Shown one piece after another: positions 1-64,000 of a DNA stretch of 64,000 nt. A program made the position numbers and the translations under genes. The DNA comes from Blastocatellia bacterium (lineage in GTDB: Bacteria > Acidobacteriota > Blastocatellia > UBA7656), in NCBI GenBank assembly GCA_963765495.1, contig CAVXWP010000001.1, positions 288,001 through 352,000 on the forward strand, given 5' to 3'. Below the pieces are notes generated by a model. It was given only the letters and a program-made list of their open reading frames with translations. It had not been told where the DNA came from and made no database searches. Position 1 is the stretch's first letter, and every line of letters begins with the position of its first letter.

Positions 1-53
1 AAAGTTTTTTCGTCTGCAAAAAAGCGGATGGTTTTCGCGTCAGTGTATAGTGA

Positions 54-318
54 GGAGGAGAGAGGCTAAAGACCCCTCCTCCGCTCGGTTGAGTTGATAA
101 TCGGATTCATATAGCGGTGGCGCCCTTCCGCTCAAGCAACAATGCCACCGGAGTTGGCTGGTTCCTTCGTTGCCAGCCTTGAACTCCTGGATGTGGAGAC
201 TATCCCCTCCCCACATCCAGGTTTGAGCCTCAACCCTGCCTAAATCCGGCTTTCGCCTGAGAGCCGGGGGGCTCAATTACAAGGCGCGGGAAACATCCCA
301 TTCCCGCGCCTACTATTC
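54..318. ncRNA. Candidate structured small RNA with six consecutive hairpins
   Basis: Stems seen: 54-60/76-82, 115-121/144-150, 150-161/173-187, 186-196/211-221, 223-229/270-276, 282-292/301-311. TATAGT -10-like box at 46-51. No credible ORF. Family not recognised. Confidence 0.45.
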
Positions 319-537
319 TTTAAACTCAACAACGACAATTTGCAGGCGAGAAATCCAATAGGGCAAACCCGTGCGTATCTTCCAACGACGCAGGCGGAGG
401 ATGAAGCACCGCCCGGCCGGATGGTGGCTTGGAGTTTAGCTCTCGAAGGGGAAGCCGGCATTTGGTCCCGACTACATCAAACCGCCTGCGGAGATCTTCA
501 CCACTTAGCCCAACAATAAATTTAGGAGGAGAAAACC

Positions 538-993
538 TTGAAGACAAAATCTTTGCTTTCCCTGTTTCTCACACTTGGAGTTCTTTTAGGTTCAGCCGGG
601 TTCACCAGAACATCGGCTCAAACAAGCGGCGACACTCTTTACAAGCGATTGGGTGGATACGATGCCCTGGCGGCAGTTACCGATGATTTCATAGGGCGAC
701 TGGCATCAGATAAGCAGCTTGGCCGCTTCTTCGTCGGCCTCAGTGATAATTCGAAAATGCGCGTTCGCCAGCTGGTCGTAGATCAATTGTGCGCCGCCAC
801 GGGTGGGCCGTGCCTTTATCTCGGCCGCGATATGAAGACCGCGCATAAAGGGATGGGAATTACCCAGCTGGATTGGACAATAGCAGTCAAACATCTTGTA
901 GCAACGCTGGATAAATTCAAAGTGCCTACGAAAGAGAAAGATGAGGTGCTTGCAGCCATCTCCAGCATGAAGGGCGATATAGTAGAAAAGTAG
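538..993 (+). CDS. Group 1 truncated hemoglobin with N-terminal signal peptide
   Basis: TLYKRLGG, LCAATGGPCLYLGRDMKTAHKGMGIT (proximal His) typical of trHbN; AGGAGGAG SD before TTG start; hydrophobic N-terminus. Confidence 0.9.
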   Translation: MKTKSLLSLFLTLGVLLGSAGFTRTSAQTSGDTLYKRLGGYDALAAVTDDFIGRLASDKQLGRFFVGLSDNSKMRVRQLVVDQLCAATGGPCLYLGRDMKTAHKGMGITQLDWTIAVKHLVATLDKFKVPTKEKDEVLAAISSMKGDIVEK

Positions 994-1026
994 TAATTCG
1001 CAACCTGATTGCCGACCCTCCTCGGC

Positions 1027-1056
1027 GCGAGAGGGCTTCGCTTTTAGCCCTCTCGC
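1027..1056 (+). terminator. Hairpin, probable terminator after globin
   Basis: GCGAGAGGGCT / AGCCCTCTCGC 11-bp stem about 35 nt after the stop codon; no clear U-tract. Confidence 0.5.
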
Positions 1057-1304
1057 AAATCAGGGCCGACTAGCAGCATATCCTGAAACACAGGTCAGGG
1101 TCCGACACTCCTGCTGCCACTTTGAGCATTTTCAAGCTCCTTGCCTTATACTCCTACACATAAAGCGATTGCAAAATTCTGCAAGGTAATTGCGCCCGGG
1201 CAATCCTTATAATGTAAGACTGCATCAAAGCGCCCAACTCAGGGAAACAGAAATTCGATTGAGGCGTTTGACCCTCTGAGATTCTAAAGCGATGGAGGTA
1301 GTTT

Positions 1305-2258
1305 ATGCGATTGGGATTTGTGCTTATAGCGATAATATCACTGGTCTGGCTCTCCGGCTGTAGCGGCGAAGGGGGGATGGACCAACGAGAAGCAATGCCG
1401 TCTTCGAGCGGGCCTGCCGCGCAGCCACAAGCTGCCCCCGATGTTGAACAGGCAAAAAAAGCAAGCGTAGAGACGCGGAAGTCGGCCTTTGACGGCAGTA
1501 GTGATGTGAACATGAACCAGCCGGTCGTTGAAATGACCAGCCGCAAGATAATTCGTAACGACGAATTGAGTGTCGAAACCGATACTCCCGCCGACGTGCA
1601 GCGAAAGATCACGGCGATAGCCGAATCGCACGGCGGTTTTGTGGTCACATCTGAGTACAAACAACAGGACAACAGAAATCTGAGCCGGACCGGCGAAACC
1701 GTGACGATCGTCGCTCGCGTCCCATCGCTACAGTTTGAGTCTGCAATTGAGCAGATACGCGCAACAGGCAGCCGCGTCTTACAGGAGAAGGTCACAGGCC
1801 AGGATGTGACCGAAGAGTACATCGACCTTGAAGCCCGCATCAGCACCAAGAAGGCGCTTGAAGCGCAGTTTCTGGAGATCATGAAACAGGCCCGAAAGGT
1901 TTCCGAGGCGCTTGAAGTGCAGAGCCAGATAGCCGATGTGCGGACCGAAATTGAGAGACTCGAGGGCCGCAAACGCTTTCTTGAGAATCAATCCGCGCTA
2001 TCAACGATCACCGTCACCCTGACGACGCCCGCGCCTACGGTCACCGCCACAACCTCAGGCTTTGGCGACGATGTGAAAAAGGCTTTCGGAGACGGGGTTG
2101 ATTTTGCGGCGGCGCTCATTCTCGGATTGATTCGCCTGATAATCGTGTTGATACCGCTTGCGGTCTTTGTCTTCCTTCCCCTGGCCCTGCTGATTCGTGT
2201 GGCCGTCAGACGCTTTCGCGTCACGCGCAAACAGGAGCCGGTTACGGACATTCGATAG
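1305..2258 (+). CDS. DUF4349-family lipoprotein with C-terminal TM helices
   Basis: Lipobox LSGC; RKIIR..., [15 protein letters not shown] and coiled coil typical of DUF4349; GGAGG SD. Confidence 0.85.
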
Positions 2259-3159
2259 ACAAGGCCGATTCAATCTGACAGTTTGAATCGGCCCGGTCCA
2301 GAAGCAGGGGAAAGAACCGGCCCTCGATTTTTCCCCCTTGAGCGATCACCGGAACGCCCTCAAGCAGCGGCTCATTTGAAGCCGATACTACGCCGTCGCG
2401 AAAGACGTTTATTACTGCCCCCCTTCGCGGTCGGTCGGTATCGTTTTCGTAAGAGCCGTGAACCGTCAGAGGATGATGAAACGAAGCCTCGCCCTTTCGT
2501 AATTCGATGGCTATGGGCTGGAACTTGCTCTTTTGCTCTTTGGAAAGAACATCTTCGATAGCCTTCATATCACCCGCGAGTCCCGTAACCGGCAAAAGAT
2601 TCCAGAGGTGGCTCCCCGGTACGTAATGCACGCATCCGTTATCGCGAGTCGAATCGTCGAGCGCTATCCAGCACGACAGATGCGCCATCGGCTGAGTCCT
2701 TGTCCAGTAGGAATAGTCCTGATGCCACGCCACCACGCCTCCATGTCTCGGGGGCTTGCAAAACAACTGGTCGTGCCAGAAACGCACAGGGCCTTCGAGT
2801 AACTGAAAGGCCGGAACCGTGAAGGCCGGATTCCAGAGCAGGTCGTGAAAGCCGGTTGCAATTCGCCACGCCCCGAGAGCATGAAACAGGACTCTTGCGG
2901 GGTCTTTCGATTCGTTGCTGTTGTACTCGTAAAAAAGCTCTCTAAGGGGGTGCGCCGGGTCCATCAATTCATCCAGTTGCTCGCAGAGCAAGTCTACCTG
3001 CTCGGGGGTGAGCATTCTGATTCCGGCCAGATAACCATACTGCCGATAATGCTCGACCTGCTCGCGAGCGAGGCGGAAGCGTGCCCGCTCCTGCCCGGAT
3101 GAAGGCATAACAAACAGATCGCTTACGGGTTTATGATAAGCAGATAAATCTTCTGCCAT
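2242..3159 (-). CDS. Phytanoyl-CoA dioxygenase (PhyH) family Fe(II)/2OG oxygenase
   Basis: WHQD (HxD), WIALDD...NGC...PGSH, distal HGS...R; start set at MAEDL after GAGG. Confidence 0.9.
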
Positions 3160-3194
3160 CCGAATGCCCTCCTCTGAAACCGGATGCCGAGAGA

Positions 3195-4934
3195 TCAGTT
3201 GTGATATTTGTTGGTAATAGGCATGCGGCGGTCGCGGCCAAAGGCGCGCGGAGTTATCTTTATTCCGGGCGGTGACTGGCGGCGCTTGTATTCGGCTGCG
3301 TCGGCCCTGTTTATTACCCATTGAACAGTCCCGATGTCAAAGCCCTGGCTCGCTATCGCATCGGCGCTCATATCCCTTTCGATGTAGGCTTCAAGTATCT
3401 GATCGAGCACATCATAAGGCGGCAGCGTGTCCTGGTCCTTCTGATCGGGCCGAAGTTCAGCCGACGGCGCTCGCGTGATTATGTATTCAGGGATCACGGG
3501 GCGCGGTCCGCGCCGGTTGATGTAGTCGCTCAACTCATAAACAAGCGTCTTGGGAACATCCTTTAACACCGCAAATCCGCCTACCATATCGCCGTACAGC
3601 GTAGAGTATCCCACGCTCATCTCGCTCTTGTTTCCCGTCGAAAGCACGAGACCGTGAAACTTGTTCGACAGTGCCATCAGGATGTTTCCGCGAATGCGCG
3701 CCTGTAGGTTCTCTTCGGTCACATCCGGGGGCAGCCCGTCAAAGGCCGTTTCAAGCATTTTCAAGTACCCGCCAAACGTATCCTGAATGGCGATTACCTG
3801 ATAATGTATCCCGAGATTTTCCGCAAGCAGCCGAGCATCGCGCCCGCTTTCGGATGATGAATAATCCGTAGGCATAAAGACCGCGTTTACGTTTTCAGAC
3901 CCAAGCGCATCGGCGGCTATGACGGCCGTAAGCGCCGAATCAATTCCGCCCGAAAGACCTAGAAAGATTTTATCGAAACCGTTCTTTTCGACGTAATCCC
4001 GCGTGCCGATCACAAGCGCCTTATAAATCTCTTCGGCATCGTCGGGCGCTTCGTGCAGATGAGCCTCGGCAGGCGCTCGCTCGCTCGTCTGCTCGAAGTT
4101 GCTTTCGATCTCGATAACATAGAGCGACTCATCCGGGACTATGCGAATCTTTTCGCGGCGGCGGCGAGGGTCGTGCAACCGCTCGGAAAATACGCGCTCG
4201 ATGTTGATGTCGGCGATAATCAGGTCTTCTTCAAAGGCCAGCCCGCGCGCCACCACGTGTCCCGCTTCGTTGATGATCAGGCTGTTGCCGTCAAAGACAA
4301 GCTCATCCTGTCCCCCGACCAGATTGCAGTAAGCCAGCGCAACGGCATTGTCTTCGGCTCGCGTGCAGAGCATGCGCTCGCGATCAACTCGCTTTCCCGC
4401 GTTGTAAGGCGAGGCCGATATGTTGACGATCAGGTGCGCGTCGCCTAAAAGCGATTGCATCTTCGTAGGCCCGCCCGGATACCATATATCTTCACAGATA
4501 TTGATGCCGACTCGCGCACCTTCAAGCGAAAAGACGGGGCAGCGCCTGCCCGATTGAAAGTACCGCTCTTCATCGAACACGCCATAGTTAGGCAGAAATG
4601 TCTTATGATAAACGTCGACGAGTTTACCGCCTGCTATGACGGCGATGGCGTTGTAGATGTCTGACCCATCCGTATCAACGAAACCGACCAGGATTAACTG
4701 ATCCCCGGCCGCCTCTATCACGCTTTCGAGCGTGCGACGGTTCTCGCGCACGAAGTGGGGTTTTAGCAGCAGGTCTTCCGGCGGATAGCCTGTCAGCGCA
4801 AGCTCGGGAAAAGCGATAATATCGGGCGAAGCCGACTTTGCCCTGTGGATGTAATCAATCACAAGCTCGGCATTGCCCTTGAGGTTTCCAACCGTAGGAT
4901 TGATTTGCGCGAGTGCTACTCTGATAGTATTCAT
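3195..4934 (-). CDS. nadE: Glutamine-dependent NAD+ synthetase
   Basis: Nitrilase domain ([20 protein letters not shown]) plus synthetase domain ([28 protein letters not shown]). Confidence 0.97.
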
Positions 4935-4937
4935 TGG

Positions 4938-5052
4938 CAGTGATCGGTGATCGGTGATCGGTGGTCCGTAGTCAGTGATCGGTTCGTTGTAACCTTATCT
5001 TCGATTTGAAAATAGCGGCAATAGCCGGAAAAAATACTGACCACTGACCACT
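4938..5052. repeat. 7-mer-periodic inverted repeat (GTGATCG / ACTGACC arms)
   Basis: Tandem GTGATCG-like units 4938-4983 and complementary ACTGACC units 5036-5052; fills the BMC-P to nadE gap. Confidence 0.75.
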
Positions 5053-5320
5053 ATTTTTCAACTTCTACGGTGTCAACGATGCCGACAACGGCCGCGTCAA
5101 TCGGGCATTCCTTGCACTCGAAAGCCATGCGCGCCGAGCTTCCCTGCACGATCAGCACCGTTTCCTGATAGCCCGCGCCCACGGTATCAACCGCGACTAT
5201 ATGGCCCTTCTCGTCCTGACCGTCAACCCCGATCATGCGCGCAATGAGCAATTTACGCCCGTGAAGACGGTCGTCCTTTCGCGTAGCCACTACGGTTCCA
5301 ACTATTCGGGCTAATATCAT
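5051..5320 (-). CDS. Microcompartment vertex protein (BMC-P, EutN/CcmL family)
   Basis: MILARIVGTVVATRK, VAVDTVGAG, GSSAR, PIDAAVVGIVD. The ORF-track extension to 5386 is translated repeat. Confidence 0.95.
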   Translation of the reverse strand: MILARIVGTVVATRKDDRLHGRKLLIARMIGVDGQDEKGHIVAVDTVGAGYQETVLIVQGSSARMAFECKECPIDAAVVGIVDTVEVEK

Positions 5321-5324
5321 AATC

Positions 5325-5426
5325 GTCAGGGGCCAGGGGTCGGGGGTCGGGGGCCGGGGTTTACGGAAGAACGGCGCGCATTGCAACCGATTTACCGACC
5401 CCCGGCCCCTGACCCCCGAATCCCGG
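5325..5426. repeat. 7-mer-periodic inverted repeat (GGGGCCA/GGGGTCG arms)
   Basis: G-rich heptamers 5325-5360 and complementary C-rich heptamers 5393-5426; fills the BMC-H to BMC-P gap. Confidence 0.85.
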
Positions 5427-5428
5427 CG

Positions 5429-5716
5429 CTATTTCCCGCGTGATTCGTAGGTGACGGGCAGATTTTCATCCACGGAAGAGTGCGGACGCGGGATGACGTG
5501 GACACTCACAAGCTCGCCCACTCGCCGGGCCGCCGCCGCCCCTGCATCCGTAGCCGCCTTTACGGCCGCCACATCTCCGCGCACGATGGCCGTGACAAGG
5601 CCCGCTCCGATCTTCTCGTAGCCGATCAGGGTGACGTTGGCGGCCTTGACCATCGCATCGCTTGCTTCGATCATCGCAACCAGCCCTTTGGTCTCGATCA
5701 TTCCAAGTGCTTCCAT
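5429..5716 (-). CDS. Microcompartment hexameric shell protein (BMC-H, EutM/PduA type)
   Basis: [39 protein letters not shown]. Confidence 0.97.
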
Positions 5717-5729
5717 ATATTCTCCATTC

Positions 5730-6563
5730 TCATTGATTCATTTTGCTTGCGACCATGCGCGCAGCTTCCGTTATGAGCGCGGTCAATTCTCTTCGAGTGA
5801 GCGTTACGGTCTCGTCGCCGTTGCCTGCGGAGTGAGAATGAGTGGCGCTGCCTACGGCGCAATTCGACGCGTGCCCCTGAAGGTATCCGCACGCCTGACA
5901 GTTGCGAGCCTCAGCCCCCATGTACCCGGCTCGCTCTCTCACATCCAGCAGTTTGTCGATGGCGTCGGCAGGCAATTCATTTGGTCGCCCGACGATTCTG
6001 GCAATCAGGGTTATCTTGGCGAAATGTTCGAGGGTCTCCATCCGCGCGTGCGCCATATCGAGATCGGGTCCGTAGGCCACCGCTCCGTGATTGGCCAGCA
6101 ACAGCGCATCGTGATGCGGTATGTAAGGCGAGATCGAATCGGTTATCTCGTTTGTCGAAGGGGTGCCGTAAGCCGTGAGCGGTATGCAGCCAAGCGTGAG
6201 AATCACTTCCGAAAGCAATGGCTTGTCGAGCGCGACATTGGCAACGGCGAACCCGGTCCCGAAAGGCGGATGAGCGTGGACTACCGCGTGAACATCGGGC
6301 CGCAACCGGTATATGCTCTGATGCATCGCGAATTCCGAAGAAGGGTTTCTTTCCTGGTTCCGCAGTTTGCGACCCTCGATATCGACAAGCACAAGCATCT
6401 CTTCGGTCATCCGCCCTTTGCACACCATCGTCGGCGTAGTGACTATATTGCCGTCGCCGAGTCTTGCGCTGATATTGCCGTCGGAAGCGGCGACAAAACC
6501 GCTCTCATAAATGCGGCGGCCTATCTCGACTATATGCTCTCTTATTTCGCGCTCGGTCTGCAT
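5730..6563 (-). CDS. Class II aldolase/adducin family protein with C-terminal extension
   Basis: [28 protein letters not shown] Zn-binding motifs; start set at MQTERE. Confidence 0.92.
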
Positions 6564-6678
6564 TGGAACCACTTTCGCTCGCTTCGAACTTCCGCAATTG
6601 GCAAGTGTCACGTGCAATGCGCCCGGCTGTCAAGCGACAGATAGCTGGGATGAACCTTTTGTGATCGCGTGGTGCGCG

Positions 6679-6708
6679 TTGACTCCGCCGCGCCCGGCTA
6701 CATATAGT
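6679..6708 (+). promoter_or_regulatory. Sigma70-type promoter, probably near-leaderless
   Basis: TTGACT-18 nt-TATAGT, ATG 9 nt downstream, no SD. Confidence 0.55.
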
Positions 6709-6717
6709 CAACTTGTT

Positions 6718-7500
6718 ATGCAAAAACCGCCGGAATCGCGCCGCCCTCAAATTTTGCTCACCCGCCCGACCTATGAGTGGATCACTCGCGTAAGCCGGAA
6801 ACACGAACAACTCAAGAACCTTCGACTCTCCTCCGAGCAGAAAGCGAAGCTTGACAGGTGGGTTGAAATCGAGTTCGCTCGCTCGACTCTTTCCCTCTAC
6901 GGCCTCAACGTATCACACGAGCAGGTCTCGTTGATTGCCTCTCAGCCGTCGCAGGATTTGAGCCGGGCAAGCGATCAAGAGCGATCTATAGCCGAAACGA
7001 TAGGGGCGTTCCGCATCATAGCGGGGCTCGCGCAAAGCGAAGGGCGAGGGGCGGCGCTTACACCCGAATTTCTCTTGAAACTCGGCGACCCTTACGGTCA
7101 CGGAGGCCGATTTCGCAACTCATCAGGCGGTGCTGCGGGCAATTTGAAGCCTGTCTCGGCTCAATACCTGCCGGCTGCCATCGAGACCGCCTGCCTGTGG
7201 TTTTCCGCCGAATCGTTTGCCGAGCTAAATCCCGTTGAGCAGGCCGCGATAGTCCATTTGCGTCTTGTCGGAATTCAGCCTTTCGAGCAGGAGAATGAAA
7301 GAGTGGCGCTTGCCGCCGCAAGCCTCTTTACGCTTCGAAGCGATTTGCCGCCCGTGACAGTTACGCCGGAACGCGCTCCCCGTTATCGTGCGGCGCGCGA
7401 CGAAGGCTTGCGGATGAATACGACCCCGATGGTAGAGCTAATGGCTGAACTCATCGAGGCGACTCTCGATGAGATGATAGGCTTGATCCGAGGAAAGTGA
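6718..7500 (+). CDS. Fic/DOC-fold protein with non-canonical motif
   Basis: PVEQAAIVHLRLVGIQPFEQENERVA aligns to the Fic motif HPFxDGNGR; GRFRN flap. Confidence 0.75.
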   Translation: MQKPPESRRPQILLTRPTYEWITRVSRKHEQLKNLRLSSEQKAKLDRWVEIEFARSTLSLYGLNVSHEQVSLIASQPSQDLSRASDQERSIAETIGAFRIIAGLAQSEGRGAALTPEFLLKLGDPYGHGGRFRNSSGGAAGNLKPVSAQYLPAAIETACLWFSAESFAELNPVEQAAIVHLRLVGIQPFEQENERVALAAASLFTLRSDLPPVTVTPERAPRYRAARDEGLRMNTTPMVELMAELIEATLDEMIGLIRGK

Positions 7501-7564
7501 TTCGCGCCGGACAATAGTAACCAACTTCAGAAGAAATCAACTTCAGAAACCACCCGCTCAAATG

Positions 7565-8611
7565 CTATTTGGATTTTCTGGGCGGCTTTTTCACCTGAAA
7601 CTTTGGCGAAAGACGCTTGACACGCAGATGATCCGGGTCCGTTCGTATAGCCTCATACTTTACGGCCACGGGCTTGCCGTTTTCGTCCATTTCGTGAATT
7701 GTGAAGCCTCTTTCGCCCGGTATGACCGGCAACAATCCCCGCAACCCGTCTTCGATGTAGGAGCCCGTATAACGGCCCTGACTCGGAGAATAATTCAGCA
7801 CCCATAGCCTCGTGAAATCGACGGGTGCGTCGGTGTCGAGGCTCTTCATCAAACCGATGTAGTTGTTCTTCGTCTCACCCTTTTTGCTCTTGTTGTGATC
7901 AAAGACAACCCAGCCGGTAAATATTCGACCTTCGCCTTCCAGATGCAGTATCTCGTCCGGCACATCGAGTTCGACCTGTCGCGCCCCCACCCAGCCCGCG
8001 CGCAATACTTCGGATTCGGGCAATCGAATCTTGTACCACAACACGGTTCGCGTCTCCGGTTCATCCGCCGTTTCATCGCTGTCTTCCGCGTCGGATTGTC
8101 GCGATTCGGGTTTAACTTTTGTGCGTGCCTTATCGACTATATCGACCTCGGTTCCCCGATTGAGATAAGTTACAAGCTCGCCTCCCGGCTCGATCCTCAG
8201 TCGGGTTGAGACCTTCAATCTTCCCTGAGCCTGCGAGGGTGTGTCTCTTGATTTCTCGAATAGATCGTTGATTCTATCCACGATAGATTTGTTTATGACG
8301 TAGCGCGCCTCGACCCAGCCAACGACCTCGTCCTTGTTTGTGGTCCTGACCTTGTACCATTCTTCGGTTCGCGTGGGGGTCTTGACTTCGGATTGGTCGA
8401 GAATGTCGAGCCGGTCGCCGCGCTTGAGTTCCACAAGGTCGAGCGCGACCATCGCGGTTGAAGAACGGACCTTCAATGTCGGAGCGATGACTACGCCTTC
8501 ATCTATCTTTGCATCCCCGGAAATCATGCTGCACGCGATCTGGGAAAGGCCCACAAACGCGATTGCCAGGGCAATAAATAATTGCTTCTTTATCTGCATT
8601 ATTCTCAGCAT
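7565..8611 (-). CDS. SH3-domain lipoprotein
   Basis: Lipobox-like QIAC; two SH3b-like repeats (WYKVRT...GWV, WYKIRL...GWV). Confidence 0.75.
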   Translation of the reverse strand: MLRIMQIKKQLFIALAIAFVGLSQIACSMISGDAKIDEGVVIAPTLKVRSSTAMVALDLVELKRGDRLDILDQSEVKTPTRTEEWYKVRTTNKDEVVGWVEARYVINKSIVDRINDLFEKSRDTPSQAQGRLKVSTRLRIEPGGELVTYLNRGTEVDIVDKARTKVKPESRQSDAEDSDETADEPETRTVLWYKIRLPESEVLRAGWVGARQVELDVPDEILHLEGEGRIFTGWVVFDHNKSKKGETKNNYIGLMKSLDTDAPVDFTRLWVLNYSPSQGRYTGSYIEDGLRGLLPVIPGERGFTIHEMDENGKPVAVKYEAIRTDPDHLRVKRLSPKFQVKKPPRKSK

Positions 8612-8681
8612 TCTATCAATTGGATTAATTAAGAGCGTAACGGAGTGCGCAATCGAATGTCAACGAGCCAAGAGATGGGAA

Positions 8682-8768
8682 TGATGCGTGATGCGTGATG
8701 CGTAAGATAGGTATTTACCCTGTGACAAAAAGATGGCTCCTACCTCACGCATCACGCATCACTCTTCA
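8682..8768. repeat. 7-mer-periodic inverted repeat (TGATGCG / CGCATCA)
   Basis: TGATGCG x3 and TCACGCA x2+. Confidence 0.8.
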
Positions 8769-8777
8769 CCTGTTCTG

Positions 8778-9242
8778 CTATTGGCCGGGGGCGGCGCTTT
8801 TAATTTCTTCCAGCAGCGACTGAACCTTTGCAGAGTCATTCATTCGCCAGGCCGTGGCCATATCGAATACCTTTCTTCTGAGGTCGGCATCGCTCCCAAT
8901 CGAGCATTTGGATTTCGGATCGTCCCACAGCAACCCATTATTGACAATCTCTTCCGGGTGTCCCTCGTAAGGAGTCATTGGGTCTTTCGCGGCCATCTCA
9001 GACAGATGCGCAAGGCATTTATCCATCCCTTTAGGCACGCCCTTCATCATCTGGCTGCCACGGCGAGGGGACCTTCGGCGGCGGGCCTTTTGAGGTGCGG
9101 GCGTGGTTTCTTGTTGAGAGGCGGCAGCCTGCCCCTGCGCGGCGGGAACGGACGCAACAGCAGTGATTGCCGTATATTCAAGTCCTGTGGCGGTAACGGC
9201 TACTATGGTCAATACGATTTTTAAGAGATTAGCTCTCATCAA
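8778..9242 (-). CDS. Hypothetical exported protein
   Basis: Signal-peptide-like N-terminus, GGAGG SD, two Cys; no family recognised. Confidence 0.65.
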   Translation of the reverse strand: MMRANLLKIVLTIVAVTATGLEYTAITAVASVPAAQGQAAASQQETTPAPQKARRRRSPRRGSQMMKGVPKGMDKCLAHLSEMAAKDPMTPYEGHPEEIVNNGLLWDDPKSKCSIGSDADLRRKVFDMATAWRMNDSAKVQSLLEEIKSAAPGQ

Positions 9243-9413
9243 AGGAACCTCCGTTGCTATAGTGTGGTCGCGCGAGTATGGCGACCCGTTTTGCGAGCAG
9301 GATAAATCTCAGGAAGAAATAACTGCTTTCTCCCTCTCAGCGTTCCGCGTAGTGAAAACCAACTACCTGTTTGAAGTTTACTTTCGGCTTCCGCAAAGAA
9401 AAAACGGCGCGGC

Positions 9414-10691
9414 TCATCCTCGTCTGCGCAATCGCTCGATGGCCTGGCGGAAACTGTCGCGCGTGCGATCCATCTGCTCGGCCAATCGGTTGATTTCATC
9501 CTCGGCAAGCGATGGCGGAATCCAATTACCGGCCAGCCCGTTTTGATCCTTTACGGGAGTACTGAGTTCACCGACACTCATTCGAGTTGCGGCTTCGGTC
9601 AGAGCCTCAAGCCTGATGCCCAGAAAGCGCCCGAATAGAAATCCTACAGCGCCTGCCAGTAAAAATGCCAGCACGCCGATGACGATTAGCAGAATTCCGA
9701 CCGTGACCGGGGCTTTAATCTCGCTTGCGGGTATGGCGCAGCCGATGGCTGCAACCTCGGTTCCGTCGAGCGATTTCACGCTTTCCCACGACACGGCGTA
9801 ATCGCGTCCGCCCGATTGAATTATCTCTTCGGTTCTGGCAGGATCGCGCCTCGCGCCTTCAAGCGCCCCTCGACCGCCGGAGTCGCGTTCCCCTTTTGCG
9901 GGAACGCTTGATGCGATGATCGTATCGCCGAGCGATATGAGCGCGCCCGATTCCGGTGCCTGACCGCCGTAAACGATCTGTCGCGCTTCGCCCACTATGG
10001 AGGATTGCAGAGGACCTCCGCCCGCGCGCGTCGTCGAAAAATTATTCAACATCTGGCCGATCAATACCACGCCGACGAAACGCCCCGCGCTGAAGATAGG
10101 CGCGGCAGCTTCGATCATCAGGGAATCCTCAACAAGCGATGAATCAATGCGAGCGACCTCGGCCATCTGCGCTAACCCCAAACGGGCCAGTTGCTCACGC
10201 GGCTCCACAACGGAAGAAGCAAGCGGGCGAATGCGCGATCCCGTTCCCTCAGAGATAACGCTCTCTGCAACCGGGTTCTTGTAGTCGTTTCCGAGGATGG
10301 ACTCCCCGGCCGAAGGGCGGTCGTTATGGCGGGCGATCACGCGCCCGCTTTGATCGGCAACTATCAGAAAATCGAGGCTGAATTCGTTTTGCGCTCCGGG
10401 CAGCATGTCCTGCAATCGCGCCCACGCGGACTGATATTCACTCGGTTCATTTTCGCGGCTGACAAGCACGCGGTTTGCGACTTCATCGGCGAGCCGCTGC
10501 GCGGCCGAGCGCATCTCGGCGAGCCGCTTTTCGTAAAGACCTTCGGCAAGCCGCGCATTATTTTGAAGGCGTTCGCGCGCGCGCGCGCGCGAATCGCGGG
10601 AGGTTTGATAAAGCACCAGAACCGAGGCTACGATCAGAGGAAGAATCGCCGCAACGGCACAAAGCGCTCCAAGCTTCTGGCTCAATCGCAT
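9414..10691 (-). CDS. Membrane sensor: TM-Cache-like domain-TM-HAMP, no output domain
   Basis: Two TM helices; LDFLIVADQSGRVIAR Cache-like strand; HAMP (LTEAATRMSVGEL...DEINRLAEQMDRTR) runs to the stop. Start MRLSQKL; upstream ORF extension is repeat. Confidence 0.8.
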   Translation of the reverse strand: MRLSQKLGALCAVAAILPLIVASVLVLYQTSRDSRARARERLQNNARLAEGLYEKRLAEMRSAAQRLADEVANRVLVSRENEPSEYQSAWARLQDMLPGAQNEFSLDFLIVADQSGRVIARHNDRPSAGESILGNDYKNPVAESVISEGTGSRIRPLASSVVEPREQLARLGLAQMAEVARIDSSLVEDSLMIEAAAPIFSAGRFVGVVLIGQMLNNFSTTRAGGGPLQSSIVGEARQIVYGGQAPESGALISLGDTIIASSVPAKGERDSGGRGALEGARRDPARTEEIIQSGGRDYAVSWESVKSLDGTEVAAIGCAIPASEIKAPVTVGILLIVIGVLAFLLAGAVGFLFGRFLGIRLEALTEAATRMSVGELSTPVKDQNGLAGNWIPPSLAEDEINRLAEQMDRTRDSFRQAIERLRRRG

Positions 10692-10694
10692 AAT

Positions 10695-10825
<131 letters not shown>

Positions 10826-10832
<7 letters not shown>

Positions 10833-13321
10833 TTGGCGTCTTTCGCGCACCGGAATCCCGTCTTATCATAACCCTTGTCGGCGTCAACGAATCCGCGATA
10901 AGAGGCATCGTGCTGTTTGTTGCCGTCGTATGCGCCCCCGCGTATCACGCGATAAGTCACGCTGCGCTGCAACTCGGGTTTGGGTGTAGGGCTTTTTGCA
11001 TAGAGATTGAATTTACTGGCAGTCCATTCCCAGACATTGCCTATCATATCGAGTGCGCCAACCGGGCTTGCACCGCCGGGGTACTGGCCCACTTCTTTTA
11101 TACCGTCGGTGTCAATATTGGCGAGGCTCTTGTCCCAATCGTTTCCCCACGGGTATATGCGACCATCCGCGCCACGAGCCGCCGCTTCCCACTCTTCTTC
11201 GGTGGGCAGCCGCTTGCCTGCCCACGCGGCATAATCGGCAGCATCCTTCCAGCTTAGGCCGGTTACAGGGAAATTATCCTGCCCTGCCTGATAATTATCG
11301 TTCTTCCAACCCTCGGGCGCGCGGTGCCCGGTCGCGTCAATAAACTTTTTATATGAGGCGTTGGTAACTTCGGTACGATCTATGTAAAAGGCTTTCAGAC
11401 TTACCATATGCTCAGGCTTTTCAAACTGATCGCCTTCATCGCGGCCTATCTTATAGGTTCCGCTTGCAACAAGCGCCATCCCTTCGGGCGCGGTCGGGGC
11501 CGTTGGAGTCGGAGCAGGCGGCGGAGCGGGTGATGTGGCAGGCACAGGCGGCGTCACTTCTGTAGTTTCAGTCCTGGGCGACCCGCCCGACAGATACCAC
11601 CAGCCCAGATAAACGGCTATGCAGATCATCACAACCCCGATTGCTATCGAAGCTATTGTCACGCTGCTTTTTGGGCTCGATGGCGGAGCCTCGCTCACGA
11701 TGATCCCGGGCGGTTCGTGCGCCGAATAAGGCGGGAGCGGTTGAGCCATTTGCTCGCGGTCATCCGAGGCGGCTTGCGCCGCCGACGTATCGATTACCTC
11801 GGTCTCATTGACGGGTATCGCCGCGTTGTCCGAGTGCGTATTAAACGGATCGGATTGATAAGGAGATTCGAATTGTGGTTCGGCGGGCGGAGGCACCAGG
11901 CCAAACGGGGCCGTGTGCACATCCTCAAAAGGCGTCTCAGAGACTATCATCGTAGGCGCGGTGTTTATTTCGGATTCGGCCTCTTCGGTTTCAATCGTTT
12001 CTGCCACCTCGTCTTCTGGTGCCTCGTCTTCTGGCGACTCGTCTTCTGCCGCCTCGCCGCTCTCAGGCGGCGGCGTCACTTCGGTCTCATAGACGAAAGG
12101 CGATTGCGACCGATCCTGTAAGAACTCATCGGGCAAAGCGCCCATCTGTATAGTGCCTCCGGGCAGATCGCCGCTTTCTTCCGGTATCGCTCCAAATTGC
12201 CCGGTTGCCGTATCGCTTTCGGCCTCGCCTGACAAGGGGGGTTCAAGTTGAAAGGCTTCGAGCGTCAACGCGGAAGACGAGACCCGGTTTGCCTCCGGTG
12301 TCAATTCGGAAGAATATGGGTCGCTTTTGGCCTCCGGGTGCTCGACCGGATTCGTAGTTCGTCGCTGAAAGTTTGCGGTTGGAGACGGCATCTCGCTTTC
12401 CGGGCCGACTCCCGGCAGCATCTCGGTTTCGGCGCTTACTGAAATTCTCTCTATTTCGACCGTCTCCGGTGCGAAAGGAAGAGCCTGATCTTGATCCGGC
12501 GCGGCATCAGGTGTGTCAATCGCAGATGCATTGAACGCGGGCGGTTCCGGCGCAGGCGTCTCGGACGCAAACATCTCAGGCGTGGGCGATTCATGCGAGG
12601 GAGGCTCAAAGGCAGGCGCTTCAAAAGCGATGGTTTCATTTTCGAAGACCGCTTCATTCTGCGGGGGCGAACTCATCCCCTCGGTCGAGATCAATGCGGC
12701 GGCCCGCTCCCTTTCAGACAGATGCTCCGGAAGATCGGGCAGCGTGCTCTGCCGGGCTTGCACCTCCGCATCGCCTCTCGTATCGCGATTCGAATCGGTA
12801 TCGTCAAACGACGCTCCACAAACGCGACACGTTCTTGAGCCAAGCGGGCTGAAGCTCGTGCACTGATTGCAAAGCAATGATGATGCGCCAAAGGGGCTTG
12901 CCGGCGCAGAGACGGACGCGCCGCAGGATTTGCAATACTTCGAGCCGGTATCGAGGTTTTCGCCGCAGGACGGGCATTGCGCGATCAGCGCCGTGGAACT
13001 CCGGGCGCTCTCGTTGCCCTTCCTGGCCCCCGATTTTTTAGTGAAATCGTGACCGCATCGAGTGCAGTTGAGCTCCCCTGTCGCATTCGAAGCGCCGCAA
13101 AGCGGGCACGAAACGCCTACGGACTCGCGCTTGCCGGAGACGAGATTGATGCCGCAGGATTTGCAGAAAGACCATTTCGGCTGTACCGCAGCCAGACAGG
13201 ATGGACAGGTATAGAGCTCGCTTGTGATGCGCGGGCGCTCAACCAGTCCCTGGCCGCACCATTTGCAATAGCGCAACCCTACGGGGAAGTCTAAATTGCA
13301 TTTCTCACAATACATATTCAA
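10826..13321 (-). CDS. Zinc-ribbon repeats + acidic linker + TM + FGE/sulfatase-modifying (CLec-fold) domain protein
   Basis: Ten CxxC motifs in the first ~170 aa; TM IAIGVVMICIAVYLGWWYL; RLPTEEEWEAAARG, DMIGNVWEW, RGG, GFRC. Confidence 0.88.
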
Positions 13322-13384
13322 GCCAGGCCCAAGAAGGCAGACGACATAACTATAACCATCCGATGGCTGACAAGTCTACAGAAA

Positions 13385-13489
13385 TGATTCGTGAAGCGTG
13401 AAGTGTGATGTGTGGCCTTGAGATGGTGCCGAAGGTTTGAGCGCGCTTACAAGCCTGCTTGTGTCACAAATCACGTTTCACGAATCGCT
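13385..13489. repeat. Degenerate 7-mer-periodic inverted repeat
   Basis: TGATTCG TGAAGCG TGAAGTG TGATGTG with TCACAAA TCACGTT TCACGAA. Confidence 0.7.
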
Positions 13490-13490
13490 T

Positions 13491-14516
13491 TTACATTTCG
13501 CGTTCGACGATGAAGCGAGGCACGCTGAGCAGGGCTGTGCGGTACTGGGAGGGCGGAAAGATTGAGAGCGATTCGACCGCTTCATCGGCGTAGCGCCGGG
13601 CTTCGGCAAGGGCGCGGGCCAGAGTGCCTCGCTCGTCGATTAGATCGAGCACCTGTTTACGACTGACGGTTTCGAACCCGCGTTCGCGCATGACGGTTTC
13701 GATCATTTCACGATGCTGCTCGTTGCCTTCTTCCATAAGGTATATCAACGGCAGCGTCAGTTTGCCTTCGCGCAGGTCGTTGGCGACCGGCTTGCCGAGC
13801 TTGGCTTCGGTGGAGATGAAATCGAGCACATCATCTATCAACTGAAAAGCGACGCCGACCGACAGCCCGTAACGAGCCATCGCGCGGCGCTCTTCCGAGG
13901 TAGCGCCTGCCACTATCGCGCCTACTTCGGCACAGGTGCTGAACATGTAAGCGGTCTTGCGGCGGACGATTTCGAGATGTTCGGCCTCGGTGATCCGGCT
14001 GTTGCCGATCAGAGATAACTGGATGATCTCGCCTTCGACCATAAGGCGCGTCATCCCTGTCAGCGTTTCGAGTATGTCGAAATTGCGTTCGACCAGGCTC
14101 ATCTCGAAGGCCGTCATATAGAGCCAGTCGCCCATCAAGACCGTGATGTCGTTGCCCCATTTGGCATTGGCCGAAGCTCGTCCGCGCCGCACGCGCGCTT
14201 CATCAATTATGTCGTCGTGCATGAGCGTAGCCATATGGAGCATCTCCATCACGGCGGCCATGCGAATCGTCGAGGGCGTTGCCTGCCCCGATATGAGTCT
14301 GCTTGCGAGCGCGACCATCGCCGGGCGCACGCGCTTGCCCCCGCCCTCCTGCAGATAGCGGGCAACGGATGCAACCACCGGAGAGGCTTCGGCAACCTGG
14401 CGCTCGAACTCGTCTTCAACGAGCTTCAAATCATTCAGCACGAGAGAGAATATCTCTTCCGGCGTCATCTCGGCGTCTTCGGTCTTTGGCTCATCCATAT
14501 GCAAGCGACTATGCAT
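13491..14516 (-). CDS. Polyprenyl (IspB-like) diphosphate synthase
   Basis: GGKRVRP, HDDIID (FARM), RRG, KTA, FQLIDDVLD (SARM); AAGGAG SD upstream. Confidence 0.93.
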   Translation of the reverse strand: MHSRLHMDEPKTEDAEMTPEEIFSLVLNDLKLVEDEFERQVAEASPVVASVARYLQEGGGKRVRPAMVALASRLISGQATPSTIRMAAVMEMLHMATLMHDDIIDEARVRRGRASANAKWGNDITVLMGDWLYMTAFEMSLVERNFDILETLTGMTRLMVEGEIIQLSLIGNSRITEAEHLEIVRRKTAYMFSTCAEVGAIVAGATSEERRAMARYGLSVGVAFQLIDDVLDFISTEAKLGKPVANDLREGKLTLPLIYLMEEGNEQHREMIETVMRERGFETVSRKQVLDLIDERGTLARALAEARRYADEAVESLSIFPPSQYRTALLSVPRFIVEREM

Positions 14517-14734
14517 CAACTCAGATTTCTCCTTGAAATGCGACCGCCAATCATACCAAACCGGGCGTTGAGAAGGCAAAAGGCAAAACGAAAAGATATA
14601 CGCGTCGTATGCACGCGTCCCGCTTCCCTGAGCCGGTCTCTTCCTGTTATAGCCATTTGGTGCGTAACGCGCAACGCACAATCGCGTTTTCAATCCCGGG
14701 TCCGAGCCTCAATCGCAGCCCGTCGCGCCCTGTG

Positions 14735-14762
14735 TTGACAAGGTGAGAAAAACTGTTAGTTT
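14735..14762 (+). promoter_or_regulatory. Sigma70-type promoter for the pspA-like operon
   Basis: TTGACA 14735-14740; TGn-TAGTTT 14754-14762. Confidence 0.55.
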
Positions 14763-14908
14763 AAATTTTCGCCGATCAGTTGTTGTGGTAGACTTAATGA
14801 CGAAATCCAGACGGCCTTGCCCCGCGTCTTGTTTTAGAGAAGCCGGGCGCGTGCTTCGGCTATCAAAAATGCATCCGAGATCGAGGGCCGGCAAAAATAG
14901 GAGGGGAA

Positions 14909-15667
14909 ATGTGGAATAGACTCAAACGATTATTCCGTTCGATCTTCGGCGGGATGATCGAAAGGGCCGAAGACCCTGAACTGATACTCCAGCAGACCAT
15001 CCGCGACATGCGCGAGAAGGTCCCTGAGATGCAGAACAATGTCGCGCAGGTAATGGCCACCGAGAAGCTGCTGCAAAGAGAGATAACCACGCTCGAACGC
15101 GAAGTGATCGAGTATGACGCCAAGATCAAGGCCGCAATCAAGCAGGGCCGCGACGACATCGCCAAGACCTATATAACCGCTCTGCAGGAAAAACAGATCG
15201 CCCTCGACCGCTCGAAGCAACAACTTGAGAGCGCGAAGGCCGCAGCCAGCCAGGCCAAAAAGTTTCTCGACAACTACATTCTCCAGGTGAAGAAACGCAC
15301 CGCCGAGGCCCAGCAACTCGTAAACGAGGCGCGAGCCGCCAAGATGCAGGAACAGCTCTCACAGACCATGGCATCGTTTCAGATCGGTGACGACGCGGGC
15401 ACCTTTGGCGAGATGCGCGAGCGCATCCAGCGCCGGGCCGCTGCCGCCGAAGCGCGGATGGACCTTGCGACCGGCGGTATAGAGTCTACGATTCAGGACA
15501 TAGAGCGCGAGTCGCTGAATATACAGGTCGAAGATACATTGTCTGCCTACAAACGGCAGATGGGTGTAGGGCAGGATACGTCGCCTATGCCTGCGCCTCC
15601 TTCCATAGAGAGCGACAGCGCGGGCAAATCGCTCGGCCCTTCCGAGCGGTCGAAGACGCTTGAATAG
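14909..15667 (+). CDS. PspA/IM30 (ESCRT-III superfamily) protein
   Basis: Amphipathic N-terminus MWNRLKRLFRS, EDPELILQQTIRDM, AIKQGRDDIAK, long coiled coil; AGGAGG SD. Confidence 0.92.
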   Translation: MWNRLKRLFRSIFGGMIERAEDPELILQQTIRDMREKVPEMQNNVAQVMATEKLLQREITTLEREVIEYDAKIKAAIKQGRDDIAKTYITALQEKQIALDRSKQQLESAKAAASQAKKFLDNYILQVKKRTAEAQQLVNEARAAKMQEQLSQTMASFQIGDDAGTFGEMRERIQRRAAAAEARMDLATGGIESTIQDIERESLNIQVEDTLSAYKRQMGVGQDTSPMPAPPSIESDSAGKSLGPSERSKTLE

Positions 15668-15744
15668 AAGCGGTGAATGCTGAATGATGAACGGGGGGGA
15701 TTAAATCACCTCATTCATCATTATCATGTTGAAAGCGGGTTTTT

Positions 15745-16587
15745 ATGCCTGAAAAGGTGAGCTATCTCAAAGAGGCGGCCAAAGAGCCGCTCAACATCTG
15801 GGCTATGGTAGGCTTTGTCGCTTCCTCGGTCTTTGCGGCCACGACGGATTTCTCGATGTTTGCCTGGGTTCCGCTTGCGGCAGGCGCGGCTGCCGAATCG
15901 CTCTATCTGGCGAGCATCCCGGCTACGAGCGCATACCGCAGACTTGTAGATCGCCGGGTGCGCCGCCGTGAATTTGCAGAGCGAGGCCGCAAGCGCGAAG
16001 AACTGATAAAGGCGTTCGACCCTCGCGAGCGCGAGGCGGTCGAATACCTGCGCTGGATGAAGAATCAGATATATCAAAACTATCAAAAATTTGCCCACGT
16101 CGCCGATGTGCCTGATAGCATCTCGCGGCTTGAAAACATCTGGGAATCCTATGTGGACCTGCTCGATGTTTATCGCCGCCGCAAGAATCATCTGCGCTCG
16201 ATAAATCGCCAGACGATTCAAAACCAGACCCAGCAGGCCGAGCGCGCCATGCAGTCGGCCCCCGACCCCGACACTCGCAGACTCTATGAAAAGAATATCG
16301 AAATACTTCAGAAGCGGCTCCAGACCTATAACGACATCGAGCGGTCGATGAAACGCGTAGAGGCTCAACTTCAATCAATCGAGAGTTTCTTCGGGCTCGT
16401 AAACGATCAGGTGGTAACGATGCCTACGCCCGATCACATTCTGTCGCTGGACTTCGAATCCCTGCTCTCTTCTATAGAGATCACCAAGGAGATATTGGAA
16501 GAGACGGCTCCCGTTCTCAGCCAGTTGGACGCCGCCGAGCGCACTTCGCAAGACCACATGCGGCCACCTGTGGCCCAGAGACAATAG
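15745..16587 (+). CDS. Membrane-anchored coiled-coil protein (2 N-terminal hydrophobic segments)
   Basis: Hydrophobic residues ~17-58, then R/E/Q-rich helices; co-oriented between pspA-like and AAA genes. Confidence 0.8.
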   Translation: MPEKVSYLKEAAKEPLNIWAMVGFVASSVFAATTDFSMFAWVPLAAGAAAESLYLASIPATSAYRRLVDRRVRRREFAERGRKREELIKAFDPREREAVEYLRWMKNQIYQNYQKFAHVADVPDSISRLENIWESYVDLLDVYRRRKNHLRSINRQTIQNQTQQAERAMQSAPDPDTRRLYEKNIEILQKRLQTYNDIERSMKRVEAQLQSIESFFGLVNDQVVTMPTPDHILSLDFESLLSSIEITKEILEETAPVLSQLDAAERTSQDHMRPPVAQRQ

Positions 16588-16669
16588 CCGGGGGCCGGGG
16601 GTCAGGGCAGAACGACGAAGTCTTGCTCTCCGTGTCACCGGCCCCCGACCCCTGGTCCCCGGCCCCCGA
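16588..16669. repeat. 7-mer-periodic inverted repeat (GGGGCCG / CCCCGGC)
   Basis: Begins right after TAG and ends about 6 nt before the AAA gene ATG. Confidence 0.8.
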
Positions 16670-16675
16670 TTAGCT

Positions 16676-18382
16676 ATGTCAAGAACAAAACTACTCATTG
16701 ACGATATAGATCAATTGCCCGCGTGGGCTGCGCGAATGGCGCGCAAATACTATGCGGGAGAGGCGAGCCACTTCCTGATATACAACAACATTTATGATCT
16801 GGTGCGCGCCGGGAGCGATTACGTCAGCCTGCTCAATTATCTGCAACGCGAGCTTGTGGGCACAAAACATCTTGTCACCTACAATCGCAGCGAGGGGATA
16901 AAATTCGGATCAACCGAAGCCGAGCGCGCCTTTCTCGCGCAGTTGCGCGTGGCCGACCCGCTTGCGGGCCGCGACGCCGTAAAGCAACTCCCCAGAGACC
17001 CCGCCCGCGCAATACCGCTCATCGAACATTTTTTGCTCTACGGCGATCAGGTCGCGGTCATAATCAATTTCATGGATACGATCATCCCGGCAGGCGACAT
17101 CAGCTATATGTCGGGCGAAGACCGCACAAATCTGGTTGCCTTTCAGCGATGGATAACCAGCTCTCGATTGCTCAAGAAAGACAACATAGTCATACTGATC
17201 GCCGAAAGCGTAGCCGAGGTTCACCCGCGAATACGCCAGAATTCGCGGCTCGCCGCCATAGACATCCCCTACCCGGATGACAGGGAGCGGCTCGAATTCA
17301 TCAAGCACCTGAGCGAGCAATTGCCGCAGTTCAAGACCGATGTCGGCGATGAACAGACGGCGTTGCTCACATCGGGGCTGAATCGCGTGCATTTGAATTC
17401 GCTCATACGCAGCGCCGCCGTGGAAAACGAACCGATGACGGCCGACATGATTCGCCAGAAGAAGAAAGAATTGATCGAAGCCGAATGCGTGGGTCTTGTC
17501 GAATTCGTACACCCCAGATTCGGGCTCGATTCCGTGGGCGGCATGAAGAAGGCTAAGGATTTCCTGCGAGGCATAGCCGAAACCATACGCGAAGGAATAA
17601 CCGAAGAAGCGCCTATGGGCATTTTGATAAGCGGGCCTGTGGGGACGGGCAAGACATTTCTTGCCGAATGCTTTGCCCACGATTGCGGTTTGAACGTGGT
17701 CGCCTTCAAGAACTTCCGCGAGCGATGGGTGGGCTCGAGCGAAGCAAACCTTGAAAAGATATTAAACCTCCTGCAAACGCTTGCGCCCATTGTCGTACTG
17801 GTTGACGAGGCGGACGCGACTCTCGGCTCGCGCGAAACGGGCGGAGACTCCGGCGTAGATGCGCGAATATTTTCCAAACTAGCGGCGTCGATGGGCGATA
17901 CGAGAAACCGGGGCCGCATACTCTGGATACTGATGACCAGCCGCCCCGACCTGCTTCCCATAGACCTGAAGCGCCAGGGCCGGGCCGAAGAGCACATCTC
18001 GCTCTTCTATCCCGACACGGAAGAAGACCGCCTCGCCATAATCGAAGCGATGCTTCGCAAGCATAAGATCAATGTGGAGGTCGAAGACTGGTCCCCGATC
18101 ACAAAGAGCCAGTTGACGCTTTCGGGAGCCGACATCGAATCCATGTTGATCCGCGCACGCAGGGTCAGCCGCAATGCCGGGCGAAAGATCGTCACACACC
18201 CGGATGTCGAGCAGGTGGCAAACGAGTTCAGCCCGGCTCGCGACGAACTGGCCATCGAATACCAGGTGCTGGTTGCTGCTCGCGAGGCCACATCGCGCGA
18301 GATGGTCCCGGAAAAGTATCGTCACCTCTCTCCCGTAGAACTGAGCCAGCGCATCGAAGAATTGCGTTCGTTCATACGATAA
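16676..18382 (+). CDS. Classical-clade AAA+ ATPase with degenerate N-terminal module
   Basis: Walker A GPVGTGKT, pore loop RWVG, Walker B VLVDEAD, SRH SRPDLLPIDLKRQGR; N-terminal half has no Walker A but keeps an AAA-like IPYPD...R lid. Confidence 0.9.
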   Translation: MSRTKLLIDDIDQLPAWAARMARKYYAGEASHFLIYNNIYDLVRAGSDYVSLLNYLQRELVGTKHLVTYNRSEGIKFGSTEAERAFLAQLRVADPLAGRDAVKQLPRDPARAIPLIEHFLLYGDQVAVIINFMDTIIPAGDISYMSGEDRTNLVAFQRWITSSRLLKKDNIVILIAESVAEVHPRIRQNSRLAAIDIPYPDDRERLEFIKHLSEQLPQFKTDVGDEQTALLTSGLNRVHLNSLIRSAAVENEPMTADMIRQKKKELIEAECVGLVEFVHPRFGLDSVGGMKKAKDFLRGIAETIREGITEEAPMGILISGPVGTGKTFLAECFAHDCGLNVVAFKNFRERWVGSSEANLEKILNLLQTLAPIVVLVDEADATLGSRETGGDSGVDARIFSKLAASMGDTRNRGRILWILMTSRPDLLPIDLKRQGRAEEHISLFYPDTEEDRLAIIEAMLRKHKINVEVEDWSPITKSQLTLSGADIESMLIRARRVSRNAGRKIVTHPDVEQVANEFSPARDELAIEYQVLVAAREATSREMVPEKYRHLSPVELSQRIEELRSFIR

Positions 18383-18419
18383 TCTGAGATATCAAATCTC
18401 AAATCCCTTCGCCAGACCT

Positions 18420-18809
18420 ATGCCTGATGCAAAATTAAAGCTTTCGCTCCTTTCGGGCGCGTTTGCCGTTTGCAGATTGAAGCGCGACAGGGCGGTTCCC
18501 GATTGGGCAACGGCTGGCGACTTTTTCTCGGTCACGCGAACGCGTGATGAGCTTTCAATCGTTTGCCCTGAAAGCGTCGTGCCCGAAGATGTTACTTGCG
18601 AAAAAGGATGGCGATGTTTGAAAGTCCGGGGCACGCTCGATTTCGCTCTGGTCGGCATCCTGGCTTCGATGGTTGTGCCGCTTGCCGAAGCCGGCATCAG
18701 CGTGTTTGTCGTCTCTACTTATGATACTGACTACCTGCTCTTGAAAGAGCGAGACCTCGAAAAAGCCGCTCGCTCGCTTGCGGAGGCCGGGCATACGGTT
18801 GACCTCTGA
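18420..18809 (+). CDS. ACT-domain protein (CASTOR-like ACT)
   Basis: SVTRTRDELSIVC, GTLDFALVGILA, LAEAGISVFVVSTYDTDYLL. Confidence 0.88.
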   Translation: MPDAKLKLSLLSGAFAVCRLKRDRAVPDWATAGDFFSVTRTRDELSIVCPESVVPEDVTCEKGWRCLKVRGTLDFALVGILASMVVPLAEAGISVFVVSTYDTDYLLLKERDLEKAARSLAEAGHTVDL

Positions 18810-18841
18810 GGCCCGAAGCGTGAGGGCCGGAGGCGGGTTTC

Positions 18842-18871
18842 TTGACAATGCTCGGAGCCGGGCATTATAGT
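18842..18871 (+). promoter_or_regulatory. Sigma70-type promoter, probably leaderless hslV transcript
   Basis: TTGACA-18 nt-TATAGT, ATG 8 nt downstream, no SD. Confidence 0.6.
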
Positions 18872-18879
18872 CGCCATTT

Positions 18880-19443
18880 ATGGGGAAGAATCATTTTCAC
18901 CACGAAACACGACCGCGAGTCCGCAGCACAACCATCCTGTCTGTGCGCAGAGACGATCACGTAGCGGTGGCAGGGGACGGGCAGGTCACCTTCGATAAAA
19001 CGGTTATGAAATCGGGTGCGCGCAAGGTCCGCCGCCTCTTCAACGATAAGATAATCGCGGGATTTGCGGGCTCTACGGCCGATGCTTTCACCCTCTTCAC
19101 AAGGTTTGAAGCCAAGCTGGAACAGTATCACGGCCAGTTGCAACGCGCTGCCGTCGAGATGGGCAAAGAGTGGCGAACCGATAAGTATCTGCGCCATCTC
19201 GAAGCGCTGCTGATCGTTGCCGACGAAAAATCATCGCTTCTGATTTCAGGCGGCGGTGATGTGATTGAACCCGACGACGGAGTGCTGGCAATAGGTTCCG
19301 GCGGCCCATACGCTACGGCGGCGGCCCGCGCCCTGATTCGCCATACCCAGTTACCCGCAAGAGAGATCGTCAAAGAAGCCATGAAGATCGCGGGCGAAAT
19401 CTGCATCTATACAAACTCTGAACTTGTGATAGAAGAGATTTGA
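18880..19443 (+). CDS. hslV: ATP-dependent protease peptidase subunit HslV
   Basis: TTILSV (N-terminal Thr after a short propeptide), [27 protein letters not shown]. Confidence 0.96.
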
Positions 19444-19725
19444 ACCGCCATAAAGTAAAAGGCACCGGATAAATCCGATGCCTCTTGGCCCCTCAGGTTT
19501 TATCATATCAATCGAGCATCGTTGGGTGATGCTGTAATTGCCATATAGCACTGCATCCCGCGTGCCACCAGCCCCGCTCTTACTCAAGCGGAGAGGTAAA
19601 TAGCTGATATTCGCTGAATTATCGCCGATATTCCTTGCCTTGCCGCTAGAATGGCCGACAGCCTTTTTGGGACAGAATTGCCGAGAAAAAAGCCATGCTT
19701 GCGATTCCAGGCTAAATCAAAAAAA

Positions 19726-19830
19726 GAGAGAGCTAGTTTTTGAGAGAGATAGTTTTTGAGAGAGATAGTTTTTGACAGAATTTACAAGATCAAAAAGATT
19801 GGAAGAAAATCCCGTAAATCCTGTCAAAAA
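19726..19830. repeat. Three 16-bp direct repeats followed by a ~9-mer-periodic inverted repeat
   Basis: GAGAGAG(A/C)TAGTTTTT x3 at 19726-19773; TTTTTGACAGAATTTACAAGAT ... AATCCCGTAAATCCTGTCAAAAA. Confidence 0.75.
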
Positions 19831-19922
19831 GCGGTTGTCCTCACAGGCTTTCCCGAGAGAGCCGGGCAATCCCGGCATTGAGTGACTTTGTACCTGTCTG
19901 ATAGACTCGTGATGGTTTAAGA

Positions 19923-22505
19923 ATGAAGATATCCGGCTCGCAAACAATCAAGCTATCACTCACATTGCTTGCAATGGCGATGATGTTTTGCGCGACCCTT
20001 CCCTGTGGGTCTGCGCGAGCGACCTCGGATCGTAAACGCGAAGGCGCAGATTCTCCGGGTAATCCCGATTTTATCCTCTTCCGTCGAGGCGCGCTCGATA
20101 CTCGCGCAAAAAGAGAATCCGATAGCTCGGCGGCTGATTCGCTGCACATCTCGGCGCTTAGAGAGCCCGGACGAAGGCAATTGCGCGTAGTTCAATTCGC
20201 CGGACCCATCAAGCGCAGGTGGATCGAGCAATTAAAGGCTACCGGCTCCGAGATCATAGGTTATATCCCAAACAACGCATACATAATCCGAAGCAATGCG
20301 GGAGGGCTTGCCCGTATTGCCGCGCTCGACGCGGGTGAATCCGCTGATGATTCGAGGCCCATCCGATGGATGGGGCGCTTTGAGCCCCTACAGAAAATAG
20401 CGCCGGAATTTGATGATCGCGCTGTCGGTCTTAAAGAGAAGGGCCAGGCCGCCGTAGAGATCGAATTGCTCGACACCCCTGACAATAGCGCGGCCATCGA
20501 ATACATAAATCGAATCGCAACAACCGTAAATCAACCGCCCCGGCGGTTCCTCAAATTTGTAGTCGTGTGCGTCACTCTGCCAATCGAGCGGCTGGCCTCC
20601 GTAGCCGACTTCGATGAAGTGCTTTTTATAAACCCCGATCCGGCCCTGTCTCTGCAAGACGAGCGCAGTCTTCAAATAGTCGCCGGTAATCTGATCCCGG
20701 ACCGCACTCAGCCGACAGGCCCCGGCTACATGGGATGGCTCGAAGCTCAGGGTCTAAACTGGGAACCGGATTTCCTGATCGATTTCGCGGATTCAGGTCT
20801 TGATCACGGGTTCACATCAAAGGGGCTTGTTCATCCGGGGTTCCTCGATGCGGAAGGCGAAAGCCGCGTCGCGTATAATGTTAACTACACCAGAAGCGAG
20901 CAGTCGGAAGACATCACAGGTCACGGCACTATGACGGCTTCCATAGCCTGCGGGCGCGGCATAAGCGACCGGACCGATGAGGAAGGCTACATGTACGGGG
21001 TTGGAATAGAACCGAATGCCCGACTTGGCGAGTCGCGTATATTCGATGATTTCGGGGCGCTATCGCTCAAGGTGAGCTATTCGGAAATGATTTCGGCGGC
21101 CTATTCCAGGGGGGCGCGCATATCGAATAATAGCTGGGGCAACGGCAGCAATATCTATAATTCGCTCGCGCAGGAATACGATGCGCGCACTCGCGACGCG
21201 CAATCTACAATCGCGGGCAATCAAGAAATGATCTTCGTTTTTTCGGCGGGCAATCAGGGGCCGGGCGGTCACGTAAGCTCGCCCGGTACGGCCAAAAACG
21301 TCATCACCGTGGCGGCGAGTGAAAACTTTCGCCCCGAAGGAGTTGATTCCTGTGATCTGGACGGGCAAGGGCCGATAGGCCCCGAGGGCGCAGACAACTC
21401 GCTCGACATTCTGAGATTTTCATCCGGCGGGCCGACCGCCGATAACCGCTTCAAGCCCGACATCACAGCGCCCGGCACGCACGTATTTGGCGCGGCGTCT
21501 CAAGCGACTTTCTTTTACGGCAACGGATTGTGCCCCGGCAGAACTCTCTTTAACCCTTCCGGCCAGAGACTCTATACTTGGTCGTCGGGGACGAGTCTTG
21601 CGGCCCCTCACGTGACCGGAGCGGCGGCGCTTGCGCGCAAGTTTTTCGTGATGCGCGATCTGCTTGGAGACAACCGCGCGCCTTCGCCCGCGATGACAAA
21701 GGCATTTCTCGTCAACTCCGCATCTTACCTGACGGGCGAAAACGCGGGCGGCGACTTGCCGTCTGCGCGGCAAGGTTGGGGGCTTCTGGATATGGCCCGC
21801 GCATTCGATGACGGGAGCCGCAGACTGATAGATCAGACCACGGTCTTTACCGAAAGCGGTCAGCATTTCGAGATCAAAGGAGCCATTGCCGACCGCTCTC
21901 GTCCCCTTCGCGTGACGCTTGCCTGGACCGATGCGCCGGGGAGTCTGGCCGGTCCGGCTCTGGTCAACGACCTCGATCTGGAAATCACTGTCGACGGGCA
22001 GACCGTCTATCGCGGGAATAATTTTCAGGGTGAGTTTTCCGTCGCGACAGGTGAGGCGGACCGGCTGAACAATGTCGAATCCATCTATCTGCCTGCCGCC
22101 TCGATACCCGAGGGATCATCGGGCAACTTTACGATCACCGTCCGCGCAGCTAACATAGCGGGCGACGGCGTGCCGGGCAACGGCGATGATCTGGATCAGG
22201 ATTTCGCGCTCGTAGCCTATAACGTCACGGACCCAATCGTTACTCCGCCAAAAAAAGTCCCCACAGTGACCCTTGCGAGCTATGTGAAAAAGGTCCTGAC
22301 CATTACGGGAGAGAATTTCTCAGCCGATGCGAGCGTAGAGGTAAACGGAGAGATCGTCAATCGCGCCTTTACGTTCGACGCCGCGACCAATTCGCTCAGC
22401 ATCAAGAAGAAGTATAAGAAACTTAATCTGAAGAAAAACGATACCAACCAGATCGTCATCATCGAAAAAGGCGAGCGATCTCAAGCCTTCAGCCTGCAAC
22501 TCTAA
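19923..22505 (+). CDS. Secreted S8 subtilisin-family serine protease
   Basis: Triad motifs ADSG, GHGT, SGTSLAAPHV; oxyanion AGN; signal peptide. Confidence 0.93.
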   Translation: MKISGSQTIKLSLTLLAMAMMFCATLPCGSARATSDRKREGADSPGNPDFILFRRGALDTRAKRESDSSAADSLHISALREPGRRQLRVVQFAGPIKRRWIEQLKATGSEIIGYIPNNAYIIRSNAGGLARIAALDAGESADDSRPIRWMGRFEPLQKIAPEFDDRAVGLKEKGQAAVEIELLDTPDNSAAIEYINRIATTVNQPPRRFLKFVVVCVTLPIERLASVADFDEVLFINPDPALSLQDERSLQIVAGNLIPDRTQPTGPGYMGWLEAQGLNWEPDFLIDFADSGLDHGFTSKGLVHPGFLDAEGESRVAYNVNYTRSEQSEDITGHGTMTASIACGRGISDRTDEEGYMYGVGIEPNARLGESRIFDDFGALSLKVSYSEMISAAYSRGARISNNSWGNGSNIYNSLAQEYDARTRDAQSTIAGNQEMIFVFSAGNQGPGGHVSSPGTAKNVITVAASENFRPEGVDSCDLDGQGPIGPEGADNSLDILRFSSGGPTADNRFKPDITAPGTHVFGAASQATFFYGNGLCPGRTLFNPSGQRLYTWSSGTSLAAPHVTGAAALARKFFVMRDLLGDNRAPSPAMTKAFLVNSASYLTGENAGGDLPSARQGWGLLDMARAFDDGSRRLIDQTTVFTESGQHFEIKGAIADRSRPLRVTLAWTDAPGSLAGPALVNDLDLEITVDGQTVYRGNNFQGEFSVATGEADRLNNVESIYLPAASIPEGSSGNFTITVRAANIAGDGVPGNGDDLDQDFALVAYNVTDPIVTPPKKVPTVTLASYVKKVLTITGENFSADASVEVNGEIVNRAFTFDAATNSLSIKKKYKKLNLKKNDTNQIVIIEKGERSQAFSLQL

Positions 22506-22508
22506 GAA

Positions 22509-22590
22509 GTGATTCGTGATACGTGATTCGTGACTTTCAGGCACTGACCTTTTAAAAGGCTTGTCGCTGACTTCACGCATCACGTATCAC
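22509..22590. repeat. 7-mer-periodic inverted repeat (GTGATTC / CACGCAT)
   Basis: GTGATTC GTGATAC GTGATTC GTGAC with TCACGCA TCACGTA TCAC, right after the S8 stop. Confidence 0.8.
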
Positions 22591-22684
22591 TACGGGTTTC
22601 AAGTTTAAATTCCGCAAAATCAGAGAGATAAACCCGCCCGTCAAGGCCGACTATCGTTTGACGCCGCAAGAGACCGAGTTATTA

Positions 22685-22762
22685 AACCCCGGTCCCGGAG
22701 GCCGCGCCGGAACTATAACCGTAGCGGGACAAACCTTTACATTGAAGCAGAAAGCGCCTTGA
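22685..22762 (+). pseudogene. Remnant of a BACON-domain C-terminus
   Basis: Translates NPGPGGRAGTITVAGQTFTLKQKAP*, resembling the BACON end RxGTITVAGQTFTVxQ; no long ORF upstream. Confidence 0.55.
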
Positions 22763-23123
22763 GACTTTCGAACCGAATTGAGGCGCACGGCAATATATAC
22801 CACACAACGAGTAAAAAGGCTGAGTTTTAAACTCGCGATTTAATCTGGCTAAGGCAGCCACAAATCGCCTCGCATTTCGTGGCTGTAAGGGCTGTCTGGT
22901 TATCGCTTATTCCGATCAGATAACCATTTGGGAATCTTCTTCGTTGTGATACTATCTGGGCTGCGCGCTGGGACTGTCATACCGTTGCCAGTTGAACTTA
23001 AAGCGCGCTATCGCGGATTTCATTTTAGAGTTTCTCATACGACGAATGCTTTTCTGAGGCTGGTTAAGGTATGAGATTGCTTCATCAACAACCGTATTCC
23101 AGAGATGACAAGATAGGTGACTT

Positions 23124-26100
23124 ATGAACAGGACATTTTTCAGCATTTCCCGAGGCCCGGCTCTCTTAACATTAAACCTTTTGCTGCTGGTCGCTTTCAC
23201 GCTGGCCCAGTCTGTCGGAGCCAGCGCCGACGATAATTTTACGATCAAATCTTCGGTTATAGCGGGCGGCGGCGGCTCGAGCACGGGCGGCGCACTGGCC
23301 ATTGACGGTACAATTGGTCAAGCCATGGTTGGTATATCAAGCGCAGGAAATTTCTCTGTCGCGGGCGGTTTCTGGAATACACTTACACAAATTCCCGCAG
23401 TCAGCAATTCGATATCAGGGACGATCTCTTATTGCATCGACAACTCAAAGAAAGTCCCCAACGCCACCGTCCAGACTACCAGCGGTTCCCCTTCCGCTTC
23501 CACTACTACTAACGCCTCCGGCTTCTATCAACTCGATAACCTCGGCACTGGCCCTTACACCGTTGCTCCTTCCAAAACCGGTGCCGTCTCCGGCATCTCT
23601 GCTCAGGATATCGGTATCCTCCGCCGCCTCGCCGCTGGCATCGATACCCCCACTCCCTGTCAATCCATCGCTGGCGATACAGATAACAACGGCTCGCTCG
23701 GCGCCCAGGACATCGGCTTCCTTCGAAGATTTGTCGCTCAACTTACTACCACTGGCATCACTGGCTCCTGGAAATTCTCTCCCGCCTCCAAAACCTATCT
23801 TTCCCTCGTCTCTAATCAAACAAACCAGGATTACGATGCCTTGCTGATCGGAGATGTTGACGGCAACTGGACCCCCGCTGCTCCTGATCCTGCTTCATTT
23901 CAGAAGAGTCAGGCTCCTTCGGCCACTAACCTTGCCCTCTCTTTGCCCAGTGTCGTTGCTCCTCCCGGTTCTACTGATGTCTCTATCCCGGTCATGGTTA
24001 ACGGCACTCTCACAAACGGCGATTTCGTTTTGGGCTACACAATCGAGATCAGTTTCGATCCCAGCGTGCTGGTTCCACATTCGCCCTCATTCAACACGAC
24101 AGGGACGGTTTCATCGACCGGGGTCGTCACAGAGAACACGGGTGTGTCGGGGAGGCTCCGACTTGTGGTCGATTTCCAGAATCCGCTGATATTCACAGGG
24201 CAGCAGACGCTGATAATATTGAGGTTCGATGTGGTAGGGACACAGGGACAGATGAGCGGGCTCAACTGGTTCTTCACGGAATTTGGGAGCGGCCCACCTG
24301 CCGTCACCACCACGACTACAAACGGCAACTTCACCGTCACAAGCCCCACTGCCGTAAAAGTCGATGCCTTCAAGGCCACGGGCTTTGACAAGGGCGTATA
24401 TCTCCAGTGGCAGACCGGGTTTGAATCTACTAACCTCGGCTTCAACATCTATCGCCAGCAGGCGGGCAAACTCTCTCTTGTTACGCCTGAAATATTGGCC
24501 GGGTCGGCGCTTTTGACAGGTGACACGCCCTTGCTTGCCGGGCGGAAATATTCGTGGTGGGATAATTCACCCGATAGTAAACAGGACGCGCTCTATTATC
24601 TGGAAGACATTGACCTCAACGGCACAAGGAGCCTGCACGGGCCGATAGTTGCAACCAGAGCATCAGGCAATCCGCCTGCTGGCTCTCGGGCCGAGTTGTT
24701 GAGCCGGATGGGCAGAGGCAAGGCTACAATCAGCGACTACGTCGCTTCCTCCTCCCCTGGCAGCGCCCAACTGGCAACCGTTTCCTCAAAGAAAGGATTA
24801 CAAAACTCCAGGCGAGAGACAGTGCCTGTTGATCTGGCGACCTCCTCTGCCATAAAGATGTGGATAGGCAATAGCGGGCTCTATCGCCTCACTCAGCCGC
24901 AACTGCTGAGCGCCGGCCTCGATTCCGGGATAGATCCGCGACTCTTGCAGATGTATGTCGACGGGCAGGAGGTTCCAATCCTTGTCACTGGCCAGGATGA
25001 CGGAAGATTTGATGCCGCGGACACAGTGGAATTCTACGCTTCGGCAATCGACAGCCCGTTCACCTCGAAGCGGGTCTACTGGCTTGTGGCAGGGACAGTG
25101 GCGGGAAGACGGATAACAAAGGTGACGAGTCCCGGGAAGGGGCAGAGCAACGCTAGTTTTACCTCGACCCTGGAGCGACGAGACAAGACGATCTACTTTT
25201 CGAGTTTGAGGAACGGGGATGAGGAGAACTTCTTTGGGCCGGTCATAGCCTCGCAGGAAGTCGATCAGTCGATAGATGTGAAAGATATGGCAGCGGGAGG
25301 AGGAACTGGGGCAGTGCTTGAAGTGGGATTACAGGGAGTAAGCGCGGTCAACCATCGAGTAAAAGTGAGGTTGAACGGGACGGAGTTGGGAGAGGTAAAT
25401 TACAGTGGGCAGGGAGCAGGAGTAGGGAGATTCACACTCTCAAGCGGGCAACTGGTGGAAGGAAGAAACGACATCAAGATGGAGGGGGTGGGAACAGGAG
25501 GAGATGTGAGCCTGGCCGAGTATGTGAGAGTGAGCTATGAGAGGAGGTACAAGGCGGAAGGAGATGAGTTGAGATTCCGAGCAGAGGGGGGCCAGGAGGT
25601 AAAGATAGGAGGGTTCACAAGCGAACGGATACGAGTATTTGATGTAACGGAGGAAGGGAATGTAGTGGAGATAGGAGGAGCGATAGAAGAGAGCGGGAAC
25701 GGGTATGAGATAGGGATCAAGGTAGGAGGAGCAGGAGAGAGAGAGATGATGGCGATAGAGGAAGGGGAGGTGAGAGAGGTAGGAGAGATGAGAAAGAACG
25801 AGGCGTCGAAGCTGAGAGCGACGAGCCAGGGAGCGGACCTGTTGATAATCACGACGGGAGAGATGGGAGGAAGTCTGGAAGGGTTGAAGGCGCTGAGACA
25901 GAGTCAGGGGATGGCGGTAGCGATAGTGAAGGTGGAAGACATCTATGACGAGTTCAGCCAGGGAGAGAAGACGCCGTATGCGATAAGAGAATTTCTGATA
26001 TATGCGAAGAGGAACTGGAAGAGGAAGCCGGGATATGTGTTGATGGGAGGGGATGCGAGTTACGACCCGAAGAATTATCTGGGAGCGGGGGAATGGGATC

Positions 26101-26861
26101 TGGTGCCGACGAAGTTGGTGGACACGGCGTATCTGGAGACGGCCTCAGATGAATGGATGGTGGACGAGGATGGAGACGGGATAGGAGAGATGGCGATAGG
26201 GCGACTGCCGATAAGGAGCGAGGAAGAAGGGATGAGGATGGTAGGGAAGATAATGAGTTATGAGAGAGGAGTATCGAGGAGGAGTGTGTTATTGGTATCG
26301 GATGCGAATGATGGATACAACTTTGAGCAGGCGAACGAAGAGTTGAAGGGGATGATACCGAAGGGGACGAGGATAGAAGAGGTAAAGAGGGGGCAGATGA
26401 GCGAGGAGGAAGCGAGGGCGAGGGTGATAGGAGGGATAAACGAAGGGCAGGCGATAGTGAGTTATGCAGGGCACGGGTCGGTGGATATATGGAGAGGAGA
26501 GATATTGAGGAGCGAGGATGGAGAGATAATGAGGAATGGTAATCAGTTGAGTGTATTTCTGATGATGACGTGTTTGAACGGATATTTTGAGGATCCGATG
26601 TTGGAGAGTTTGGGAGAGGCGATGATGAAGGCGGAGAGGGGAGGAGCGGTAGCGGTATGGGGGTCGAGCGGGATGTGTGAAGCGGGAGAGCAGGCGGCAG
26701 TGAGCAAGGAGATGATGAGGGAGCTAAACAGTGTGGAGGGGTTGACGAAGAAGAAGGTGACGATAGGAGAAGCGGCGAGGAGGGCGAAGGGGAGGATAGG
26801 AGATGTGGATGTAAGGAGGACGTACGTGTTGTTGGGAGACCCGACTATGCGCCTCAGATAA
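23124..26861 (+). CDS. Secreted C25 (gingipain-like) cysteine peptidase with dockerin-like and cohesin-like modules
   Basis: Signal peptide; duplicated AQDIG.LRR with GDTDNNG; cohesin-like segment; YDEFS, GDASYDP, IGRLP, YAGHG (His), MTCLNG (Cys), LLGDP. Confidence 0.88.
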   Translation: MNRTFFSISRGPALLTLNLLLLVAFTLAQSVGASADDNFTIKSSVIAGGGGSSTGGALAIDGTIGQAMVGISSAGNFSVAGGFWNTLTQIPAVSNSISGTISYCIDNSKKVPNATVQTTSGSPSASTTTNASGFYQLDNLGTGPYTVAPSKTGAVSGISAQDIGILRRLAAGIDTPTPCQSIAGDTDNNGSLGAQDIGFLRRFVAQLTTTGITGSWKFSPASKTYLSLVSNQTNQDYDALLIGDVDGNWTPAAPDPASFQKSQAPSATNLALSLPSVVAPPGSTDVSIPVMVNGTLTNGDFVLGYTIEISFDPSVLVPHSPSFNTTGTVSSTGVVTENTGVSGRLRLVVDFQNPLIFTGQQTLIILRFDVVGTQGQMSGLNWFFTEFGSGPPAVTTTTTNGNFTVTSPTAVKVDAFKATGFDKGVYLQWQTGFESTNLGFNIYRQQAGKLSLVTPEILAGSALLTGDTPLLAGRKYSWWDNSPDSKQDALYYLEDIDLNGTRSLHGPIVATRASGNPPAGSRAELLSRMGRGKATISDYVASSSPGSAQLATVSSKKGLQNSRRETVPVDLATSSAIKMWIGNSGLYRLTQPQLLSAGLDSGIDPRLLQMYVDGQEVPILVTGQDDGRFDAADTVEFYASAIDSPFTSKRVYWLVAGTVAGRRITKVTSPGKGQSNASFTSTLERRDKTIYFSSLRNGDEENFFGPVIASQEVDQSIDVKDMAAGGGTGAVLEVGLQGVSAVNHRVKVRLNGTELGEVNYSGQGAGVGRFTLSSGQLVEGRNDIKMEGVGTGGDVSLAEYVRVSYERRYKAEGDELRFRAEGGQEVKIGGFTSERIRVFDVTEEGNVVEIGGAIEESGNGYEIGIKVGGAGEREMMAIEEGEVREVGEMRKNEASKLRATSQGADLLIITTGEMGGSLEGLKALRQSQGMAVAIVKVEDIYDEFSQGEKTPYAIREFLIYAKRNWKRKPGYVLMGGDASYDPKNYLGAGEWDLVPTKLVDTAYLETASDEWMVDEDGDGIGEMAIGRLPIRSEEEGMRMVGKIMSYERGVSRRSVLLVSDANDGYNFEQANEELKGMIPKGTRIEEVKRGQMSEEEARARVIGGINEGQAIVSYAGHGSVDIWRGEILRSEDGEIMRNGNQLSVFLMMTCLNGYFEDPMLESLGEAMMKAERGGAVAVWGSSGMCEAGEQAAVSKEMMRELNSVEGLTKKKVTIGEAARRAKGRIGDVDVRRTYVLLGDPTMRLR

Positions 26862-26888
26862 CGCAGAATGCCGCAATTAAATTGGAGA

Positions 26889-26923
26889 GGGGCTGATGAG
26901 TGGTATATCAACTCATCAGCCCC
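26889..26923. terminator. Probable bidirectional terminator
   Basis: Perfect 13-bp stem GGGGCTGATGAGT / ACTCATCAGCCCC between convergent genes. Confidence 0.75.
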
Positions 26924-26951
26924 TTTCTAATGAAAGTAAATCCGACTCCTG

Positions 26952-28352
26952 CTAGGGCCGGATGTTGTAATACCTGATCTTGCTGTTGAGCGTAGTCGTA
27001 TTCATTCCCAAAAGTTTTGCGGCGCGCGACTGATGGCCGCCTGTGATTTCCAGTGCGCGACGGATCAACTCGATCTGAAAGCGATTCACTTCATCATAGA
27101 AAGAGACGCCGCGCGACAAATCCATCTGCGATGCCAGGGTTTGCCCGCCCGTCTGCGCGGCGGCTTTTTGAGGATTGAGCACTTCTTCGCGCAAATCGCT
27201 CCGCTCGATGATCGAGCCGCGCGCTATTATAACGGCGCGCTCGATAACGTTTTCAAGCTCGCGCACATTGCCCGGCCAGTTGTACGCTTCAAGCAGCGAC
27301 AGGACCTCCGGGCTGATCTGATCGTATAGTTGCCTCGCGTTTTCCGCCGAGTACTTGCGAATGAAATGTTTTGCGAGCGGAAGAATATCCTCCCGGCGAT
27401 CACGCAAAGGAGGAAGGCTGATCTGAATCACGTTTAGCCTGTAATAGAGGTCTTCACGGAAAGCGCCTTCATCAACCGCCTGTTTAAGGTCTACATTGGT
27501 CGCGGTAATAACGCGCACATCCACCTGCCGACGAGTGGTGTCGCCTAAGGGTGTGAAATCGCGTTCCTGAATTACTCTGAGAAGTTTCGCCTGCGTCTCC
27601 ATCGAGATAGTGCCCATCTCGTCGAGGAAGATCGAGCCGCCGTCGGCTACCTCGAAGTATCCCTTTTTGGCCGCCACCGCGCCTGTGAATGCGCCGCGAA
27701 CGTGACCGAACAACTCCGATTCGAGCAGTTCGGTTGGGAGGTTCGCGGAGTTTACGGTTACAAAAGGCTTGTCGGCTCGCTGGCTGTGATTATGAATGGC
27801 GCGGGCGATCAATTCCTTGCCCGTACCGCTTTCGCCCGTGATGAGCACCGTCGAACGCGCGGGCGCTACCTGCTCGACGAACGAGAGAATATCGAGCATC
27901 TTGTTGCTGCGCGCTATTATCTCTTTAGCGGCGGTGCTGCGTTTGAGCGTATGTCTGAGCACGTGGCGCTCTTCGTCCTTGCGTCGCCGTCTGATGCCAG
28001 CCGCGATCAGCCCGAGGATTTCTCTGTTATCGAAAGGCTTCTTTATACAGTTGAACGCGCCGCGCTGCCACGCCGATATTGCCGTATCGAAGGTGGCGTA
28101 AGCGGTGATCATTATGATCACTGCTTCGGAGTCGAGTTTTAGTATTTCTTCGAGTGTCCTGAGCCCGCCCATGCCGGGCATCGAGACATCGAGCAAGACT
28201 ACGTCAACGGGCCGTTGCTGAAATTTATCTATCCCCTCTTCTCCCGTGCGTGCAAGGTCTACCTGATAACCTTCTCCCGTGAGCAGGCTTTCAAGCACAT
28301 CGCGCATAACTTCCTCGTCGTCCACGACAAGGATATTCTCTTTTTTTGCCAT
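26952..28352 (-). CDS. Sigma54-dependent response regulator (NtrC/AtoC family)
   Basis: Receiver ILVVDDE...LLDVSMP; GESGTGKE; GAFTGA; WPGNVREL; Fis-type HTH. Confidence 0.95.
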   Translation of the reverse strand: MAKKENILVVDDEEVMRDVLESLLTGEGYQVDLARTGEEGIDKFQQRPVDVVLLDVSMPGMGGLRTLEEILKLDSEAVIIMITAYATFDTAISAWQRGAFNCIKKPFDNREILGLIAAGIRRRRKDEERHVLRHTLKRSTAAKEIIARSNKMLDILSFVEQVAPARSTVLITGESGTGKELIARAIHNHSQRADKPFVTVNSANLPTELLESELFGHVRGAFTGAVAAKKGYFEVADGGSIFLDEMGTISMETQAKLLRVIQERDFTPLGDTTRRQVDVRVITATNVDLKQAVDEGAFREDLYYRLNVIQISLPPLRDRREDILPLAKHFIRKYSAENARQLYDQISPEVLSLLEAYNWPGNVRELENVIERAVIIARGSIIERSDLREEVLNPQKAAAQTGGQTLASQMDLSRGVSFYDEVNRFQIELIRRALEITGGHQSRAAKLLGMNTTTLNSKIRYYNIRP

Positions 28353-28418
28353 AGAGTAAAATTTTACCAACTGGCGGCCACTGACAGCCAGCAAGTTGCG
28401 CCCAAAAGAATTGGGCGA

Positions 28419-31400
28419 TCACTTTTCCCAGAAAAACTTGGTCCGCGCTCTGGCTTCCGGGTAGACCTCATTCATGTTGTCTGTGTCGTAGAGCACGCCG
28501 TTTATCATCACGTAGCGGATCGTCCGGGTGTTCTGGATGTTTTCAAGCGGATTCTTATCCATCACCATCAGATCGGCCAGTTTCCCCGCTTCAAGCGAGC
28601 CGATGTCTTTTTCGAATCCAAGATACTCCGCGCCGTAAAGCGTGCCGCAACGTATCGCCTCAAGCGGTGTCAATCCTCCCTGCTGGAGCATCCATAACTC
28701 CCAGTGCGCGCCCAACCCCTGAAGCTGACCGTGCGCCCCAAGCTGGGCGCGGCCTCCTGCGCGCACTATATCTTTTACCGAGCGCGACAGGTCGATGTGA
28801 TAGAAATCGTCTTCGGGTACCATCATCCGGCGGCGCGAGCGCGCATCGACTACGCTGCGGGGCACGAAGCGCAACAGCCGTTCGTTCTCCCACACGTTCG
28901 TATGCTGATACCAGTAATTCTCACCCCAGATGCCGCCGTAGCCTACGATGAGTGTCGGCGTGTACCCGCTCTTGCTTCGCGCAAACAACGTGACCGCGTC
29001 TTTGTAAAGCGGAGCCACGGGTAGGGCGTGCTCTACGCCCGTGTGCCCGTCGAGGATGTGCGTAATGTTGTAGTAGTAGGTCGAGCCGCCTTCGGGGACT
29101 ACCATCATCTCCAGGTCGCGGGCGGCCTTGATGATCTCCTGGCGCTGGTTGCGGCGCGGCTGATTGTAGCTCTTTACGCTGATCGCGCCCACGGCCTTGA
29201 GCCGTTCGATGTTTGCCTTTGCGTCTTCATAGCTGTTGATGACCGCCTTTTCGGGATTGTCCGCGCCGTAGAGGATAAAGCCCGTTGAAAAGATTCGCGG
29301 GCCTGCCATCACCCCGGCCTTGACCATCTCCGATTGCGCGAAGACCATCTGCGTCGAGGCCGACGGATCGTGTGTGGTCGTGACTCCGAAGGCGAGATTG
29401 GCGTAGTAAGGCCATTGCTTTTCGGGCATGATGTCGAGCGCGTTATAGCCCATGTGCGAGTGGACATCAATGAGGCCGGGCATGATGGTCTTGCCCGCCA
29501 TGTCGATTTTTCGCACCCCTGCCGGGATGCTGATATTTGCGCCGATTGCCTTTATGCGATTGTCTTCGATAAGGATGCTGCCTCGTTCGATCACCTCGTC
29601 GCCCTTCATAGTGATGATGCGAGCGTTTGTCAGGGCGATCTGTCCGTGTGGCTTTGCGCTATCGAATTCAAAGCCTATCTTTGTGCTTGCGGGCGCGGGC
29701 GGCTTCTCGTCTTTTTCGAGTTTTCTGAAGATATTGTCGAGCGATTGCTGGTAAAAATTCTCGCCCAGCGTCCACTCTACCTTCCGGCTGTCGGCAGACC
29801 AGTCAAGCCAGTCGCCCGAACCTTCGGCGACCGCGTTGACCGGCACGAGTTTTTCCGTGGCGCTCAGTTTCAGGGTCTTTCCCGTCTTTGGAAACGGCGC
29901 GAGGTAAAGCTTGTGCAGCTCCTTGAAAAAGACCCAGGCGCCGTCGGGCGAGGGAATTATCTCAGAGGCGTATTTGGACTCGATGTGCTGCTGATAATCG
30001 TCGCCCGAAAGCTTTACGCTGCTCAGATAAGTCTTCGCGTCTTTCGATTCCATGAAGAAGATGCGGTCGCCTTCGGGGCTGAAAGTCAGAATCGGCATAC
30101 GGGCATTTGAGCCGCGACTCGAAAGGTCCATCACAAAATGATGCTCGCGCCCGTCCCAGTAATGGATTTCGAAATTCGATTCGCTTGCAAGGTCTTCTTC
30201 CTGATATACACTGCCGCGCCCTTTCAGATAAGCCACCCGTGTGCCGTCAGGTGAAAAGACGGGATTGGCGTATTGATCGCCGATAGTTGTGATCTTTCTG
30301 GCGTTTGAACCGTCGGCATCGGCAATCCACACCGCGCCCTTCTCTTCGTCAGACCACGTGACATAGGCGATCTTTTTGCCGTCGCGGCTAAAGGCAGGCG
30401 AGTATTCAAGGTATTTCGTATTCAGAAGTCGCTTGGGCGCGTTTGCGCCCCGCTTGACATAGAGCTTGCCGAGCGCGCTATAGATCACCGTGTCCCCGCT
30501 TTGCTTTGCCCAGCGCAGCAGTTTTGCAGTCGAGCGGTCGGGCGCTACTTCGTGATGGAATCGCACGGCATCGGCTACTTTTTGCGCTACGTGAGCGGTG
30601 AACGGTATGGGCGTGGCCTGTTTCGTTTCAATGTTGATCCTCGTGAATTTCCCCTGCGCGGTTATAACTATCGCCTTGCTGTCGGGCATCCAGTTATAGC
30701 CGGGATAGGTTCCAAAGACGGCCCAGGTCTCCTGCTGGTCGCGGGTCAGATTATCGTAGACAGGCCATTCGCGCCCGGATTCGATTTCGCGCAGGTAGAG
30801 AACCGTCTTCAAACGGTCGCGGCGAATGAATGAAAGATAGCGCCCGTCGGGCGAGACCTGCGGGCGGATTGACCCGCCCGACCCCCGCACAAAAACCGTG
30901 CGGCGGGCGTTTGTCATGTCGTAACGCTCGATCCAGTAAATGCTGTCATAGACGTTCTTGTTATAGTCAAACGCCGTGCTGTTGACGAAGTAAACGAATC
31001 GGCCTTTTGGATCAATCGCGGGCTCTCCGCTGTTGGCCGTCCAGTTTGGCTTTTCGGTCAACTGCACTCCCGTGCCGCCGCCGTTGATGTGGTACATCCA
31101 TATCTCGCCCGCGCCGAGCGAGCGCGTGTCTACGAAATGCTTTCGCACGAGCAGATACTGCCCGTCGGGCGTCCAGGCGGGGCTGTTTACAAGCCGGTAG
31201 GTCTCTTTTGTGATCTGGCGTCGGTCCTTGCCGTCCGCATCCATCACCCAGATGTTGTCGCCGCCGTCGCGGTCTGACGTAAAGGCGATCAGTTTACCAT
31301 CGGGGCTGAAGCGCGGCTGAGTCTCGTATGAAACGCCGCCCGAAAGCAACTCTGCGTGCCCTCCGGTGATCGGCATTTTATAGATGTCTCCCAGCAGGTC

Positions 31401-31616
31401 AAAGACGATCCATCGCCCGTCGGGCGACACATCCAGGCTCATCCATGTACCTTCATCCGTGTCGAATTCGATCATCGTTGAAGGCCCGTGATCGCCTTCG
31501 ACATCCCACTTTTCGGCCTTCTTTTCGGCCTCTTTCGATTCGTCCTGAAAGGGTAGAGCCTGAACAGCTACGCCAAGCCACAAAATCAGAATACAGACCA
31601 GCAGTCTTCTAACCAC
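28419..31616 (-). CDS. Exported amidohydrolase with TolB-like/PD40 propeller repeats
   Basis: SPDG repeats; PGLIDVHSH; GSLEAGKLADL; start set at GTG after GAGG. Confidence 0.9.
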   Translation of the reverse strand: MVRRLLVCILILWLGVAVQALPFQDESKEAEKKAEKWDVEGDHGPSTMIEFDTDEGTWMSLDVSPDGRWIVFDLLGDIYKMPITGGHAELLSGGVSYETQPRFSPDGKLIAFTSDRDGGDNIWVMDADGKDRRQITKETYRLVNSPAWTPDGQYLLVRKHFVDTRSLGAGEIWMYHINGGGTGVQLTEKPNWTANSGEPAIDPKGRFVYFVNSTAFDYNKNVYDSIYWIERYDMTNARRTVFVRGSGGSIRPQVSPDGRYLSFIRRDRLKTVLYLREIESGREWPVYDNLTRDQQETWAVFGTYPGYNWMPDSKAIVITAQGKFTRINIETKQATPIPFTAHVAQKVADAVRFHHEVAPDRSTAKLLRWAKQSGDTVIYSALGKLYVKRGANAPKRLLNTKYLEYSPAFSRDGKKIAYVTWSDEEKGAVWIADADGSNARKITTIGDQYANPVFSPDGTRVAYLKGRGSVYQEEDLASESNFEIHYWDGREHHFVMDLSSRGSNARMPILTFSPEGDRIFFMESKDAKTYLSSVKLSGDDYQQHIESKYASEIIPSPDGAWVFFKELHKLYLAPFPKTGKTLKLSATEKLVPVNAVAEGSGDWLDWSADSRKVEWTLGENFYQQSLDNIFRKLEKDEKPPAPASTKIGFEFDSAKPHGQIALTNARIITMKGDEVIERGSILIEDNRIKAIGANISIPAGVRKIDMAGKTIMPGLIDVHSHMGYNALDIMPEKQWPYYANLAFGVTTTHDPSASTQMVFAQSEMVKAGVMAGPRIFSTGFILYGADNPEKAVINSYEDAKANIERLKAVGAISVKSYNQPRRNQRQEIIKAARDLEMMVVPEGGSTYYYNITHILDGHTGVEHALPVAPLYKDAVTLFARSKSGYTPTLIVGYGGIWGENYWYQHTNVWENERLLRFVPRSVVDARSRRRMMVPEDDFYHIDLSRSVKDIVRAGGRAQLGAHGQLQGLGAHWELWMLQQGGLTPLEAIRCGTLYGAEYLGFEKDIGSLEAGKLADLMVMDKNPLENIQNTRTIRYVMINGVLYDTDNMNEVYPEARARTKFFWEK

Positions 31617-31671
31617 AGTTTCACCTCGCAGATTCTTAAGTCGGTTTGGATTGAACAAGATTAGCATAAAC

Positions 31672-31773
31672 CTGATGCGTGATGCGTTCAATGATGCGTG
31701 AAGAGTGATTCGTGACTTTCAGCAAGGGCGCAGGTTTGAGACAACTCGCAAGCTTGCTCGAATCACGCATCAG
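31672..31773. repeat. 7-mer-periodic inverted repeat (TGATGCG family)
   Basis: CTGATGCGTGATGCG...GTGATTCGTGAC with AATCACGCATCAG overlapping the upstream stop. Confidence 0.7.
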
Positions 31774-33094
31774 CCTTACGTATAGACGGCAAAGAAACAT
31801 CCCCCGCCTTTCTGATGTCGTAAGCGATCTTGATAAACAGTTGCAGATAACCAAGTGTAGCTACCGCCAGCAAAAAGTAAGGCACAAGCGCCGGGCCAGC
31901 CTCTCCTGTCAACACTATCCCGGTCACAACCGCGAGCATCATCACCACCATGGTGATCTGATAATGGACGGTTCGGTGCCAGAGGCTGAACAGGGTTACA
32001 AACCCGAGTACGGCGACTTCGGTGCCGAGCGGGGCGGGCCATTTGAGCAACAACGCAAGCGAAAAATAATAGACCACCACAAGCCCGCGCACGAACTTTT
32101 GCAACGTGTAGTAATCTTCCCAGAAGAAAGGAAAAAAGGCCGCAAGCACCGCGCTTGCAAGCACCCAGTTCATCGCGCCCGCAGGCACACGCGCCGCCTC
32201 GGTCAGAGGGTAATGCCAGATCAATATAAGCCATATAGGCATTGAATTGCGGAGCCATTTTGCAAGCCGGGCAGGCCGGATCATTGTCAGGTCGGCTATC
32301 AGATAAACGTAATAGGCTGCCGCGGGCAGCCAGACTTTAAGATAATCTTCACCCCCCGTCCGGCGCGCTATCAGTACCAGTGTGGCGATGACAGAGACGA
32401 TGAGCGGTGCCCATTCGTAACTGCGAATGGGCGAAGGCGGTTGAGCATACCATCGCTCCCACCCCTCGGCTCCGCGCAGGGCCGGAGCAAGCGAGCGATT
32501 TATCTTTTCGGTCAACAATCGCATTACCTCGCGCGCATACTCCTTGTCCTCCGTGCGTCCGGCGCGCTCCGCCTCACTCAGCCGCACGGGAGCGTGATAG
32601 CGCACGATGATCTTTGCGGGGCGGGGCAGCAGCTTCCACTTAGGCCATGCGCGCGACGCTCCTCCAATGGTGACGGGCACAATCGGGGCTCCCGTCTCGA
32701 TGGCCAGTCGCGCCGTCCCCGATTTGAGATCGCCCATCGGTCCCTGTTCCGAACGTTGCCCTTCGGGGAAGATGCCAAGCGCGTGCCCGCCTTCGAGCAC
32801 GCGACGCGCTTCGAGATAAGCGGCCTCACCCTTGCCTCGCCTTATGTCAACCGGAAACGCGCCCAATGCCTTTATGACGGGTCCGAGCAGAGGCACTTTG
32901 AAGAGCGCATCCCACGCCATAAAACGTATGACTCGCTTGATCGGCAGCGCGACCAGGGCCGGATCGAGATAAGACGGATGATTGCCCGCGATGATCACCG
33001 CGCCGCGTTCGGGCACATTTTCAAGCCCGTGATACTCAACTGAAAAGAGTACCCGGAATATCAATCTTCCTGTGAGTTTTAATAGTGAAAGCAT
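31763..33094 (-). CDS. PlsC-type acyltransferase fused to a multi-TM domain
   Basis: NHPSYLD, FPEG motifs; several hydrophobic C-terminal helices. Confidence 0.88.
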   Translation of the reverse strand: MLSLLKLTGRLIFRVLFSVEYHGLENVPERGAVIIAGNHPSYLDPALVALPIKRVIRFMAWDALFKVPLLGPVIKALGAFPVDIRRGKGEAAYLEARRVLEGGHALGIFPEGQRSEQGPMGDLKSGTARLAIETGAPIVPVTIGGASRAWPKWKLLPRPAKIIVRYHAPVRLSEAERAGRTEDKEYAREVMRLLTEKINRSLAPALRGAEGWERWYAQPPSPIRSYEWAPLIVSVIATLVLIARRTGGEDYLKVWLPAAAYYVYLIADLTMIRPARLAKWLRNSMPIWLILIWHYPLTEAARVPAGAMNWVLASAVLAAFFPFFWEDYYTLQKFVRGLVVVYYFSLALLLKWPAPLGTEVAVLGFVTLFSLWHRTVHYQITMVVMMLAVVTGIVLTGEAGPALVPYFLLAVATLGYLQLFIKIAYDIRKAGDVSLPSIRKADA

Positions 33095-33223
33095 GTTTGT
33101 CCGTCGGCCGTTGTCGGTTGCAGATTATAACGATATTCATGTAAAGCCAAAATCCGTTTTCTGACAACGGACAAATTAGAGCCACTGGCGAGCGTTATCA
33201 AGCCGGATTATACTATTTACCGT

Positions 33224-34111
33224 ATGGCACTGGTGGAATTAAAACACGCGGAGAATACGCCCGGGGATTTTTTTGTTGATACCAGTTGTATAGACTGTGA
33301 TCTGTGTCGCCAGATCGCACCCGCCACCTTCTCTGACATTGGCGATCAATCGGTAGTGCATCATCAACCCGAAACTGAGGAAGAGGAATTTGCCGCGCTC
33401 AAGGCTCTGGTCACATGTCCTACGGCATCAATCGGCGCGCTCGGGTCGCACGCCGCCAGGCAGGCGGTTGCCGCCTATCCCGAATTGATTGAGGGTGACG
33501 TCTATTTTTGCGGCTTCGCATCGGAATCGTCTTTCGGCGCGTCAAGCTATCTGATAGTGCGGCCCGAAGGAAATGTTCTGGTGGATTCGCCGCGATTTGC
33601 CCGCCCTCTCGCAAGGAAGATTCAAGAGAGGGGCGGCGTCAGGTGGATGTTCCTCACACATCGCGACGATGTAGCCGATCACGAAAAATGGGCCGCCGAA
33701 TTCGGTTGCGACCGCATCATGCACCGCGATGATATAGGCCGTCTGTCGAGCATCGAGCGACCCCTCTCAGGCAACGATGACATAGTGCTTGATGACGAAC
33801 TGACAGCCATTCCCACACCGGGTCACACGCGCGGACACACCGCGTTGCTTTATAAGAATCGGTATCTCTTTTCAGGCGATCACCTCTGGTGGTCCGACAA
33901 TTACGGCTCGCTTTACGCATCGCCCAATGTCTGCTGGTATTCGTGGCCCCGGCAGATCGAATCCATCGAGCGATTGCTCGGTCACGAGTTTGAATGGGTT
34001 CTGCCAGGACACGGCCGCCGCGCTCACGCAGGACGTGAGCAGATGCGCCTTTATCTTGAAGAGTGCCTTGCGCGCATGAAAAATCACCCGCTCAGAGCAA
34101 GAGCGCTCTGA
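33224..34111 (+). CDS. Ferredoxin-fused metallo-beta-lactamase-fold protein
   Basis: CIDCDLC...TCP Fe-S motif; THRDDVADH, TPGHT, GDH, LPGHG. Confidence 0.88.
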   Translation: MALVELKHAENTPGDFFVDTSCIDCDLCRQIAPATFSDIGDQSVVHHQPETEEEEFAALKALVTCPTASIGALGSHAARQAVAAYPELIEGDVYFCGFASESSFGASSYLIVRPEGNVLVDSPRFARPLARKIQERGGVRWMFLTHRDDVADHEKWAAEFGCDRIMHRDDIGRLSSIERPLSGNDDIVLDDELTAIPTPGHTRGHTALLYKNRYLFSGDHLWWSDNYGSLYASPNVCWYSWPRQIESIERLLGHEFEWVLPGHGRRAHAGREQMRLYLEECLARMKNHPLRARAL

Positions 34112-34193
34112 GCAAAGCGACGCATCTGCTCAGCAACTCCCCGGCCCGATACGCATCATCCGCGATCTATTAACGCCGCCTCTTCTTGCACGA

Positions 34194-37019
34194 TTAATTT
34201 GTTCCGCCGAGCAGGATCGCGTTGAAGAGAAACTTGAACGTGCCCCAGGTCTGCGCCCTGTGCTGAGGTCGAAACCCAAACAGCACCACGTGCCCTCGCC
34301 CCATGCTCACATCGACCAGCGCCGATTTGCCCGAGATATATTCAGGCCCAAGCAGCCATCCCGATCTGAGCGGATTTCCCTCGACATAATTTGCCACCGA
34401 GCGGGCGCGGGTTTGATCGGTGATCTCAAAGGCAAAGGCGCTTACAATCGGCGCGGAAGGAACTCGGGCCGACGCCTGCCCACGCGATGAGGCATCGGGT
34501 GTGGCGGATGTAGAGTCAGGCGCGGCCTCCGGTTCGGGCTGTGCGCGGCGCGTGCCGCTCACAAAATAGAGATCGGCTTTTGCAGCCATCCCGTAGGCTA
34601 CGGGGTTCGACGTGTCCACCGTTGCCTGAAAGATCGAGCCCGGCGCGTAAAAACGATCTCGCTTTAGCCCGTCCAGAACGTTTTTTACCGGCAGATTGAA
34701 TTTATCAATCGCAAGCTCGGATGATGAATCGAGACAGATCAATACGCCGCCCGCCTCCACGAATTGCTTCAGATTGGCAACCCCGGCCTCTGTGATGCCG
34801 CCCGTGTACTGGGCCGGGTATGTGCCCTGTTTGTTGCCTTCGATGATCTGCTGCATGCTCTGGTCGGGCAGTATCACTACGTCGAATTTATCTCGGAGAC
34901 CGCCCACCCGTATATCCTCGTCGTTTATGTTTTTATAATCGAAGCCGAACTTCTCAAGCACCCAGCGGGTCCATCCTTCATCCATAGAAACGGCCCAACT
35001 GCGATAGAGCGCGACGCGCGGCAGCTTGAATCGATCAGAAGACACGGCTGCGGGTTTCGAACCTGACCGTTTATCTGTGATTGTCTGCACGTCGAAGCCC
35101 ACGCCGTATTTTGCCGCTATCGTTCCCACTCCGAACAATTCATTGAGGTCGCTCGCGTACGAGCGCGCCGGTCTTTTTCCGTTTGCCTTTTCAGCGGGTT
35201 TTGGCGTGATGACGAAAGTGCCCGCCGGATAGTCTATATCGCTGATTTCGGCGGGCCGGTTGAGACGCGAAATCGTTACCGTATCGCGCGTCTTCGCAAG
35301 CTCGTTTATAAACGCATAAGCGTTGTTCGCATCCGGTAAAAGATACGCCGTTATCCCGACTGCGTGAGGCGCGGTCAAAGAATTACTGTCGAAACCGACT
35401 ATCTTGTTTGCCGTATCAATCTTCCTCAACTCGACATCGAATCTCTTATCCGCCGCGACATACTCGACGCCCATCTGCATGGGCAGGGTCCACCCGGCCA
35501 CGTCATAAGGCTGCTCGGCAGGCCCGCCCGGATATATTCTGCGGTCGGGGTAGTGCTGGGCTTCAAACAGACATTTCACGTTGGCCCGATAAGGCTGCGC
35601 GAGCAATATTACATAGCTGTTTTTGCCGTACTGCTTCCCCTCGTATGTGAAGTCCGAGGTCGCCACGTGAACCTCTACGCCCTGTTGAATCAATATGTCG
35701 ATCATGTGGTCTGCGGTAGGCTGGTCACGCTGCCAGATCGGCACGATGTAGGCAAAGGGCGCTTCCTGTTTTCCCGCTTCGATGGCCCGTGCGCCCGCGT
35801 CCACGAAATTGCGGATCAACTCTTCGCGATGAAGTGAGGCTTCTTCAAGCGCCGTGCGGCAGGTTATCAATTCCATGTTCAAGATGTCGCGCATGCGCCA
35901 CGTGCCGCCTTCCCACACGGAAGGGAAATTCAAAGCCGGTTCGAGCGGATTCGAAAGCCCACGCGCCGACGAGCGCAGTTGCCCCCGCTTGATATCAATC
36001 GGCGTAGCGATCCGCGCCGACGCCGCCTCCGTCAGTATTCCGACCGAGTTGTGATAATAAGGCGCGCTGCGCAAGCCGCCGTGCCACCACATATCATAGG
36101 TCGAATTCGTGGCCACGCCCTTGAACCCGGCAGCCGTCAGATTCACGGCCATCTGCATCCCGAGCGCCCCCACCTCGCGCAGTATCACGGGGTCTATGTT
36201 TGGATTGGCCGGATCGAAAAACGGCGGCGCAACCATCCGCGAGCCGTATTGCCCCTGCTGATGCACATCGTAGACGATTTCGGGGAACCACTCGCGCCAG
36301 AACAATCGTGAAACTATATGAGTCTCGGTTTGAGTCAGCATGAACCAGTCGCGGTTGTTATCGTGACCCGCGTAGTGATGATAGAGCACGGGCGGGCTCG
36401 TGCCTTCGTGGCTTGTGCCGAGCGTCTTTCTGTACCAGTCGCCGACTATATCAATGCCGTCGGGGTTGACCGACGGCACAAGCACAAGCACGGTGTTTCG
36501 CAGGATTTCAGCCGTTTCTTCCGAGGTATCGCTCGCAAGACGGTAGGCCAGTTCCATCGACATCTGAGAAGCAACTATCTCGGTCGAATGAATCGAGCAG
36601 GTAATGGCAAGGACGGCGGGCGTATCGCGTATAAGGCTCCGGCGTTCGGATTGCTCGGCGATCAACCGGGGATCGGCCAGCCGCGCCTGAGCCTGACGGA
36701 TTCGCGGCAGGTTGCGGAGGTTTTCTTCCGAAGAAATGATTGCGACGATAAAGGGGCGGCCTTCGGTTGAAAGCCCCGCCTGTTGAACCGTCACACGGTC
36801 GGAGGCAGCATCGAGCCGCTTGAAATAATCTACTATATCGGACCACCGGGCAAGCTTGCGATCTTCGCCCGGCTCGAATCCGAGCACATCGCGCGGCGCG
36901 GGAGGCTTTTCATCTCTCGCCGCCTGCCTTACTGGTTTAGCCTCGGCGACCGCCCCCGCGAGCGCAAACAGTATGACAAGCAAAAAGAATTTGAAAAGAG
37001 AGCGCACAATCATATCCAA
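34194..37019 (-). CDS. Exported M14 zinc carboxypeptidase family protein
   Basis: IHSTE, NPDG, DNNRD, DVHQ; signal peptide; GATase-like C-terminal domain. Confidence 0.9.
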   Translation of the reverse strand: MDMIVRSLFKFFLLVILFALAGAVAEAKPVRQAARDEKPPAPRDVLGFEPGEDRKLARWSDIVDYFKRLDAASDRVTVQQAGLSTEGRPFIVAIISSEENLRNLPRIRQAQARLADPRLIAEQSERRSLIRDTPAVLAITCSIHSTEIVASQMSMELAYRLASDTSEETAEILRNTVLVLVPSVNPDGIDIVGDWYRKTLGTSHEGTSPPVLYHHYAGHDNNRDWFMLTQTETHIVSRLFWREWFPEIVYDVHQQGQYGSRMVAPPFFDPANPNIDPVILREVGALGMQMAVNLTAAGFKGVATNSTYDMWWHGGLRSAPYYHNSVGILTEAASARIATPIDIKRGQLRSSARGLSNPLEPALNFPSVWEGGTWRMRDILNMELITCRTALEEASLHREELIRNFVDAGARAIEAGKQEAPFAYIVPIWQRDQPTADHMIDILIQQGVEVHVATSDFTYEGKQYGKNSYVILLAQPYRANVKCLFEAQHYPDRRIYPGGPAEQPYDVAGWTLPMQMGVEYVAADKRFDVELRKIDTANKIVGFDSNSLTAPHAVGITAYLLPDANNAYAFINELAKTRDTVTISRLNRPAEISDIDYPAGTFVITPKPAEKANGKRPARSYASDLNELFGVGTIAAKYGVGFDVQTITDKRSGSKPAAVSSDRFKLPRVALYRSWAVSMDEGWTRWVLEKFGFDYKNINDEDIRVGGLRDKFDVVILPDQSMQQIIEGNKQGTYPAQYTGGITEAGVANLKQFVEAGGVLICLDSSSELAIDKFNLPVKNVLDGLKRDRFYAPGSIFQATVDTSNPVAYGMAAKADLYFVSGTRRAQPEPEAAPDSTSATPDASSRGQASARVPSAPIVSAFAFEITDQTRARSVANYVEGNPLRSGWLLGPEYISGKSALVDVSMGRGHVVLFGFRPQHRAQTWGTFKFLFNAILLGGTN

Positions 37020-37051
37020 TCAGTCCTTTCGGTTTCCCAAAATGTAGATTA

Positions 37052-37165
37052 GGAAAATTGAAACAGGCCACTGACAGACGCGGATTGAGGCGGATTTTCG
37101 CAGATTAGATCATGTAGAACCAAATCCGTGAAAATCCGTCGCATCCGTGTCATTCGTGATCTATT
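37052..37165. repeat. ~9-mer-periodic palindrome (CGGATT family), homologous to 54171-54282
   Basis: CGGATT units and AATCCG units; shared flank GGAAAATTGAAA.AGGCCAC. Confidence 0.75.
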
Positions 37166-37317
37166 GTCACAAGCCTTTCAATCAAATTTACCTTCGGTAC
37201 TTTCGCCGCTTAATGGTGACAAAGGTTAGCATATCTGATAGGCTGGCGGCTAACTGGCACGGAGATCGGCTCCGGTCAGCGACCTTATAATCCGTCTGTG
37301 CGAGGCAAAACTTTCGA

Positions 37318-38055
37318 ATGATGCCGCGTTTGCGAGCGCTTCTTCTGCTTGGTTTCTGGTTCACAAGCATAGCAGTCTTTGCGCCCTTCATGATACTGGC
37401 CACTTTAATCACCGGGAACGAGAATTTCATCTATCGCCCCGTGCGGGTATTCGTCAAATTTGGCCTCGCGATGGTCGGTGTTCGAGTTCAGGTGACGGGG
37501 GCCGAACGACTCACGCCCGGTCAGGCTTATATCTTCACACCCAACCATCAGAGCATGATCGAAGTGCCTCTGCTTGTGACTTATCTGAAACGCAACATCG
37601 CGTATCTGGCAAAGAAAGAGGTCTTCAAGTATCCGATATTCGGCTACGGAATCGGGTTGATGGGCGTGGTTCCGGTTGATCGCAGAAACACGCAATCGGC
37701 GGTCGAAAGCGCGCGACTGGCTACTGAAAACCTGCGAAAGGGCAAGTCTTACGCCGTGTATCCCGAGGGCACGCGATCACCCGACGGGCGGCTTCTCCCT
37801 TTCAAAAAAGGCGCGTTTATTATGGCGGTCGAAGGCCGCGTTCCCGTGGTTCCCGTGAGCATATCGGGCAGCACAAAGATCATGCCTAAGGGCGAAATCA
37901 AAATCTTTCCTTCAACCATTTATATAACCATTCACGATCCCATCGGCACGGAAAATTACTCTAAGGAGAACATAACCGAGTTGATGGAAATCGTGCGCGC
38001 GCGCGTGGTTTCGGCCCTGCCCGAAGAACAGGGAGCCGCACGCGCCGGAAGTTGA
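37318..38055 (+). CDS. 1-acyl-sn-glycerol-3-phosphate acyltransferase (PlsC family)
   Basis: NHQSMIE (HxxxxD with Glu), AKKE, YPEGTRS, FKKG. Confidence 0.88.
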   Translation: MMPRLRALLLLGFWFTSIAVFAPFMILATLITGNENFIYRPVRVFVKFGLAMVGVRVQVTGAERLTPGQAYIFTPNHQSMIEVPLLVTYLKRNIAYLAKKEVFKYPIFGYGIGLMGVVPVDRRNTQSAVESARLATENLRKGKSYAVYPEGTRSPDGRLLPFKKGAFIMAVEGRVPVVPVSISGSTKIMPKGEIKIFPSTIYITIHDPIGTENYSKENITELMEIVRARVVSALPEEQGAARAGS

Positions 38056-38091
38056 GCGATAAAGCAGGATAAAGCAGGATAAAGCAGAATG

Positions 38092-38288
38092 ATACCAAAT
38101 CTCGTCAGATAGAGACGGATGGGATTACAAAAGTCATATGGTAGGCGAATTTGAGCCGATAGCTCGCGCTAATAGGCCGGGACGGACGCGGATGCGGCCT
38201 ATTTCAAATATACTAATCTGCATCTTAGAGGTTAAAATGGTTCCGCGAATTCGGCTGCCAAACGTCATTATCAAAAAAGATTTGGTAT
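38092..38288. mobile_element. MITE-like 197-bp element with 11-bp terminal inverted repeats
   Basis: ATACCAAATCT / AGATTTGGTAT; AAAGCAGA on both flanks; similar left end at 63789. Confidence 0.5.
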
Positions 38289-38296
38289 AAAGCAGA

Positions 38297-40270
38297 TTAG
38301 GGTTTGAGACCGACTTTGCGAATGATCTCTTGAAAGCGCGGGTCAGGACGCAAATTGTCGAGTTCCGGGGTCATCTTTATGTGAATCATCTGATTCTCTC
38401 TCGCCTGATAAGCCTTTTCCAGCCATTCAAGCGCGTGCTCTTTGTCATCAAGGGCGGCGTAGATGACTGCGGCAGCATATATACTTCGCTTTTGTTCGCC
38501 CCCCTTCAACAGGACTTGAAGCATAGCCTCGGCCTCTGCTCGCTGACCACGGCCTGTGTAAGCTTTAGCCAGAAAGGGGGTTCTCTGTATCTCGCCCAGA
38601 CCATAGGATTTCCCAAATTCGCTGATTGCATCGTCAAACATTGATTGGGCCGTATAAATGCGCCCCAGCAGAATGTGCAATTTCGCATCGTTCGGATAGG
38701 CGCTGAGCGCGCTCCGGCATTGATCCAATGCTCGATCATAGCGGCGCGCGTAGAAGAGCATAGAGACATAGCCATAGTTGACGTCGTTCGAGATAGGATC
38801 GAGTCGAAATGCCTTTTCGGCTTCGGCGATTGATTCATCCGAACGACCGAGATCGCTCAACAGAGTGGCCAGATTTATATGAGCATCGGCGTTGTTGGGA
38901 TTCAACTCGATAGCGTGTCTCAGGGATTGCTCCGCGCCCGACCAGTCCCAGAATCCGAGGAACCTGATCCATCCCAGCGCATTATGCGCCTCGTCCAGAT
39001 TCGGGTCCAAAGCGAGCGACTTATTGGCCGCCGCAAGCGCCCGGTCTCGCATCTCTTCAAGGTCAGGTGTTGTTACGGCAAGGGCCAGATAGCCCAGGGC
39101 CAGCCCCGCATAAGCCTGTGGGTAATCCGGGTCTTTTTCGACAGCCTTCCTGTAAAAATCTACCGCCTTCTGGAACTGATACTGAAAGTAATAATATTTA
39201 CCCTGCGTGTAGAGTTGGTAAGCCTCGGTGTCTTCGGTGAAGCGTCTGGACAAAAGCTCCTGCTCGGTTTTGTTCGGCTGTAGCGAGAGCGCCTCCATCA
39301 TCTTTTCCGAGATGGAATCCTGCAACGCAAAGACGTTTGTAAAGAAATCGTCGAATTTGCCCGACCACAGCGTAGCCCCGTCCGATACGCGGAGCAGTTG
39401 CGCCGTGACGCGAATCCTTTTCTCGTCCTGTTGAATTCGCCCGTCAAGCACCGCTTCGACATTCAGTTCTCTTCCGGCGATAAGCGCGTCGGTGCCGGAA
39501 TCTGAGTATTTCAAGACGGCGCTCGTAGGGCGTACGGTTATTTCACTGAGGCTGCTCAACCGCGTAATCAGCGCGTCGGCCATCCCCATCCCAAGAGCCT
39601 GATCCGCCTCGCCCGTCGTCAGAGTCCTGAACGGCAGCACGGCAAGGCTGCGGCTGCTTGCGAAGATCGGGCTCCTGTTTTTCTGACCGGCGGGCCAGAG
39701 CAGAAAAGTTCCGACGCCGCCTATGACCAGAATCCCGAGCGCCAGCGCCAAGAGGCGAAACCTGCGAGCTTGTCCGGGTGACAGTGGTCTGATGGAGCCT
39801 TCTTTGTCCGATTCGGCCGCGCGGGTTTCGGCTTCGTCCGTTTGCCCGCTCTCTGCATCTGCCGGTCCGGCCTGACCCGAAAACGGAGTCTCGGCCTGCG
39901 GATTGACGGGCGGACTGATGAACGATTCATCATCGCTTACGACCTGTTTGGTCACCTCGGCTATGAAGCGGTAGCCGCGTCTCGGAACGGTTTCGATGTA
40001 ACGCGGGTTGGAAGGAAGCTCGCCGAGCGCCTTGCGCAGCGCAGACACGTTTACGCTCAGGTTCACCTCTTCGACAAAACTGTCAGGCCAGAGGGTTTCG
40101 AGCAAATAGTTCTTTTCAAGCAGCTTGCCCGGGTTTTCTATAAGCAGGACGAGCAGATCAAAGACCTTCGCCGTAAGCTCGACCGGTTGCCCCTCCCTCA
40201 GCAAAAGGCGCTCGACGGGGTCTAATCGGAAGGAACTGAATTCGTATAAGCGCTTTGCTTTCTTACTCAT
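38297..40270 (-). CDS. CadC/OmpR-type wHTH + TM + TolB-like + TPR regulator
   Basis: WPDSFVEEVNLSVNVSALRKAL, YIETVPRRGYRF; SLAVLPF; TPR repeats. Confidence 0.92.
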   Translation of the reverse strand: MSKKAKRLYEFSSFRLDPVERLLLREGQPVELTAKVFDLLVLLIENPGKLLEKNYLLETLWPDSFVEEVNLSVNVSALRKALGELPSNPRYIETVPRRGYRFIAEVTKQVVSDDESFISPPVNPQAETPFSGQAGPADAESGQTDEAETRAAESDKEGSIRPLSPGQARRFRLLALALGILVIGGVGTFLLWPAGQKNRSPIFASSRSLAVLPFRTLTTGEADQALGMGMADALITRLSSLSEITVRPTSAVLKYSDSGTDALIAGRELNVEAVLDGRIQQDEKRIRVTAQLLRVSDGATLWSGKFDDFFTNVFALQDSISEKMMEALSLQPNKTEQELLSRRFTEDTEAYQLYTQGKYYYFQYQFQKAVDFYRKAVEKDPDYPQAYAGLALGYLALAVTTPDLEEMRDRALAAANKSLALDPNLDEAHNALGWIRFLGFWDWSGAEQSLRHAIELNPNNADAHINLATLLSDLGRSDESIAEAEKAFRLDPISNDVNYGYVSMLFYARRYDRALDQCRSALSAYPNDAKLHILLGRIYTAQSMFDDAISEFGKSYGLGEIQRTPFLAKAYTGRGQRAEAEAMLQVLLKGGEQKRSIYAAAVIYAALDDKEHALEWLEKAYQARENQMIHIKMTPELDNLRPDPRFQEIIRKVGLKP

Positions 40271-40396
40271 AGAAGATTTAGGAACTCTTTAGGAGTTATT
40301 TCGGAGCCGTTTTAAGACTTCAGCCCGCCCGCCGAATTATAGTCCATCCGTCGCAAATTGGTACAGCAGCATTAATGGAGATAAGAATGCAGAATA

Positions 40397-40462
40397 GCCA
40401 CGGAGGTACAGAGGCACAGAGAAAATATTACAAAAATCTCTGTGTTTTTGTGTCTTTGTGGC
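40397..40462. repeat. 8-mer-periodic palindrome (CACAGAG family)
   Basis: GCCACGGAG GTACAGAG GCACAGAG / CTCTGTGT TTTTGTGT CTTTGTGGC; sibling at 61866-61925. Confidence 0.8.
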
Positions 40463-40498
40463 AAAAATTCTCCCTTTCCGATTTTTGAGAGCCTCAGG

Positions 40499-40942
40499 AT
40501 GAAAATGAAGAGATACATCGGCCAGGCCTCGATAGCAGCAGCGATCACAATCGCGATAGCGGCGGCTCTTCGTCTGGGGGCGGGCGAAGCGGACGGGGCG
40601 AAGATTGTTGCCTCCGGCGCTTTTCATCAGGTAGCCCACAAAGGCAGGGGAGTGGCCACTATCTATCAACTCCCCGATACAAAACTCGTGCTTCGATTGA
40701 CGGATTTCCACACCGACAGCGGACGGGACTTGCAGGTATATCTAATCTCGGCTCTAAATGCGCTGGAAAACGAGACGGTTCAAAAATCGGAGTTCGTATC
40801 GCTTGGCGAGTTGCGGAAAAGCGAAGGCGATCAGAGCTATGAACTGCCTGCGGGGCTGGACCTTACAAAGTATCGAGCCGTAACCGTCTGGAACAGGAAA
40901 TATCAGGTCAACTTTATCACAGCGCCTCTGACCTTGCGGTAG
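40499..40942 (+). CDS. DM13-domain exported protein
   Basis: GRDLQVYL, LGELRKSEGDQSYELP, YRAVTVW. Confidence 0.82.
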   Translation: MKMKRYIGQASIAAAITIAIAAALRLGAGEADGAKIVASGAFHQVAHKGRGVATIYQLPDTKLVLRLTDFHTDSGRDLQVYLISALNALENETVQKSEFVSLGELRKSEGDQSYELPAGLDLTKYRAVTVWNRKYQVNFITAPLTLR

Positions 40943-40974
40943 GGCGTTTGTGCGATCTGCCAGGAGATGAATTT

Positions 40975-41562
40975 ATGAACTCACCTTGCGTAGCGGTTCA
41001 AAAGTCAGAGGAAGCATTCACGGGGACCGGGATCAGTGAAGAGTCATTCGAAACAGCGGCCCTGCCTCATATGGATGATCTTTTCCGCACGGCCCGGCGC
41101 GTGATCGGAAACCCGGGCGATGCCGAAGACCTTGTGCAGGAGACCTATTTTCAGGCGTGGAAATCCTTTCATCGCTATGAGCCGGGTACCAACTGCCGGG
41201 CCTGGCTCTTCAAGATATTGTTTCACGTAATCCAGCACCATCGGCGCAAGTGGCTCAACTTCAAATTCAGCTCGATCAGCGAAGGCGAAATGCCGCTTGA
41301 AGACACGCTTGTTTATGAACCCCCCGTTCCCGAAGACCTCCGAGATGAAGAGATACTTCGGGCGCTCGATAAAATCCCCCGGCAATACAGAGAAGTGATG
41401 ATACTGGCCGATGTCGAAGAATTCGCTTACAAAGAGATCGCCGCGATATTGAGCATCCCCGTCGGTACCGTGATGTCGCGTTTGAATCGCGGCAGAAAGC
41501 TGTTAAGAACAGAACTTGCCGGGTTTGCCGAAAACTATGGAATCGTGAAATGTCAGATTTGA
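40975..41562 (+). CDS. ECF sigma factor
   Basis: DAEDLVQET, RAWLFKI, YKEIA...PVGTVMSRLNRGR; AGGAG SD. Confidence 0.93.
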   Translation: MNSPCVAVQKSEEAFTGTGISEESFETAALPHMDDLFRTARRVIGNPGDAEDLVQETYFQAWKSFHRYEPGTNCRAWLFKILFHVIQHHRRKWLNFKFSSISEGEMPLEDTLVYEPPVPEDLRDEEILRALDKIPRQYREVMILADVEEFAYKEIAAILSIPVGTVMSRLNRGRKLLRTELAGFAENYGIVKCQI

Positions 41563-41714
41563 AATCTCAGTGGATGCCCTGAGCGAACCAGGGAAGGGAT
41601 CAACTTTAAGAGGCCGCCGGGCGAGTTTGATCGGAGCTTAAAACCGAGTTGAACCGACGAGCGTATTGAAACCGGCAGAACTATGCTGTATACCCTCTTA
41701 AAGGAGATAAGGAT

Positions 41715-42209
41715 ATGAAGACAGGCAGGCTGATAAAAGCCTTATCGATAATCGCGCTACTGTGTTGGATCGCTATCGCGGGCGCGGCTCAGATGAAAAG
41801 CGTTGCCCCGAAACACGTCGTGGATGCCGAGTTCAAGGCGCTCATAGACAGCTACTATGCCGCGTGGAATACGCTCGATCTCGAACAGCCCGACAAGTAT
41901 TATGCTAAGGACGCGGACCTGACTTTTTACGATATAGCCCCGCTTCAGTACAAGAACTGGGCCGAGTATAAAAACGGCGTCAAGCAGTTGTTCACCCAGT
42001 ACTCCAGTTTCAAACTGATACCAAACGACGACCTGAAAGTAGTTCGTCACGGAGATGTAGCCTGGACACTTTTGACTTTCAAGATTTCGGCAGTGGAAAA
42101 AGATGGCACGCCGTCTGAACTCGTGGCCCGGCATACGGCAATCTGGGAGAAACGCGGCGGCAAATGGCTGATCGTGCACGAACATGTATCGGTGCCGCTT
42201 TCCGATTAG
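41715..42209 (+). CDS. Exported NTF2/SnoaL-like protein
   Basis: Signal peptide; GDVAW, RHTAIWEKRGGKWLIVHEHVS. Confidence 0.85.
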   Translation: MKTGRLIKALSIIALLCWIAIAGAAQMKSVAPKHVVDAEFKALIDSYYAAWNTLDLEQPDKYYAKDADLTFYDIAPLQYKNWAEYKNGVKQLFTQYSSFKLIPNDDLKVVRHGDVAWTLLTFKISAVEKDGTPSELVARHTAIWEKRGGKWLIVHEHVSVPLSD

Positions 42210-42252
42210 GTATAATCTGAGATTTGAAATCTGAAATCTCAAATCAATAGAC

Positions 42253-43641
42253 ATGATAGTGATGAAATTCGGCGGCACATCCGTCCAGGATCAAGCCGCC
42301 ATCAATCAGGTAGCAAGTATCGTTGAGGGTCGAATCGAACATGCCCCTGTCGTGATCGTCTCGGCAATGGCTCGCGTCACAGACGGGTTGCTAAGCGTCG
42401 CGCGCGCGGCCATGAACCGCCAGTTCGATGAAGTGATGCGTGTCGTTACGGAATTGCGCGAGCGCCATCTGATAGCCGCCCGCCAGTTGCTCGCAGATGC
42501 CGTTTCCGAGAGCAGGCTGCTCAATACGACGGAGCAAGCCATCCATGAGCGCTTTGCCGAACTCGAGCGGCTCGTGATGTCTGTGACCACGCTCGGCGAA
42601 CTGACGCCCCGCTCTCAGGATGCGATTGTTTCATTTGGCGAGCGGTTGTCATCGGTGATTGTCGAGGCTGCGCTCAGGGCGCGAGGCATCAAGAGCGAGC
42701 TTGTCGATTCGCGCCAATTCATTATCACCGACGATCATTTCACGAGCGCCTCGCCCCGCGTGCCAGAGACCGAATCTCGCGTCCGACGGGTGTTGCTGCC
42801 TATTATCGAATCCGGCCGCGTGGCCGTAGCGCAGGGTTTTATCGGCTCGACCGAAGACAATGTGACTACGACGATAGGGCGAGGCGGATCAGATTATTCG
42901 GCGGCCCTGATAGGCACGGCTCTCGATGCCCGTTCCATCGAGATATGGACCGACGTTGACGGGCTTATGACCGCCGACCCTCGCGTAATCCCCGAAGCGC
43001 GGCGAATAAGAGTGATTTCGTTTGCCGAAGCGGCGGAACTTTCCTATTTTGGGGCCAAAGTCTTGCACCCGAGCACGGTGCTGCCCGCCGTTGAGAAGGG
43101 GATACCCGTCCACATCTACAACACTCGCAATCCGTCGTGCGAAGGGACGCTGATCATAGCGCGGCCCGCGCCTTCGCGTAACCTCATCAAGTCAATCGCA
43201 TTCAAGCGCGGCGTCTCGATAGTCAATGTCACATCCACCCGGATGCTTATGGCGTACGGATTTCTGCGGGCCATTTTCGATGTCTTTGACCGCCATCAGA
43301 CATCCGTCGATGTCGTGACAACATCGGAGGTATCCGTCTCGATGACGCTGGATAACACCGATCACCTTGAAGCCATCAAAAGCGACCTCTCCCACATAGG
43401 CGGCGTGACGGTTGATCGCGACAAGGCGATTGTTTGTGTGGTTGGAGACAATTTAAAATTCAAGCCCGGCGTTGCCGCGCGACTGTTTCAGGCCGTCAAC
43501 ACTACCAACGTAAATATGATCAGCCAGGGCGCATCAGAGATAAATCTCACTTTTGTTATTGATGACGGGGAAGTAGAACGAGTAGCGCGCTCGCTGCACA
43601 ATGAGTTTTTCAATCAAATTGACCCGGATGTGTTTGCGTGA
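42253..43641 (+). CDS. lysC: Aspartate kinase
   Basis: KFGGTSV, GRGGSDYSA, WTDVDG, FGAKVLHP, two ACT domains. Confidence 0.95.
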   Translation: MIVMKFGGTSVQDQAAINQVASIVEGRIEHAPVVIVSAMARVTDGLLSVARAAMNRQFDEVMRVVTELRERHLIAARQLLADAVSESRLLNTTEQAIHERFAELERLVMSVTTLGELTPRSQDAIVSFGERLSSVIVEAALRARGIKSELVDSRQFIITDDHFTSASPRVPETESRVRRVLLPIIESGRVAVAQGFIGSTEDNVTTTIGRGGSDYSAALIGTALDARSIEIWTDVDGLMTADPRVIPEARRIRVISFAEAAELSYFGAKVLHPSTVLPAVEKGIPVHIYNTRNPSCEGTLIIARPAPSRNLIKSIAFKRGVSIVNVTSTRMLMAYGFLRAIFDVFDRHQTSVDVVTTSEVSVSMTLDNTDHLEAIKSDLSHIGGVTVDRDKAIVCVVGDNLKFKPGVAARLFQAVNTTNVNMISQGASEINLTFVIDDGEVERVARSLHNEFFNQIDPDVFA

Positions 43642-43711
43642 TGCGTGATTTACCTGTCTTGCGGGTTATCTTTAAGAGGCGACTTCCTGAAAATCACGCA
43701 TCACGCATCAC
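43636..43711. repeat. 7-mer-periodic inverted repeat between convergent genes
   Basis: GCGTGATGCGTGATT / AATCACGCATCACGCATCAC. Confidence 0.8.
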
Positions 43712-43715
43712 TGCT

Positions 43716-44819
43716 TTAGCTTCCTTCGCCAAAGCCGGTCAGTCGGCCGTCAAACATCATATCCGGGCCGAGTCGCCGCATCTTGATTGAGGAGAATGTT
43801 ATCGCCTCACTCAGGCGGGTTATGCCCAGTTCGCCTATGGCTTCCCGGCCACGGCCAATTATTTTTGGAGCTATAGCGACAACGAGGCGGTCAACTTTGC
43901 CCGCCGAAAGAAGCGAAGTCATAATACCCGCCCCGCCTTCGACCAGAACCGACGCCACTTTTCGGCGGCCAAGCTCGGCAAGCAACTTCGAGAGGTCTAC
44001 GCCTGAACGTCCGGTTGCTTTGGGCAATCGCAGTACTTCCGCCCCGGCTTTTTCGAGTTCACCGGCGCGAGCGGTGTCGCACAGATCGGTTGTAGCAATC
44101 AGCGTATGATGAGCCGCCCCGCCCGCTATGACACGCGCGCCTAAAGGTATGCGCAGGCGGCTGTCAACGACTACGCGAAGAGGGTCGCGCCCGTTTACAA
44201 GCCTGACCGTCAGGCGCGGGTCGTCGGCAAGGAGGGTTCCAATGCCTACGAGGATAGCGTCGTGCTCGCGCCGAAGTTGATGGGCCAGCTTTAAGGCGGA
44301 GGTGCTGCTTATCCATTGTGAATCGCCGCTAGCCGTGGCGATGCGCCCGTCGAGCGTTTCGGCAAACTTTACCGTCACAAACGGCTCTCCCGTCTTTGAA
44401 AACTTCAGGTATCGTTCATTCGCCTCGCGGCATTCCTGCTCGCACAGACCCGTCTCGATTTTGATGCCTGCCGCTCTGAGTCGCTCAAGCGCGGGGCGAG
44501 CATCCTCCGGGTGATTGAGAAGACCTATCACCAGGCGATCCGGGCGGCATTCGATTATCCGGCGCAGACAGCCTTCTATATCGGTCGAATCGGAGCCCGG
44601 CTCGGCATTGGTGTAGATGGTTGCGCCGCGAGCAAGTGCGCCTGCCCGGTCGAGCGCAGAGACGATGGCGGAACCTTTCTCGCGTGCAAAACCCCGGCCC
44701 ACTACTTGACTGTCGGCCAGAACAACTCCGCCCACGAGAGGCTCACGCGACGGTCTATTTGTGCCCTTGCGCGCCAGGCGCAAAGCTTCGCGCATAAATC
44801 GTTCGTCTGTTGGTTTCAT
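43716..44819 (-). CDS. ribD: RibD-like protein: intact reductase, degenerate deaminase domain
   Basis: Reductase motifs TLDGRIA, WIS, DAILVGIGT...DDP.LTVR, VEGG; deaminase HAE and PC motifs absent. Confidence 0.8.
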   Translation of the reverse strand: MKPTDERFMREALRLARKGTNRPSREPLVGGVVLADSQVVGRGFAREKGSAIVSALDRAGALARGATIYTNAEPGSDSTDIEGCLRRIIECRPDRLVIGLLNHPEDARPALERLRAAGIKIETGLCEQECREANERYLKFSKTGEPFVTVKFAETLDGRIATASGDSQWISSTSALKLAHQLRREHDAILVGIGTLLADDPRLTVRLVNGRDPLRVVVDSRLRIPLGARVIAGGAAHHTLIATTDLCDTARAGELEKAGAEVLRLPKATGRSGVDLSKLLAELGRRKVASVLVEGGAGIMTSLLSAGKVDRLVVAIAPKIIGRGREAIGELGITRLSEAITFSSIKMRRLGPDMMFDGRLTGFGEGS

Positions 44820-44920
44820 GACTGGACCGATTTCAGTTTAACTCAGCGCCGAGACCACCGTGAAGTCGCTCGCCACTTCGTTTGCAGATCGTTTTGACTT
44901 GCGGATAGAATCAGGTTGGT

Positions 44921-45283
44921 ATGATCGTCGAACTGGTAAAAGAGTTTTCCTTTGAATCTGCGCACCGATTGCCCGAAGTGCCAAAGGGTCACAAGTGCGC
45001 CCGCCTGCACGGACACTCCTTCCGATGTGAGGTTGCCGTGCGCGGCGAGGTGAATCCAAAGACAGGGTGGTTTATTGACTACGCCGAAATAACCGAGGCG
45101 TTCGAGCCTTTGCGCGCTCGACTCGATCACTATTATCTCAACGAGATTGACGGGCTTGAAAACCCTACAAGCGAGAACCTGTCTCGCTGGATATGGGAGC
45201 GGCTGGAAGGAAGGCTTGCGGGACTTCACCGCGTGACGATACGCGAAACCTGTACGGCGCGATGCGATTACTTTGGCCTGTAG
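44921..45283 (+). CDS. queD: 6-carboxytetrahydropterin synthase
   Basis: SAHRL, CARLHGH, LDHYYLN, NPTSEN, RET. Confidence 0.95.
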   Translation: MIVELVKEFSFESAHRLPEVPKGHKCARLHGHSFRCEVAVRGEVNPKTGWFIDYAEITEAFEPLRARLDHYYLNEIDGLENPTSENLSRWIWERLEGRLAGLHRVTIRETCTARCDYFGL

Positions 45284-45300
45284 CCCGCGCTTTTTACTAC

Positions 45301-45936
45301 ATGCGAATCACCGAGATTTATAAAAGCATTCAGGGCGAATCGAGCTATGCCGGGCTGCCCTGCGTCTTCGTTCGCACTACCGGATGCGATCTGAGGTGTA
45401 GCTGGTGCGATTCGGAATTTACCTTTACCGGCGGCACGCGGATGACGCTTGACGAGATTACAGCCGAAGTCGAAAAGTACGCGTGCGATCTGGTGGAACT
45501 GACGGGAGGCGAACCGCTCTTGCAGCCCGAAATTTTCGAACTGGCCACGCGGCTCGCGGACGCGGGCCACACGGTCCTGATCGAGACGGGCGGGCACCGC
45601 GACATATCAGGCCTCGATGAGCGAGTGATTCGCATAATGGATTTGAAGTGCCCCGCGTCGGGCGAATGCGAAAAAAATCTCTGGTCCAACCTTGATAACC
45701 TCCGCCCGGTCGATGAGGTGAAATTCGTAATTGCCGGTCGCGGCGATTATGAATGGGCTCTGGCCACCATCCGCGAGCATCGCCTCGAAGACCGCGCAAA
45801 GATTTTGATCTCAACCGTATTCGATCAGGTCAAACCGCAAGAGGTTGTCGAATGGATGCTCGAAGACAAATTGCGCGCCCGCTTTCAGCTTCAACTCCAC
45901 AAATACATCTGGCCGGCTGATGCGCGCAGGGTCTAA
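45301..45936 (+). CDS. queE: 7-carboxy-7-deazaguanine synthase (radical SAM)
   Basis: SIQGE, CDLRCSWCD, TGGEP, QLHKYIW. Confidence 0.92.
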   Translation: MRITEIYKSIQGESSYAGLPCVFVRTTGCDLRCSWCDSEFTFTGGTRMTLDEITAEVEKYACDLVELTGGEPLLQPEIFELATRLADAGHTVLIETGGHRDISGLDERVIRIMDLKCPASGECEKNLWSNLDNLRPVDEVKFVIAGRGDYEWALATIREHRLEDRAKILISTVFDQVKPQEVVEWMLEDKLRARFQLQLHKYIWPADARRV

Positions 45937-45971
45937 CGAGATTTGAGACTTGAGAACCGAGATTTGAAATC

Positions 45972-48179
45972 TCAGCGCCGTTTTCTGAGTCGTTCCAACC
46001 AGGACAAAGGAGAATGGCCGAGGCTGTTGGCAGGCGGCTTGATGCCAAGCAGATCGGCCACAAACGGAGCCACGTCTATCGAGCGAATAGTCTTTATCGT
46101 TAAGCCGTGTGGCAAAAGCGGCCCCCGAGTGATGAAACTGGCGAGCATCTCATCTCGCGTAGGCCTGAAGCCATGCGCTCCGTAAGGCGCGCGGCTTTGA
46201 GTGACGACATCCCCCGTCAGCGAATCAGAGACGGCGTATCCGGGCGACAGCTCGAAATACACGTCTCCATCTGCCGGGCCGCCGATCCCAAATTCGTCCG
46301 CATACTCTTTAGCCTTGAAGAATCGCGTGAATACCGGTCGCCCGGTTTCAGGGTCTCGCACCTTTCGAAGCGCCCGCTCGACCTCATCGGCTACCGCATC
46401 GCGCTCGCCTGTGGGCACTATGCCTCCGAGCCAGTCTTTTGTGTTTAGCAGCACTGAATACTTCAGGTAAAATGCCTTGGTCCGCGATTGATCAATTCTG
46501 CCCTCGTCATTTACGAAGAGTAGACCGGCATCGCGCAGCGCAACGTTTACTCTCACCTCTTTTGCTATCGGAGACATGCCGTGATCGCTTACAAAGATGA
46601 GGTATCCGCCTGCTCCCGCGAGTTTGTCGAGCAGCGCCACGCGGGTGTCAATTGCCGCGTAGCCCCATCGGCGATAAATATCTATTCGGCGTTTTACCTT
46701 TTGCGCGACTCGTGTTACATCCGGGCGCGCAAGGCCGTACCACGTGTGCTCCATCTCGTCGGGATAGGGGCAATAATCCATCAGCAGGCGAGGGTGATAA
46801 TGGTCATAAAGCCAGTTTGTCAGACGGTTAAACTGGCGTATGACCATCTCCATCCCTTCAAGATAACGCCGCTCCGCCGTTCCATTTCCCCCCGCGTATA
46901 ATTGCTTTCCGAGCAGCCCGTCGCTGTATAGATAAGAAGGCCCGTTGCCGATAAAGCCACCGGCTTCTTTCAAAATGGTCTTTACGACGGCGCGGGAGTT
47001 TTCAGTGCCGTCATACATCGCAAGCTCATAGATGCCCGGCTGGTAAAGAAAGAAATCGCCGCCGTCCCGGGCAAGTTCAAAGAGCCGAAAATAGGCGATT
47101 GTCGGCGTTGCTTTTTCGCCTGCCGCAAGCGGCAACCCCTCGCTGAAATGGCGGGCGAGCGCGCGCGCGCGCGGAGGCGCGCTTTCAAGTGGGGCGGGCG
47201 CTACTCGCACTCGCGGCCCCTTGCGGTCGATAGCCACAAACATCGCCGTGTAGCCCTGTGCCCGGTTCTTTTCGGCTACGAGCGCGCCGTGGAAGGTCAC
47301 ATCTTTTACGGTCCAACTGAAGGCGCGTACGGGCAGCGCAGATTTCGGAAGCGCGGGTGTCCATTCGCCCGAATCTTCCGGCTTCGAATTGGCGGCGCGA
47401 ATGACCGTGCCCGGCGCGAGCATCCGTGGCCCGTACCCGCTCACAAGAACAGGAGCGGGGTCTCTTCCCGGCCCCGTCACCACGGGCGCAAACGGGTAAT
47501 TTTGCGTTGTTTGATGCGCGACTACGCTCACGCCCTGCCGGGCTGCCGTCACCCACAAAGGTTCGGCGCGAAGCAGGTCGCCGTCGTAACCCGAGCGTTG
47601 TTCGAATGCCGTATGCTCGTTTCTGGGCAGGAGCCGGTTCTCAGCCGAAGCGATCCCGTTCACATTGCTGTAAGCTCCTGTCCAGAGGGATGCGTGGCCC
47701 ACGGGTGTGACGCTTGGGAATGCCTGAATCATGCCGCGAGCCGTAACTCCACGGGCAGCTATTCGCCGAAGCGAGCGCAACTGGCTTGTGACCGGGTCTT
47801 TTGACCAGATGTGATAGGCAAATCCATCCAGGCTCGCGAGTATGACTCTTGTCTGCGGGGCACTTGCCTGCGGGGCACTTGTCTGTGGGGCGCTTGACTG
47901 CGACTTCTGGGCATCTGATTCCGGGCGAGCCCCGGCGGCTACGGGAAGAATCCCTCCGCAGACAAACAACGCGATCAGAAGAAGGGATAAGACACTCCCG
48001 GCAAATCTTGAGAGAGAATTATACTCGTTTCCGTTTGACTGTAGGGGCAGCCCTTGTGGCTGCCCGGATCGCGCGTTAGCGCGATGGCAGCCATCGCCCT
48101 TCGGGCGATCCGGGCAAGGACAAGCCTTGCCCCTACATTTGCTCCATATGCATCTGGAAACCGGTCTATTCTTTTGCAT
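45972..48179 (-). CDS. Exported alkaline phosphatase/nucleotide pyrophosphatase family protein (start uncertain)
   Basis: SLDG, FPSVT, DEMEH, SDHG, GAHG. Confidence 0.85.
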   Translation of the reverse strand: MQKNRPVSRCIWSKCRGKACPCPDRPKGDGCHRANARSGQPQGLPLQSNGNEYNSLSRFAGSVLSLLLIALFVCGGILPVAAGARPESDAQKSQSSAPQTSAPQASAPQTRVILASLDGFAYHIWSKDPVTSQLRSLRRIAARGVTARGMIQAFPSVTPVGHASLWTGAYSNVNGIASAENRLLPRNEHTAFEQRSGYDGDLLRAEPLWVTAARQGVSVVAHQTTQNYPFAPVVTGPGRDPAPVLVSGYGPRMLAPGTVIRAANSKPEDSGEWTPALPKSALPVRAFSWTVKDVTFHGALVAEKNRAQGYTAMFVAIDRKGPRVRVAPAPLESAPPRARALARHFSEGLPLAAGEKATPTIAYFRLFELARDGGDFFLYQPGIYELAMYDGTENSRAVVKTILKEAGGFIGNGPSYLYSDGLLGKQLYAGGNGTAERRYLEGMEMVIRQFNRLTNWLYDHYHPRLLMDYCPYPDEMEHTWYGLARPDVTRVAQKVKRRIDIYRRWGYAAIDTRVALLDKLAGAGGYLIFVSDHGMSPIAKEVRVNVALRDAGLLFVNDEGRIDQSRTKAFYLKYSVLLNTKDWLGGIVPTGERDAVADEVERALRKVRDPETGRPVFTRFFKAKEYADEFGIGGPADGDVYFELSPGYAVSDSLTGDVVTQSRAPYGAHGFRPTRDEMLASFITRGPLLPHGLTIKTIRSIDVAPFVADLLGIKPPANSLGHSPLSWLERLRKRR
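48040..48137. repeat. GTAG-type REP doublet (REPIN-like)
   Basis: TGTAGGGGCA...TGCCCCTACA ends with internal palindromes; AGCAAATGTAGGGGCA also at 58845-58860. Confidence 0.8.
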
Positions 48180-48246
48180 TTCGTAATAAAGGAATCCCCG
48201 GAATAACCGAGCGAGCAATTGGCAGGTCACTCGATACTCTTTCGAG

Positions 48247-49014
48247 TTACATTCCCATGATGTGATAACCGCTGTCTACGTGAAGGATTTCTCCGGTCAC
48301 GCCGCGCGACATATCGGAAAGCAGAAACATCGCCGCGTCTGCGACTTCGGCCTGATCCACGTTACGGCGCAGAGGCGCGTGATTTCGCATGTGTTCGAGT
48401 ATCTTTGAAAATCCGCCGATGCCTGCCGAGGCAAGCGTCTTGACCGGCCCGGCTGAAATCGCGTTCACTCTTATCCCGCGCGCCCCAAGGTCCCACGCCA
48501 GATAACGCATGCTCATGTCGAGCGAGGCTTTTGCTACGCCCATGACGTTGTAGTGCGGGATGACTCGCTCGCCGCCCAGATAGGTGAGCGTCACTATGGA
48601 GCCGCCCACGCCTTCCATAAGCGGCGCGGCGTGACGGGCGATGGCCGTAAGCGAATAAGAGCTTACCTCTTGCGCGATGCGATACCCGTCCCGAGATGTG
48701 TTTAAGTATTCGCCTTCCAACTCTTCTTTCAGGGCAAAGGCTATGCCGTGAACCACGAAATTGAGTTGGCCGAACTCTTCGCGAATGCGATCAAACACCG
48801 TGGCTACCTCTTCATCCTTGTTGACATCGCAGGGCAGCACCAGCGGGTTATCAATGGTGGCCGCAAGCGCGCGCGCGTTCTCTTCCAGTCGCTCGCCCTG
48901 ATAGGTGATAGCGATCCGCGCTCCCTCTTCGGCTGCCCGCCGGGCGATGGCCCAGGCCAGAGAGCGTTTGTTTGCCACTCCGAAAACTATTCCGGTCTTT
49001 CCGTCTAATAGCAT
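48247..49014 (-). CDS. fabI: Enoyl-ACP reductase
   Basis: GVANKRSLAW, YNVMGVAK, NAISAGP. Confidence 0.95.
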   Translation of the reverse strand: MLLDGKTGIVFGVANKRSLAWAIARRAAEEGARIAITYQGERLEENARALAATIDNPLVLPCDVNKDEEVATVFDRIREEFGQLNFVVHGIAFALKEELEGEYLNTSRDGYRIAQEVSSYSLTAIARHAAPLMEGVGGSIVTLTYLGGERVIPHYNVMGVAKASLDMSMRYLAWDLGARGIRVNAISAGPVKTLASAGIGGFSKILEHMRNHAPLRRNVDQAEVADAAMFLLSDMSRGVTGEILHVDSGYHIMGM

Positions 49015-49062
49015 GGTTCTCCTCTGAATAATCTCCGATTTGAGATTTGGGATTTCAAATCC

Positions 49063-50937
49063 TTATTGTCGTTTGTCGGGCGTGAGCTTCAGAGTCACTT
49101 CGCGACCGTCGCGACGAACGACGATATCGACTTCCTGTCCGGGGGTCAGTTCGCCAAGCGCGAAGGTATAGTCGTACACGTTTTTGATAGGAAGCCCGGC
49201 CAGTTTCGTGACCACATCGCCTGCGCGCAATCCGGCGCGTTCGGCCGGCGACCCTGCGCGCACTCCGTCAAGTTTTAGTCCTTCCTCTTGATCCGAATAG
49301 TTGGGAACCGTACCGAGATAGACTCGGAAGCCGCGCCCCGTTGGTCTTGATTCCGTTTTGACGCGGGTAAAGGCTATGCGCTCGGGCTCGGATGCAATCG
49401 CCTCGGTAAGGTCTCGCACAAACTCGACTATCTGTTTTTCGCCTTCGAAATTTATCTTATCGGCGGTGTCTGACGGCTTATGATAATCGTCGTGCGTGCC
49501 GGTGAAGAAGAAGAGGACCGGAACGTCTTTCACATAAAAAGATTGATGATCGCTCGGCCCGTAGCCGTCCTGAGAAAACTTCATCTGAAACCGTGCGCTC
49601 TCTTTCGGGCCGTTGAGTTTTTCGAGCAGACTGTTCCAGGCGGGCGAAGTGCCTACGCCGCCGATCATCAGAGAATCTTCGCGGAGGCGACCGACCATGT
49701 CCATATTGATCATCGCAACCGTAGAGGCGAGGGGCACCAGCGGATTTTTGGTATAAGCGGCCGAGCCGAGAAGCCCAAGTTCTTCGCCCGAAAAGGCTAA
49801 AAAGAGGATGCTCCGTCGGGGCCGGTTGCTATCGGCAGATAAGATGTGCGCCAACTCCATCAGCGCAGCCGTCCCCGATGCGTTATCATCGGCGCCGTGG
49901 TGTATTTCTCCTTCCGGGTTTTGCGCGAGCGATTCTGAGCCGCCCAGACCCAGATGATCGTAATGCGCGCCCAGGATTATGTATTCATCCTTGAGTTTGG
50001 GATCGCTGCCGGGCAAAAGGCCGACCACGTTTGCGCTGTTGCCGTCGATCTTTTTCACATCGGTTTTGAACTCGACCGTCACATTCTTGACCGCAAGCGG
50101 CGCGGGCGATTTGACCGCCTGCTTTTCAACCTCGTCAAGCGACGAGCCCGAGGCGCTAAGCAGAGACTGGGCTACCTGCCGAGTTACCACGACAGCGGGA
50201 ACGCCAGCGTCCAGAAAATTCAAATCGTGGCGAAGCCGGGATAATACATCGTCGTGAAAATCCTTTTCGGAGCTGACAAATATCACTCCGCTAGCGCCTT
50301 TCTCTCGGGCCTTGACGGTCTTTTTCTGTATCTCAAGCCCGGGCGCGGTATAGTCGGCAAATCGCCCGTGAGGGTTGTCGCCGTCGGGGCTGCCGCGCAT
50401 TATCATCACGATCTTTCCGGCCGGGTCAACGCCTGCGTAGTTGTCATATTGAAGCTCGGGCGCGCTGATGCCGTAGCCCGCAAAGACCAGCTGACCCGAA
50501 GCGGGCGTGGATGAAGAAAAAGCCAGAGGCATGTAATCTTCCGTTACCTTGAGCGAGCGCGGACCGGCAGCCGTCTTCACCTGAAAGCTGTTCTCGTCTC
50601 CAAGCTCGACGCGCGAAACGAATGTAAAAGGCTGACGATAATTTGTTCCCGGGAGAGGTTGTAACCCGGCGGCGCGAAATTGGCGGGATATATAATCTGC
50701 CGCGCGGTCAGCGCCCGAGGTTCCGGCGCGGCGGCCCTGCAATTTGTCGCTTGCCAGATATACTATGTCGCGCCTGAGCCTGAAAAGCGAAACGCGATTA
50801 TCCCGGGCGGCTTTCGGCGCGTGCTGGCCGTAGACCGCAAAGCTATTTATATTCGTTATTGGCGTAACCGGCGCGATCAGCAAAGCAATCGCCGCGAGCA
50901 ATAGCCCGGCTTTTTTAATCATCGTAAGAACTCCCAT
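49063..50937 (-). CDS. M28 aminopeptidase with PA and PDZ domains
   Basis: GAHYDH, GADDNASG, GEELG, NMDMVG, YH; C-terminal PDZ. Confidence 0.93.
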   Translation of the reverse strand: MGVLTMIKKAGLLLAAIALLIAPVTPITNINSFAVYGQHAPKAARDNRVSLFRLRRDIVYLASDKLQGRRAGTSGADRAADYISRQFRAAGLQPLPGTNYRQPFTFVSRVELGDENSFQVKTAAGPRSLKVTEDYMPLAFSSSTPASGQLVFAGYGISAPELQYDNYAGVDPAGKIVMIMRGSPDGDNPHGRFADYTAPGLEIQKKTVKAREKGASGVIFVSSEKDFHDDVLSRLRHDLNFLDAGVPAVVVTRQVAQSLLSASGSSLDEVEKQAVKSPAPLAVKNVTVEFKTDVKKIDGNSANVVGLLPGSDPKLKDEYIILGAHYDHLGLGGSESLAQNPEGEIHHGADDNASGTAALMELAHILSADSNRPRRSILFLAFSGEELGLLGSAAYTKNPLVPLASTVAMINMDMVGRLREDSLMIGGVGTSPAWNSLLEKLNGPKESARFQMKFSQDGYGPSDHQSFYVKDVPVLFFFTGTHDDYHKPSDTADKINFEGEKQIVEFVRDLTEAIASEPERIAFTRVKTESRPTGRGFRVYLGTVPNYSDQEEGLKLDGVRAGSPAERAGLRAGDVVTKLAGLPIKNVYDYTFALGELTPGQEVDIVVRRDGREVTLKLTPDKRQ

Positions 50938-51007
50938 TTTGAAATCAGGATTTGTTATTGAACTGAGAAAGCATCATATCGGTGAGCGTGAATCAGTGTC
51001 AATGGGT

Positions 51008-51140
51008 GGGGGCCGGGGGCCAGGGGCCGGGGGCCGGTTTATTGGCGATCTTGGGTGTTGATTATACGATAGCTACTCATATTCGATCAGTTATTTCCAA
51101 ACAGAATTACCGGCCCCCGACCCCCGACCCCCGGCCCCCG
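51008..51140. repeat. 7-mer-periodic inverted repeat (GGGGCCG)
   Basis: Four G-rich and four C-rich heptamers; abuts the mlaD stop. Confidence 0.9.
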
Positions 51141-52247
51141 CTAGAAGAGGCTTACCTTGACGCTCAGGTACTTTCTGGGATTCTGGCGGAAGTCATACAG
51201 AAGCTTTACCACTTCGGTAGACATTTGATTGACATTATTATAGAGCTTCTCATCGTGTAGAAGCTGACCGGCTGTGCCCTGCCCCTGTTGCAGGTTGTCG
51301 GAAATGGTTCGCAGGTTTGCGAGCGTTGCTTCCAGGTCGTTATAGAATTTCTCTTCCTTTACGAATTTGCCAAGTGTGCCGCGTCCTGCTTCGATATCGG
51401 CGGTGATGCGGTCAAACTTCGCTATCATATCGTTGGCCTTTGTCACGGCTTCGGCGGCCTGCTGATACAATCTTTCATCATTGAGCAGTTTCCCGGCCGT
51501 TCCCTTGCCTGCGCGCAAATCCGCAGCGATGACCTGTAACTCGTTGGTCGCTCCACGCAGATCGTTATAAAGGGTCGGATCGTTGAGCAGTTTGGGTATG
51601 GTTCCGTCGCCTTGCTGTATGCGTCTGACCAGCCCTTGAGCATCGACGACTGTGCGATTGAGATTTACATAAAGCGCGTCGTCGTGCAGTAACTGCCCGA
51701 TGGTTCCTTTGCCTTCATTTATGTCTTTTACGAGTTGCTGTAGCTGCTGGCCTACGACGTTGAACTGCACAAGGACATCGTTAGCGCCTCCGAAGACCTG
51801 AGCGAGACCGGCCACATCGGCGCTCTTGATGTCGGCTCCGTTCGGCAGTGGCTCGTAGCCTTGAGTGCCGGGCGTTATGTCGATAACGCGGTCGCCAAGA
51901 AACCCTTGCTGCGCGAGCACGGCCTGCGAGTCGCCCCGGATAAATCCGTCTACTTCACCGGGGTCGACCGTCATCGTCACCACGATTGGTTTCGCATTCG
52001 CGTCCGTAGGGACCTGCGATTGAAAGTCAACCGATTCGACTTTGCCCACGCGCTTTCCTGCCAGCCGCACTTCGTCGCCCGACTTGAGCCCTTCGGCCGC
52101 GTTCAGGTGCGTAGTGTAGGTCCGCGTGCTCTTGAATAATGCTATGTCGCCCGTGACCGACAGTATGAAAACTATCAGGATGACGATTGTCGCGACCGCC
52201 AGCAACCCGACGCGAAGCTCGGAAATTGTGGTCTTACTTCTGGGCAT
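51141..52247 (-). CDS. MCE/MlaD family protein
   Basis: N-terminal TM, GLKSGDEVRLAG.RVG.V, GFLGDRVIDITPG, GT.G.LL.D helical repeats. Confidence 0.9.
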   Translation of the reverse strand: MPRSKTTISELRVGLLAVATIVILIVFILSVTGDIALFKSTRTYTTHLNAAEGLKSGDEVRLAGKRVGKVESVDFQSQVPTDANAKPIVVTMTVDPGEVDGFIRGDSQAVLAQQGFLGDRVIDITPGTQGYEPLPNGADIKSADVAGLAQVFGGANDVLVQFNVVGQQLQQLVKDINEGKGTIGQLLHDDALYVNLNRTVVDAQGLVRRIQQGDGTIPKLLNDPTLYNDLRGATNELQVIAADLRAGKGTAGKLLNDERLYQQAAEAVTKANDMIAKFDRITADIEAGRGTLGKFVKEEKFYNDLEATLANLRTISDNLQQGQGTAGQLLHDEKLYNNVNQMSTEVVKLLYDFRQNPRKYLSVKVSLF

Positions 52248-52265
52248 AACTACCTCCTGGCTCTG

Positions 52266-53081
52266 TCAAACTTCAAGCAAGAAATTCTTGATGTAAGGAT
52301 CGGGCGATTCCCAGAGTTCTTCATCCGTACCGCTGAAAATCACCTTTCCCTGTTTGAGCATGATAAACCGCGTGTTTACGAGACACAAATTGCCCTGTTC
52401 GAGTTGAAACGCAACATCTCCGCTCTCGTTGATCGTGGCAAATTTCGATGACAATTGTTTTATGTCGTCTATTCTGTGAGTGACGAATATAGAGCTGACG
52501 CCCTCAAGGTCGCGGAGCTTTATGGCAAGTTCGAGAATCGTGCGGGCCGTCGGAGGGTCAAGCCCCGCCGTCGGCTCGTCGAACAGGACCAGCTTGGGGT
52601 TGCCCACGAGCGCGCGGGCTATGCCTACGCGGCGGCGCATGCCGCCAGATAACTCCGAGGGCATCATATACATGGACTGTTCGAGATTGACGAATCTCAA
52701 CATGCGTCGGACGTTCTCTTCTATTTCCGATTCGGGTACTCCCTGCTCGAACAACCTGTAGCCTACGTTTTCATAGACCGAAAGCGAATCAAACAACGCG
52801 CCGTCCTGAAAGACCATGCCGAGTTTTTGACGGACCTCTACCATCTTGCCTTCCGACAGACCTGTTATCTCTTCGCCGTCAATGAGTATCTGACCCGAAT
52901 TCGGCTTTATCAATCCCAGCACAAGCTTGAGTATGGTTGACTTGCCCGTGCCCGATCCACCCATCACGATCTTTGTTTCGCCCGGATTGACAAAGAAGCT
53001 TACTTCGTCGAGTATCACCCGATCATCGTAAGCCATAGTCACATCGCGAAATTCTATGGCGCTGTGAATCTCTTCAGTCAT
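52266..53081 (-). CDS. mlaF: MlaF-type ABC ATPase
   Basis: [27 protein letters not shown]. Confidence 0.88.
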
Positions 53082-53090
53082 AACTTTTTA

Positions 53091-53209
53091 AGGGGCCAGG
53101 GGGCAGGGGCCGGGGATAAGCGATAGTCCTTTTAATATTTTGAACCGGCCCTGTAAGCAACAATGATGCATAGAGCCAACCGGCCCCCTGCCCCGAACCC
53201 TGGCCCCTG
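53091..53209. repeat. 7-mer-periodic inverted repeat (AGGGGCC)
   Basis: Fills the mlaE to mlaF gap. Confidence 0.85.
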
Positions 53210-53211
53210 TC

Positions 53212-53970
53212 TCACTGGCTGAAGGCCAGAATTATCTTTCCCAGGAAAAAATCCGCCGCAAGAATGAGAATATCCGATAACACGACGGCCTGTGTCGTGG
53301 ACCGTCCCACGCCGACCGTTCCCCCGGTTGTGCGCAATCCCGCGCGGCAGCTTACTATGGCTATGATAAAACCAAAGACCAGGGGCTTGACCATCCCGCC
53401 TATGATGTCGCTGTAGGTCAGGGCTTCTTTGGCGGCGCTGATATAGACCGAGCTTGCCACGTTCATCAGCGTGCTTGCCACTACCCAGCCGCCAAAGGCT
53501 CCGACTATGTCGGCTATGAGCGTCAAGGCCGGAGTCATCAACATCAGGGTAAAAAGCCTCGGCCAGACCAGCTTCTTTATAGGGTCGGTCCCAAGCGCTC
53601 GCATGGCGTCTACCTGTTCTGAGACGACCATCGAACCGAGTTCTGCGGCTATGGCGGAACCAACGCGCCCGGCTATCATCAAAGAGGCAAGCACGGGGCC
53701 CATCTCGCGCACGAGCGAAGTCATGACGAGCGTGCCGGTCACTCCGGTCGCGCCGAATGTCTTCAGCGTATCGGCGGTTTGAAGGGCGAGTATGCCTCCG
53801 GTGAAACCACCCGTGAGCACAATAATCATCAATGACCCGACCCCTATCGAGTCCATCTGCATTATGATGTCACGTAAATAGAAGGGCCGGGATAGCGCGC
53901 GCCCGAAGGCGCGGCCTGCCATAAGCGTTGATTCCTGTAGCTCGTATACGGCCTGTATGACTGGATTCAT
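53212..53970 (-). CDS. mlaE: MlaE-type permease
   Basis: REMGPV, AGRVGSAIAAELGSM, EQVDA, GVGRSTT. Confidence 0.92.
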   Translation of the reverse strand: MNPVIQAVYELQESTLMAGRAFGRALSRPFYLRDIIMQMDSIGVGSLMIIVLTGGFTGGILALQTADTLKTFGATGVTGTLVMTSLVREMGPVLASLMIAGRVGSAIAAELGSMVVSEQVDAMRALGTDPIKKLVWPRLFTLMLMTPALTLIADIVGAFGGWVVASTLMNVASSVYISAAKEALTYSDIIGGMVKPLVFGFIIAIVSCRAGLRTTGGTVGVGRSTTQAVVLSDILILAADFFLGKIILAFSQ

Positions 53971-54170
53971 CTATTCAAGCGTCCCCTGCCGATGAGAGAG
54001 CGAAAATTCCCGACTAATGTGGCTTCATATTGTGTCTCAGGCCGACCGCGCTACACTGGCTGAGTGACAATTATGATGAAGGTTTACAAAACGTCCGTCA
54101 AGTGGAACGGATAAACATAATTGCGTGGCCTCCCTACCCGGAACCATTCAGCTTTCCAAAATGCAGGATG

Positions 54171-54282
54171 GGAAAATTGAAATAGGCCACGGATTCGACG
54201 GATCAGACGGATTATCACGGATTTGGTTCTATAAGGTCTAATCCGCGTAAATCCGTCCGATCCGTCGAATCCGTGGCCTATT
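54171..54282. repeat. Near-perfect ~9-mer-periodic palindrome
   Basis: AATAGGCCACGGATTCGACGGATC ... GATCCGTCGAATCCGTGGCCTATT. Confidence 0.9.
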
Positions 54283-54500
54283 CCCACTTGCCTTCCGTTC
54301 AAATTAACCTGCAAAAATTTTGACGCATATTGTCGGCAACTAAAAAACTGAATGACCCGGCCTGGCTGCTGCTTCCACCTTTTATGACCTGAGTTACGGC
54401 TTGCCTGCGGCAGGTGCCGGGTCTAAAATTCACCCTTGAGTTTATACAACTAAACTTATAAGGCGAGCTATTCCGGCACAGACGAGAAACGGAAAAGGCT

Positions 54501-56252
54501 ATGAAGCAAAAGATCACGATCAGACAAGCCCTCGATGAGGTAGTCAGTAAAATGAGCGCCGTCATGTCGCGCGAAGAGATCGTGTCAGCCGTTCTGGAAC
54601 GTTTTCACTCAAAGGCCAAAAAACCCGCCACTTCTATAATGGAACAGGTCAGATGTCACCCTGATCTTGTGGCGCTCGGGGATGGGCATTATGCGCGAGC
54701 CGATTATGTGCTCGAGGGCGCGAAATTTCGGATCAAACCGGGCAATGATGAGATCGCCGCAGGCATTGTGAATCGCTCGTGGTTTCATCCGTTCGATAAG
54801 GTTATGCCCACGCACGCGAGCATATTCGCGCTCAAAGACGGGAGAGATATTCCCATGACGACCAGAGTGGTCGGGGTCGAGGAGCTTACCGATGAGCAAC
54901 TCAAATCCATGCTCGTCAATCTTGCGGAAAGGTTCCTGGGAGGGGTGGATACGGATGCGCTTGCCGCTCTAAACATATTTCAGGACGACGATCCTGATAC
55001 GGACGAACTTGCTCTGGCAGAACTGTTTTCGCTCGAAGCAGACGACGAGGAATTTGCCGACGAGATGGATGGGGAACTTGCAGAGAAGGAACTGCTTGAT
55101 CAAGCCAGGCAACTGATCAAGGCGCAGGGCGGGCAAGAGATCAAAGGACACAATTTCGAGCCTTTTTTCAAAGAGAATAAAGTGAAGGAAGGCGATTCGC
55201 TCATCGTTACCATCAGCCCTAAAACAAACACCTATATCTTCGAATACGAACCTGCGAGCGAGACTCAACGGCTCATAATCAGGCATCACGACCACGAGAT
55301 CAGCGAGTTTATACACCAGGCAATCAAGCGCGATATGCGTGTCGAGGCGCGTGATCTGATTTTTCAAGCCTACGGCAAATTCGTCTGGCTCAAGCAGTAC
55401 CCTTCAAATCACTGGCGCGAAATTGTCGAAAATGACGACCAGCTTCGTTTGATCACTATATTCGGCGATTACATCGAAATCGCCTCCATCGACTTTCACA
55501 TGATGCTCGATAGCCTGGGCATGGATGAGGTAACCCGGAAGAAACAGCACAAACGGTCGAAGATCATCCAGGAGGAGATCGACAGTTTCTGCGACAGGTT
55601 TGAAGAAGCTTCCAGCGCCGCCTGCGCAGATCTGACTACGGTCATTGATGCAGGCGGATTGGCAAATGTCATCCGTCCTGACCGGCGTCTTTGTGCGCCC
55701 GATGTTTTGCAGGAAGAGAGCGAAACAGATACGGGCGGGGACGGTAACGGCCATTTCGGACCCTTGCGAGTGGTAAAGGATTCAGAGGCCGTGCCGATAA
55801 TGGTTTATGACGAATGTGATTATCAGGCCATCAGCGAACACGATGAAAAGTTGATAGAGCAGTTCTTTGCGGGGATGGGGAAAAAGAGAACCGCCACCGC
55901 TCAGGCTGAAAAGAAAGCAGGCGATGTGGCTTTGTTTGCCGATTTCCTGGCCAGCTATCAGGACCGCGCTCTGGAGTATGCAGATTATGACTGTCTCGAA
56001 GAGTTCTTCTTCATGTGGTATCCGCGAAAGGTGCTAAACTCGTCGCCCGCCCACATCAGGCAAATGTTTACGAACCTGCGCGAGTTTTATCAGTTTCTCG
56101 TAAAAGCGAACTATATTCGAAGCGCCAAATTTGCCGAGGCAATTTTCAACTTGCGAGAGCTGGCCGCCGAAAAGGTCAAATTGTATGACCGGCTGCCGTA
56201 CGGAAACGATTACCACCCGCTGTTTGAAAAGCTTTTTGGCCTGGACTGGTAA
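54501..56252 (+). CDS. Hypothetical acidic protein
   Basis: 583-aa ORF with plausible composition; no confident family. Confidence 0.75.
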   Translation: MKQKITIRQALDEVVSKMSAVMSREEIVSAVLERFHSKAKKPATSIMEQVRCHPDLVALGDGHYARADYVLEGAKFRIKPGNDEIAAGIVNRSWFHPFDKVMPTHASIFALKDGRDIPMTTRVVGVEELTDEQLKSMLVNLAERFLGGVDTDALAALNIFQDDDPDTDELALAELFSLEADDEEFADEMDGELAEKELLDQARQLIKAQGGQEIKGHNFEPFFKENKVKEGDSLIVTISPKTNTYIFEYEPASETQRLIIRHHDHEISEFIHQAIKRDMRVEARDLIFQAYGKFVWLKQYPSNHWREIVENDDQLRLITIFGDYIEIASIDFHMMLDSLGMDEVTRKKQHKRSKIIQEEIDSFCDRFEEASSAACADLTTVIDAGGLANVIRPDRRLCAPDVLQEESETDTGGDGNGHFGPLRVVKDSEAVPIMVYDECDYQAISEHDEKLIEQFFAGMGKKRTATAQAEKKAGDVALFADFLASYQDRALEYADYDCLEEFFFMWYPRKVLNSSPAHIRQMFTNLREFYQFLVKANYIRSAKFAEAIFNLRELAAEKVKLYDRLPYGNDYHPLFEKLFGLDW

Positions 56253-56359
56253 TGCGTGAATCGTGATGCGTGACTTACAGACGGGCTGCATGTTTTAGAC
56301 AGTTTGCCGACTTTGTAAATCACGCATCACGATTCACGATTCACGATTCACGATTCACG
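56252..56359. repeat. 7-mer-periodic inverted repeat (CACGATT)
   Basis: TGCGTGA ATCGTGA TGCGTGA with TCACGCA then TCACGAT x4. Confidence 0.9.
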
Positions 56360-56388
56360 TATAACAGGCTTCAGGAGGAGGAGAGATA

Positions 56389-57147
56389 ATGGAATATATA
56401 AAGCGCGAAATCGAGGACGGCTTGTTGATTATGACCATGTCCAGAAGCAGGGCCAATGCCTTGAATCGTGATATGGTCGAACAAATGTGCTCGGTACTTG
56501 ATGAAGCGGCTGCGGATGAAAAAATTCGCGCGCTTGTTATTGCAAGCGACCAGCCGAGGTTTTTTTCTGCCGGGTTCGATCTGAAGGAGGTCTTTGATTA
56601 TGACCGGGCTCAGATGACGGAATTCTTTGGCCGCTTTATTGACCTGTACCAGGGACTCAACCATCTGCCGCTGCCTGTGGTGGCTGCCGTCTCGGGCCAC
56701 GCCTTCGCGGGCGGTGCGGTGCTTGCGCTCGCCGCCGATGTCCGCATCCTGGCCGATGGTGATTATGGTTTCGCCTTAAATGAAATCAAGCTGGGGCTTG
56801 TGCTGCCGCCCCGCATGATGAGTATGCTGCTTAATGCGACGGGGCCGGGACCGGCGCGCTGGATTCTTCTCTCAGGCGATGCGCTCTCGCCCTCAGAGGC
56901 GCTCTCCACAAGAGTAGCAAACGAACTTGCCCCGCCCGACTCCGTGCTTGAACGCGCAAAAGCAACGGCCCGACTGCTTTCGGAAAGACCCCCCTCGGCC
57001 TTCGCCGCCTTCAAGCAGGCCCTCGCAGGTGCCGCCGGTCACGCCGAACTTGACGACCATCGCTACCTGTCGGAGTTCATTGACAGATGGTTTTCCGATG
57101 AGGCCGAAGAACGCAAACGCGCCACTGCCGAAACCCTCAAAAGATGA
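56389..57147 (+). CDS. Enoyl-CoA hydratase/isomerase family
   Basis: NAL, FSAGFDL, GHAFAGG, NEIKLG; AGGAGGAGG SD. Confidence 0.92.
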   Translation: MEYIKREIEDGLLIMTMSRSRANALNRDMVEQMCSVLDEAAADEKIRALVIASDQPRFFSAGFDLKEVFDYDRAQMTEFFGRFIDLYQGLNHLPLPVVAAVSGHAFAGGAVLALAADVRILADGDYGFALNEIKLGLVLPPRMMSMLLNATGPGPARWILLSGDALSPSEALSTRVANELAPPDSVLERAKATARLLSERPPSAFAAFKQALAGAAGHAELDDHRYLSEFIDRWFSDEAEERKRATAETLKR

Positions 57148-57274
57148 AACCCTCAAAGACATCTCCGCGTCGTTTTTGAGCCGCTTCCTGCCCCGTATTT
57201 TGCGTGATTTGAGCATAGGTGAAGTCCAACTCATATTTTTGAGTAAAAACATGTAGAGATATTCAAGAAATGGC

Positions 57275-57303
57275 TTGACACCAAAAGCGAGTTTCCATAG
57301 CAT
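57275..57303 (+). promoter_or_regulatory. Sigma70-type promoter of the monooxygenase array
   Basis: TTGACA-17 nt-TAGCAT. Confidence 0.6.
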
Positions 57304-57361
57304 GAGAGGGCTCAAAAATTCAGTTTTTGCGATGTATTCACTCAACCGGCAAGGAGACAGC

Positions 57362-58834
57362 ATGACCTCGAAGAAGTTCCCCCTTTCACTGCTCATAGTT
57401 TTCGGCCTTTTCATAGGCGGGGTCTTCGGCACAAGCAGCGCGGACTCTAAAAAAGCGGACTCTAAAAAAGAAGTGACATTCAGCAAAGATGTTGCGCCGA
57501 TCTTCTTCAGCAACTGCGTGCAGTGTCACAAGGCCAAAGATATAGCGCCGATGTCTCTGGTAACTTATAAAGAAGCGCGTCCGTGGGCGCGTTCGATAAA
57601 AGAGAAAGTCGTGACGCGCGAGATGCCGCCCTGGCACGCCGACCCGCATTACGGTCAGTTCAGCAACGCGCACGTGCTGACCGAAAAAGAGATTGACACG
57701 ATTGCCACCTGGGTAGATCAGGGAGCGAAAGAGGGCAATCCGAAAGACCTCCCGCCCGTGCCCGATTTCGTCAAGGGCGGATGGGAGATTGGAAAGCCCG
57801 ACGTAGTGTTCTCCATGCAGGAAGAGTACACGGTTGAAGTAGACGCGCCCGACAACTACATCAACTTCTTTATCCCTACCAACTTCAAAGAAGACAGATG
57901 GATTCAGGCGGCAGAGATTCATCCGGGCAACAAGACGGTTGTCCATCACGTGATTGCCTTTATACAGACGCCCGAAAAAATGGCCCGGATGAAGGAGCGC
58001 GAGAAAAATGGAGAGACCCGGCGCGAAGAGCAGTCGGGCATCTTTTACAAAGACGGCACGCTCCAGCGCGTCAAGATGGACGCGCCCGTGATTGATGATC
58101 TGTGCAGTTACAAGCCGCCCGAGGGGCAGCAGCGCCGCCGTCGCTCAAATGATGAAGACGGGGCCGATGCCTTTGGCTCTCTGCTTGCGGGTTACGCGCC
58201 GGGCAAAGAGGTTGATCGCTGGCCCGCCGGTATGGCCAAAAAGGTTCCCGCAGGCTCTATCATCATGTTTCAGGTACACTACTCGAACGTATTCAAAGGC
58301 GTCGAGAGCAAGCCGGTCAAGGACCGCACAAGCATAGGGCTCGTCTTTGCGAAAGAGCCGCCAAAGAAAGCCATCGTGACCTTAGGCGTTTCAAACGTGA
58401 TGTTCAAGATACCGTCTGAGGCTGAAAATCATGAGGTCACGGCTTGCTTCACGTTCCCGCGCGATGTCGAGATCATAGATTACATGCCGCACATGCATCT
58501 GCGCGGCAAGGACATGCGCTATGATGTGGTCTATCCCGACGGCAAGACCGACACCTTGCTCTGGGTTCCAAATTTCAACTTCAACTGGCAGACCATGTAT
58601 TTGCCTGCCAGGCCGGTTGCTATTCCGAAGGGAACAAAGCTGATAGTGACCGCTCATTTCAACAACTCGAAGACGAACAGATGGAATCCCGATCCGACGA
58701 AGCCTGTCAGGTGGGGCGATCCTACCTATGACGAGATGATGATTGGCTGGCTCGATTTCGTCGTAGACAATCCGGCGAAACAGGACATGCCAAATCCGCC
58801 GGCTGCGCAGGCTTCTCAGACCGGAAAGCGTTAG
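57362..58834 (+). CDS. Exported cytochrome c + PHM-type copper monooxygenase domain protein (paralog 1)
   Basis: CVQCH; VVHH, QVHY, PHMH, DEMM; AAGGAG SD. Confidence 0.85.
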   Translation: MTSKKFPLSLLIVFGLFIGGVFGTSSADSKKADSKKEVTFSKDVAPIFFSNCVQCHKAKDIAPMSLVTYKEARPWARSIKEKVVTREMPPWHADPHYGQFSNAHVLTEKEIDTIATWVDQGAKEGNPKDLPPVPDFVKGGWEIGKPDVVFSMQEEYTVEVDAPDNYINFFIPTNFKEDRWIQAAEIHPGNKTVVHHVIAFIQTPEKMARMKEREKNGETRREEQSGIFYKDGTLQRVKMDAPVIDDLCSYKPPEGQQRRRRSNDEDGADAFGSLLAGYAPGKEVDRWPAGMAKKVPAGSIIMFQVHYSNVFKGVESKPVKDRTSIGLVFAKEPPKKAIVTLGVSNVMFKIPSEAENHEVTACFTFPRDVEIIDYMPHMHLRGKDMRYDVVYPDGKTDTLLWVPNFNFNWQTMYLPARPVAIPKGTKLIVTAHFNNSKTNRWNPDPTKPVRWGDPTYDEMMIGWLDFVVDNPAKQDMPNPPAAQASQTGKR

Positions 58835-59013
58835 AGCGACTTCCAGCAAATGTAGGGGCAGTCACAATAAATGTACTCATTCGAGCTGCCCTGCATTTAA
58901 TCTGAATTCGATCATATCGCTACGCGCAAAACCACAGTGGAACCGACCGGACGCGCCTTATTTCAAAGGCTGCGGCCGAACTATCTTTCTCTCCAATCAG
59001 GAGGTGCTTCATC

Positions 59014-60453
59014 GTGAGGAAAAAGCTCGTTGCTTCATTAGCCGCAAGTCTACTTTTAGCGGTTTGCTTTATCGCCCTGCCCGCAAGCCAGGCAAACGAT
59101 GCGAAGAAGGGCGCGAAGTCGGCCGTGACTTTTAATAAAGACGTGGCCCCGATACTCTACAAAGACTGCGCGCAGTGCCATCGGCCCAACGACATAGCTC
59201 CGATGTCGCTGTTGAGCTACAAGGAAGCGCGCCCGTGGGCACGCTCCATCAAAGAGAAGGTCGTAACGCGCCAGATGCCTCCCTGGGACGCGGACCCGAA
59301 ATACGGCGAGTTCTCAAATGTTCATCGGCTCTCGGACCGCGACATTGACACTATATCTCGTTGGGTGGATCAGGGAGCGATAGAGGGCAACCCGAAAGAC
59401 CTCCCGCCCGTGCCCGATTTTGTTGAAGGCGGTTGGGAAATAGGCAAACCCGATGTTGTGCTCTCCATGCAGGAAGAGTACACGGTCGAGGTTGACGCGC
59501 CCGACAACTATATCAACTTCACCATCCCCACAAACTTCAAAGAAGACAAATGGATTCAGGCGGCAGAGATTCATCCGGGCAACAAGACGGTCGTCCATCA
59601 CGTGATCGCCTTTATTATGACGCCTGAGACAAAGGCAAGAATCGGAGCGGCCCTCAAGAAGAACGGGATATTCGGTCGCCCGAAACAGAACCCCGACTCT
59701 ATCTTTTATAAAGACGGCACGCTGCGGCGGGTCAAGATGGATGCGCCCGTCTATGACGACGGATGCTCGGTTGAGGAAGGAGTGCGCTCGGGCACGAGCG
59801 ACGGCAACCGGCTCGGCGCATTGCTTGCCGGATACGCTCCGGGCAAGGGCGTTGATCTGTGGCCCGCAGGGACGGCCAAAAAGGTTCCCGCCGGTTCCGA
59901 CATCGTATTTCAGATGCACTACTCAAACGTATTCAACGGTGTAGCCGAAAAGGCCGTAAAGGACCGCACAAGCATAGGGCTGATCTTTGCCAAAAAGCCG
60001 CCCGAGAAAGAGATCATCACCTACGCGATCTCGAACCACTCTTTCAAGATTCCGGCAGGCGAAGGGGATCACGAAGTCACGGCCTGTCAGACTCTCAAGA
60101 TGGACGCCGAGATTCTGAATTACATGCCGCACATGCACCTGCGCGGCAAAGACATGCGCTACGACGTGGTCTATCCCGACGGCAAAACGGACACGCTGCT
60201 CTGGGTCCCGAAGTTCAACTTCAACTGGCAGACGACCTATTATGTGAAGAAGCCCATAACCATACCAAAAGGAACGAAATTTATAATAACGGCTCACTTC
60301 GACAACTCGACCAAGAACAAGTATAATCCTGATCCCAAGAAAGATGTGCGATGGGGCGATCCCACCTATGACGAGATGATGATAGGCTGGATGGATCTGC
60401 TCATACCGAATCGCGACAAACAGGAGACCGCTGCGAAGGCTGGCGGTAAATAG
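59014..60453 (+). CDS. Cytochrome c + PHM-type monooxygenase (paralog 2)
   Basis: CAQCH; VVHH, QMHY, PHMH, DEMM. Confidence 0.85.
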   Translation: MRKKLVASLAASLLLAVCFIALPASQANDAKKGAKSAVTFNKDVAPILYKDCAQCHRPNDIAPMSLLSYKEARPWARSIKEKVVTRQMPPWDADPKYGEFSNVHRLSDRDIDTISRWVDQGAIEGNPKDLPPVPDFVEGGWEIGKPDVVLSMQEEYTVEVDAPDNYINFTIPTNFKEDKWIQAAEIHPGNKTVVHHVIAFIMTPETKARIGAALKKNGIFGRPKQNPDSIFYKDGTLRRVKMDAPVYDDGCSVEEGVRSGTSDGNRLGALLAGYAPGKGVDLWPAGTAKKVPAGSDIVFQMHYSNVFNGVAEKAVKDRTSIGLIFAKKPPEKEIITYAISNHSFKIPAGEGDHEVTACQTLKMDAEILNYMPHMHLRGKDMRYDVVYPDGKTDTLLWVPKFNFNWQTTYYVKKPITIPKGTKFIITAHFDNSTKNKYNPDPKKDVRWGDPTYDEMMIGWMDLLIPNRDKQETAAKAGGK

Positions 60454-60503
60454 CTCGAAGCCGAATCCGCAGTCGGCCGTGAGCCGACAGGGAGGCACTG
60501 ATT

Positions 60504-61748
60504 ATGAGGAGACCGCTTAGCGTTTTAGCAGCCGTCGTTTTCCTTGGGGCAGTCTGTTTTATCGCGCAGCCTGTGGGCCGCACGGATGATGCGAAAAAAG
60601 AGGAGAAGCCCCTCGTCACATTCAGCAAAGATGTCGCGCCGATATTTTTCAAGAACTGTGTGCAATGCCACCGTCCCGGAGAGATCGCGCCGATGTCGCT
60701 GTTGAGCTACAAGGAGGCCCGCCCGTGGGCGCGCTCGATAAAAGAGAAAGTCGTTACGGGCGATATGCCGCCGTGGCACGCCGACCCGCATTACGGCGAA
60801 TTTGTAAACGACCGCAGGCTCAGCCAGAAAGATGTTGAAACTATTTCGCAATGGGTCGAGCAGGGGGCAGTAGAAGGCAATCCGAAAGACATGCCTGCCG
60901 CGCCCGTCTTTCTCGACGGATGGAACATCGGCAAACCCGACGCGATCTTCTATCTGCCCGAAGAGTTCGCCGTGCCGAGCGAAGGCGAAGTGCCTTACAA
61001 ATACTTCAATGTGCCCACGAATTTCAAAGAAGACATGTGGGTGCAGGCGGCAGAGATTCGACCGGGCGAGCGTTCGGTCGTTCACCACATAATAGTATTT
61101 TCTCAAAAAGGGACCGAGCGAAAACTGCTTGCGGGGTATGCGCCCGGCGAGCAGCCCGCGATCATTCCAAAAGGGTTGGGCCGCAAGATACCTGCCGGGG
61201 CTACTCTCACCTTTCAGGTGCATTACACGCCAAACGGCAAAGCGACAAAAGACCGTTCGTATATCGGTTTGATCTTTGCCAAAGAGACGCCGAAGCACGA
61301 CATAATGACGCGCCCGATCATGAACGGGAAATTTGTGATTCCGCCGGGCAATCCGAGCTATAAGGTCGAATCGACTTACACCTTCAAGGAAGATGTGCAT
61401 ATCGTATCGCTTATGCCTCACATGCATTATCGAGGCAAAGACTTTGAGTATCGCATCACCTATCCCGACGGCAAATCCGAGGTGATTTTGTCGGTGCCGA
61501 AATATGATTTCGGCTGGCAGAGTTATTATCTGTTGAAGCAATCATTAGCCGCGCCCAAGGGCACGCGCATCGATTGCCTGGCGCATTTCGATAATTCGGC
61601 CAGAAACCGCTACAACCCCGACCCGACAAAAGAGGTCCGCTGGGGCGATCAAACATGGGAAGAGATGATGATCGGCTGGATCAGTTTCACTCGCGATAAC
61701 GAAGAGGAAAAGCAGTCGGATGTGGCTACGGCCGGGCAAAGTCAATAG
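60504..61748 (+). CDS. Cytochrome c + PHM-type monooxygenase (paralog 3)
   Basis: CVQCH; VVHH, QVHY, PHMH, EEMM. Confidence 0.85.
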   Translation: MRRPLSVLAAVVFLGAVCFIAQPVGRTDDAKKEEKPLVTFSKDVAPIFFKNCVQCHRPGEIAPMSLLSYKEARPWARSIKEKVVTGDMPPWHADPHYGEFVNDRRLSQKDVETISQWVEQGAVEGNPKDMPAAPVFLDGWNIGKPDAIFYLPEEFAVPSEGEVPYKYFNVPTNFKEDMWVQAAEIRPGERSVVHHIIVFSQKGTERKLLAGYAPGEQPAIIPKGLGRKIPAGATLTFQVHYTPNGKATKDRSYIGLIFAKETPKHDIMTRPIMNGKFVIPPGNPSYKVESTYTFKEDVHIVSLMPHMHYRGKDFEYRITYPDGKSEVILSVPKYDFGWQSYYLLKQSLAAPKGTRIDCLAHFDNSARNRYNPDPTKEVRWGDQTWEEMMIGWISFTRDNEEEKQSDVATAGQSQ

Positions 61749-61772
61749 AAGTATTCAGCCGATGAAATGACT

Positions 61773-61824
61773 AACTTAAAAGGGCCGATCCATCTCACGC
61801 AGATTGGGGAGGCCCTTTTAAGTT
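61773..61824. terminator. Hairpin between paralogs 3 and 4
   Basis: 14-bp stem AACTTAAAAGGGCC / GGCCCTTTTAAGTT. Confidence 0.55.
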
Positions 61825-61865
61825 CAACAGACACGCAAAAGAGTATCTGTTCAGAAAGGAAAAAT

Positions 61866-61925
61866 GCCACAGAGACACAAAGGCACAGAGTTATTTTAAT
61901 AATCTTTTCTCTATGCCTCTGTGGC
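61866..61925. repeat. 8-mer-periodic palindrome (CACAGAG family)
   Basis: GCCACAGAG ACACAAAG GCACAGAG / CTCTATGC CTCTGTGGC. Confidence 0.8.
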
Positions 61926-61961
61926 TAATGCTGAACCCTTTTGCAAAAGGAGAGATAAGGA

Positions 61962-63197
61962 ATGCGACATGCAAAAGCAAAAAGGCAGAGTTACAAATGG
62001 ATGTTTCTTGTATTGTTACTTTTGCCTTTTGCTCTCGTGCTGTGGCCGAACGCCTCAAGCGCGCACGAACCTATCACTACAAAGATATTGTTCAACAAGG
62101 ATGTAGTTCGCATATTCAAGCGAAATTGTCTGGGCTGCCATCATCCGGGAGGAATAGCGCCGTGGTCGCTTGTGACCTATGAAGAGGCCCGACCGTGGGC
62201 CAAGGCCATCAAGGAAGAGTTGCTCGAACAGCGCATGCCGCCCTGGCATCTGATGAAGGGCTACGGCGATTTCAGCAATGCTCCGGCGCTTACACAACGC
62301 GACATTGACATGATAGTGAACTGGGTAGAAGGGGGCGCGCCTCCCGGTAAACTGGAACTCCTGCCGAAAGAGCCTCTGGTTTCGACCGACTGGCAACTGG
62401 GCGAGCCTGATCTAGTATTAAAGGCCGAAGCCGCGCACAAAGTGGCATCAGACGCCGATGAATATTGCGACATCGACTTGCAGGCGAAATTGACCGAAGA
62501 CCGATGGGTCACGGCCGTTGATGTGCAACCGGGCAACGGGTCGGTCGTTCACTGCGCTACGATTTATGTCGAGCCTGAGAAAGGGCCGCGTTATACGCTT
62601 GGCACGTGGATGCCCGGTCAAAGGACCGTTCGATTGCCCGAAGGCACGGCTCAATTAATCCCGTCTGGTGCGCGCGTCAATCTTAAAGTTCACTATCACG
62701 GAGCGGGCGAAGATACCGAAGACCTGAGCGCGGTCGGGCTGTACTTTGCCGATTCGCAGGTTCAAAAGCAGACGCGCGAGGTTGAGGTCACAAACTCGAA
62801 CGCAGTGATACCAACAGGTTCGACGCCGCAGCGCGTCAAGGCCGAATACACCCTGGAAGACGCGGCAGAAGCTGTAGCGGTAAGACCCTCGGTTAATCCG
62901 CTTGTGATTTCGCTTCAGGCCACCGCGTACCGGCCCGACGGCACCGAAGAAGTGCTTGTGTGGACACGCGGCTATAAATTCGACTGGCAACCGACATATA
63001 TCTATAAGCAACCTGTCGCTCTGCCCAAAGGCACTAGAATCGAAGTGATAGCCTATTTCGACAACTCCGAAACGAACAGCAACAACCCGAACACGCCGCC
63101 GAAAGAAGTGCGATGGTCCGAAGTCTCTTCGCAATCGCTCTGCGCGGTCCTGGTCGCAACCAACCTCAACAATAAAGACGTGGCAGGCCGCAGATAA
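61962..63197 (+). CDS. Cytochrome c + PHM-fold protein lacking CuM ligands (paralog 4)
   Basis: CLGCH kept; VVHC, KVHY; PHMH replaced by PSVN; EM absent. Confidence 0.82.
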   Translation: MRHAKAKRQSYKWMFLVLLLLPFALVLWPNASSAHEPITTKILFNKDVVRIFKRNCLGCHHPGGIAPWSLVTYEEARPWAKAIKEELLEQRMPPWHLMKGYGDFSNAPALTQRDIDMIVNWVEGGAPPGKLELLPKEPLVSTDWQLGEPDLVLKAEAAHKVASDADEYCDIDLQAKLTEDRWVTAVDVQPGNGSVVHCATIYVEPEKGPRYTLGTWMPGQRTVRLPEGTAQLIPSGARVNLKVHYHGAGEDTEDLSAVGLYFADSQVQKQTREVEVTNSNAVIPTGSTPQRVKAEYTLEDAAEAVAVRPSVNPLVISLQATAYRPDGTEEVLVWTRGYKFDWQPTYIYKQPVALPKGTRIEVIAYFDNSETNSNNPNTPPKEVRWSEVSSQSLCAVLVATNLNNKDVAGRR

Positions 63198-63235
63198 TAA
63201 TCTCGCCGGGCAGGCGAGCAAGAGCGCGGCTTCTG

Positions 63236-63772
63236 TCACGTCTGCTCGGGCTCTGCGCGTTTGTCCGCGTATCGTCTTATAAAAAAGACCGTCAAAAAGA
63301 TCGGGCCGAATATCAGCAATTCATAGAAGCTGATTCTGAAGGCTCTTTTTATCTCGTCGGCGAGCGGCTGGAGATTTGAGCCGGGGAAGAATTCGAAGTA
63401 CTCTATCAGCCCGAGTTTGAAGTCGTGCGTAGAGAAAGGCCACAGCAACATGACTCCGCCCCATGTCTTGCTCGTGGCTGCATCAAGCAATGCGTGCAAG
63501 AAAGTGGCCGATCCAAAGACCACGATTTCTCTGAGGTGAAACCTGCCCATGACGGCGGCGGCCAGAAAGCCTGCGGCTACGGCAAAGGTGATTGAATGAG
63601 AGAAACTGCCGTGCCAGCCTACGCCGAAACCGAGCACCCATCGAAAGAACAGATCGAAGTCGGGGCAGATGCCTATGAAAGCCCCCATCAAAAGAGCTTT
63701 CCAATCGGGGTTGCGCGATGAAGAAGCTACGACGCTTGCCCCCATAAATCCGTGCGCTACGGGAAGTGGCAT
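63236..63772 (-). CDS. Inner-membrane metal-dependent hydrolase (YdjM-like)
   Basis: AHG, PDFD, HGSFSHS, HALLD, LLWPFS. Confidence 0.85.
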   Translation of the reverse strand: MPLPVAHGFMGASVVASSSRNPDWKALLMGAFIGICPDFDLFFRWVLGFGVGWHGSFSHSITFAVAAGFLAAAVMGRFHLREIVVFGSATFLHALLDAATSKTWGGVMLLWPFSTHDFKLGLIEYFEFFPGSNLQPLADEIKRAFRISFYELLIFGPIFLTVFFIRRYADKRAEPEQT

Positions 63773-64000
63773 AGTCGGATGTATCCTAATACCAAATCTC
63801 TTCAGACAGAGGCGATAAAGATCATATATCCCCGCAAAGTTTTCCCTGAAAATAAAATGCCGCTGATCGTAAGATGATCGACAGTCGCCTACCCGGAGGA
63901 TCTGTCGAGTTGAACAAGAGTGCTTTGCTCGGGTTCGGCTTTTCCCATCTCGACTCGCCACAAGCAATCGGCCACGCCTAATGGACCGTCCATGCTCCCG

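Follow-up and report, generated by a model that had tools for sequence, protein, structure and literature searches.

Heptamer-armed hairpins are scattered through the gene junctions of a Blastocatellia bacterium, and we regard them as probable relatives of the 23S rRNA IVS that lie outside rRNA and are mostly gene-less. The elements share one architecture, sit at gene ends, have the IVP gene (PF05635) as their sole recurrent coding cargo, and co-occur with IVP across genomes. We analyzed a 64,000-nt stretch of this genome (the window; GCA_963765495.1, CAVXWP010000001.1:288001-352000), for which a first-pass annotation had proposed about 18 such elements, and folded each listed site against 200 dinucleotide shuffles. 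No shuffle was equally stable at the 13 sites marked 0/200 below (z -3.5 to -7.9), four sites are marginal (4938, 18381, 31672 and 42214), and the site at 33096 falls away as not significant, with 23 of 200 shuffles as stable (z -1.17). The loops of the 18 elements span 8-98 nt.

4938..5052, unstranded: arms (GTGATCG)n at 4938-4983 and (ACTGACC)n at 5036-5052, between the stop of an EutN/CcmL-like gene (5051-5053, minus strand) and the NAD synthase start (4934); the arm units are unlike each other and the hairpin is therefore marginal (z -2.64, 2/200).
5325..5419, unstranded: GGGGNCN-type, arms 5325-5359 and 5395-5419, within the BMC operon, where it separates the BMC-H stop (5429) from the start of the EutN-like gene (z -3.95, 0/200).
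8679..8762, unstranded: GTGATGC-type, arms 8679-8703 and 8743-8762 with a 39-nt spacer; ORF 8334-8684 ends on the TGA at 8682-8684 (z -5.67, 0/200).
10691..10832, unstranded: AGGCAGT-type, arms 10691-10726 and 10799-10832, its core belonging to a conserved 72-nt family; the right arm extends across the stop (10826-10828) of a DZR/FGE-sulfatase-domain gene (z -5.69, 0/200).
13385..13486, unstranded: degenerate GTGATKC-type, flanked by the stop of the polyprenyl synthetase gene (13491) and the start of the downstream zinc-ribbon gene (z -6.57, 0/200).
15670..15722, unstranded: short degenerate hairpin of GAATGAT-like units, 3' of the PspA/IM30 gene stop (15667); z -3.54, 0/200, with an inverted-repeat score (9) no better than shuffles.
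16587..16668, unstranded: GGGGNCN-type, arms 16587-16607 and 16638-16668, beginning on the stop of ORF 15745-16587 (z -3.77, 0/200).
18381..18405, unstranded: weak compact GAGAT/ATCTC hairpin at the AAA ATPase gene stop (18382); 3/200 when folded as 18381-18520, with an inverted-repeat score (7) no better than shuffles.
22509..22590, unstranded: GTGATKC-type, arms 22509-22533 and 22573-22590, immediately 3' of the S8 peptidase stop (22505); z -6.40, 0/200.
31672..31773, unstranded: marginal GTGATGC-type, its right end overlapping the acyltransferase stop (31763); z -2.95, 1/200.
33096..33175, unstranded: listed TGTCCGT site, with only a 9-bp terminal inverted repeat.
42214..42245, unstranded: compact GAGATTT/AAATCTC palindrome with nearly no spacer, 3' of the SnoaL-like gene stop (42209); z -2.77, 4/200.
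43635..43711, unstranded: GTGATGC-type with a 43-nt core, filling the gap between convergent aspartokinase and ribD (stop 43716), the aspartokinase stop (43639-43641) lying within the array (z -6.05, 0/200).
45938..45973, unstranded: short GAGATTT-type hairpin between the stops of a radical-SAM gene (45936) and a convergent phosphodiesterase gene (45972); z -4.34, 0/200.
49037..49126, unstranded: two neighbouring hairpins, one GATTTGA-type (49037-49061) and one TTGTCGT-type and heptamer-armed (49064-49126); z -4.23, 0/200.
51004..51140, unstranded: GGGGNCN-type, arms 51004-51037 and 51110-51140 with a 72-nt spacer, the right arm adjoining the MlaD stop (51141); z -5.51, 0/200.
53091..53208, unstranded: GGGGNCN-type, in the mla operon, flanked by the MlaE stop (53212) and the start (53081) of the ABC ATPase; z -5.17, 0/200.
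56252..56359, unstranded: GTGATKC-type, beginning on the stop of ORF 54501-56252, the left array shorter than the right array, (TCACGAT)n at 56319-56359 (z -7.90, 0/200).

An ungapped inverted-repeat score exceeded all 60 shuffles at 11 of these 18 sites, and TRF returned 49 rows for the window, 24 of them of period 7. A strict period-7 detector paired both arms at only four sites (8679, 10691, 43635 and 51004); it left 11 further runs in the window unpaired, the opposite arm being degenerate. Protein-coding ORFs, and not 23S or 16S rRNA, flank every copy in the window, no Rfam family, rRNA included, was found in the window, and none of the 18 elements contains a PF05635 ORF in the manner of an ORF-bearing IVS.

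Genome-wide, tandem runs number 1029 for period 7 and no more than 225 for any other period from 4 to 15. When the rules are relaxed, a reverse-complement partner lies within 330 nt for 974 of 1461 runs, compared with 31 in the control, which bears out the proposed coupling of heptamer period and inverted pairing. Strict pairs are inverted in 352 cases and direct in 19, and the G/T-rich form is the left arm in 351 of the 352. Array density is about 200 per Mb, with hundreds of copies per genome, and 953 of the 1461 runs lie outside called ORFs, in 12% of the genome. Arms comprise two units in 32 cases, three in 138, four in 229, five in 144, six in 31, and seven or more in 12; this peak at four is unlike a slippage-like decay and corresponds to the 28-bp IVS stem described for Coxiella (PMC4990558). 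With a median arm length of 28-29 nt, the elements have the long-stem terminal inverted repeats of an rRNA IVS. Left and right arm lengths are nearly uncorrelated (r 0.17), and unit variants are weakly mirrored between arms.

The arms indeed lie at or across stop codons, as originally described: over 359 gene-end measures genome-wide, the stop-to-arm distance has a median of 0/+1 (IQR -5 to +6). A stop triplet is present in 296 of 352 units (84%), compared with 27.6% of random heptamers, and the first stop triplet at the array edge is the in-frame stop in 206 of 304 cases. These distances and the position of the stop triplet agree with the suggested preference for gene ends. Among classified pairs, 92 of 289 lie between convergent genes, an enrichment over the 998 of 5836 intergenic regions.

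Two features of the initial description require revision, namely that the elements are defined by period rather than sequence and that their spacers are unique. Seven unit families account for 877 of the 1461 runs in this genome, and a weak consensus, nGTYAGk, extends across phyla (3.96 bits vs at most 3.23 for shuffled units). Of 334 spacers 18 nt or longer, short-word blastn placed 156 in families (with, for example, 30, 28, 14, 13, and 13 members), and many spacers are thus conserved modules; the spacer at 10695 is a member of the 72-nt core family and that at 43636 of the 43-nt one. Small cores have no orientation bias relative to transcription. The few conserved unit families, the weak mirroring of arms and the low correlation of their lengths argue for sequence-specific arrays, not for the proposed recognition by hairpin geometry alone.

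The suggested association of heptamer arms with four-helix-bundle Avd/IVP-like genes proved well founded. All four PF05635 genes of this genome lie between inverted heptamer arms, as do 24 of the 30 best IVP loci of relatives and 15 of 20 further IVP loci in genomes G009 and G013. Across many phyla, 59 of 80 IVP loci lie between period-7 arms, against 1-4 of 80 for periods 5, 6, 8, and 9, and at these loci array density is 3.5 per kb near the IVP gene vs 0.16 per kb far off. Arms do enclose cargo genes elsewhere in the genome, IVP being the only recurrent coding cargo. IVP cassettes measure 440-450 bp with the IVP ORF as their sole content, and the gene shares the orientation of its upstream neighbour in a ratio of 40:5 and of its downstream neighbour in a ratio of 38:5. 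IVP matches Avd weakly (NF033474, E 4.6e-7), and homology between the two is stated in PMC10053308. We found no printed report of a general link between IVP and heptamers.

Arrays follow IVP between genomes as well, in two comparisons that both ignore kinship. Period-7 runs per 100 kb number 0-1 in three IVP-less genomes (1 in G015) and 1-32 in ten IVP-bearing ones; over these 13 genomes IVP correlates with period-7 run density (Spearman 0.67, p 0.012), while rho is 0.05 for other periods. Among 151 genomes of the phylum, with array calls limited to CAGT-type units, 39 have both IVP and arrays, 48 have IVP without such arrays, 5 have arrays without IVP and 59 have neither, an association with an odds ratio of 9.6 (p 5e-7). 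Each of the 20 genomes with 10 or more arrays has IVP. The elements had been proposed as empty or non-autonomous forms of a cassette, and the near-absence of arrays from IVP-less genomes fits the part of that proposal in which gene-less copies are dependent forms.

Elements are gained and lost at orthologous junctions, where the anticipated filled, empty, and absent states were all found. At the mlaE-mlaF junction (the 53091 element), the genes of 8 out of 14 informative relatives from the same family are separated by an empty 2-22 nt, and 4 of the 14 have clear heptamer arms with units unlike those of the window. After lysC (the 43635 element), 2 of 17 same-family relatives have arrays, with differing units, and 15 have no array at all; 3 of these 15 empty sites (L117, L123, and L131) have a native GCGTGA. 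The ispB junction contains arrays in 6 of 15 relatives, two of them nested, and at the 13385 junction a different family of the order lacks the element, with a TAATG overlap in its place.

We weighed several other origins for these elements. Replication slippage favouring 7 nt could have produced simple-sequence repeats whose inverted pairs were kept as useful gene-end stem-loops, with IVP as a passenger; mRNA 3' protection and operon segmentation are the uses proposed. Heptanucleotides are reported to be the commonest class of long SSRs in many bacteria, with slippage of the polymerase already suggested as their origin (work of Mrazek as related in PMC4679880), copy number differs between arms here (r 0.17) and between Coxiella strains (PMC4990558), and no mobility gene lies at the arms. 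Slippage nevertheless seems unlikely: a unimodal four-unit arm length would not be expected, the same few units are shared by hundreds of dispersed loci with diverged cores between them, one orthologous junction has differing units across genera and is 2-22 nt long where empty, and IVP-less genomes of the same family, such as G015 at 1 run per 100 kb, are nearly without arrays. A sense-strand wobble signature is also absent, G.U-compatible changes in the sense transcript being no commoner than expected among arm mismatches (102 vs 117, p 0.34). Since this leaves no signature of selection on a sense-RNA stem, it counts against an IVS-like origin too. Rho-independent terminators or attenuators, assembled from repeats by chance, would account for stable stems at gene 3' ends and for the enrichment of convergent pairs, yet the terminal U-run is largely missing (at least 7 T in the 12 nt past the stem in 6.8% vs 3.3% of random intergenic sequences), many copies lie within operons right before the next start codon, as in BMC and mla, and stems of 25-35 bp with 40-110-nt loops are atypical, which makes this improbable.

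G-quadruplex or i-motif regulatory repeats comparable to GGGAATC of Xanthomonas and GGGGAYT of Nostoc are very improbable. G-rich heptamers form G-quadruplexes in vitro and occur as 70-75 inverted pairs per Xanthomonas genome (PMC4692102), and the AGGGATG and GGGGNCN families here are capable in principle, but units with a GGG tract account for only 89 of the 352 pairs and the largest families (GTGATKC, AGGCAGT, GAGTTTT) cannot form the structure. We give equally little credence to REP/REPIN-like elements moved by a Y1 (RAYT/IS200-like) transposase, or to MITEs of a classical insertion sequence. The elements are high-copy extragenic palindromes and the genome encodes two Y1_Tnp proteins; however, the strong match has no arrays within 1.5 kb and the weaker one has a single run at 1.4 kb, target-site duplications are absent (flank direct match 3.21 nt vs 3.20 for shuffled partners), and among the long-gap pairs examined no transposase lies between the arms, where IVP is the sole recurrent cargo.

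In the preferred reading as dispersed relatives of IVSs, an element is a small insertion in which 3-5 tandem heptamers precede a cargo and return in inverted form after it, with the G/T-rich and usually stop-bearing version pointing inward from either side. The cargo may be nothing, one of a few small conserved modules, a nested element, or the gene for IVP, a pentameric four-helix-bundle protein (PF05635/TIGR02436) homologous to DGR Avd. Copies lie at gene junctions, typically flush with the stop and also inside operons, where they would be harmless: arms would end translation in every frame, and a stem of some 28 bp may be removed or tolerated at the RNA level, by analogy with RNase III acting on IVSs. 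IVP cassettes may represent the autonomous form, with IVP acting in trans on arrays, at about one unit per pentamer subunit, and thereby spreading or maintaining them. Element transcripts may likewise be cut by RNase III, for which the genome has an rnc-like gene. Several observations count against this reading. Mobility genes such as a transposase or RT are missing beside the arms, a resident IVP cassette is lacking for the largest families here (GTGATKC, AGGCAGT, GAGATTT), and arrays whose unit does have one are not consistently purer. The absence of target-site duplications, the weak mirroring of unit variants, the lack of orientation bias in small cores, and the 48 IVP-bearing genomes without CAGT-type arrays weigh in the same direction. 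Cassettes and arrays of the same genome share units in 10 of 19, 12 of 14, and 8 of 31 cases, vs 3-8 of the same totals between genomes; this excess is modest, and such modest sharing also speaks against the reading.

Cyanobacterial STRRs are heptamer repeats, and the intergenic heptanucleotide arrays described here are similarly over-represented relative to other periods. The cyanobacterial SDRs attributed to Elhai et al. 2008 are reportedly 21-27-nt structured repeats in heptamer arrays with nested insertions, a description with which the nesting and small conserved cores here may be compared. DGR targets also lie at gene 3' ends beside a hairpin. The homology of IVP to Avd is a further likeness to DGRs, but the cassettes lack RT, template repeat, and variable repeat; the 8 RVT_1 matches lie elsewhere in the genome, none at an IVP cassette. 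REP/BIME/REPIN elements and RAYTs likewise combine abundant gene-end palindromes with a single-copy protein partner proposed in trans, whereas in our case a four-helix-bundle pentamer with no enzymatic activity would act as partner, periodic arrays make up the stems, and the Y1 genes are not flanked by repeats.

The designation of an undescribed system was too strong, given published accounts of IVSs (PMC4990558) and of inverted heptamer pairs in Xanthomonas (PMC4692102). IVSs carrying an S23p/IVP ORF are described for Leptospira, Coxiella, Brucella, and with a Xanthomonas-type protein in PMC4990558, which covers the 28-bp stem, heptameric repeats, and excision by RNase III and also cites an idea of Ralph & McClelland 1993 on IVSs; in Coxiella, tandem GACAGAT stands beside the ORF in 2-3 copies depending on strain. 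As related there, IVSs share with our elements terminal inverted repeats with a stem of about 28 bp, a PF05635 ORF in the loop, gene-bearing and gene-less forms, and sense orientation within the host transcription unit. Excision by RNase III is established for IVSs (PMC4990558) and would apply here by analogy. The copies here differ in lying outside rRNA, at protein-coding junctions flush with stops, and in numbering hundreds per genome, mostly without an ORF and in about seven unit families. Rehm et al. 2015 (PMC4692102) described the inverted GGGAATC of Xanthomonas and heptamer repeats of Nostoc, which are also intergenic, mostly of four units, present as 70-75 convergent pairs per genome, and not conserved in gene position between related species. 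In the passages on these repeats they are read as G-quadruplex formers, unassociated with mobile elements and not linked to IVP, whereas most units here have no G-tract. The TAACTGA repeats of marine Beggiatoaceae (MacGregor 2015, PMC4679880) also form junction arrays that, read in one orientation, supply stops in every frame; they extend into ORF ends, and mobile elements are suspected of carrying them; the difference is that nearly all are direct and before start codons, with only 1 inverted among 170 sets. Their reverse complement, TCAGTTA, fits the nGTYAGk theme.

More tentatively, IVP/S23p may be the trans-acting, sequence-specific partner of near-universal selfish hairpin cassettes whose arms are arrays of 7-nt units on the nGTYAGk theme. 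If so, one system would stand behind rRNA IVSs, the heptanucleotide excess (STRR, GGGAATC, TAACTGA), and hundreds of stop-flush insertions per genome. The arms shared by IVP genes and hairpins in themselves tie together two long-unexplained features of bacterial genomes.

The window lies in a genome of 7.3 Mb on 17 contigs (54% GC), and its genes include a sigma-54 activator, a BMC shell operon with a class II aldolase, an FGE-sulfatase, a PD40-amidohydrolase and C25, S8 and M28 peptidases. TRF returned 49 tandem repeats from the window, 24 of them with a period of 7 and commonly in nearby pairs with complementary units. The 18 intergenic sites listed in the first-pass annotation as palindromes of heptamers were each folded and compared with 200 dinucleotide-preserving shuffles: at 13 sites no shuffle was equally stable (z -3.5 to -7.9), at four (4938, 31672, 42214, 18381) the result was marginal (1-4 of 200 shuffles), and at site 33096 folding was not significant (23 of 200). 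By an ungapped inverted-repeat score, 11 of the 18 sites surpassed all 60 shuffles. Across the genome, a single score threshold gave 1029 period-7 runs, the runner-up periods being 15 (225 runs), 12 and 14 (143), 9 (132) and 6 (125). A laxer threshold gave 1461 period-7 runs (200 per Mb, 0.5% of the genome), of which 953 lie outside called ORFs, that is, in 12% of the genome. Neighbouring runs form 352 inverted pairs versus 19 direct ones, and a relaxed search (reverse-complement 14-mer, up to 2 mismatches, within 330 nt) found a partner for 974 of the 1461 runs, the reversed, non-complemented control yielding 31. The layout is thus genuine and greatly exceeds what chance would produce.

The elements had been described as defined by period rather than by sequence, usually around a unique spacer, and both parts of that description need revision. 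Units are not free: the genome holds 251 canonical units, and seven families contain 877 of the 1461 runs.

Unit families of the window genome and their numbers of runs
GTGATGC: 263
GTGATTC: 142
AGGGATG: 130
AGGCAGT: 102
GGGGGCC-like: 87
GAGTTTT: 80
GAGATTT: 73

The G/T-rich form of the unit is the left arm in 351 of 352 pairs and, because the element is a palindrome, points inward on either strand. Arm length is regulated and equal to the stem of the 23S rRNA intervening sequence (IVS): its distribution is unimodal with a peak at four units, and the left and right arms of a pair are nearly uncorrelated in length (r 0.17). Spacers are most often 40-49 nt (100 pairs) or 70-79 nt (70 pairs) long, and many of them are conserved modules bound to one unit family, 156 of 334 falling into clusters even by short-word blastn. 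The core measures about 43 nt between GTGATKC arms, 72 nt or 113 nt between AGGCAGT arms, and about 70 nt between AGGGATG arms, where it carries 10-nt terminal inverted repeats (AAAGGACTNT...ANAGTCCTTT). A derivation of the 72-nt core by internal deletion from AGGCAGT-armed IVP cassettes of relatives was rejected, leaders and trailers being unrelated by eye.

The window also holds tandem repeats of other periods. A period-9 inverted tandem pair lies at 54189-54274 (ACGGATTAG x3.8 / AATCCGTCC x2.8); GCGGAT-rich modules related to it occur as cargo of heptamer-armed elements (113-nt core; C8:194436 and C14:59015, on two contigs of the window genome) and also 3' of lysC in relatives that lack IVP genes (loci L140, L143). 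A period-8 inverted pair at 40399-40460 (CACAGAGG x2.9 / TCTTTGTG x3.0), 5' of an ORF at 40442-40942, stands outside the heptamer family. An intergenic 16-mer is repeated 3.4 times at 19726-19779 (GAGAGAGATAGTTTTT), and 15-mer arrays within long ORFs (11995-12056, 47848-47902) encode in-frame peptide repeats.

Position relative to genes was analyzed with a greedy set of 5853 ORFs (88% coverage). The distance from the stop codon of a flanking gene to the arm has a median of 0/+1 and an interquartile range of -5 to +6 (359 measures), so that the proposed targeting of gene ends, with arms starting at or overlapping stop codons, holds throughout the genome. Convergent gene pairs are enriched around the elements (92 of 289 classified pairs versus 998 of 5836 intergenic regions) and divergent pairs depleted (22 of 289 versus 996 of 5836). 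A stop triplet is present on the inward-reading strand in 296 of 352 units, compared with 27.6% of random heptamers, and as 7 is not divisible by 3, every frame meets a stop within three units. In 206 of 304 cases the gene actually ends at the first stop triplet that the array edge offers; about one third would be expected for a random frame. Classical terminators were rejected as an explanation, because T-runs follow few elements (6.8% versus a background of 3.3%) and several elements lie inside operons, directly 5' of the next start (4938 and 5325 in the BMC operon, 53091 in the mla operon). In the BMC shell operon (5051-6617; EutN/CcmL-like, BMC-H, class II aldolase) elements fill two gaps, and if the operon is one unit they must be transcribed through.

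Orthologous junctions in relatives are found filled, empty and without any element, and the heptamer elements are insertions. Between mlaE and mlaF, 15 relatives of the same family were compared, of which 14 are informative, one locus being cut by a contig end. Eight of the 14 retain a native gap of 2-22 nt, four carry heptamer-armed elements with units unlike those of the window (TTTTGGA, ATCCTGA, a related TTTTAGA-like unit and TTCTGTA) and two have short hairpins of a single unit. The window genome itself carries a GGGGNCN element at this junction. At the 3' end of lysC, where the window genome has a GTGATGC element, 15 of 17 same-family relatives are free of arrays, and the remaining two bear arrays built from different units (GTTTCGS, GGTTTMG). 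The 3' end of an ispB-type synthase gene is a stop/start overlap (TAATG) in four sister-family genomes and bears arrays of various units in six of 15 same-family relatives. The same junctions have thus been occupied repeatedly and independently, and elements also nest: 3' of the ispB-type gene, two of the six occupied loci (L173 in genome G007, L179 in G015) have an inner heptamer hairpin within an outer one of a different unit. No target-site duplication was detected at the elements. At three of the 15 empty lysC sites (L117, L123, L131) the native sequence closes with ...GCG TGA, matching in phase the GCGTGAT array that the window genome carries, a correspondence which suggests that elements may insert at micro-homology to the unit.

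To learn what the arms enclose, we listed properly oriented inverted pairs with gaps of 150-3000 nt. The sole recurrent ORF between arms, and the sole coding cargo, is a protein of 115-133 aa found at four loci, here called IVP (PF05635/TIGR02436, S23p).

IVP cassettes of the window genome (contig and coordinates)
C1:724983-725426, IVP cassette
C1:951859-952300, IVP cassette
C1:1070888-1071326, IVP cassette
C7:193586-194034, IVP cassette

A PF05635 search of the whole genome returned exactly these four genes and none beyond, in agreement with the earlier suggestion that similar arms flank four-helix-bundle genes in other bacteria. All four match TIGR02436 ('four helix bundle protein'), one of them also weakly matches the model of Avd, the homologue in diversity-generating retroelements (DGRs), and they are mildly basic (pI 8.5-9.6) and diverged, with 15-21% identity to the first. 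The arm unit differs from cassette to cassette (GGGGCCN, TTTGGAT, GAGTTTT, AGGGATG), and at three of the four a co-oriented upstream gene has its stop at -25 to 0 nt relative to the arm. Among solved structures, the best match is XCC0516 of Xanthomonas campestris (2gsc, E 2.6e-26, five chains), which forms a homopentamer built from four-helix bundles (PMC4990558, PMC10053308). The best-named relatives of the genes are in Pyrinomonadaceae and Acidobacteriaceae MAGs; taken with the gene content of the window, this suggests a soil bacterium of the Acidobacteriota. No reverse transcriptase or Y1 transposase linked to the arms was found in the window genome. RVT_1 ORFs at C2:555493-558553 and at the starts of C8 and C9 are unlinked to heptamer arrays; these ORFs, two of them at contig starts, probably belong to repeated retroelements at which the assembly broke. 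In two other genera an AGGCAGT-armed IVP cassette adjoins a paralogous aspartokinase gene (G004:C24:29398-31247 and G009:C1:166522-168331; L020, L007), which suggests vertical inheritance at a single locus; no cassette lies beside the copy of that gene in the window genome (C9:57083-58480).

The association of IVP with heptamers extends well beyond this genome. Of 41 genomes from the same class, 33 carry PF05635 genes; among the best 30 loci, one per genome, period-7 runs lie on both sides in 15, on one side in nine and on neither in six, and 15 of 20 further IVP loci in two relatives have heptamer arms. A wider survey, queried with an alignment of 19 closer IVPs, covered 80 loci from named genomes of Acidobacteriota, Planctomycetota, several Proteobacteria classes, Chloroflexota, Cyanobacteria, Clostridia, Bacteroidota, Actinomycetota, Verrucomicrobiota and others. 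A period-7 run lies within 200 nt of the ORF at 59 loci (29 two-sided and inverse-complementary, three two-sided without that relation, 27 one-sided), control periods of 5, 6, 8 and 9 occurring on either side at 1-4 of the 80. Run density is 3.5 per kb near the IVP gene and falls to 0.16 per kb over the remainder of the loci. The other 21 loci have none by the strict rule, and several of these show degenerate heptamer inverted repeats by eye. Units at IVP loci differ widely, yet have a weak consensus, nGTYAGk, in common. IVP is co-oriented with its upstream neighbour in 40:5 cases (35 unclear) and with its downstream neighbour in 38:5 (37 unclear), so that it sits in co-directional gene arrays, like the IVS in the rRNA operon.

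Arrays also co-occur with IVP genes at the level of whole genomes. In 13 genomes of the class, sampled at 100-200 kb each, the three that lack IVP, including a near-complete one of the same family as the window genome, have 0, 0 and 1.0 period-7 runs per 100 kb, and the ten that bear it 1.0-32 (Spearman 0.67, p 0.012, n=13, ignoring phylogeny; rho 0.05 for periods 6, 8 and 9). In a phylum-wide sample of 151 genomes at least 90% complete, in which only (CAGTNNN)3CAGT arrays were counted, 44 have arrays and 87 have PF05635: 39 have both, 48 IVP only, five arrays only and 59 neither (odds ratio 9.6, Fisher p 5e-7, for one unit type and ignoring phylogeny). All 20 genomes with at least 10 arrays carry IVP. 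Without three unpublished genomes (G463, G487, G579) the counts are 37/47/5/59 (odds ratio 9.3, p 9e-7). A sister family without IVP (sampled in G026, L223-L232) has 0 period-7 and 8 period-8 runs per 200 kb, and inverted CAGGATT-type repeats at 8-9-nt spacing 3' of lysC (L141); these may represent a different repeat system.

The elements resemble known IVS/IVP elements. The 23S rRNA IVS of Coxiella is selfish, has a terminal stem of 28 bp and contains an S23p ORF, which is preceded by two or three tandem GACAGAT units and a degenerate one in strain-variable copy number. RNase III cleaves inside the stem, and the same work cites an older idea that the product of the ORF may be part of a mobility apparatus (Warrier et al. 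2016, PMC4990558). Xanthomonas genomes have about 185 GGGAATC arrays each, mostly of four units, with 70-75 convergent pairs, which the description of these arrays reads as G-quadruplex formers and does not link to mobile elements (Rehm et al. 2015, PMC4692102). The species that supplied the XCC0516 structure is the one for which such inverted pairs were described; a search of 401 genomes, all from the class to which one named locus belongs, found (GGGAATC)x3 in none. TAACTGA arrays with stops in all frames have been described as well (MacGregor 2015, PMC4679880). Cyanobacteria, too, have heptamer repeats, treated in work on their STRR and SDR elements. The family of the window genome is extra-ribosomal and mostly gene-less. 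It is a real and abundant family, best filed as such a variant of IVS/IVP elements, so that the first-pass proposal of an undescribed system does not wholly stand. A search of freely available full texts found no paper that sets out a general IVP-heptamer rule; both this rule and the genome-level dependence seem to be new, and each can be tested directly.

By analogy with the IVS, RNase III may cut transcripts within the heptamer stem, and the window genome has an rnc gene. A view of the elements as acting through RNA only is disfavoured by three results: arms show no sense-strand G.U/wobble asymmetry (102 vs 117), core orientation is unrelated to the direction of flanking genes, with both orientations occurring, and unit variants are only weakly mirrored between arms (mismatch 6.9% vs 7.7%, p 0.002). 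RNAalifold on 57 AGGGATG-type cores recovered the outer stem only, and position-by-position pairing was confined to the conserved 10-nt termini, with a few compensatory changes; no Rfam families were found in the window. The results fit arms laid down at the DNA level, as arrays of one unit on both sides. More speculatively, templated extension of the 3' ends flanking a break could give this geometry, since on either strand the 3' end of the G-rich array points to the centre of the element. As to the agent, IVP cassettes may be the autonomous form of the family, the IVP pentamer recognizing the array of 7-nt units in trans and promoting its spread or maintenance. The co-occurrence of arrays with IVP genes is in keeping with this; against it, the three largest unit families have no resident IVP, and the concordance of cassette and array units within a genome is modest. 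Arrays with a resident cognate IVP are not consistently purer than others. We advance the autonomous cassette and its pentamer tentatively, as somewhat short of an even prospect.

Two puzzles of some thirty years, namely the cause of the excess of heptanucleotide tandem repeats, which in many bacterial genomes are over-represented beyond any other long repeat, and the role of the IVP/S23p protein of rRNA intervening sequences, are now tied together by simple, checkable statistics: arrays are common only in genomes with IVP genes, and the gene-less copies act like stop-codon insertions. Annotators gain a rule with which to spot hundreds of small insertions per genome that distort ORF ends and intergenic regions. 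IVP gains a concrete, testable candidate ligand in its own arm sequence, and the family may offer an evolutionary bridge from IVP to the Avd protein of diversity-generating retroelements.

Follow-up and report, generated by a model that had tools for sequence, protein, structure and literature searches.

A PspA operon with its own tandem AAA ATPase in a soil acidobacterium: a candidate disassembly module

In this study we describe an operon of a soil acidobacterium of the Blastocatellia (genome of 7.3 Mb, 97.9% complete) in which a gene for PspA is followed by genes for a helical, probably membrane-inserted protein, here called g2, and for a tandem AAA ATPase. These three genes are a conserved, co-occurring set. 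We propose, with about even confidence, that a widespread bacterial module is present here in a compact version with three genes: PspA would form the polymer, g2 would be its partner and the ATPase would take the polymer apart.

Operon layout and conservation of the gene set

The window, by which we mean the whole 64,000-nucleotide stretch that was analysed, contains four co-directional open reading frames between positions 14909 and 18809, which our ORF call placed exactly where an earlier sequence-only reading had put them. The features are:

14734..14762, plus strand: possible promoter read from the sequence, with a perfect -35 TTGACA (14734-14739) and a weak -10 TAGTTT at 17-nt spacing
14909..15667, plus strand: pspA, PspA/IM30 of the ESCRT-III superfamily, 252 aa (PF04012)
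15566..15664, plus strand: C-terminal tail of PspA, residues 220-252, a Pro/Ala/Ser-rich linker and the conserved KSLGP
15745..16587, plus strand: g2, 280 aa, helical, with two moderately hydrophobic N-terminal helices and no Pfam family
16676..18382, plus strand: tandem (type II) classical AAA ATPase, 568 aa (PF00004, motifs and AlphaFold2 model)
18420..18809, plus strand: ACT_7 / A9CJY8-like small protein, 129 aa (Pfam)

The possible promoter lies in a 215-bp divergent intergenic region ahead of pspA, whose ATG is preceded by the ribosome-binding site GGAGG. The promoter claimed in the sequence-only reading stands in part: its -35 element is perfect, but TAGTTT, the best -10 at 17-nt spacing from TTGACA, is weak and the consensus promoter scan made no call upstream of pspA.

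The gene order PspA-g2-AAA is found in 7 of the 8 close Blastocatellia loci with upstream sequence; one AAA orthologue of 58% identity (L009) stands alone. Elsewhere in the Acidobacteriota, 30 loci around AAA homologues were compared: 17 contain a PspA gene and 16 a g2-family gene, which is adjacent to the AAA gene in 13 of them, often with overlapping stop and start codons. The metagenome loci with at least 2.5 kb of upstream sequence (n=38) show PspA or g2 in 24 cases (PspA in 23, g2 in 17, both in 16). Across 151 Acidobacteriota genomes we found the AAA in 31, PspA in 46, g2 in 34 and all three in 24. PspA is present in 27 of the 31 genomes with the AAA versus 19 of the 120 without it, g2 in 26 of 31 versus 8 of 120, and 32 of the 34 genomes with g2 also have PspA. 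There are genomes (G089, G101, G029, G045 and G057) where the genes lie on different contigs, yet all three are present. Synteny and co-occurrence, unlinked genes included, thus bear out the earlier proposal that polymer, membrane helical protein and ATPase belong together as a conserved set.

A new observation is that one family (f3) has PspA and g2 as a pair but no ATPase. The adjacent pair, flanked by housekeeping genes, is found in 7 of 7 genomes (99-100% complete), and no AAA homologue was detected in these genomes at E<=1e-40. The pair thus works without the motor, and the ATPase is dispensable for it.

Many relatives have a longer operon that also codes for an SBP-OmpA protein, a permease and an ABC ATPase, a hint that its task may go beyond the recycling of PspA. 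The module might serve a trans-envelope SBP-OmpA/permease/ABC machine, which PspA, g2 and the AAA would assemble or protect, the window being a remnant that has lost the transporter. We consider this rather improbable. The order PspA-SBP(NMT1/Phosphonate-bd)+OmpA-permease-ABC-g2-AAA is found in 5 of 5 loci checked (L018, L021, L022, L023 and L033, the last with no separate permease family matched), the same operons appear in the portions of Ravi et al. 2024 (PMC11237479) used here, and a g2 paralogue elsewhere in the genome that contains the window has SBP neighbours of its own. Against it, transporter-less PspA-g2-AAA and PspA-AAA forms are common (7 of 8 close relatives; L062-L082 among others), so the core functions without a transporter.

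The genes downstream of the ATPase are variable neighbours. The ACT protein matches PF13840 (ACT_7, E 2.8e-21) and PF21631, and its gene starts 37 bp past the AAA stop and is probably co-transcribed with the AAA in the window. Among close relatives whose sequence extends far enough downstream, 2 of 9 and 2 of 14 have such a gene behind the AAA, as does 1 of the 30 phylum loci (L003, L008, L012, L068 and L069 only). The ACT gene of the sequence-only reading is thus present at 18420-18809, but we reject it as a part of the system. The hslV gene is likewise outside the system. As it lies 500 bp downstream of the AAA on the same strand (18880-19443) with no adjacent hslU, one could suppose that the ATPase serves the HslV peptidase as unfoldase, the two forming a Cdc48-proteasome-like protease. 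We reject this highly improbable reading because hslV is never a neighbour of the AAA elsewhere (0 of 10, 0 of 30 and 0 of 80 related loci). Moreover, a strong promoter-like site (11 of 12 matches, 18842-18871) belongs to hslV itself, an hslU gene is present about 108 kb away, and the ATPase ends in SFIR, without the penultimate tyrosine of the HbYX docking motif.

PspA with its tail, and the helical partner

The assignment of PspA is clear, with a match to PF04012 (E 3.4e-30, 105.7 bits against a cut-off of 33.9) that covers residues 2-217 and model positions 3-217 of 220, and it is the only match in the whole genome. Beyond the conserved G219 the protein continues for 33 residues. The extended tail pointed out from the sequence is confirmed and proves to be a class feature with a conserved terminal peptide. 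In 57 PspAs from loci or genomes with the AAA or g2 the tails have 12-41 residues, all but one of them 23-41, versus 2-21 residues (median 7) in 7 PspAs from genomes with neither g2 nor AAA. A system-linked tail of 23-41 residues ending in K-x-L/I/M-G is new here; in the window the peptide is KSLGP (residues 240-244, nt 15626-15640), and G243 of K-x-[LIM]-G never varies among 17 system-linked PspAs with 16-77% identity otherwise. The peptide differs between clades: most g2-containing operons have K-x-L/I/M-G, 9 of 12 g2-less PspA-AAA dyads have QKLPE, and genomes whose AAA is of a paralogous type have K/R-I-S-S. Since it tracks phylogeny, it is not assignable to the AAA rather than g2. An uncontrolled complex prediction that paired the AAA (28 aligned sequences) with PspA residues 196-252 (17 aligned sequences) scored 0.31, 0.36 and 0.16 against a mark of 0.32, which speaks neither for nor against contact.

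PspA is likewise paired with a small integral membrane partner in the canonical Psp system (PspF-PspABC) and in those with LiaI or PspM/Rv2743c. The window differs from the canonical system in that models of PspB and PspC have no match in the whole genome and no sigma-54 promoter match is found upstream of pspA; in the window as a whole there are 26 such matches versus 26.9 expected by chance. Of the earlier statement that pspF, pspB and pspC are all missing, the part on PspB and PspC extends to the genome. There are 31 sigma-54 activator genes in the genome, none adjoining the operon, and one of them lies in the window (about 27420-27920, minus strand) with nothing that marks it as PspF. According to the part of a review drawn on here, canonical PspA binds the AAA+ protein PspF, and the ATPase might by analogy be a PspF-like regulator sequestered by PspA instead of a remodeller. 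The domain content of the AAA speaks against this: it has no Sigma54_activat or HTH domain, belongs to the classical AAA clade, has both an SRH and a pore loop, and resembles p97 D1-D2 in its fold. Together with the missing sigma-54 promoter, this leaves the regulator reading barely credible.

The second protein, g2, is all-helical in its AlphaFold2 model (pLDDT 92.8). Helices 15-33 and 42-60 are followed by a very basic stretch and then by a long helical bundle, predicted to be cytoplasmic. With a Kyte-Doolittle maximum of 1.46 over 19 residues, the hydrophobicity of the two helices is no more than moderate, so that membrane insertion is probable; with this reservation the earlier description as a membrane coiled-coil protein largely holds. 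No Pfam or NCBIfam family was matched by g2 and no Pfam family by 74 members of its family, for which we find 510 clusters of relatives at 50% identity (E<=0.001).

We detect no Snf7 or PspA sequence similarity in g2, which is new here. The Snf7 Pfam model, searched against the genome, has no match at g2 at E<=10, 11 diverse family members have no Snf7 or PspA match at the same threshold, hhalign of the g2 family with the operon PspAs gives a probability of 4.7%, and a PDB profile search with g2 returned chance-level matches only. Fold searches found only generic helical bundles and BAR/F-BAR proteins, with best Z of 9.2-11.1, below the meaningful level for helical proteins, and no PspA, Vipp1 or ESCRT-III chain is among the matches listed. 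An ESM Atlas lead to PspM/Rv2743c (score 0.88) was not confirmed by Pfam and was dropped. Elsewhere in the genome, a g2 paralogue adjoins SBP+VWA and SBP genes.

The tandem ATPase and its relatives

The sequence-only reading of the ATPase as a tandem AAA with a degenerate first and an active second module is confirmed by motifs and fold. PF00004 matches residues 316-442 (E 5.6e-26). The first, D1-like module (about 30-280) has no P-loop, HFLIYNNIYD (32-41) standing at its position. The active D2 (about 290-500) contains Walker A GPVGTGKT (320-327), Walker B VVLVDEAD (373-380), the R-W-V-G pore loop (350-353) and the two arginines of SRH KRQGR (432-436). It thus has the Walker motifs, aromatic-hydrophobic-Gly pore loop and SRH arginines that define the classical AAA clade and, as predicted from the motifs, would be equipped to thread substrates. 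In 28 homologues of 24-78% identity, Walker A G320, G323, G325 and K326, Walker B D377 and E378, pore-loop R348 and G353, and SRH R433 and R436 are invariant; a C-terminal helical extension (505-568) is conserved too. The structure model (pLDDT 85.7) aligns with the D1-D2 of p97, Cdc48 and Rix7 over about 550-600 columns (E about 1e-22, TM-score up to 0.63).

Our results do not support a specific relationship to Vps4. The likeness to Vps4/CdvC is that of an aromatic-pore-loop classical AAA gene near an ESCRT-III-superfamily gene, with pspA two genes upstream, and the flexible PspA tail with its short terminal peptide presumably resembles the MIM-bearing tails of Vps4 systems. Unlike these ATPases, the protein has two AAA tiers instead of one; a Pfam search found no Vps4_C, and its N-terminus has no MIT or other Pfam family (E<=0.01), as the D1-like module begins the protein. 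The score of the CdvC model NF041006 is 47.5 bits (cut-off 650), lower than those of Cdc48, PAN and FtsH models, the CDC48 model TIGR01243 reaching 102.2 bits against a cut-off of 802.65. The Vps4 resemblance is one of a possible way of working, not of membership. Both the best sequence matches (E about 1e-43) and the best structural matches, over both tiers, are to Cdc48/p97/VAT, from which the ATPase differs in the missing P-loop of D1 and in having no detectable N-terminal substrate/adaptor (double-psi-barrel) domain. The nearest ESM Atlas clusters (score 0.99), of similar length and from Spirochaetota and Myxococcota, point to the cyanobacterial and plastid AAA Ycf46, a likeness that rests on their automatic ycf46 names. 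From model-score rankings and these cluster names we classify the ATPase as Cdc48-like and Ycf46-like, outside Vps4. A literature search at listing level found no link of Ycf46 to PspA or Vipp1.

Instead of acting on PspA, the ATPase might be a general membrane-proximal extraction and quality-control unfoldase, FtsH-like without the protease, which g2 would tether and whose substrates would be damaged membrane proteins; PspA would merely be co-regulated as part of an envelope-stress regulon. We see this as an unlikely explanation. The closest sequence relatives, Cdc48/p97 D2, PAN and FtsH, are all general unfoldases, g2 and AAA are the tightest gene pair, with stop and start codons overlapping or spaced by 4 nt in 10 loci, and no PspA or g2 is detectable near the AAA in 13 of the 30 phylum loci and 14 of the 38 metagenome loci. 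In 12 metagenome dyads and in L017, on the other hand, there is no g2, and PspA is coupled to the AAA directly and translationally. The co-occurrence of PspA with the AAA across genomes and the conserved, system-specific PspA tail also speak against a general unfoldase.

A possible bacterial disassembly cycle

The sequence-only reading had guessed that the novelty would be functional rather than genomic, and this was correct. In the portions drawn on here, Ravi et al. 2024 (mSystems, PMC11237479) describe, in silico only, the association of PspA with the AAA, the dead first AAA module and the longer operon form with ABC and SBP-OmpA genes, and independently propose the analogy to ESCRT and Vps4. 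Their gene set and their ATPase with a dead N-terminal module match those of the window; the architecture and the neighbourhood of our ATPase are those of the PspA-associated 'inactive AAA + classical AAA' ATPases. Their long form (ABC ATPase, permease, PBPB+OmpA) is found in relatives, whereas the window has the compact Blastocatellia form, and they call the transmembrane partner a Snf7 homologue, whereas g2 has no detectable Snf7 similarity. The parts of two other sources seen here state that a Vps4-like ATPase 'appears absent in bacteria' (a 2025 review) and that vps4 plus ESCRT-III systems occur only among archaea and eukaryotes (a 2024 ESCRT survey). Such an ATPase goes unmentioned in the sections of PMC9239133 consulted; parts of PMC7619361 and PMC10936438 were also drawn on. 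At listing level, the literature contained no experimental test of the PspA-AAA system.

In the module that we propose, PspA would coat and repair the inner membrane as a polymer of the ESCRT-III superfamily. Its own partner g2, a putative hairpin-anchored helical membrane protein, would probably act as membrane receptor or nucleator. The ATPase would be a hexameric two-tier unfoldase whose upper ring is dead and whose lower ring is active. Most likely it would be recruited to the membrane by g2, by the short conserved PspA tail peptide or by both, and its D2 pore loops would then pull on subunits of PspA, or of a PspA-g2 assembly, so that the polymer is disassembled and recycled. In function this would be analogous to the action of Vps4 on ESCRT-III, with a Cdc48/Ycf46-like motor in place of a Vps4 homologue.

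More tentatively, the operon might encode a true ESCRT-III/Vps4-type cycle of independent bacterial origin, with a MIM-like tail (K-x-L/I/M-G-P), a Cdc48/Ycf46-derived hexamer and a BAR-like, hairpin-anchored g2 as nucleator. The tail peptide would recruit or feed PspA into the hexamer, and g2 would set the site of polymer growth. If this possibility holds, ATP-driven disassembly would be no archaeal invention, and the 2025 review's statement of absence in bacteria would need revising.

As the genomic association is already published, the value of the system lies in testing its function. How bacterial ESCRT-III-type polymers such as PspA and Vipp1 come apart is an open question in the field. 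With the operon family described here there is a concrete candidate for the missing motor, and a tractable one; the conserved tail peptide and the natural lineage with the pair but no motor offer direct experimental handles.

Gene content of the operon and its flanks

Four co-directional open reading frames lie between a divergent polyprenyl synthetase gene and hslV, and the four-gene observation is real.

Features of the operon and its flanks (window positions; matches are to Pfam/NCBIfam)
13491-14693, minus: polyprenyl synthetase gene, divergently transcribed, left flank of the operon
14909-15667, plus: pspA; PspA_IM30, E 3.4e-30, residues 2-217 of 252
15745-16587, plus: g2, 280 aa, helical protein; no match
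16676-18382, plus: AAA ATPase, 568 aa; single AAA domain matched, residues 316-442
18420-18809, plus: ACT protein, 129 aa; ACT_7 and A9CJY8-like_N
18880-19443, plus: hslV, right flank of the four-ORF run

The intergenic gaps are 77, 88 and 37 bp, and a scan predicted no plus-strand terminator between the four ORFs. The promoter proposed in the sequence-only reading is partly supported: a perfect TTGACA lies at 14734-14739, a good -10 is missing, and the scan did not call the site. No sigma-54 site was found upstream of pspA, which is the only PspA gene in the 7.3-Mb genome. The statement that pspF, pspB and pspC are missing from the window extends to the whole genome for PspB and PspC; a sigma-54 activator does lie within the window, but nothing marks it as PspF. 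This enhancer-binding protein (~27420-27920, minus strand, 488-aa open frame), 1 of the genome's 31, shows no obvious connection with the psp genes. The window segment 24001-28000 has a GC skew of +0.22 and +0.27 in two successive 2-kb bins, with values of about 0 elsewhere in the window.

On the downstream side, the ACT gene had been taken as part of the system, but it is a variable neighbour that does not belong to it and follows the ATPase gene in some close relatives only: 2 of 9 genome loci and 2 of 14 metagenome loci whose downstream sequence is long enough, and 1 of 30 loci from the phylum. In that last locus (L012) a Uma2 endonuclease-like gene (7854-8492) is inserted between the two. 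HslV as the partner of the ATPase is effectively excluded, since hslV follows the ATPase gene in 0/10, 0/30 and 0/80 loci and has its own strong promoter-like site (18842-18871, 11/12 matches). The sole hslU-like gene is about 108 kb from hslV, outside the window (G000:C1:414276-415611, where G000 is the window's own genome). The hslU model matches it in two parts (positions 1-253 and 251-441) that abut but lie in different open frames, a pattern suggestive of a frameshift or assembly error.

On the upstream side, an 831-aa protein is encoded on the minus strand at 10826-13321. It carries several zinc ribbons at the N-terminus, a long stretch of low complexity rich in Pro and Glu, a single hydrophobic segment and, at the C-terminus, an FGE-sulfatase domain. 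Of 10 close loci, 5 conserve this gene on the upstream side; in one relative (L009) the FGE domain is joined, by eye, to a Ser/Thr-kinase-like N-terminus.

Conservation and co-occurrence of PspA, g2 and the ATPase

The sequence-only reading grouped PspA, a membrane helical protein and the ATPase, and as a conserved trio these hold up well. Of the 8 close loci having upstream sequence, 7 retain the order PspA-g2-AAA; in the exception, L009, a 58%-identical ATPase orthologue stands alone. One locus titled 'uncultured Clostridia bacterium' (L007, CAYXVU010000051.1) carries the operon with 80% ATPase protein identity to the window's Blastocatellia locus and a matching set of flanking genes, and its Clostridia label looks wrong.

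Occurrence in 151 evenly drawn Acidobacteriota genomes (ATPase threshold E<=1e-40)
AAA ATPase: 31/151
PspA: 46/151
g2: 34/151
All three together: 24/151

PspA is found in 27 of the 31 ATPase-bearing genomes versus 19 of the 120 without, and g2 in 26/31 versus 8/120, counts that overstate the statistical strength because related genomes are not independent. Nearly all g2-bearing genomes (32/34) have PspA. Five genomes (G089, G101, G029, G045, G057) keep all three genes on separate contigs, which gives linkage-independent support for a shared function. A less likely alternative is that the ATPase is a general membrane-protein unfoldase, merely co-regulated with PspA.

Among the 30 ATPase loci outside the window, 16 contain g2, which adjoins the ATPase gene in 13 of them; the stop codon of one gene then often overlaps the start codon of the next. 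A PspA gene occurs in 17, where it is adjacent or lies some 3.5-4 kb upstream. The interval between PspA and g2 held genes for an SBP+OmpA protein and an ABC ATPase in 5/5 loci checked, and a separate permease in 4/5; such operons are the long form described in the mSystems survey of Ravi et al. 2024 (PMC11237479). These loci raise the further, less likely possibility that PspA, g2 and the AAA ATPase serve a trans-envelope SBP-OmpA/ABC machine; in the window pspA and g2 are direct neighbours. Other insertions of small unrelated genes, between g2 and the ATPase gene, are a 23S-rRNA-IVP family gene (L016, 4199-4624) and a TonB_C-like gene (L015, 7823-8839).

We fetched 80 metagenome loci and used the 38 with at least 2.5 kb upstream for counts: PspA is found in 23, g2 in 17, both in 16 and either in 24. 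Direct PspA-AAA dyads without g2 also occur (12 in the metagenomes). The reverse case is one Acidobacteriota family (f3), in which an adjacent PspA-g2 pair lies amid housekeeping genes in 7/7 genomes of 99-100% completeness, with no ATPase homologue in these 7 genomes at E<=1e-40. This argues that g2 is PspA's own partner and the motor an optional addition. A functional link among PspA, g2 and the ATPase is well supported.

The g2 protein and the PspA tail

The description of g2 as a membrane coiled-coil protein largely stands. Its model is all-helical (pLDDT 92.8): two moderately hydrophobic helices at the N-terminus, the second followed by a very basic stretch, and a long helical bundle. The hydropathy maximum of 1.46 is below the classical transmembrane-helix threshold, so insertion into the membrane is likely rather than proven. 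A Snf7/PspA relationship was undetected at the sequence level, as hhalign gave a probability of 4.7% between the g2 family and the PspAs of the operons and the Pfam Snf7 model gave nothing at g2 at E<=10. Fold searches gave nothing more specific than generic helical bundles and BAR/F-BAR domains; their Z scores of 9-11 are not meaningful for long helical proteins. The wording 'Snf7 homologs with a TM segment' is that of Ravi et al. 2024 (PMC11237479).

The cytoplasmic helical domain of g2 (~residues 76-258) is also found fused to TIR and NB-ARC domains, with the hydrophobic helices absent (E 7e-26 to 7e-15), and is therefore an autonomous module. In P0145, P0192 and P0162 a g2-type domain occurs with TIR (N- or C-terminal) or with an NB-ARC STAND NTPase, domain combinations typical of proteins involved in conflict or immunity. 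The window's own genome has a second g2-family gene (L142 4726-5592, G000:C5:11726-12592, minus strand), which matches the family profile at E 6e-28. Two genes for periplasmic solute-binding proteins, one with a VWA fusion, are transcribed divergently from it and echo the SBP-OmpA genes found in long-form operons.

The extended C-terminal tail of PspA was confirmed: the window protein has 33 residues after the conserved G219, against a median of 7 where g2 and the ATPase are both absent.

PspA tail length (residues past G219) and occurrence of the motif [KR][ST][LIM]G
Loci or genomes with AAA or g2 (all subgroups except genomes with neither): n=57; 12-41, 23-41 in all but one
Metagenome loci with g2 and AAA: n=17; 23-41; motif 15/17
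PspA-AAA dyads without g2: n=12; 12-37; motif 0/12
Family f3 (g2, no AAA): n=7; 24-41; motif 0/7
Genomes with neither: n=7; 2-21, median 7; motif 0/7

The long tail is a sequence hallmark of the PspA-g2-AAA system. Its linker is variable in system-linked PspAs, and in an alignment of 17 of them (16-77% identical overall) every sequence keeps the glycine of K-x-(L/I/M)-G-(P). Dyad tails start KKPDA..EAAPFP and have QKLPE at the end in 9/12; in 4 genomes with a paralogous ATPase type K/R-I-S-S replaces K-x-(L/I/M)-G; in f3 a single KQIG is left of the motif, which has decayed. The terminal peptide follows clades and can therefore be assigned neither to the ATPase nor to g2 yet.

The ATPase and a possible disassembly mechanism

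The ATPase was predicted to be a tandem AAA protein with a degenerate first module and an active second one, and the structure model (pLDDT 85.7) agrees. Both tiers superpose on p97, Cdc48 and Rix7 over ~550-600 columns (Foldseek E ~1e-22, TM-score <=0.63), so this is a type II, two-tier AAA protein. The first tier has HFLIYNNIYD at the expected P-loop site. The second has Walker A GPVGTGKT, pore loop R-W-V-G, Walker B VVLVDEAD and two SRH arginines, key residues that are invariant across 28 homologues of 24-78% identity. A role as a PspF-like regulator is effectively excluded.

Kinship with Vps4 was not borne out. The protein has two tiers and lacks MIT and Vps4_C, and it scores 47.5 bits against the CdvC model, whose cut-off is 650. 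In both sequence and structure it is closest to Cdc48/p97-type ATPases. Over the full protein, the top-scoring models are those of CDC48 D2, PAN and FtsH, each with a score far short of its family cut-off, and language-model neighbours carry the automatically assigned name ycf46. The likeness to Vps4/ESCRT-III is by analogy only; a Vps4-like mechanism is plausible.

The best-supported reading of the locus is a PspA polymer with g2 as partner and disassembly by the ATPase. PspA would polymerise on the membrane with g2 as its membrane partner. A two-tier hexamer, with a structural first and an active second tier, would act on PspA or on PspA-g2 assemblies by drawing subunits through its pore, and the assemblies might thereby be disassembled or recycled. 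Complex predictions pairing the ATPase with the PspA tail scored 0.31, 0.36 and 0.16 around a mark of 0.32, which speaks neither for nor against binding. Gene content, motifs, fold class, synteny, co-occurrence and tail conservation are observed; every physical interaction and the threading step we infer.

The locus belongs to the 'PspA + inactive AAA/classical AAA' neighbourhoods defined in silico by Ravi et al. 2024 (PMC11237479). The kind is already described computationally and genomic novelty is low; as anticipated, any novelty would be functional. Our literature searches found no experimental test of the PspA-AAA system. The system makes the question of how bacterial ESCRT-III-type polymers are dismantled directly testable, with two experimental handles: the peptide in the PspA tail and family f3, which naturally lacks the motor.

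Follow-up and report, generated by a model that had tools for sequence, protein, structure and literature searches.

Within the window, by which we mean the whole 64,000-nt stretch of DNA analysed, one gene on the forward strand encodes a C25 family cysteine peptidase of the secreted type. Its frame is open and uninterrupted over 1245 codons, and the protein carries a hydrophobic N-terminus, a CarboxypepD_reg domain (PF13620, residues 96-155) and a Peptidase_C25 domain (PF01364, residues 907-1244; 252.9 bits) that matches the whole Pfam model (positions 2-374 of 374). The nearest solved structures are those of PorU (6za2) and gingipain R (1cvr), with an E value of 8.6e-08 to PorU, so that the similarity to solved members is distant. 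As the initial annotation stated, the frame is intact and the catalytic residues are retained, the His of the AGHGS motif and the Cys of TCLNGY both lying in columns that are invariant across 13 family members, and the product is apparently, to judge from its sequence, an ordinary, functional peptidase. The parts of the gene and its surroundings are as follows.

23124..26861, forward strand: C25 family cysteine peptidase gene, intact, secreted-type, 1245 aa (ORF, translation, Pfam)
23394..24624, forward strand: shorter tract common to a third gene (blastn, 92% identity)
23400..26863, forward strand: tract common to the second genomic copy (blastn, 99.48% over 3464 nt)
23454..23984, forward strand: pyrimidine-polarised block, codons 110-286 (108 of 116 four-fold sites C or T)
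24066..24251, forward strand: short purine-leaning patch, in the stretch first described as turning G-rich (30 of 40 four-fold sites purine)
24252..25043, forward strand: middle part, unpolarised to slightly pyrimidine-leaning, duplicated too (58 of 147 four-fold sites purine)
25044..25355, forward strand: transition zone (42 of 55 four-fold sites purine)
25356..26843, forward strand: purine-polarised block, codons 744-1239, spanning the catalytic C25 domain (194 of 199 four-fold sites purine)
26844..26861, forward strand: unpolarised margin, the last five codons and stop (ACT, CGC, CTC; 0 of 3 four-fold sites purine)
26889..26926, forward strand: inverted repeat with a 13-bp stem, then TTT (read from the sequence; unlisted by the consensus scan)

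The inverted repeat, likely an intrinsic terminator, lies outside the homology tract and is unpolarised.

Composition of the polarised blocks

The initial annotation described a blockwise polarisation between C/T and G/A within this gene. Its base counts are exact (28 C and 9 G at 23461-23520; 52/60 purines at 25741-25800 and 49/60 at 26401-26460), and the polarisation is real and stronger than claimed: the four-fold sites pass from 8/116 purine (C 62, T 46) in the 5' block to 194/199 (G 123, A 71, C 4, T 1) in the 1.5-kb 3' block. The GC skew is -0.31 at 23450-24095 (purine share 0.385), +0.24 at 24096-24290 and +0.57 at 25100-26840 (purine share 0.719), with a peak of +0.74 in a 200-nt profile, while the genome-wide standard deviation is 0.083 (72,912 windows of 500 nt). 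The background at four-fold sites comes from 4,765 genes derived from ORFs, a set of crude ORFs rather than called genes, examined in 29,023 windows of 150 codons; its purine share has a mean of 0.475 and a standard deviation of 0.073, and the blocks lie far outside it, with z = +6.6 to +7.2 for the 3' block and z = -5.5 for the 5' block. Among blocks of at least 1.9 kb with |skew| > 0.4, the 3' block and its second copy have the strongest skew, and they rank among the longest of all blocks with |skew| > 0.4; the block at C8 350401-353000 is longer (2.6 kb) with a weaker skew (0.47), and the skew is as high as 0.72 in a block of 1.3 kb at C9 40201-41500.

The purine block as a whole consists of G 0.43, A 0.30, T 0.16 and C 0.11, and all three codon positions are shifted. 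The codons AGG, GGA, ATA and GTA, which had been singled out as looking rare in neighbouring genes, are each used above their genome share: AGG makes up 0.56 of Arg codons (genome 0.10), with AGA at 0.31 (genome 0.12), and the values are 0.54 vs 0.20 for GGA, 0.86 vs 0.32 for ATA and 0.44 vs 0.18 for GTA. C falls to 0.09/0.15 at codon positions 1/2, compared with about 0.20/0.25 in nine unpolarised paralogs. The encoded protein has an excess of E, G, R, K and M, and the reported enrichment in E/G/R/M holds against the closest protein, P0002, relative to which there are net gains of 32 E, 24 G, 11 R and 8 M and net losses of 18 A, 16 T, 13 P and 13 L. This halving of C at positions 1 and 2, together with the directional amino acid changes, indicates an effect at the level of DNA and not one confined to the wobble position.

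Homology tracts and repeats across the genome

This genome (G000) has the polarised portion of the gene in two copies. The second copy, at C7 562206-565669, is fused to a different N-terminal part in a 1915-aa gene, and the 18 differences between the copies (13 transitions, 5 transversions; 1 within the purine block) are mostly third-position transitions, so that the purine or pyrimidine class is kept. The third gene, at C7 411499-410268 on the minus strand, shares the shorter tract, and its own C25 tail is unpolarised; a metagenome contig diverges from the window at 24624, the right end of this shorter tract. Contigs built independently from a public soil metagenome run, possibly that of the source sample, extend over 23000-26947, for the most part at 99% or more (9 of 12 pieces at 99% or more, 3 at 95-99%), and a 1654-nt piece over 24585-26238 shows 10 differences relative to the window, with some of these agreeing with the second copy in the genome.

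The positions of the blocks relative to the ends of homology are consistent among genes. In the three genes with the C25 module the left tract edge falls at codon 92, 762 and 1022, and in all three contexts the pyrimidine block starts 18-21 codons inside it, which places the block mid-gene in the other copies (codons 780-895 of 1915 and 1043-1158 of 2167). On the right, the stop codon is the homology end in the tuf, 708-aa and C25 pairs, and the purine blocks end 5-8 codons before it, leaving unpolarised the last about 8 codons in tuf and about 5 in the 708-aa gene. The view that blocks follow domain modules needs amending: they track homology-tract edges instead, with margins of about 18 codons on the left and 5 on the right in the gene described here.

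Across the genome, 28 of 44 polarised blocks lie wholly inside repeats (at least 90% identity over at least 400 bp), which make up 3.4% of the sequence. Eight of the remaining 16 were inspected: five belong to transposases, as genes or as fragments, and the other three to an I-set/HYR module that three surface proteins have in common at the C-terminus. At least six transposase families show the same pyrimidine-then-purine order, and so do the two EF-Tu genes, a radical-SAM gene present twice and C-terminal modules that surface proteins share, and in every polarised gene seen the sense strand runs from 5' pyrimidine to 3' purine. All of these genes, transposases included, are intact. Blocks in transposases are rich in A or T and those in host genes in G or C, but the polarisation in each case sets purine against pyrimidine, which favours discrimination by the geometry of mispairs over damage to particular bases. 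The rRNA operon, present in two copies, is unpolarised, as expected under RNA constraint, and lends no support.

To measure polarity regardless of orientation, we subtracted the purine share of the left 500 nt from that of the right 500 nt. The difference is positive in 38/45 repeat families, above 0.1 in 17 and below -0.1 in 2, compared with 59.9%, 2.3% and 0.4% of 3,616 unique genes (binomial p = 6e-4 for positive values and 8e-17 for values above 0.1, with copies within one family not independent); taken alone, this statistic does not separate place in the repeat from place in the gene, since the two predictions agree in sign. In a metagene profile, the purine share of 4,611 unique genes stays level at 0.46-0.49, whereas that of 117 genes inside repeats is 0.40 and 0.36 in deciles one and two and climbs to 0.66. 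The substitution spectrum, proposed earlier as a check, agrees in direction and is modest in size: with singletons polarised by majority rule, the right third has Y>R 42/5840 vs R>Y 33/8666 and the left third R>Y 26/6068 vs Y>R 23/8418, a lean in the expected direction of only 1.6-1.9-fold that comes mainly from three families.

The two tuf copies encode an identical protein, and their DNA is 99.16% identical exactly across the coding region. In both, 107-108 of 116-117 four-fold sites in codons 141-386 are purine, and the purine share in codons 1-100 is 0.22-0.27. The neighbouring highly expressed genes, those for ribosomal proteins, fusA, rpoB and rpoC, are flat (mostly 0.40-0.51, full range 0.30-0.56), which speaks against expression as the source of the tuf polarity. 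In other classes of the phylum, tuf is uniformly purine- or pyrimidine-rich at four-fold sites (26 rows), and it is purine-rich throughout in the family members G021 and G008; codon preference could therefore explain part of the tuf signal.

Paralogs, relatives and outgroups

The peptidase is a member of a large Blastocatellia-specific expansion with variable N-terminal parts and up to 32 matches per genome. In G000, tails with a near-identical partner have purine shares of 0.96 (99.9% identity) and 0.72-0.73 (91%), and the seven unique paralogs have 0.46-0.61. In three genomes the most purine-polarised C25 tails are pairs with a near-identical partner. The pattern is present in G015, an independent complete genome of the same family, where the sole pair with a homogenised tract (96-98% identity from nt 3000 to the end, 59-80% before) has tails of 0.84-0.85 and a pyrimidine-leaning left end (0.31-0.41), with nine other C25 genes at 0.45-0.70, and where the purine share of multi-copy DDE transposase families is 0.10-0.34 over the first quarter and 0.69-0.79 over the last quarter. 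Homogenised pairs also rise from 5' to 3' within the tract in G003 (about 0.40 to 0.80) and G009 (0.15 to 0.45-0.60; this pair, at 99.6% identity, has the pyrimidine block and no purine block), and a metagenome-assembled genome from another study, L025, displays the same pattern. The association has its exceptions: 100%- and 99.6%-identical young pairs are only weakly polarised, the tails of two G013 pairs (86% and 83% identity) reach only 0.63-0.66 and 0.55, and unique C25 paralogs also climb somewhat toward the 3' end (0.6-0.8 in some).

Outside the class, multi-copy families of the Acidobacteriota G042, G056 and G076 (the last a family with at least 150 matches) do not rise, the differences being -0.22, -0.19 and -0.13. 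In E. coli, tufA, fusA and IS30 are flat, while insB of IS1 rises from 0.52 to 0.95 (84 sites) and yagA from 0.30 to 0.76, and a weaker form of the polarity may be general for some mobile elements. A search of 5.8 billion proteins, 41 related genomes and two contig collections gave no relative of the purine block above 57% identity, and among 102 homologous tails from other sources the skew is at most 0.36, compared with 0.56 here.

Explanations and known systems

The initial annotation suggested, as one possibility, a local strand-specific mutation or gene-conversion process on modular secreted-protein genes. The link to gene conversion and multi-copy DNA is supported by the 99.48% second copy, the concentration of blocks in repeats and the near-identical partner pairs; the restriction to secreted modular proteins fails, since EF-Tu, the radical-SAM gene and the transposase families are polarised too. 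On balance, we think that a lineage-specific bias at the DNA level, tied to recombination or gene conversion between copies, probably explains the polarity; the link to recombination is a correlation, from which we infer the cause. Transversions would build up with strand polarity wherever two or more copies in one genome stay alike, most likely through ectopic recombination or gene conversion. Each DNA strand would become pyrimidine-rich toward the 5' end of the tract and purine-rich toward its 3' end. At unconstrained sites the change would approach completion with the G+C share roughly kept (C replaced by G, T by A), and at constrained sites amino acids would be pushed toward purine-rich codons (A>G/E, T>R/K, Q>E, D>E, L>M/I/V). 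The mechanism that we prefer lies in the strand asymmetry of recombination intermediates, in which the invading ends are 3' single-stranded tails and the 5'-ended strands are synthesised anew: mispairs of purine with purine and of pyrimidine with pyrimidine may form or be corrected unequally on the invading or new strand, and repeated conversion would fix one base class on each side of the tract. The sharp, nearly pure blocks of some families count against a simple model with uniformly placed breaks, which predicts a smooth gradient.

A dedicated repeat-targeted mutator, a bacterial counterpart of RIP that senses duplicates and strikes one strand at a time with transversions while selection keeps the synonymous or tolerable changes, would fit the repeat association and lineage restriction likewise. 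Strand-coordinated mutation clusters arise from damage to single-stranded DNA, and the blocks resemble them; the singleton spectrum leans the expected way; and a second MutS paralog with a mismatch-binding domain, present in 17/25 family genomes, 1/15 in the rest of the class and 0/5 outgroups, could belong to such a system. We nevertheless regard it as unlikely. The polarised genes are all intact, so the process does not inactivate repeats; a base-specific signature is absent, both purines being gained and both pyrimidines lost; the homogenised pair of G003 is graded although the second MutS was not found there; and the weak polarity of the 100% and 99.6% pairs suits slow accumulation better than a burst at duplication.

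Selection on the transcript, through purine-only or pyrimidine-only wobble bases that favour unstructured mRNA, Rho loading (by C-rich 5' and G-rich 3' parts), R-loops, pausing or a decoding split between G34 and U34/C34 tRNAs, was raised in part by the initial annotation and fits poorly. The constant sense-strand order would suit it, as would the folding of the purine block, half as strong as that of background coding sequence (-0.142 vs -0.293 kcal/mol/nt, sd 0.056), but the two blocks have no specific complementarity (duplex -418 vs shuffles -427 +/- 8), and the AGGAGG load of the purine block, 7.4 per kb vs 0.22 per kb in genome ORFs, is Shine-Dalgarno-like in a motif usually selected against inside genes. 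Polarity does reach tuf, which is expressed more highly than any other gene, but the genes for ribosomal proteins, fusA, rpoB, rpoC and the 4,611 unique genes are flat, and some of the strongest polarity is in transposases, whose expression is usually poor. The genome encodes an ordinary set of tRNAs, in which all classes are present and NNR and NNY codons are served by different tRNAs, yet codon positions 1 and 2 and the protein are shifted too, the pyrimidine block starts at a repeat edge mid-gene (codons 780 and 1043) and not at the mRNA 5' end, and strong polarity among C25 genes occurs only in homogenised pairs. We give this explanation little probability.

A mosaic origin, with blocks imported by horizontal transfer or recombination from donors of other codon usage, is very improbable: the gene combines tracts that it has in common with various paralogs, insertion sequences are mobile and tuf is uniformly purine-rich in some other Acidobacteriota, but the nearest relative of the purine block in the collections searched has only 57% identity, none of the 102 homologous tails nears its skew, we know of no genome with about 97% purine at four-fold sites, and import cannot yield the constant left-pyrimidine, right-purine order (38/45 families) or the edge margins. 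An assembly, polishing or binning artefact is scarcely credible, even though the blocks sit in repeats, where assemblies are weakest, because open frames and invariant residues are kept, unlike under random error, the block is found again, at 99% or more, in independent contigs of the public run, and the pattern recurs in the assemblies G015, G003, G009 and L025.

The recombination-linked bias makes the odd composition of the C25 gene, on the best reading, a local sign of a process acting on repeated DNA in this Blastocatellia lineage. We found no account of such a bias in the literature searched, and the polarity in the repeats of this soil bacterium suggests a so far undescribed bias in the recombination or repair of its repeated DNA.

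The protein itself resembles gingipain and PorU (MEROPS C25) in its full-length Pfam match and its His and Cys motifs, and differs from the solved members in its distant similarity and its lineage-specific expansion. The near-identical tuf copies and the C-terminal modules common to paralogs recall the concerted evolution of tufA/tufB, but known gene conversion of tuf and of surface modules homogenises without base-class polarity, and E. coli tufA is flat. Fungal RIP hits duplicated sequence only, and its individual events are strand-biased; it produces C>T transitions, raises A+T and destroys genes, whereas here we see transversions, a preserved G+C share and intact genes. Purine loading (Szybalski's rule, Forsdyke) and the skews of replication and transcription likewise place an excess of G+A on the mRNA-synonymous strand, which lowers RNA self-pairing; these effects are genome-wide, follow gene orientation or replichore and amount to a few percent, while in this genome the profile of unique genes is flat, the sign is reversed in the 5' blocks, and purines occupy as much as 97% of four-fold sites. 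Kataegis and break-induced replication give kb-size strand-coordinated clusters that switch sign across the initiating site and are tied to recombinational repair. The blocks are alike in size and in the coordination of changes on one strand, but known kataegis clusters are single events with a cytosine-deaminase signature (C>T, C>G), whereas we observe that both purines take the place of both pyrimidines and that the state is an equilibrium of evolution, maintained across genera. GC-biased gene conversion, abbreviated gBGC, acts as a non-adaptive drive in recombination tracts, thought to be due to unequal repair of heteroduplex mismatches, and here too synonymous sites are pushed far from mutational equilibrium and amino acid composition is dragged along; gBGC favours G/C over A/T and is strand-symmetric, whereas the bias described here keeps third-position G+C, sets purines against pyrimidines with opposite sign at the two tract ends, and acts in the intragenomic repeats of a bacterium.

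The C25 peptidase gene and its base composition

The gene under study belongs to a 7.3-Mb genome of 17 contigs (G000), and the window is positions 288001-352000 of its contig C1. The frame, which the initial annotation had described as intact, runs open through 1245 codons. The gene, the two blocks discussed below and the surroundings are as follows.

23124-26861, +, C25 gene, 1245 codons: hydrophobic N-terminus, CarboxypepD_reg domain, Peptidase_C25 at residues 907-1244
23454-23984, within the gene, pyrimidine block
25356-26843, within the gene, purine block
3' of the stop codon, a hairpin followed by TTT, read from the sequence
neighbouring genes: a subtilase; a sigma-54 response regulator/activator on the opposite strand; a PD40/amidohydrolase protein

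Judged from its sequence, the product is a member of peptidase family C25, with the family model PF01364 matched over the catalytic domain (252.9 bits against a cut-off of 23; model positions 2-374 of 374, residues 907-1244) and both the histidine and the cysteine present. These two residues, the His of AGHGS (residue 1117) and the Cys of TCLNGY (residue 1150), which we take to be the catalytic dyad, are kept as had been stated: their columns are invariant in all 13 aligned family members, and the motifs align with the GHG and TC of PorU. The closest solved structures in the PDB are PorU (6za2, E = 8.6e-08) and gingipain R (1cvr, E = 4.1e-06). A promoter and terminator scan of 22400-27100 gave no score beyond shuffle expectation.

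The base counts first reported for the gene were all exact on recount. The GC skew peaks at +0.74 in 200-nt windows, and the purine share of 25100-26840 is 0.719. At four-fold degenerate sites the split between purines and pyrimidines is nearly absolute, and the skew claimed there stands out from the genome background of 0.475 (sd 0.073, 29,023 windows).

Purines at four-fold sites of the C25 gene
Segment; purine sites/all sites
23454-23984 (pyrimidine block); 8/116
24066-24251; 30/40
24252-25043; 58/147
25044-25355; 42/55
25356-26843 (purine block); 194/199
last five codons of the gene; 0/3

The G+C content of these sites remains at about 0.60-0.70 in both types of block, as in the genome, such that the 3' block reflects a shift of C to G and of T to A, and the 5' block the reverse. 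Codon positions 1 and 2 of the purine block are likewise shifted, and the reported enrichment of the protein in E, G, R and M holds: the purine block codes for more E, G, R, M, K and I and for less A, T, P, L and Q than P0002, the closest protein found, to which it is 57% identical. The density of AGGAGG is 7.4 per kb in the purine block versus 0.22 per kb in the ORFs of the genome, the folding energy is about half of the usual, and the composition is probably of little help to expression. On the minus strand, the purine block carries long antisense frames with many S, L and P codons (window 25535-25852 and 26543-26911; C1 313443-314144 and 313957-314844), 234 and 296 codons in length; they result from the composition, and a gene finder might mistake them for genes. 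That the region might be an assembly artefact had been raised as an objection, and it is answered by independently assembled public soil-metagenome contigs that match it, mostly at 99% identity or above, the run behind these contigs being possibly the source sample.

Polarised blocks and repeated DNA

The suggestion that the skewed blocks are multi-copy modules is borne out: window 23400-26863 recurs on contig C7 at 99.48% identity, there as the 3' portion of a gene of 1915 codons with a different N-terminal part. The two copies differ at 18 sites, mostly by third-position transitions, and only one of these lies in the purine block. Part of a third gene is 92% identical to window 23394-24624, and the C25 tail of that gene is unpolarised. 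Among the 11 paralogs of the C25 core in the genome, strong polarisation is found only in the two near-identical tails (0.96 purine at four-fold sites of the last 500 codons); another pair, with 91% identity, has 0.72-0.73, and the seven unique tails have 0.46-0.61.

Segmentation of all ORF-derived genes of the genome gave 44 polarised blocks, 26 purine and 18 pyrimidine. The proposed restriction to genes for secreted modular proteins does not hold, as blocks also occur in tuf, radical-SAM and transposase genes:

C2 435716-436903 (L109) and C2 454392-455579 (L131), the two tuf genes, switching near codon 140
radical-SAM gene, two copies of 708 codons: codons 12-200 with 79/83 pyrimidine, codons 303-698 with 145/153 purine
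transposases of the IS110, IS4, IS5-like, ISAs1-like and DDE_Tnp_4 types
a three-copy family of about 1460 codons
an I-set/HYR C-terminal module common to three surface proteins

In tuf, purines occupy 107-108 of the 116-117 four-fold sites of codons 141-386, and their share in codons 1-100 is 0.22-0.27. Repeats of at least 90% identity and at least 400 bp make up 3.4% of the genome and wholly contain 28 of the 44 blocks. Of the other 16 blocks, eight were inspected, with five falling in transposase genes or fragments and three in the shared HYR module; of the further eight, at least one, at C2 165793, is probably a wrong-strand ORF. Two stretches of about 0.85-1.35 kb, at C9 32651-33500 and C2 165401-166750, are 69% and 52% adenine on one strand and are unlike the purine blocks. 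Contig ends also carry 99.8% identical repeats that are unpolarised, of 12.7 kb (C11 16947-29652 and C7 842956-855649) and 8.9 kb (C11 1-8937 and C10 160744-169681); they probably stem from overlaps in the assembly or from a large duplication of recent date.

On the sense strand of every polarised gene, the pyrimidine side is 5' and the purine side 3'. To express this for any segment of the genome, we subtracted the purine share of the left 500 nt from that of the right 500 nt, a statistic that needs no orientation because its sign is equal on both strands.

Polarity statistic in G000
Class; n; positive; above 0.1; below -0.1
Repeat families of at least 700 bp; 45; 38; 17; 2
Unique genes; 3,616; 59.9%; 2.3%; 0.4%
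Random segments; 4,570; 50.3%; 1.9%; 1.8%

In the 117 genes within repeats, the four-fold purine share starts at 0.40 (first decile) and 0.36 (second decile) and climbs to 0.66; the mean slope is 0.33, and 42% of these genes have slopes above 0.3 and none below -0.3, figures that overstate the number of events because copies of the same family are not independent. The two-copy rRNA operon is unpolarised; functional RNA resists polarisation.

The edges of the blocks follow the edges of homology. In the tuf, radical-SAM and C25 genes the homology between copies ends at the stop codon, and the purine block ends 5-8 codons short of it. The pyrimidine block of the C25 module starts 18-21 codons inside the left homology edge, which falls at codon 92 of the C25 gene, codon 762 of the C7 gene and codon 1022 of the third gene; the pyrimidine block therefore follows the tract and not the start of the mRNA, although these three cases count as one evolutionary observation, because they are copies of one module.

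Of the other readings, translational selection would account for the blocks through the tRNA supply or high expression. The tRNA set is ordinary, with 49 genes predicted by ARAGORN that provide G34, U34 and C34 tRNAs in nearly every four-fold box (Ala-CGC and Arg-GCG are absent among the 49, and ACG replaces the latter), and the highly expressed genes next to tuf show no polarisation: fusA, rpoB, rpoC and the ribosomal-protein genes lie mostly at 0.40-0.51, with a full range of 0.30-0.56. We therefore reject translational selection as the cause. ARAGORN also found no tRNA-Arg(TCT) or tRNA-Leu(TAA) in this genome, where AGA makes up 12% of Arg codons overall and 31% in the purine block; the two genes may have been overlooked or left unassembled. 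A strand skew due to replication or transcription, including purine loading, would be expected to act by orientation or expression, and no general effect of either is seen; across 4,611 unique genes the four-fold purine share stays level at 0.46-0.49, with a mean slope of +0.006. As for import of the purine block from a close relative, no donor above 57% identity emerged among 5.8 billion proteins, 41 related genomes and two contig collections. The nearest relatives of the gene come from Blastocatellia or Acidobacteriota, and the nearest full-length locus (L034), 72% identical to P0002, is unpolarised. Long-range pairing of the pyrimidine block with the purine block is no better than in shuffled sequences and is likewise rejected.

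Polarity in other genomes

Homogenised tracts in three other genomes are cases independent of the G000 module. In G015, a second complete genome of the same family, a single C25 pair is homogenised, with 59-80% identity up to nt 3000 and 96-98% from there to the end. Its purine share is 0.31-0.41, a pyrimidine lean, directly after the start of the tract and 0.74-0.91 deeper into it. The share rises from about 0.40 to 0.80 in a tract of 98.8% identity in G003, and from 0.15-0.27 to 0.45-0.60 in one of 99.6% identity in G009, the pair in the latter having no purine block. Two pairs in G013, 86% and 83% identical, are unpolarised, and some purine lean at the 3' end is seen in unique C25 paralogs as well. 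Long purine-only 3' parts also occur in C25 genes from other genomes and a metagenome (L025, JAFGIY010000213.1, from about codon 700 to 1440; L004, on C32 of genome G019; and L058).

For tuf, 9 of the 13 family genomes in which the gene was found exhibit a clear step from pyrimidine to purine, two a weaker one, and two (G021 and G008) are purine-rich throughout, and codon preference may thus account for some of the tuf signal. The step occurs in most genera of the family, at a varying position. Within the family, tuf may be a poor neutral marker. In other Acidobacteriota classes (26 tuf entries, two of them from genomes flagged as unpublished, which make no difference to the outcome), the four-fold sites are either uniformly purine-rich or uniformly pyrimidine-rich.

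In the multi-copy DDE transposases of G015 the share climbs from 0.10-0.34 to 0.69-0.79, and in three other Acidobacteriota the corresponding families shift by -0.13 to -0.22. A 383-aa DDE transposase has at least 150 matches on the two contigs of the outgroup G076, one of these three, a massive expansion of insertion sequences with no purine/pyrimidine polarity. In E. coli, tufA, fusA and IS30 are flat, and IS5 barely rises. Polarity is not general to insertion sequences or repeats. In E. coli K-12 (L163), the share rises from 0.52 to 0.95 in insB of IS1 (257923-258426) and from 0.30 to 0.76 in yagA, an integrase-core gene (280829-281983), the E. coli numbers being small; a weaker polarity may exist in some mobile elements elsewhere.

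A proposed strand-polar bias and its relation to known processes

Within a tract each strand is purine-rich toward its own 3' end, a polarity that would fit a strand-asymmetric step around the breaks that initiate recombination. Left of a break, the invading 3' tail is formed by the top strand and resynthesis falls to the bottom strand; right of it, the roles are swapped. We infer this break geometry for the tracts, together with two possible routes to the bias. In one, purine-purine mispairs of the invading strand would be corrected preferentially and pyrimidine-pyrimidine mispairs would escape, which is the ranking of mispairs by MutS. In the other, the repair polymerase would tend to put purine-purine mispairs into the new strand. 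The underlying bias could be one of fixation or of mutation. Singleton changes, assigned by majority rule in five informative multi-copy families, show only a 1.6-1.9-fold bias in the expected direction, a result that tells against the reading, as do the unpolarised G013 pairs, the G009 pair, the 3' purine lean of unique C25 paralogs and the uniformly purine- or pyrimidine-rich tuf genes. Transposase blocks are A/T-rich and host blocks G/C-rich, and both are polarised; a bias of base class rather than of a specific base favours discrimination by mispair geometry over chemical damage.

As for the genes that might be responsible, NucS/EndoMS was not found in G000 (97.9% complete), which has two MutS homologs with a MutS_I domain:

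C15 168455-168781, in an 845-aa frame
C9 303484-303819, in a 902-aa frame

A second MutS paralog with the mismatch-binding domain is present in 17 of 25 family genomes, in 1 of 15 from the rest of the class and in none of five outgroups, a distribution that fits the family, but G003 lacks it and exhibits the gradient nonetheless, hence the paralog is not needed there. Mean transposase polarity is +0.08 in five genomes that have it (16 usable genes) versus +0.07 in five that do not (only 3), too few genes for a comparison, and we regard the paralog as a lead only.

The observation is solid, and the process is probably a recombination-associated bias that, as far as the literature searched extends, has not been previously reported as a force shaping genes. 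The literature searched holds no account of repeats whose codons are polarised by purine and pyrimidine, of gene conversion biased in this way or of relevant codon usage in Blastocatellia. We tentatively propose, as a possibility somewhat less likely than not, that in this family all DNA recombining between copies is subject to a strand-polar purine/pyrimidine drive that comes from the machinery of recombination or mismatch handling, and that this represents a new class of biased gene conversion.

If this were true, a neutral or even costly molecular drive would override codon usage almost completely and with predictable geometry, even in the essential tuf, leaving about 97-100% of synonymous sites in a single base class, partly rewriting the codons of EF-Tu against translational preference and altering the amino-acid make-up of enzymes. 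Non-adaptive change in protein composition would have to be reckoned with. Expression levels and horizontal transfer would be misjudged where they are inferred from codons, phylogenies from tuf or from paralogous families would be affected, and so would gene finding, because polarised blocks open long antisense frames. The blocks would also be a natural record of which strand invaded or was resynthesised on each side of a recombination event, that is, a sequence read-out of strand polarity in bacterial recombination intermediates and of the unequal treatment of purine-purine and pyrimidine-pyrimidine mispairs.

Several known processes can be set against this pattern. Deaminase-type mutation clusters have a defining feature that is missing here. 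The targets of diversity-generating retroelements have a short variable region, close to a reverse transcriptase, that differs from a template repeat specifically at adenines, whereas here the A-rich block spans 1.5 kb, the 18 differences are mostly third-position transitions, and the genes alongside code for a subtilase, a sigma-54 activator and an amidohydrolase. Repeat-induced point mutation, like the present process, targets duplicated DNA, but it is marked by C>T changes, A+T enrichment and inactivation, whereas here the change of base class needs transversions, G+C is kept and the ORFs are intact. GC-biased gene conversion is the closest known process. It differs in its preference for G/C, since four-fold G+C here stays at about 0.60-0.70 and A- or T-rich transposase blocks are polarised too, and in its strand symmetry, the signs at the two ends of a tract being opposite here (8/116 versus 194/199). 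It resembles the present case in that the signal is confined to conversion tracts (28/44 blocks in 3.4% of the genome, with repeats polarised and unique genes not), with homogenised paralog pairs polarised in G000 and G015 and gradients inside tracts in G003 and G009, and both have the power to overrun selection.
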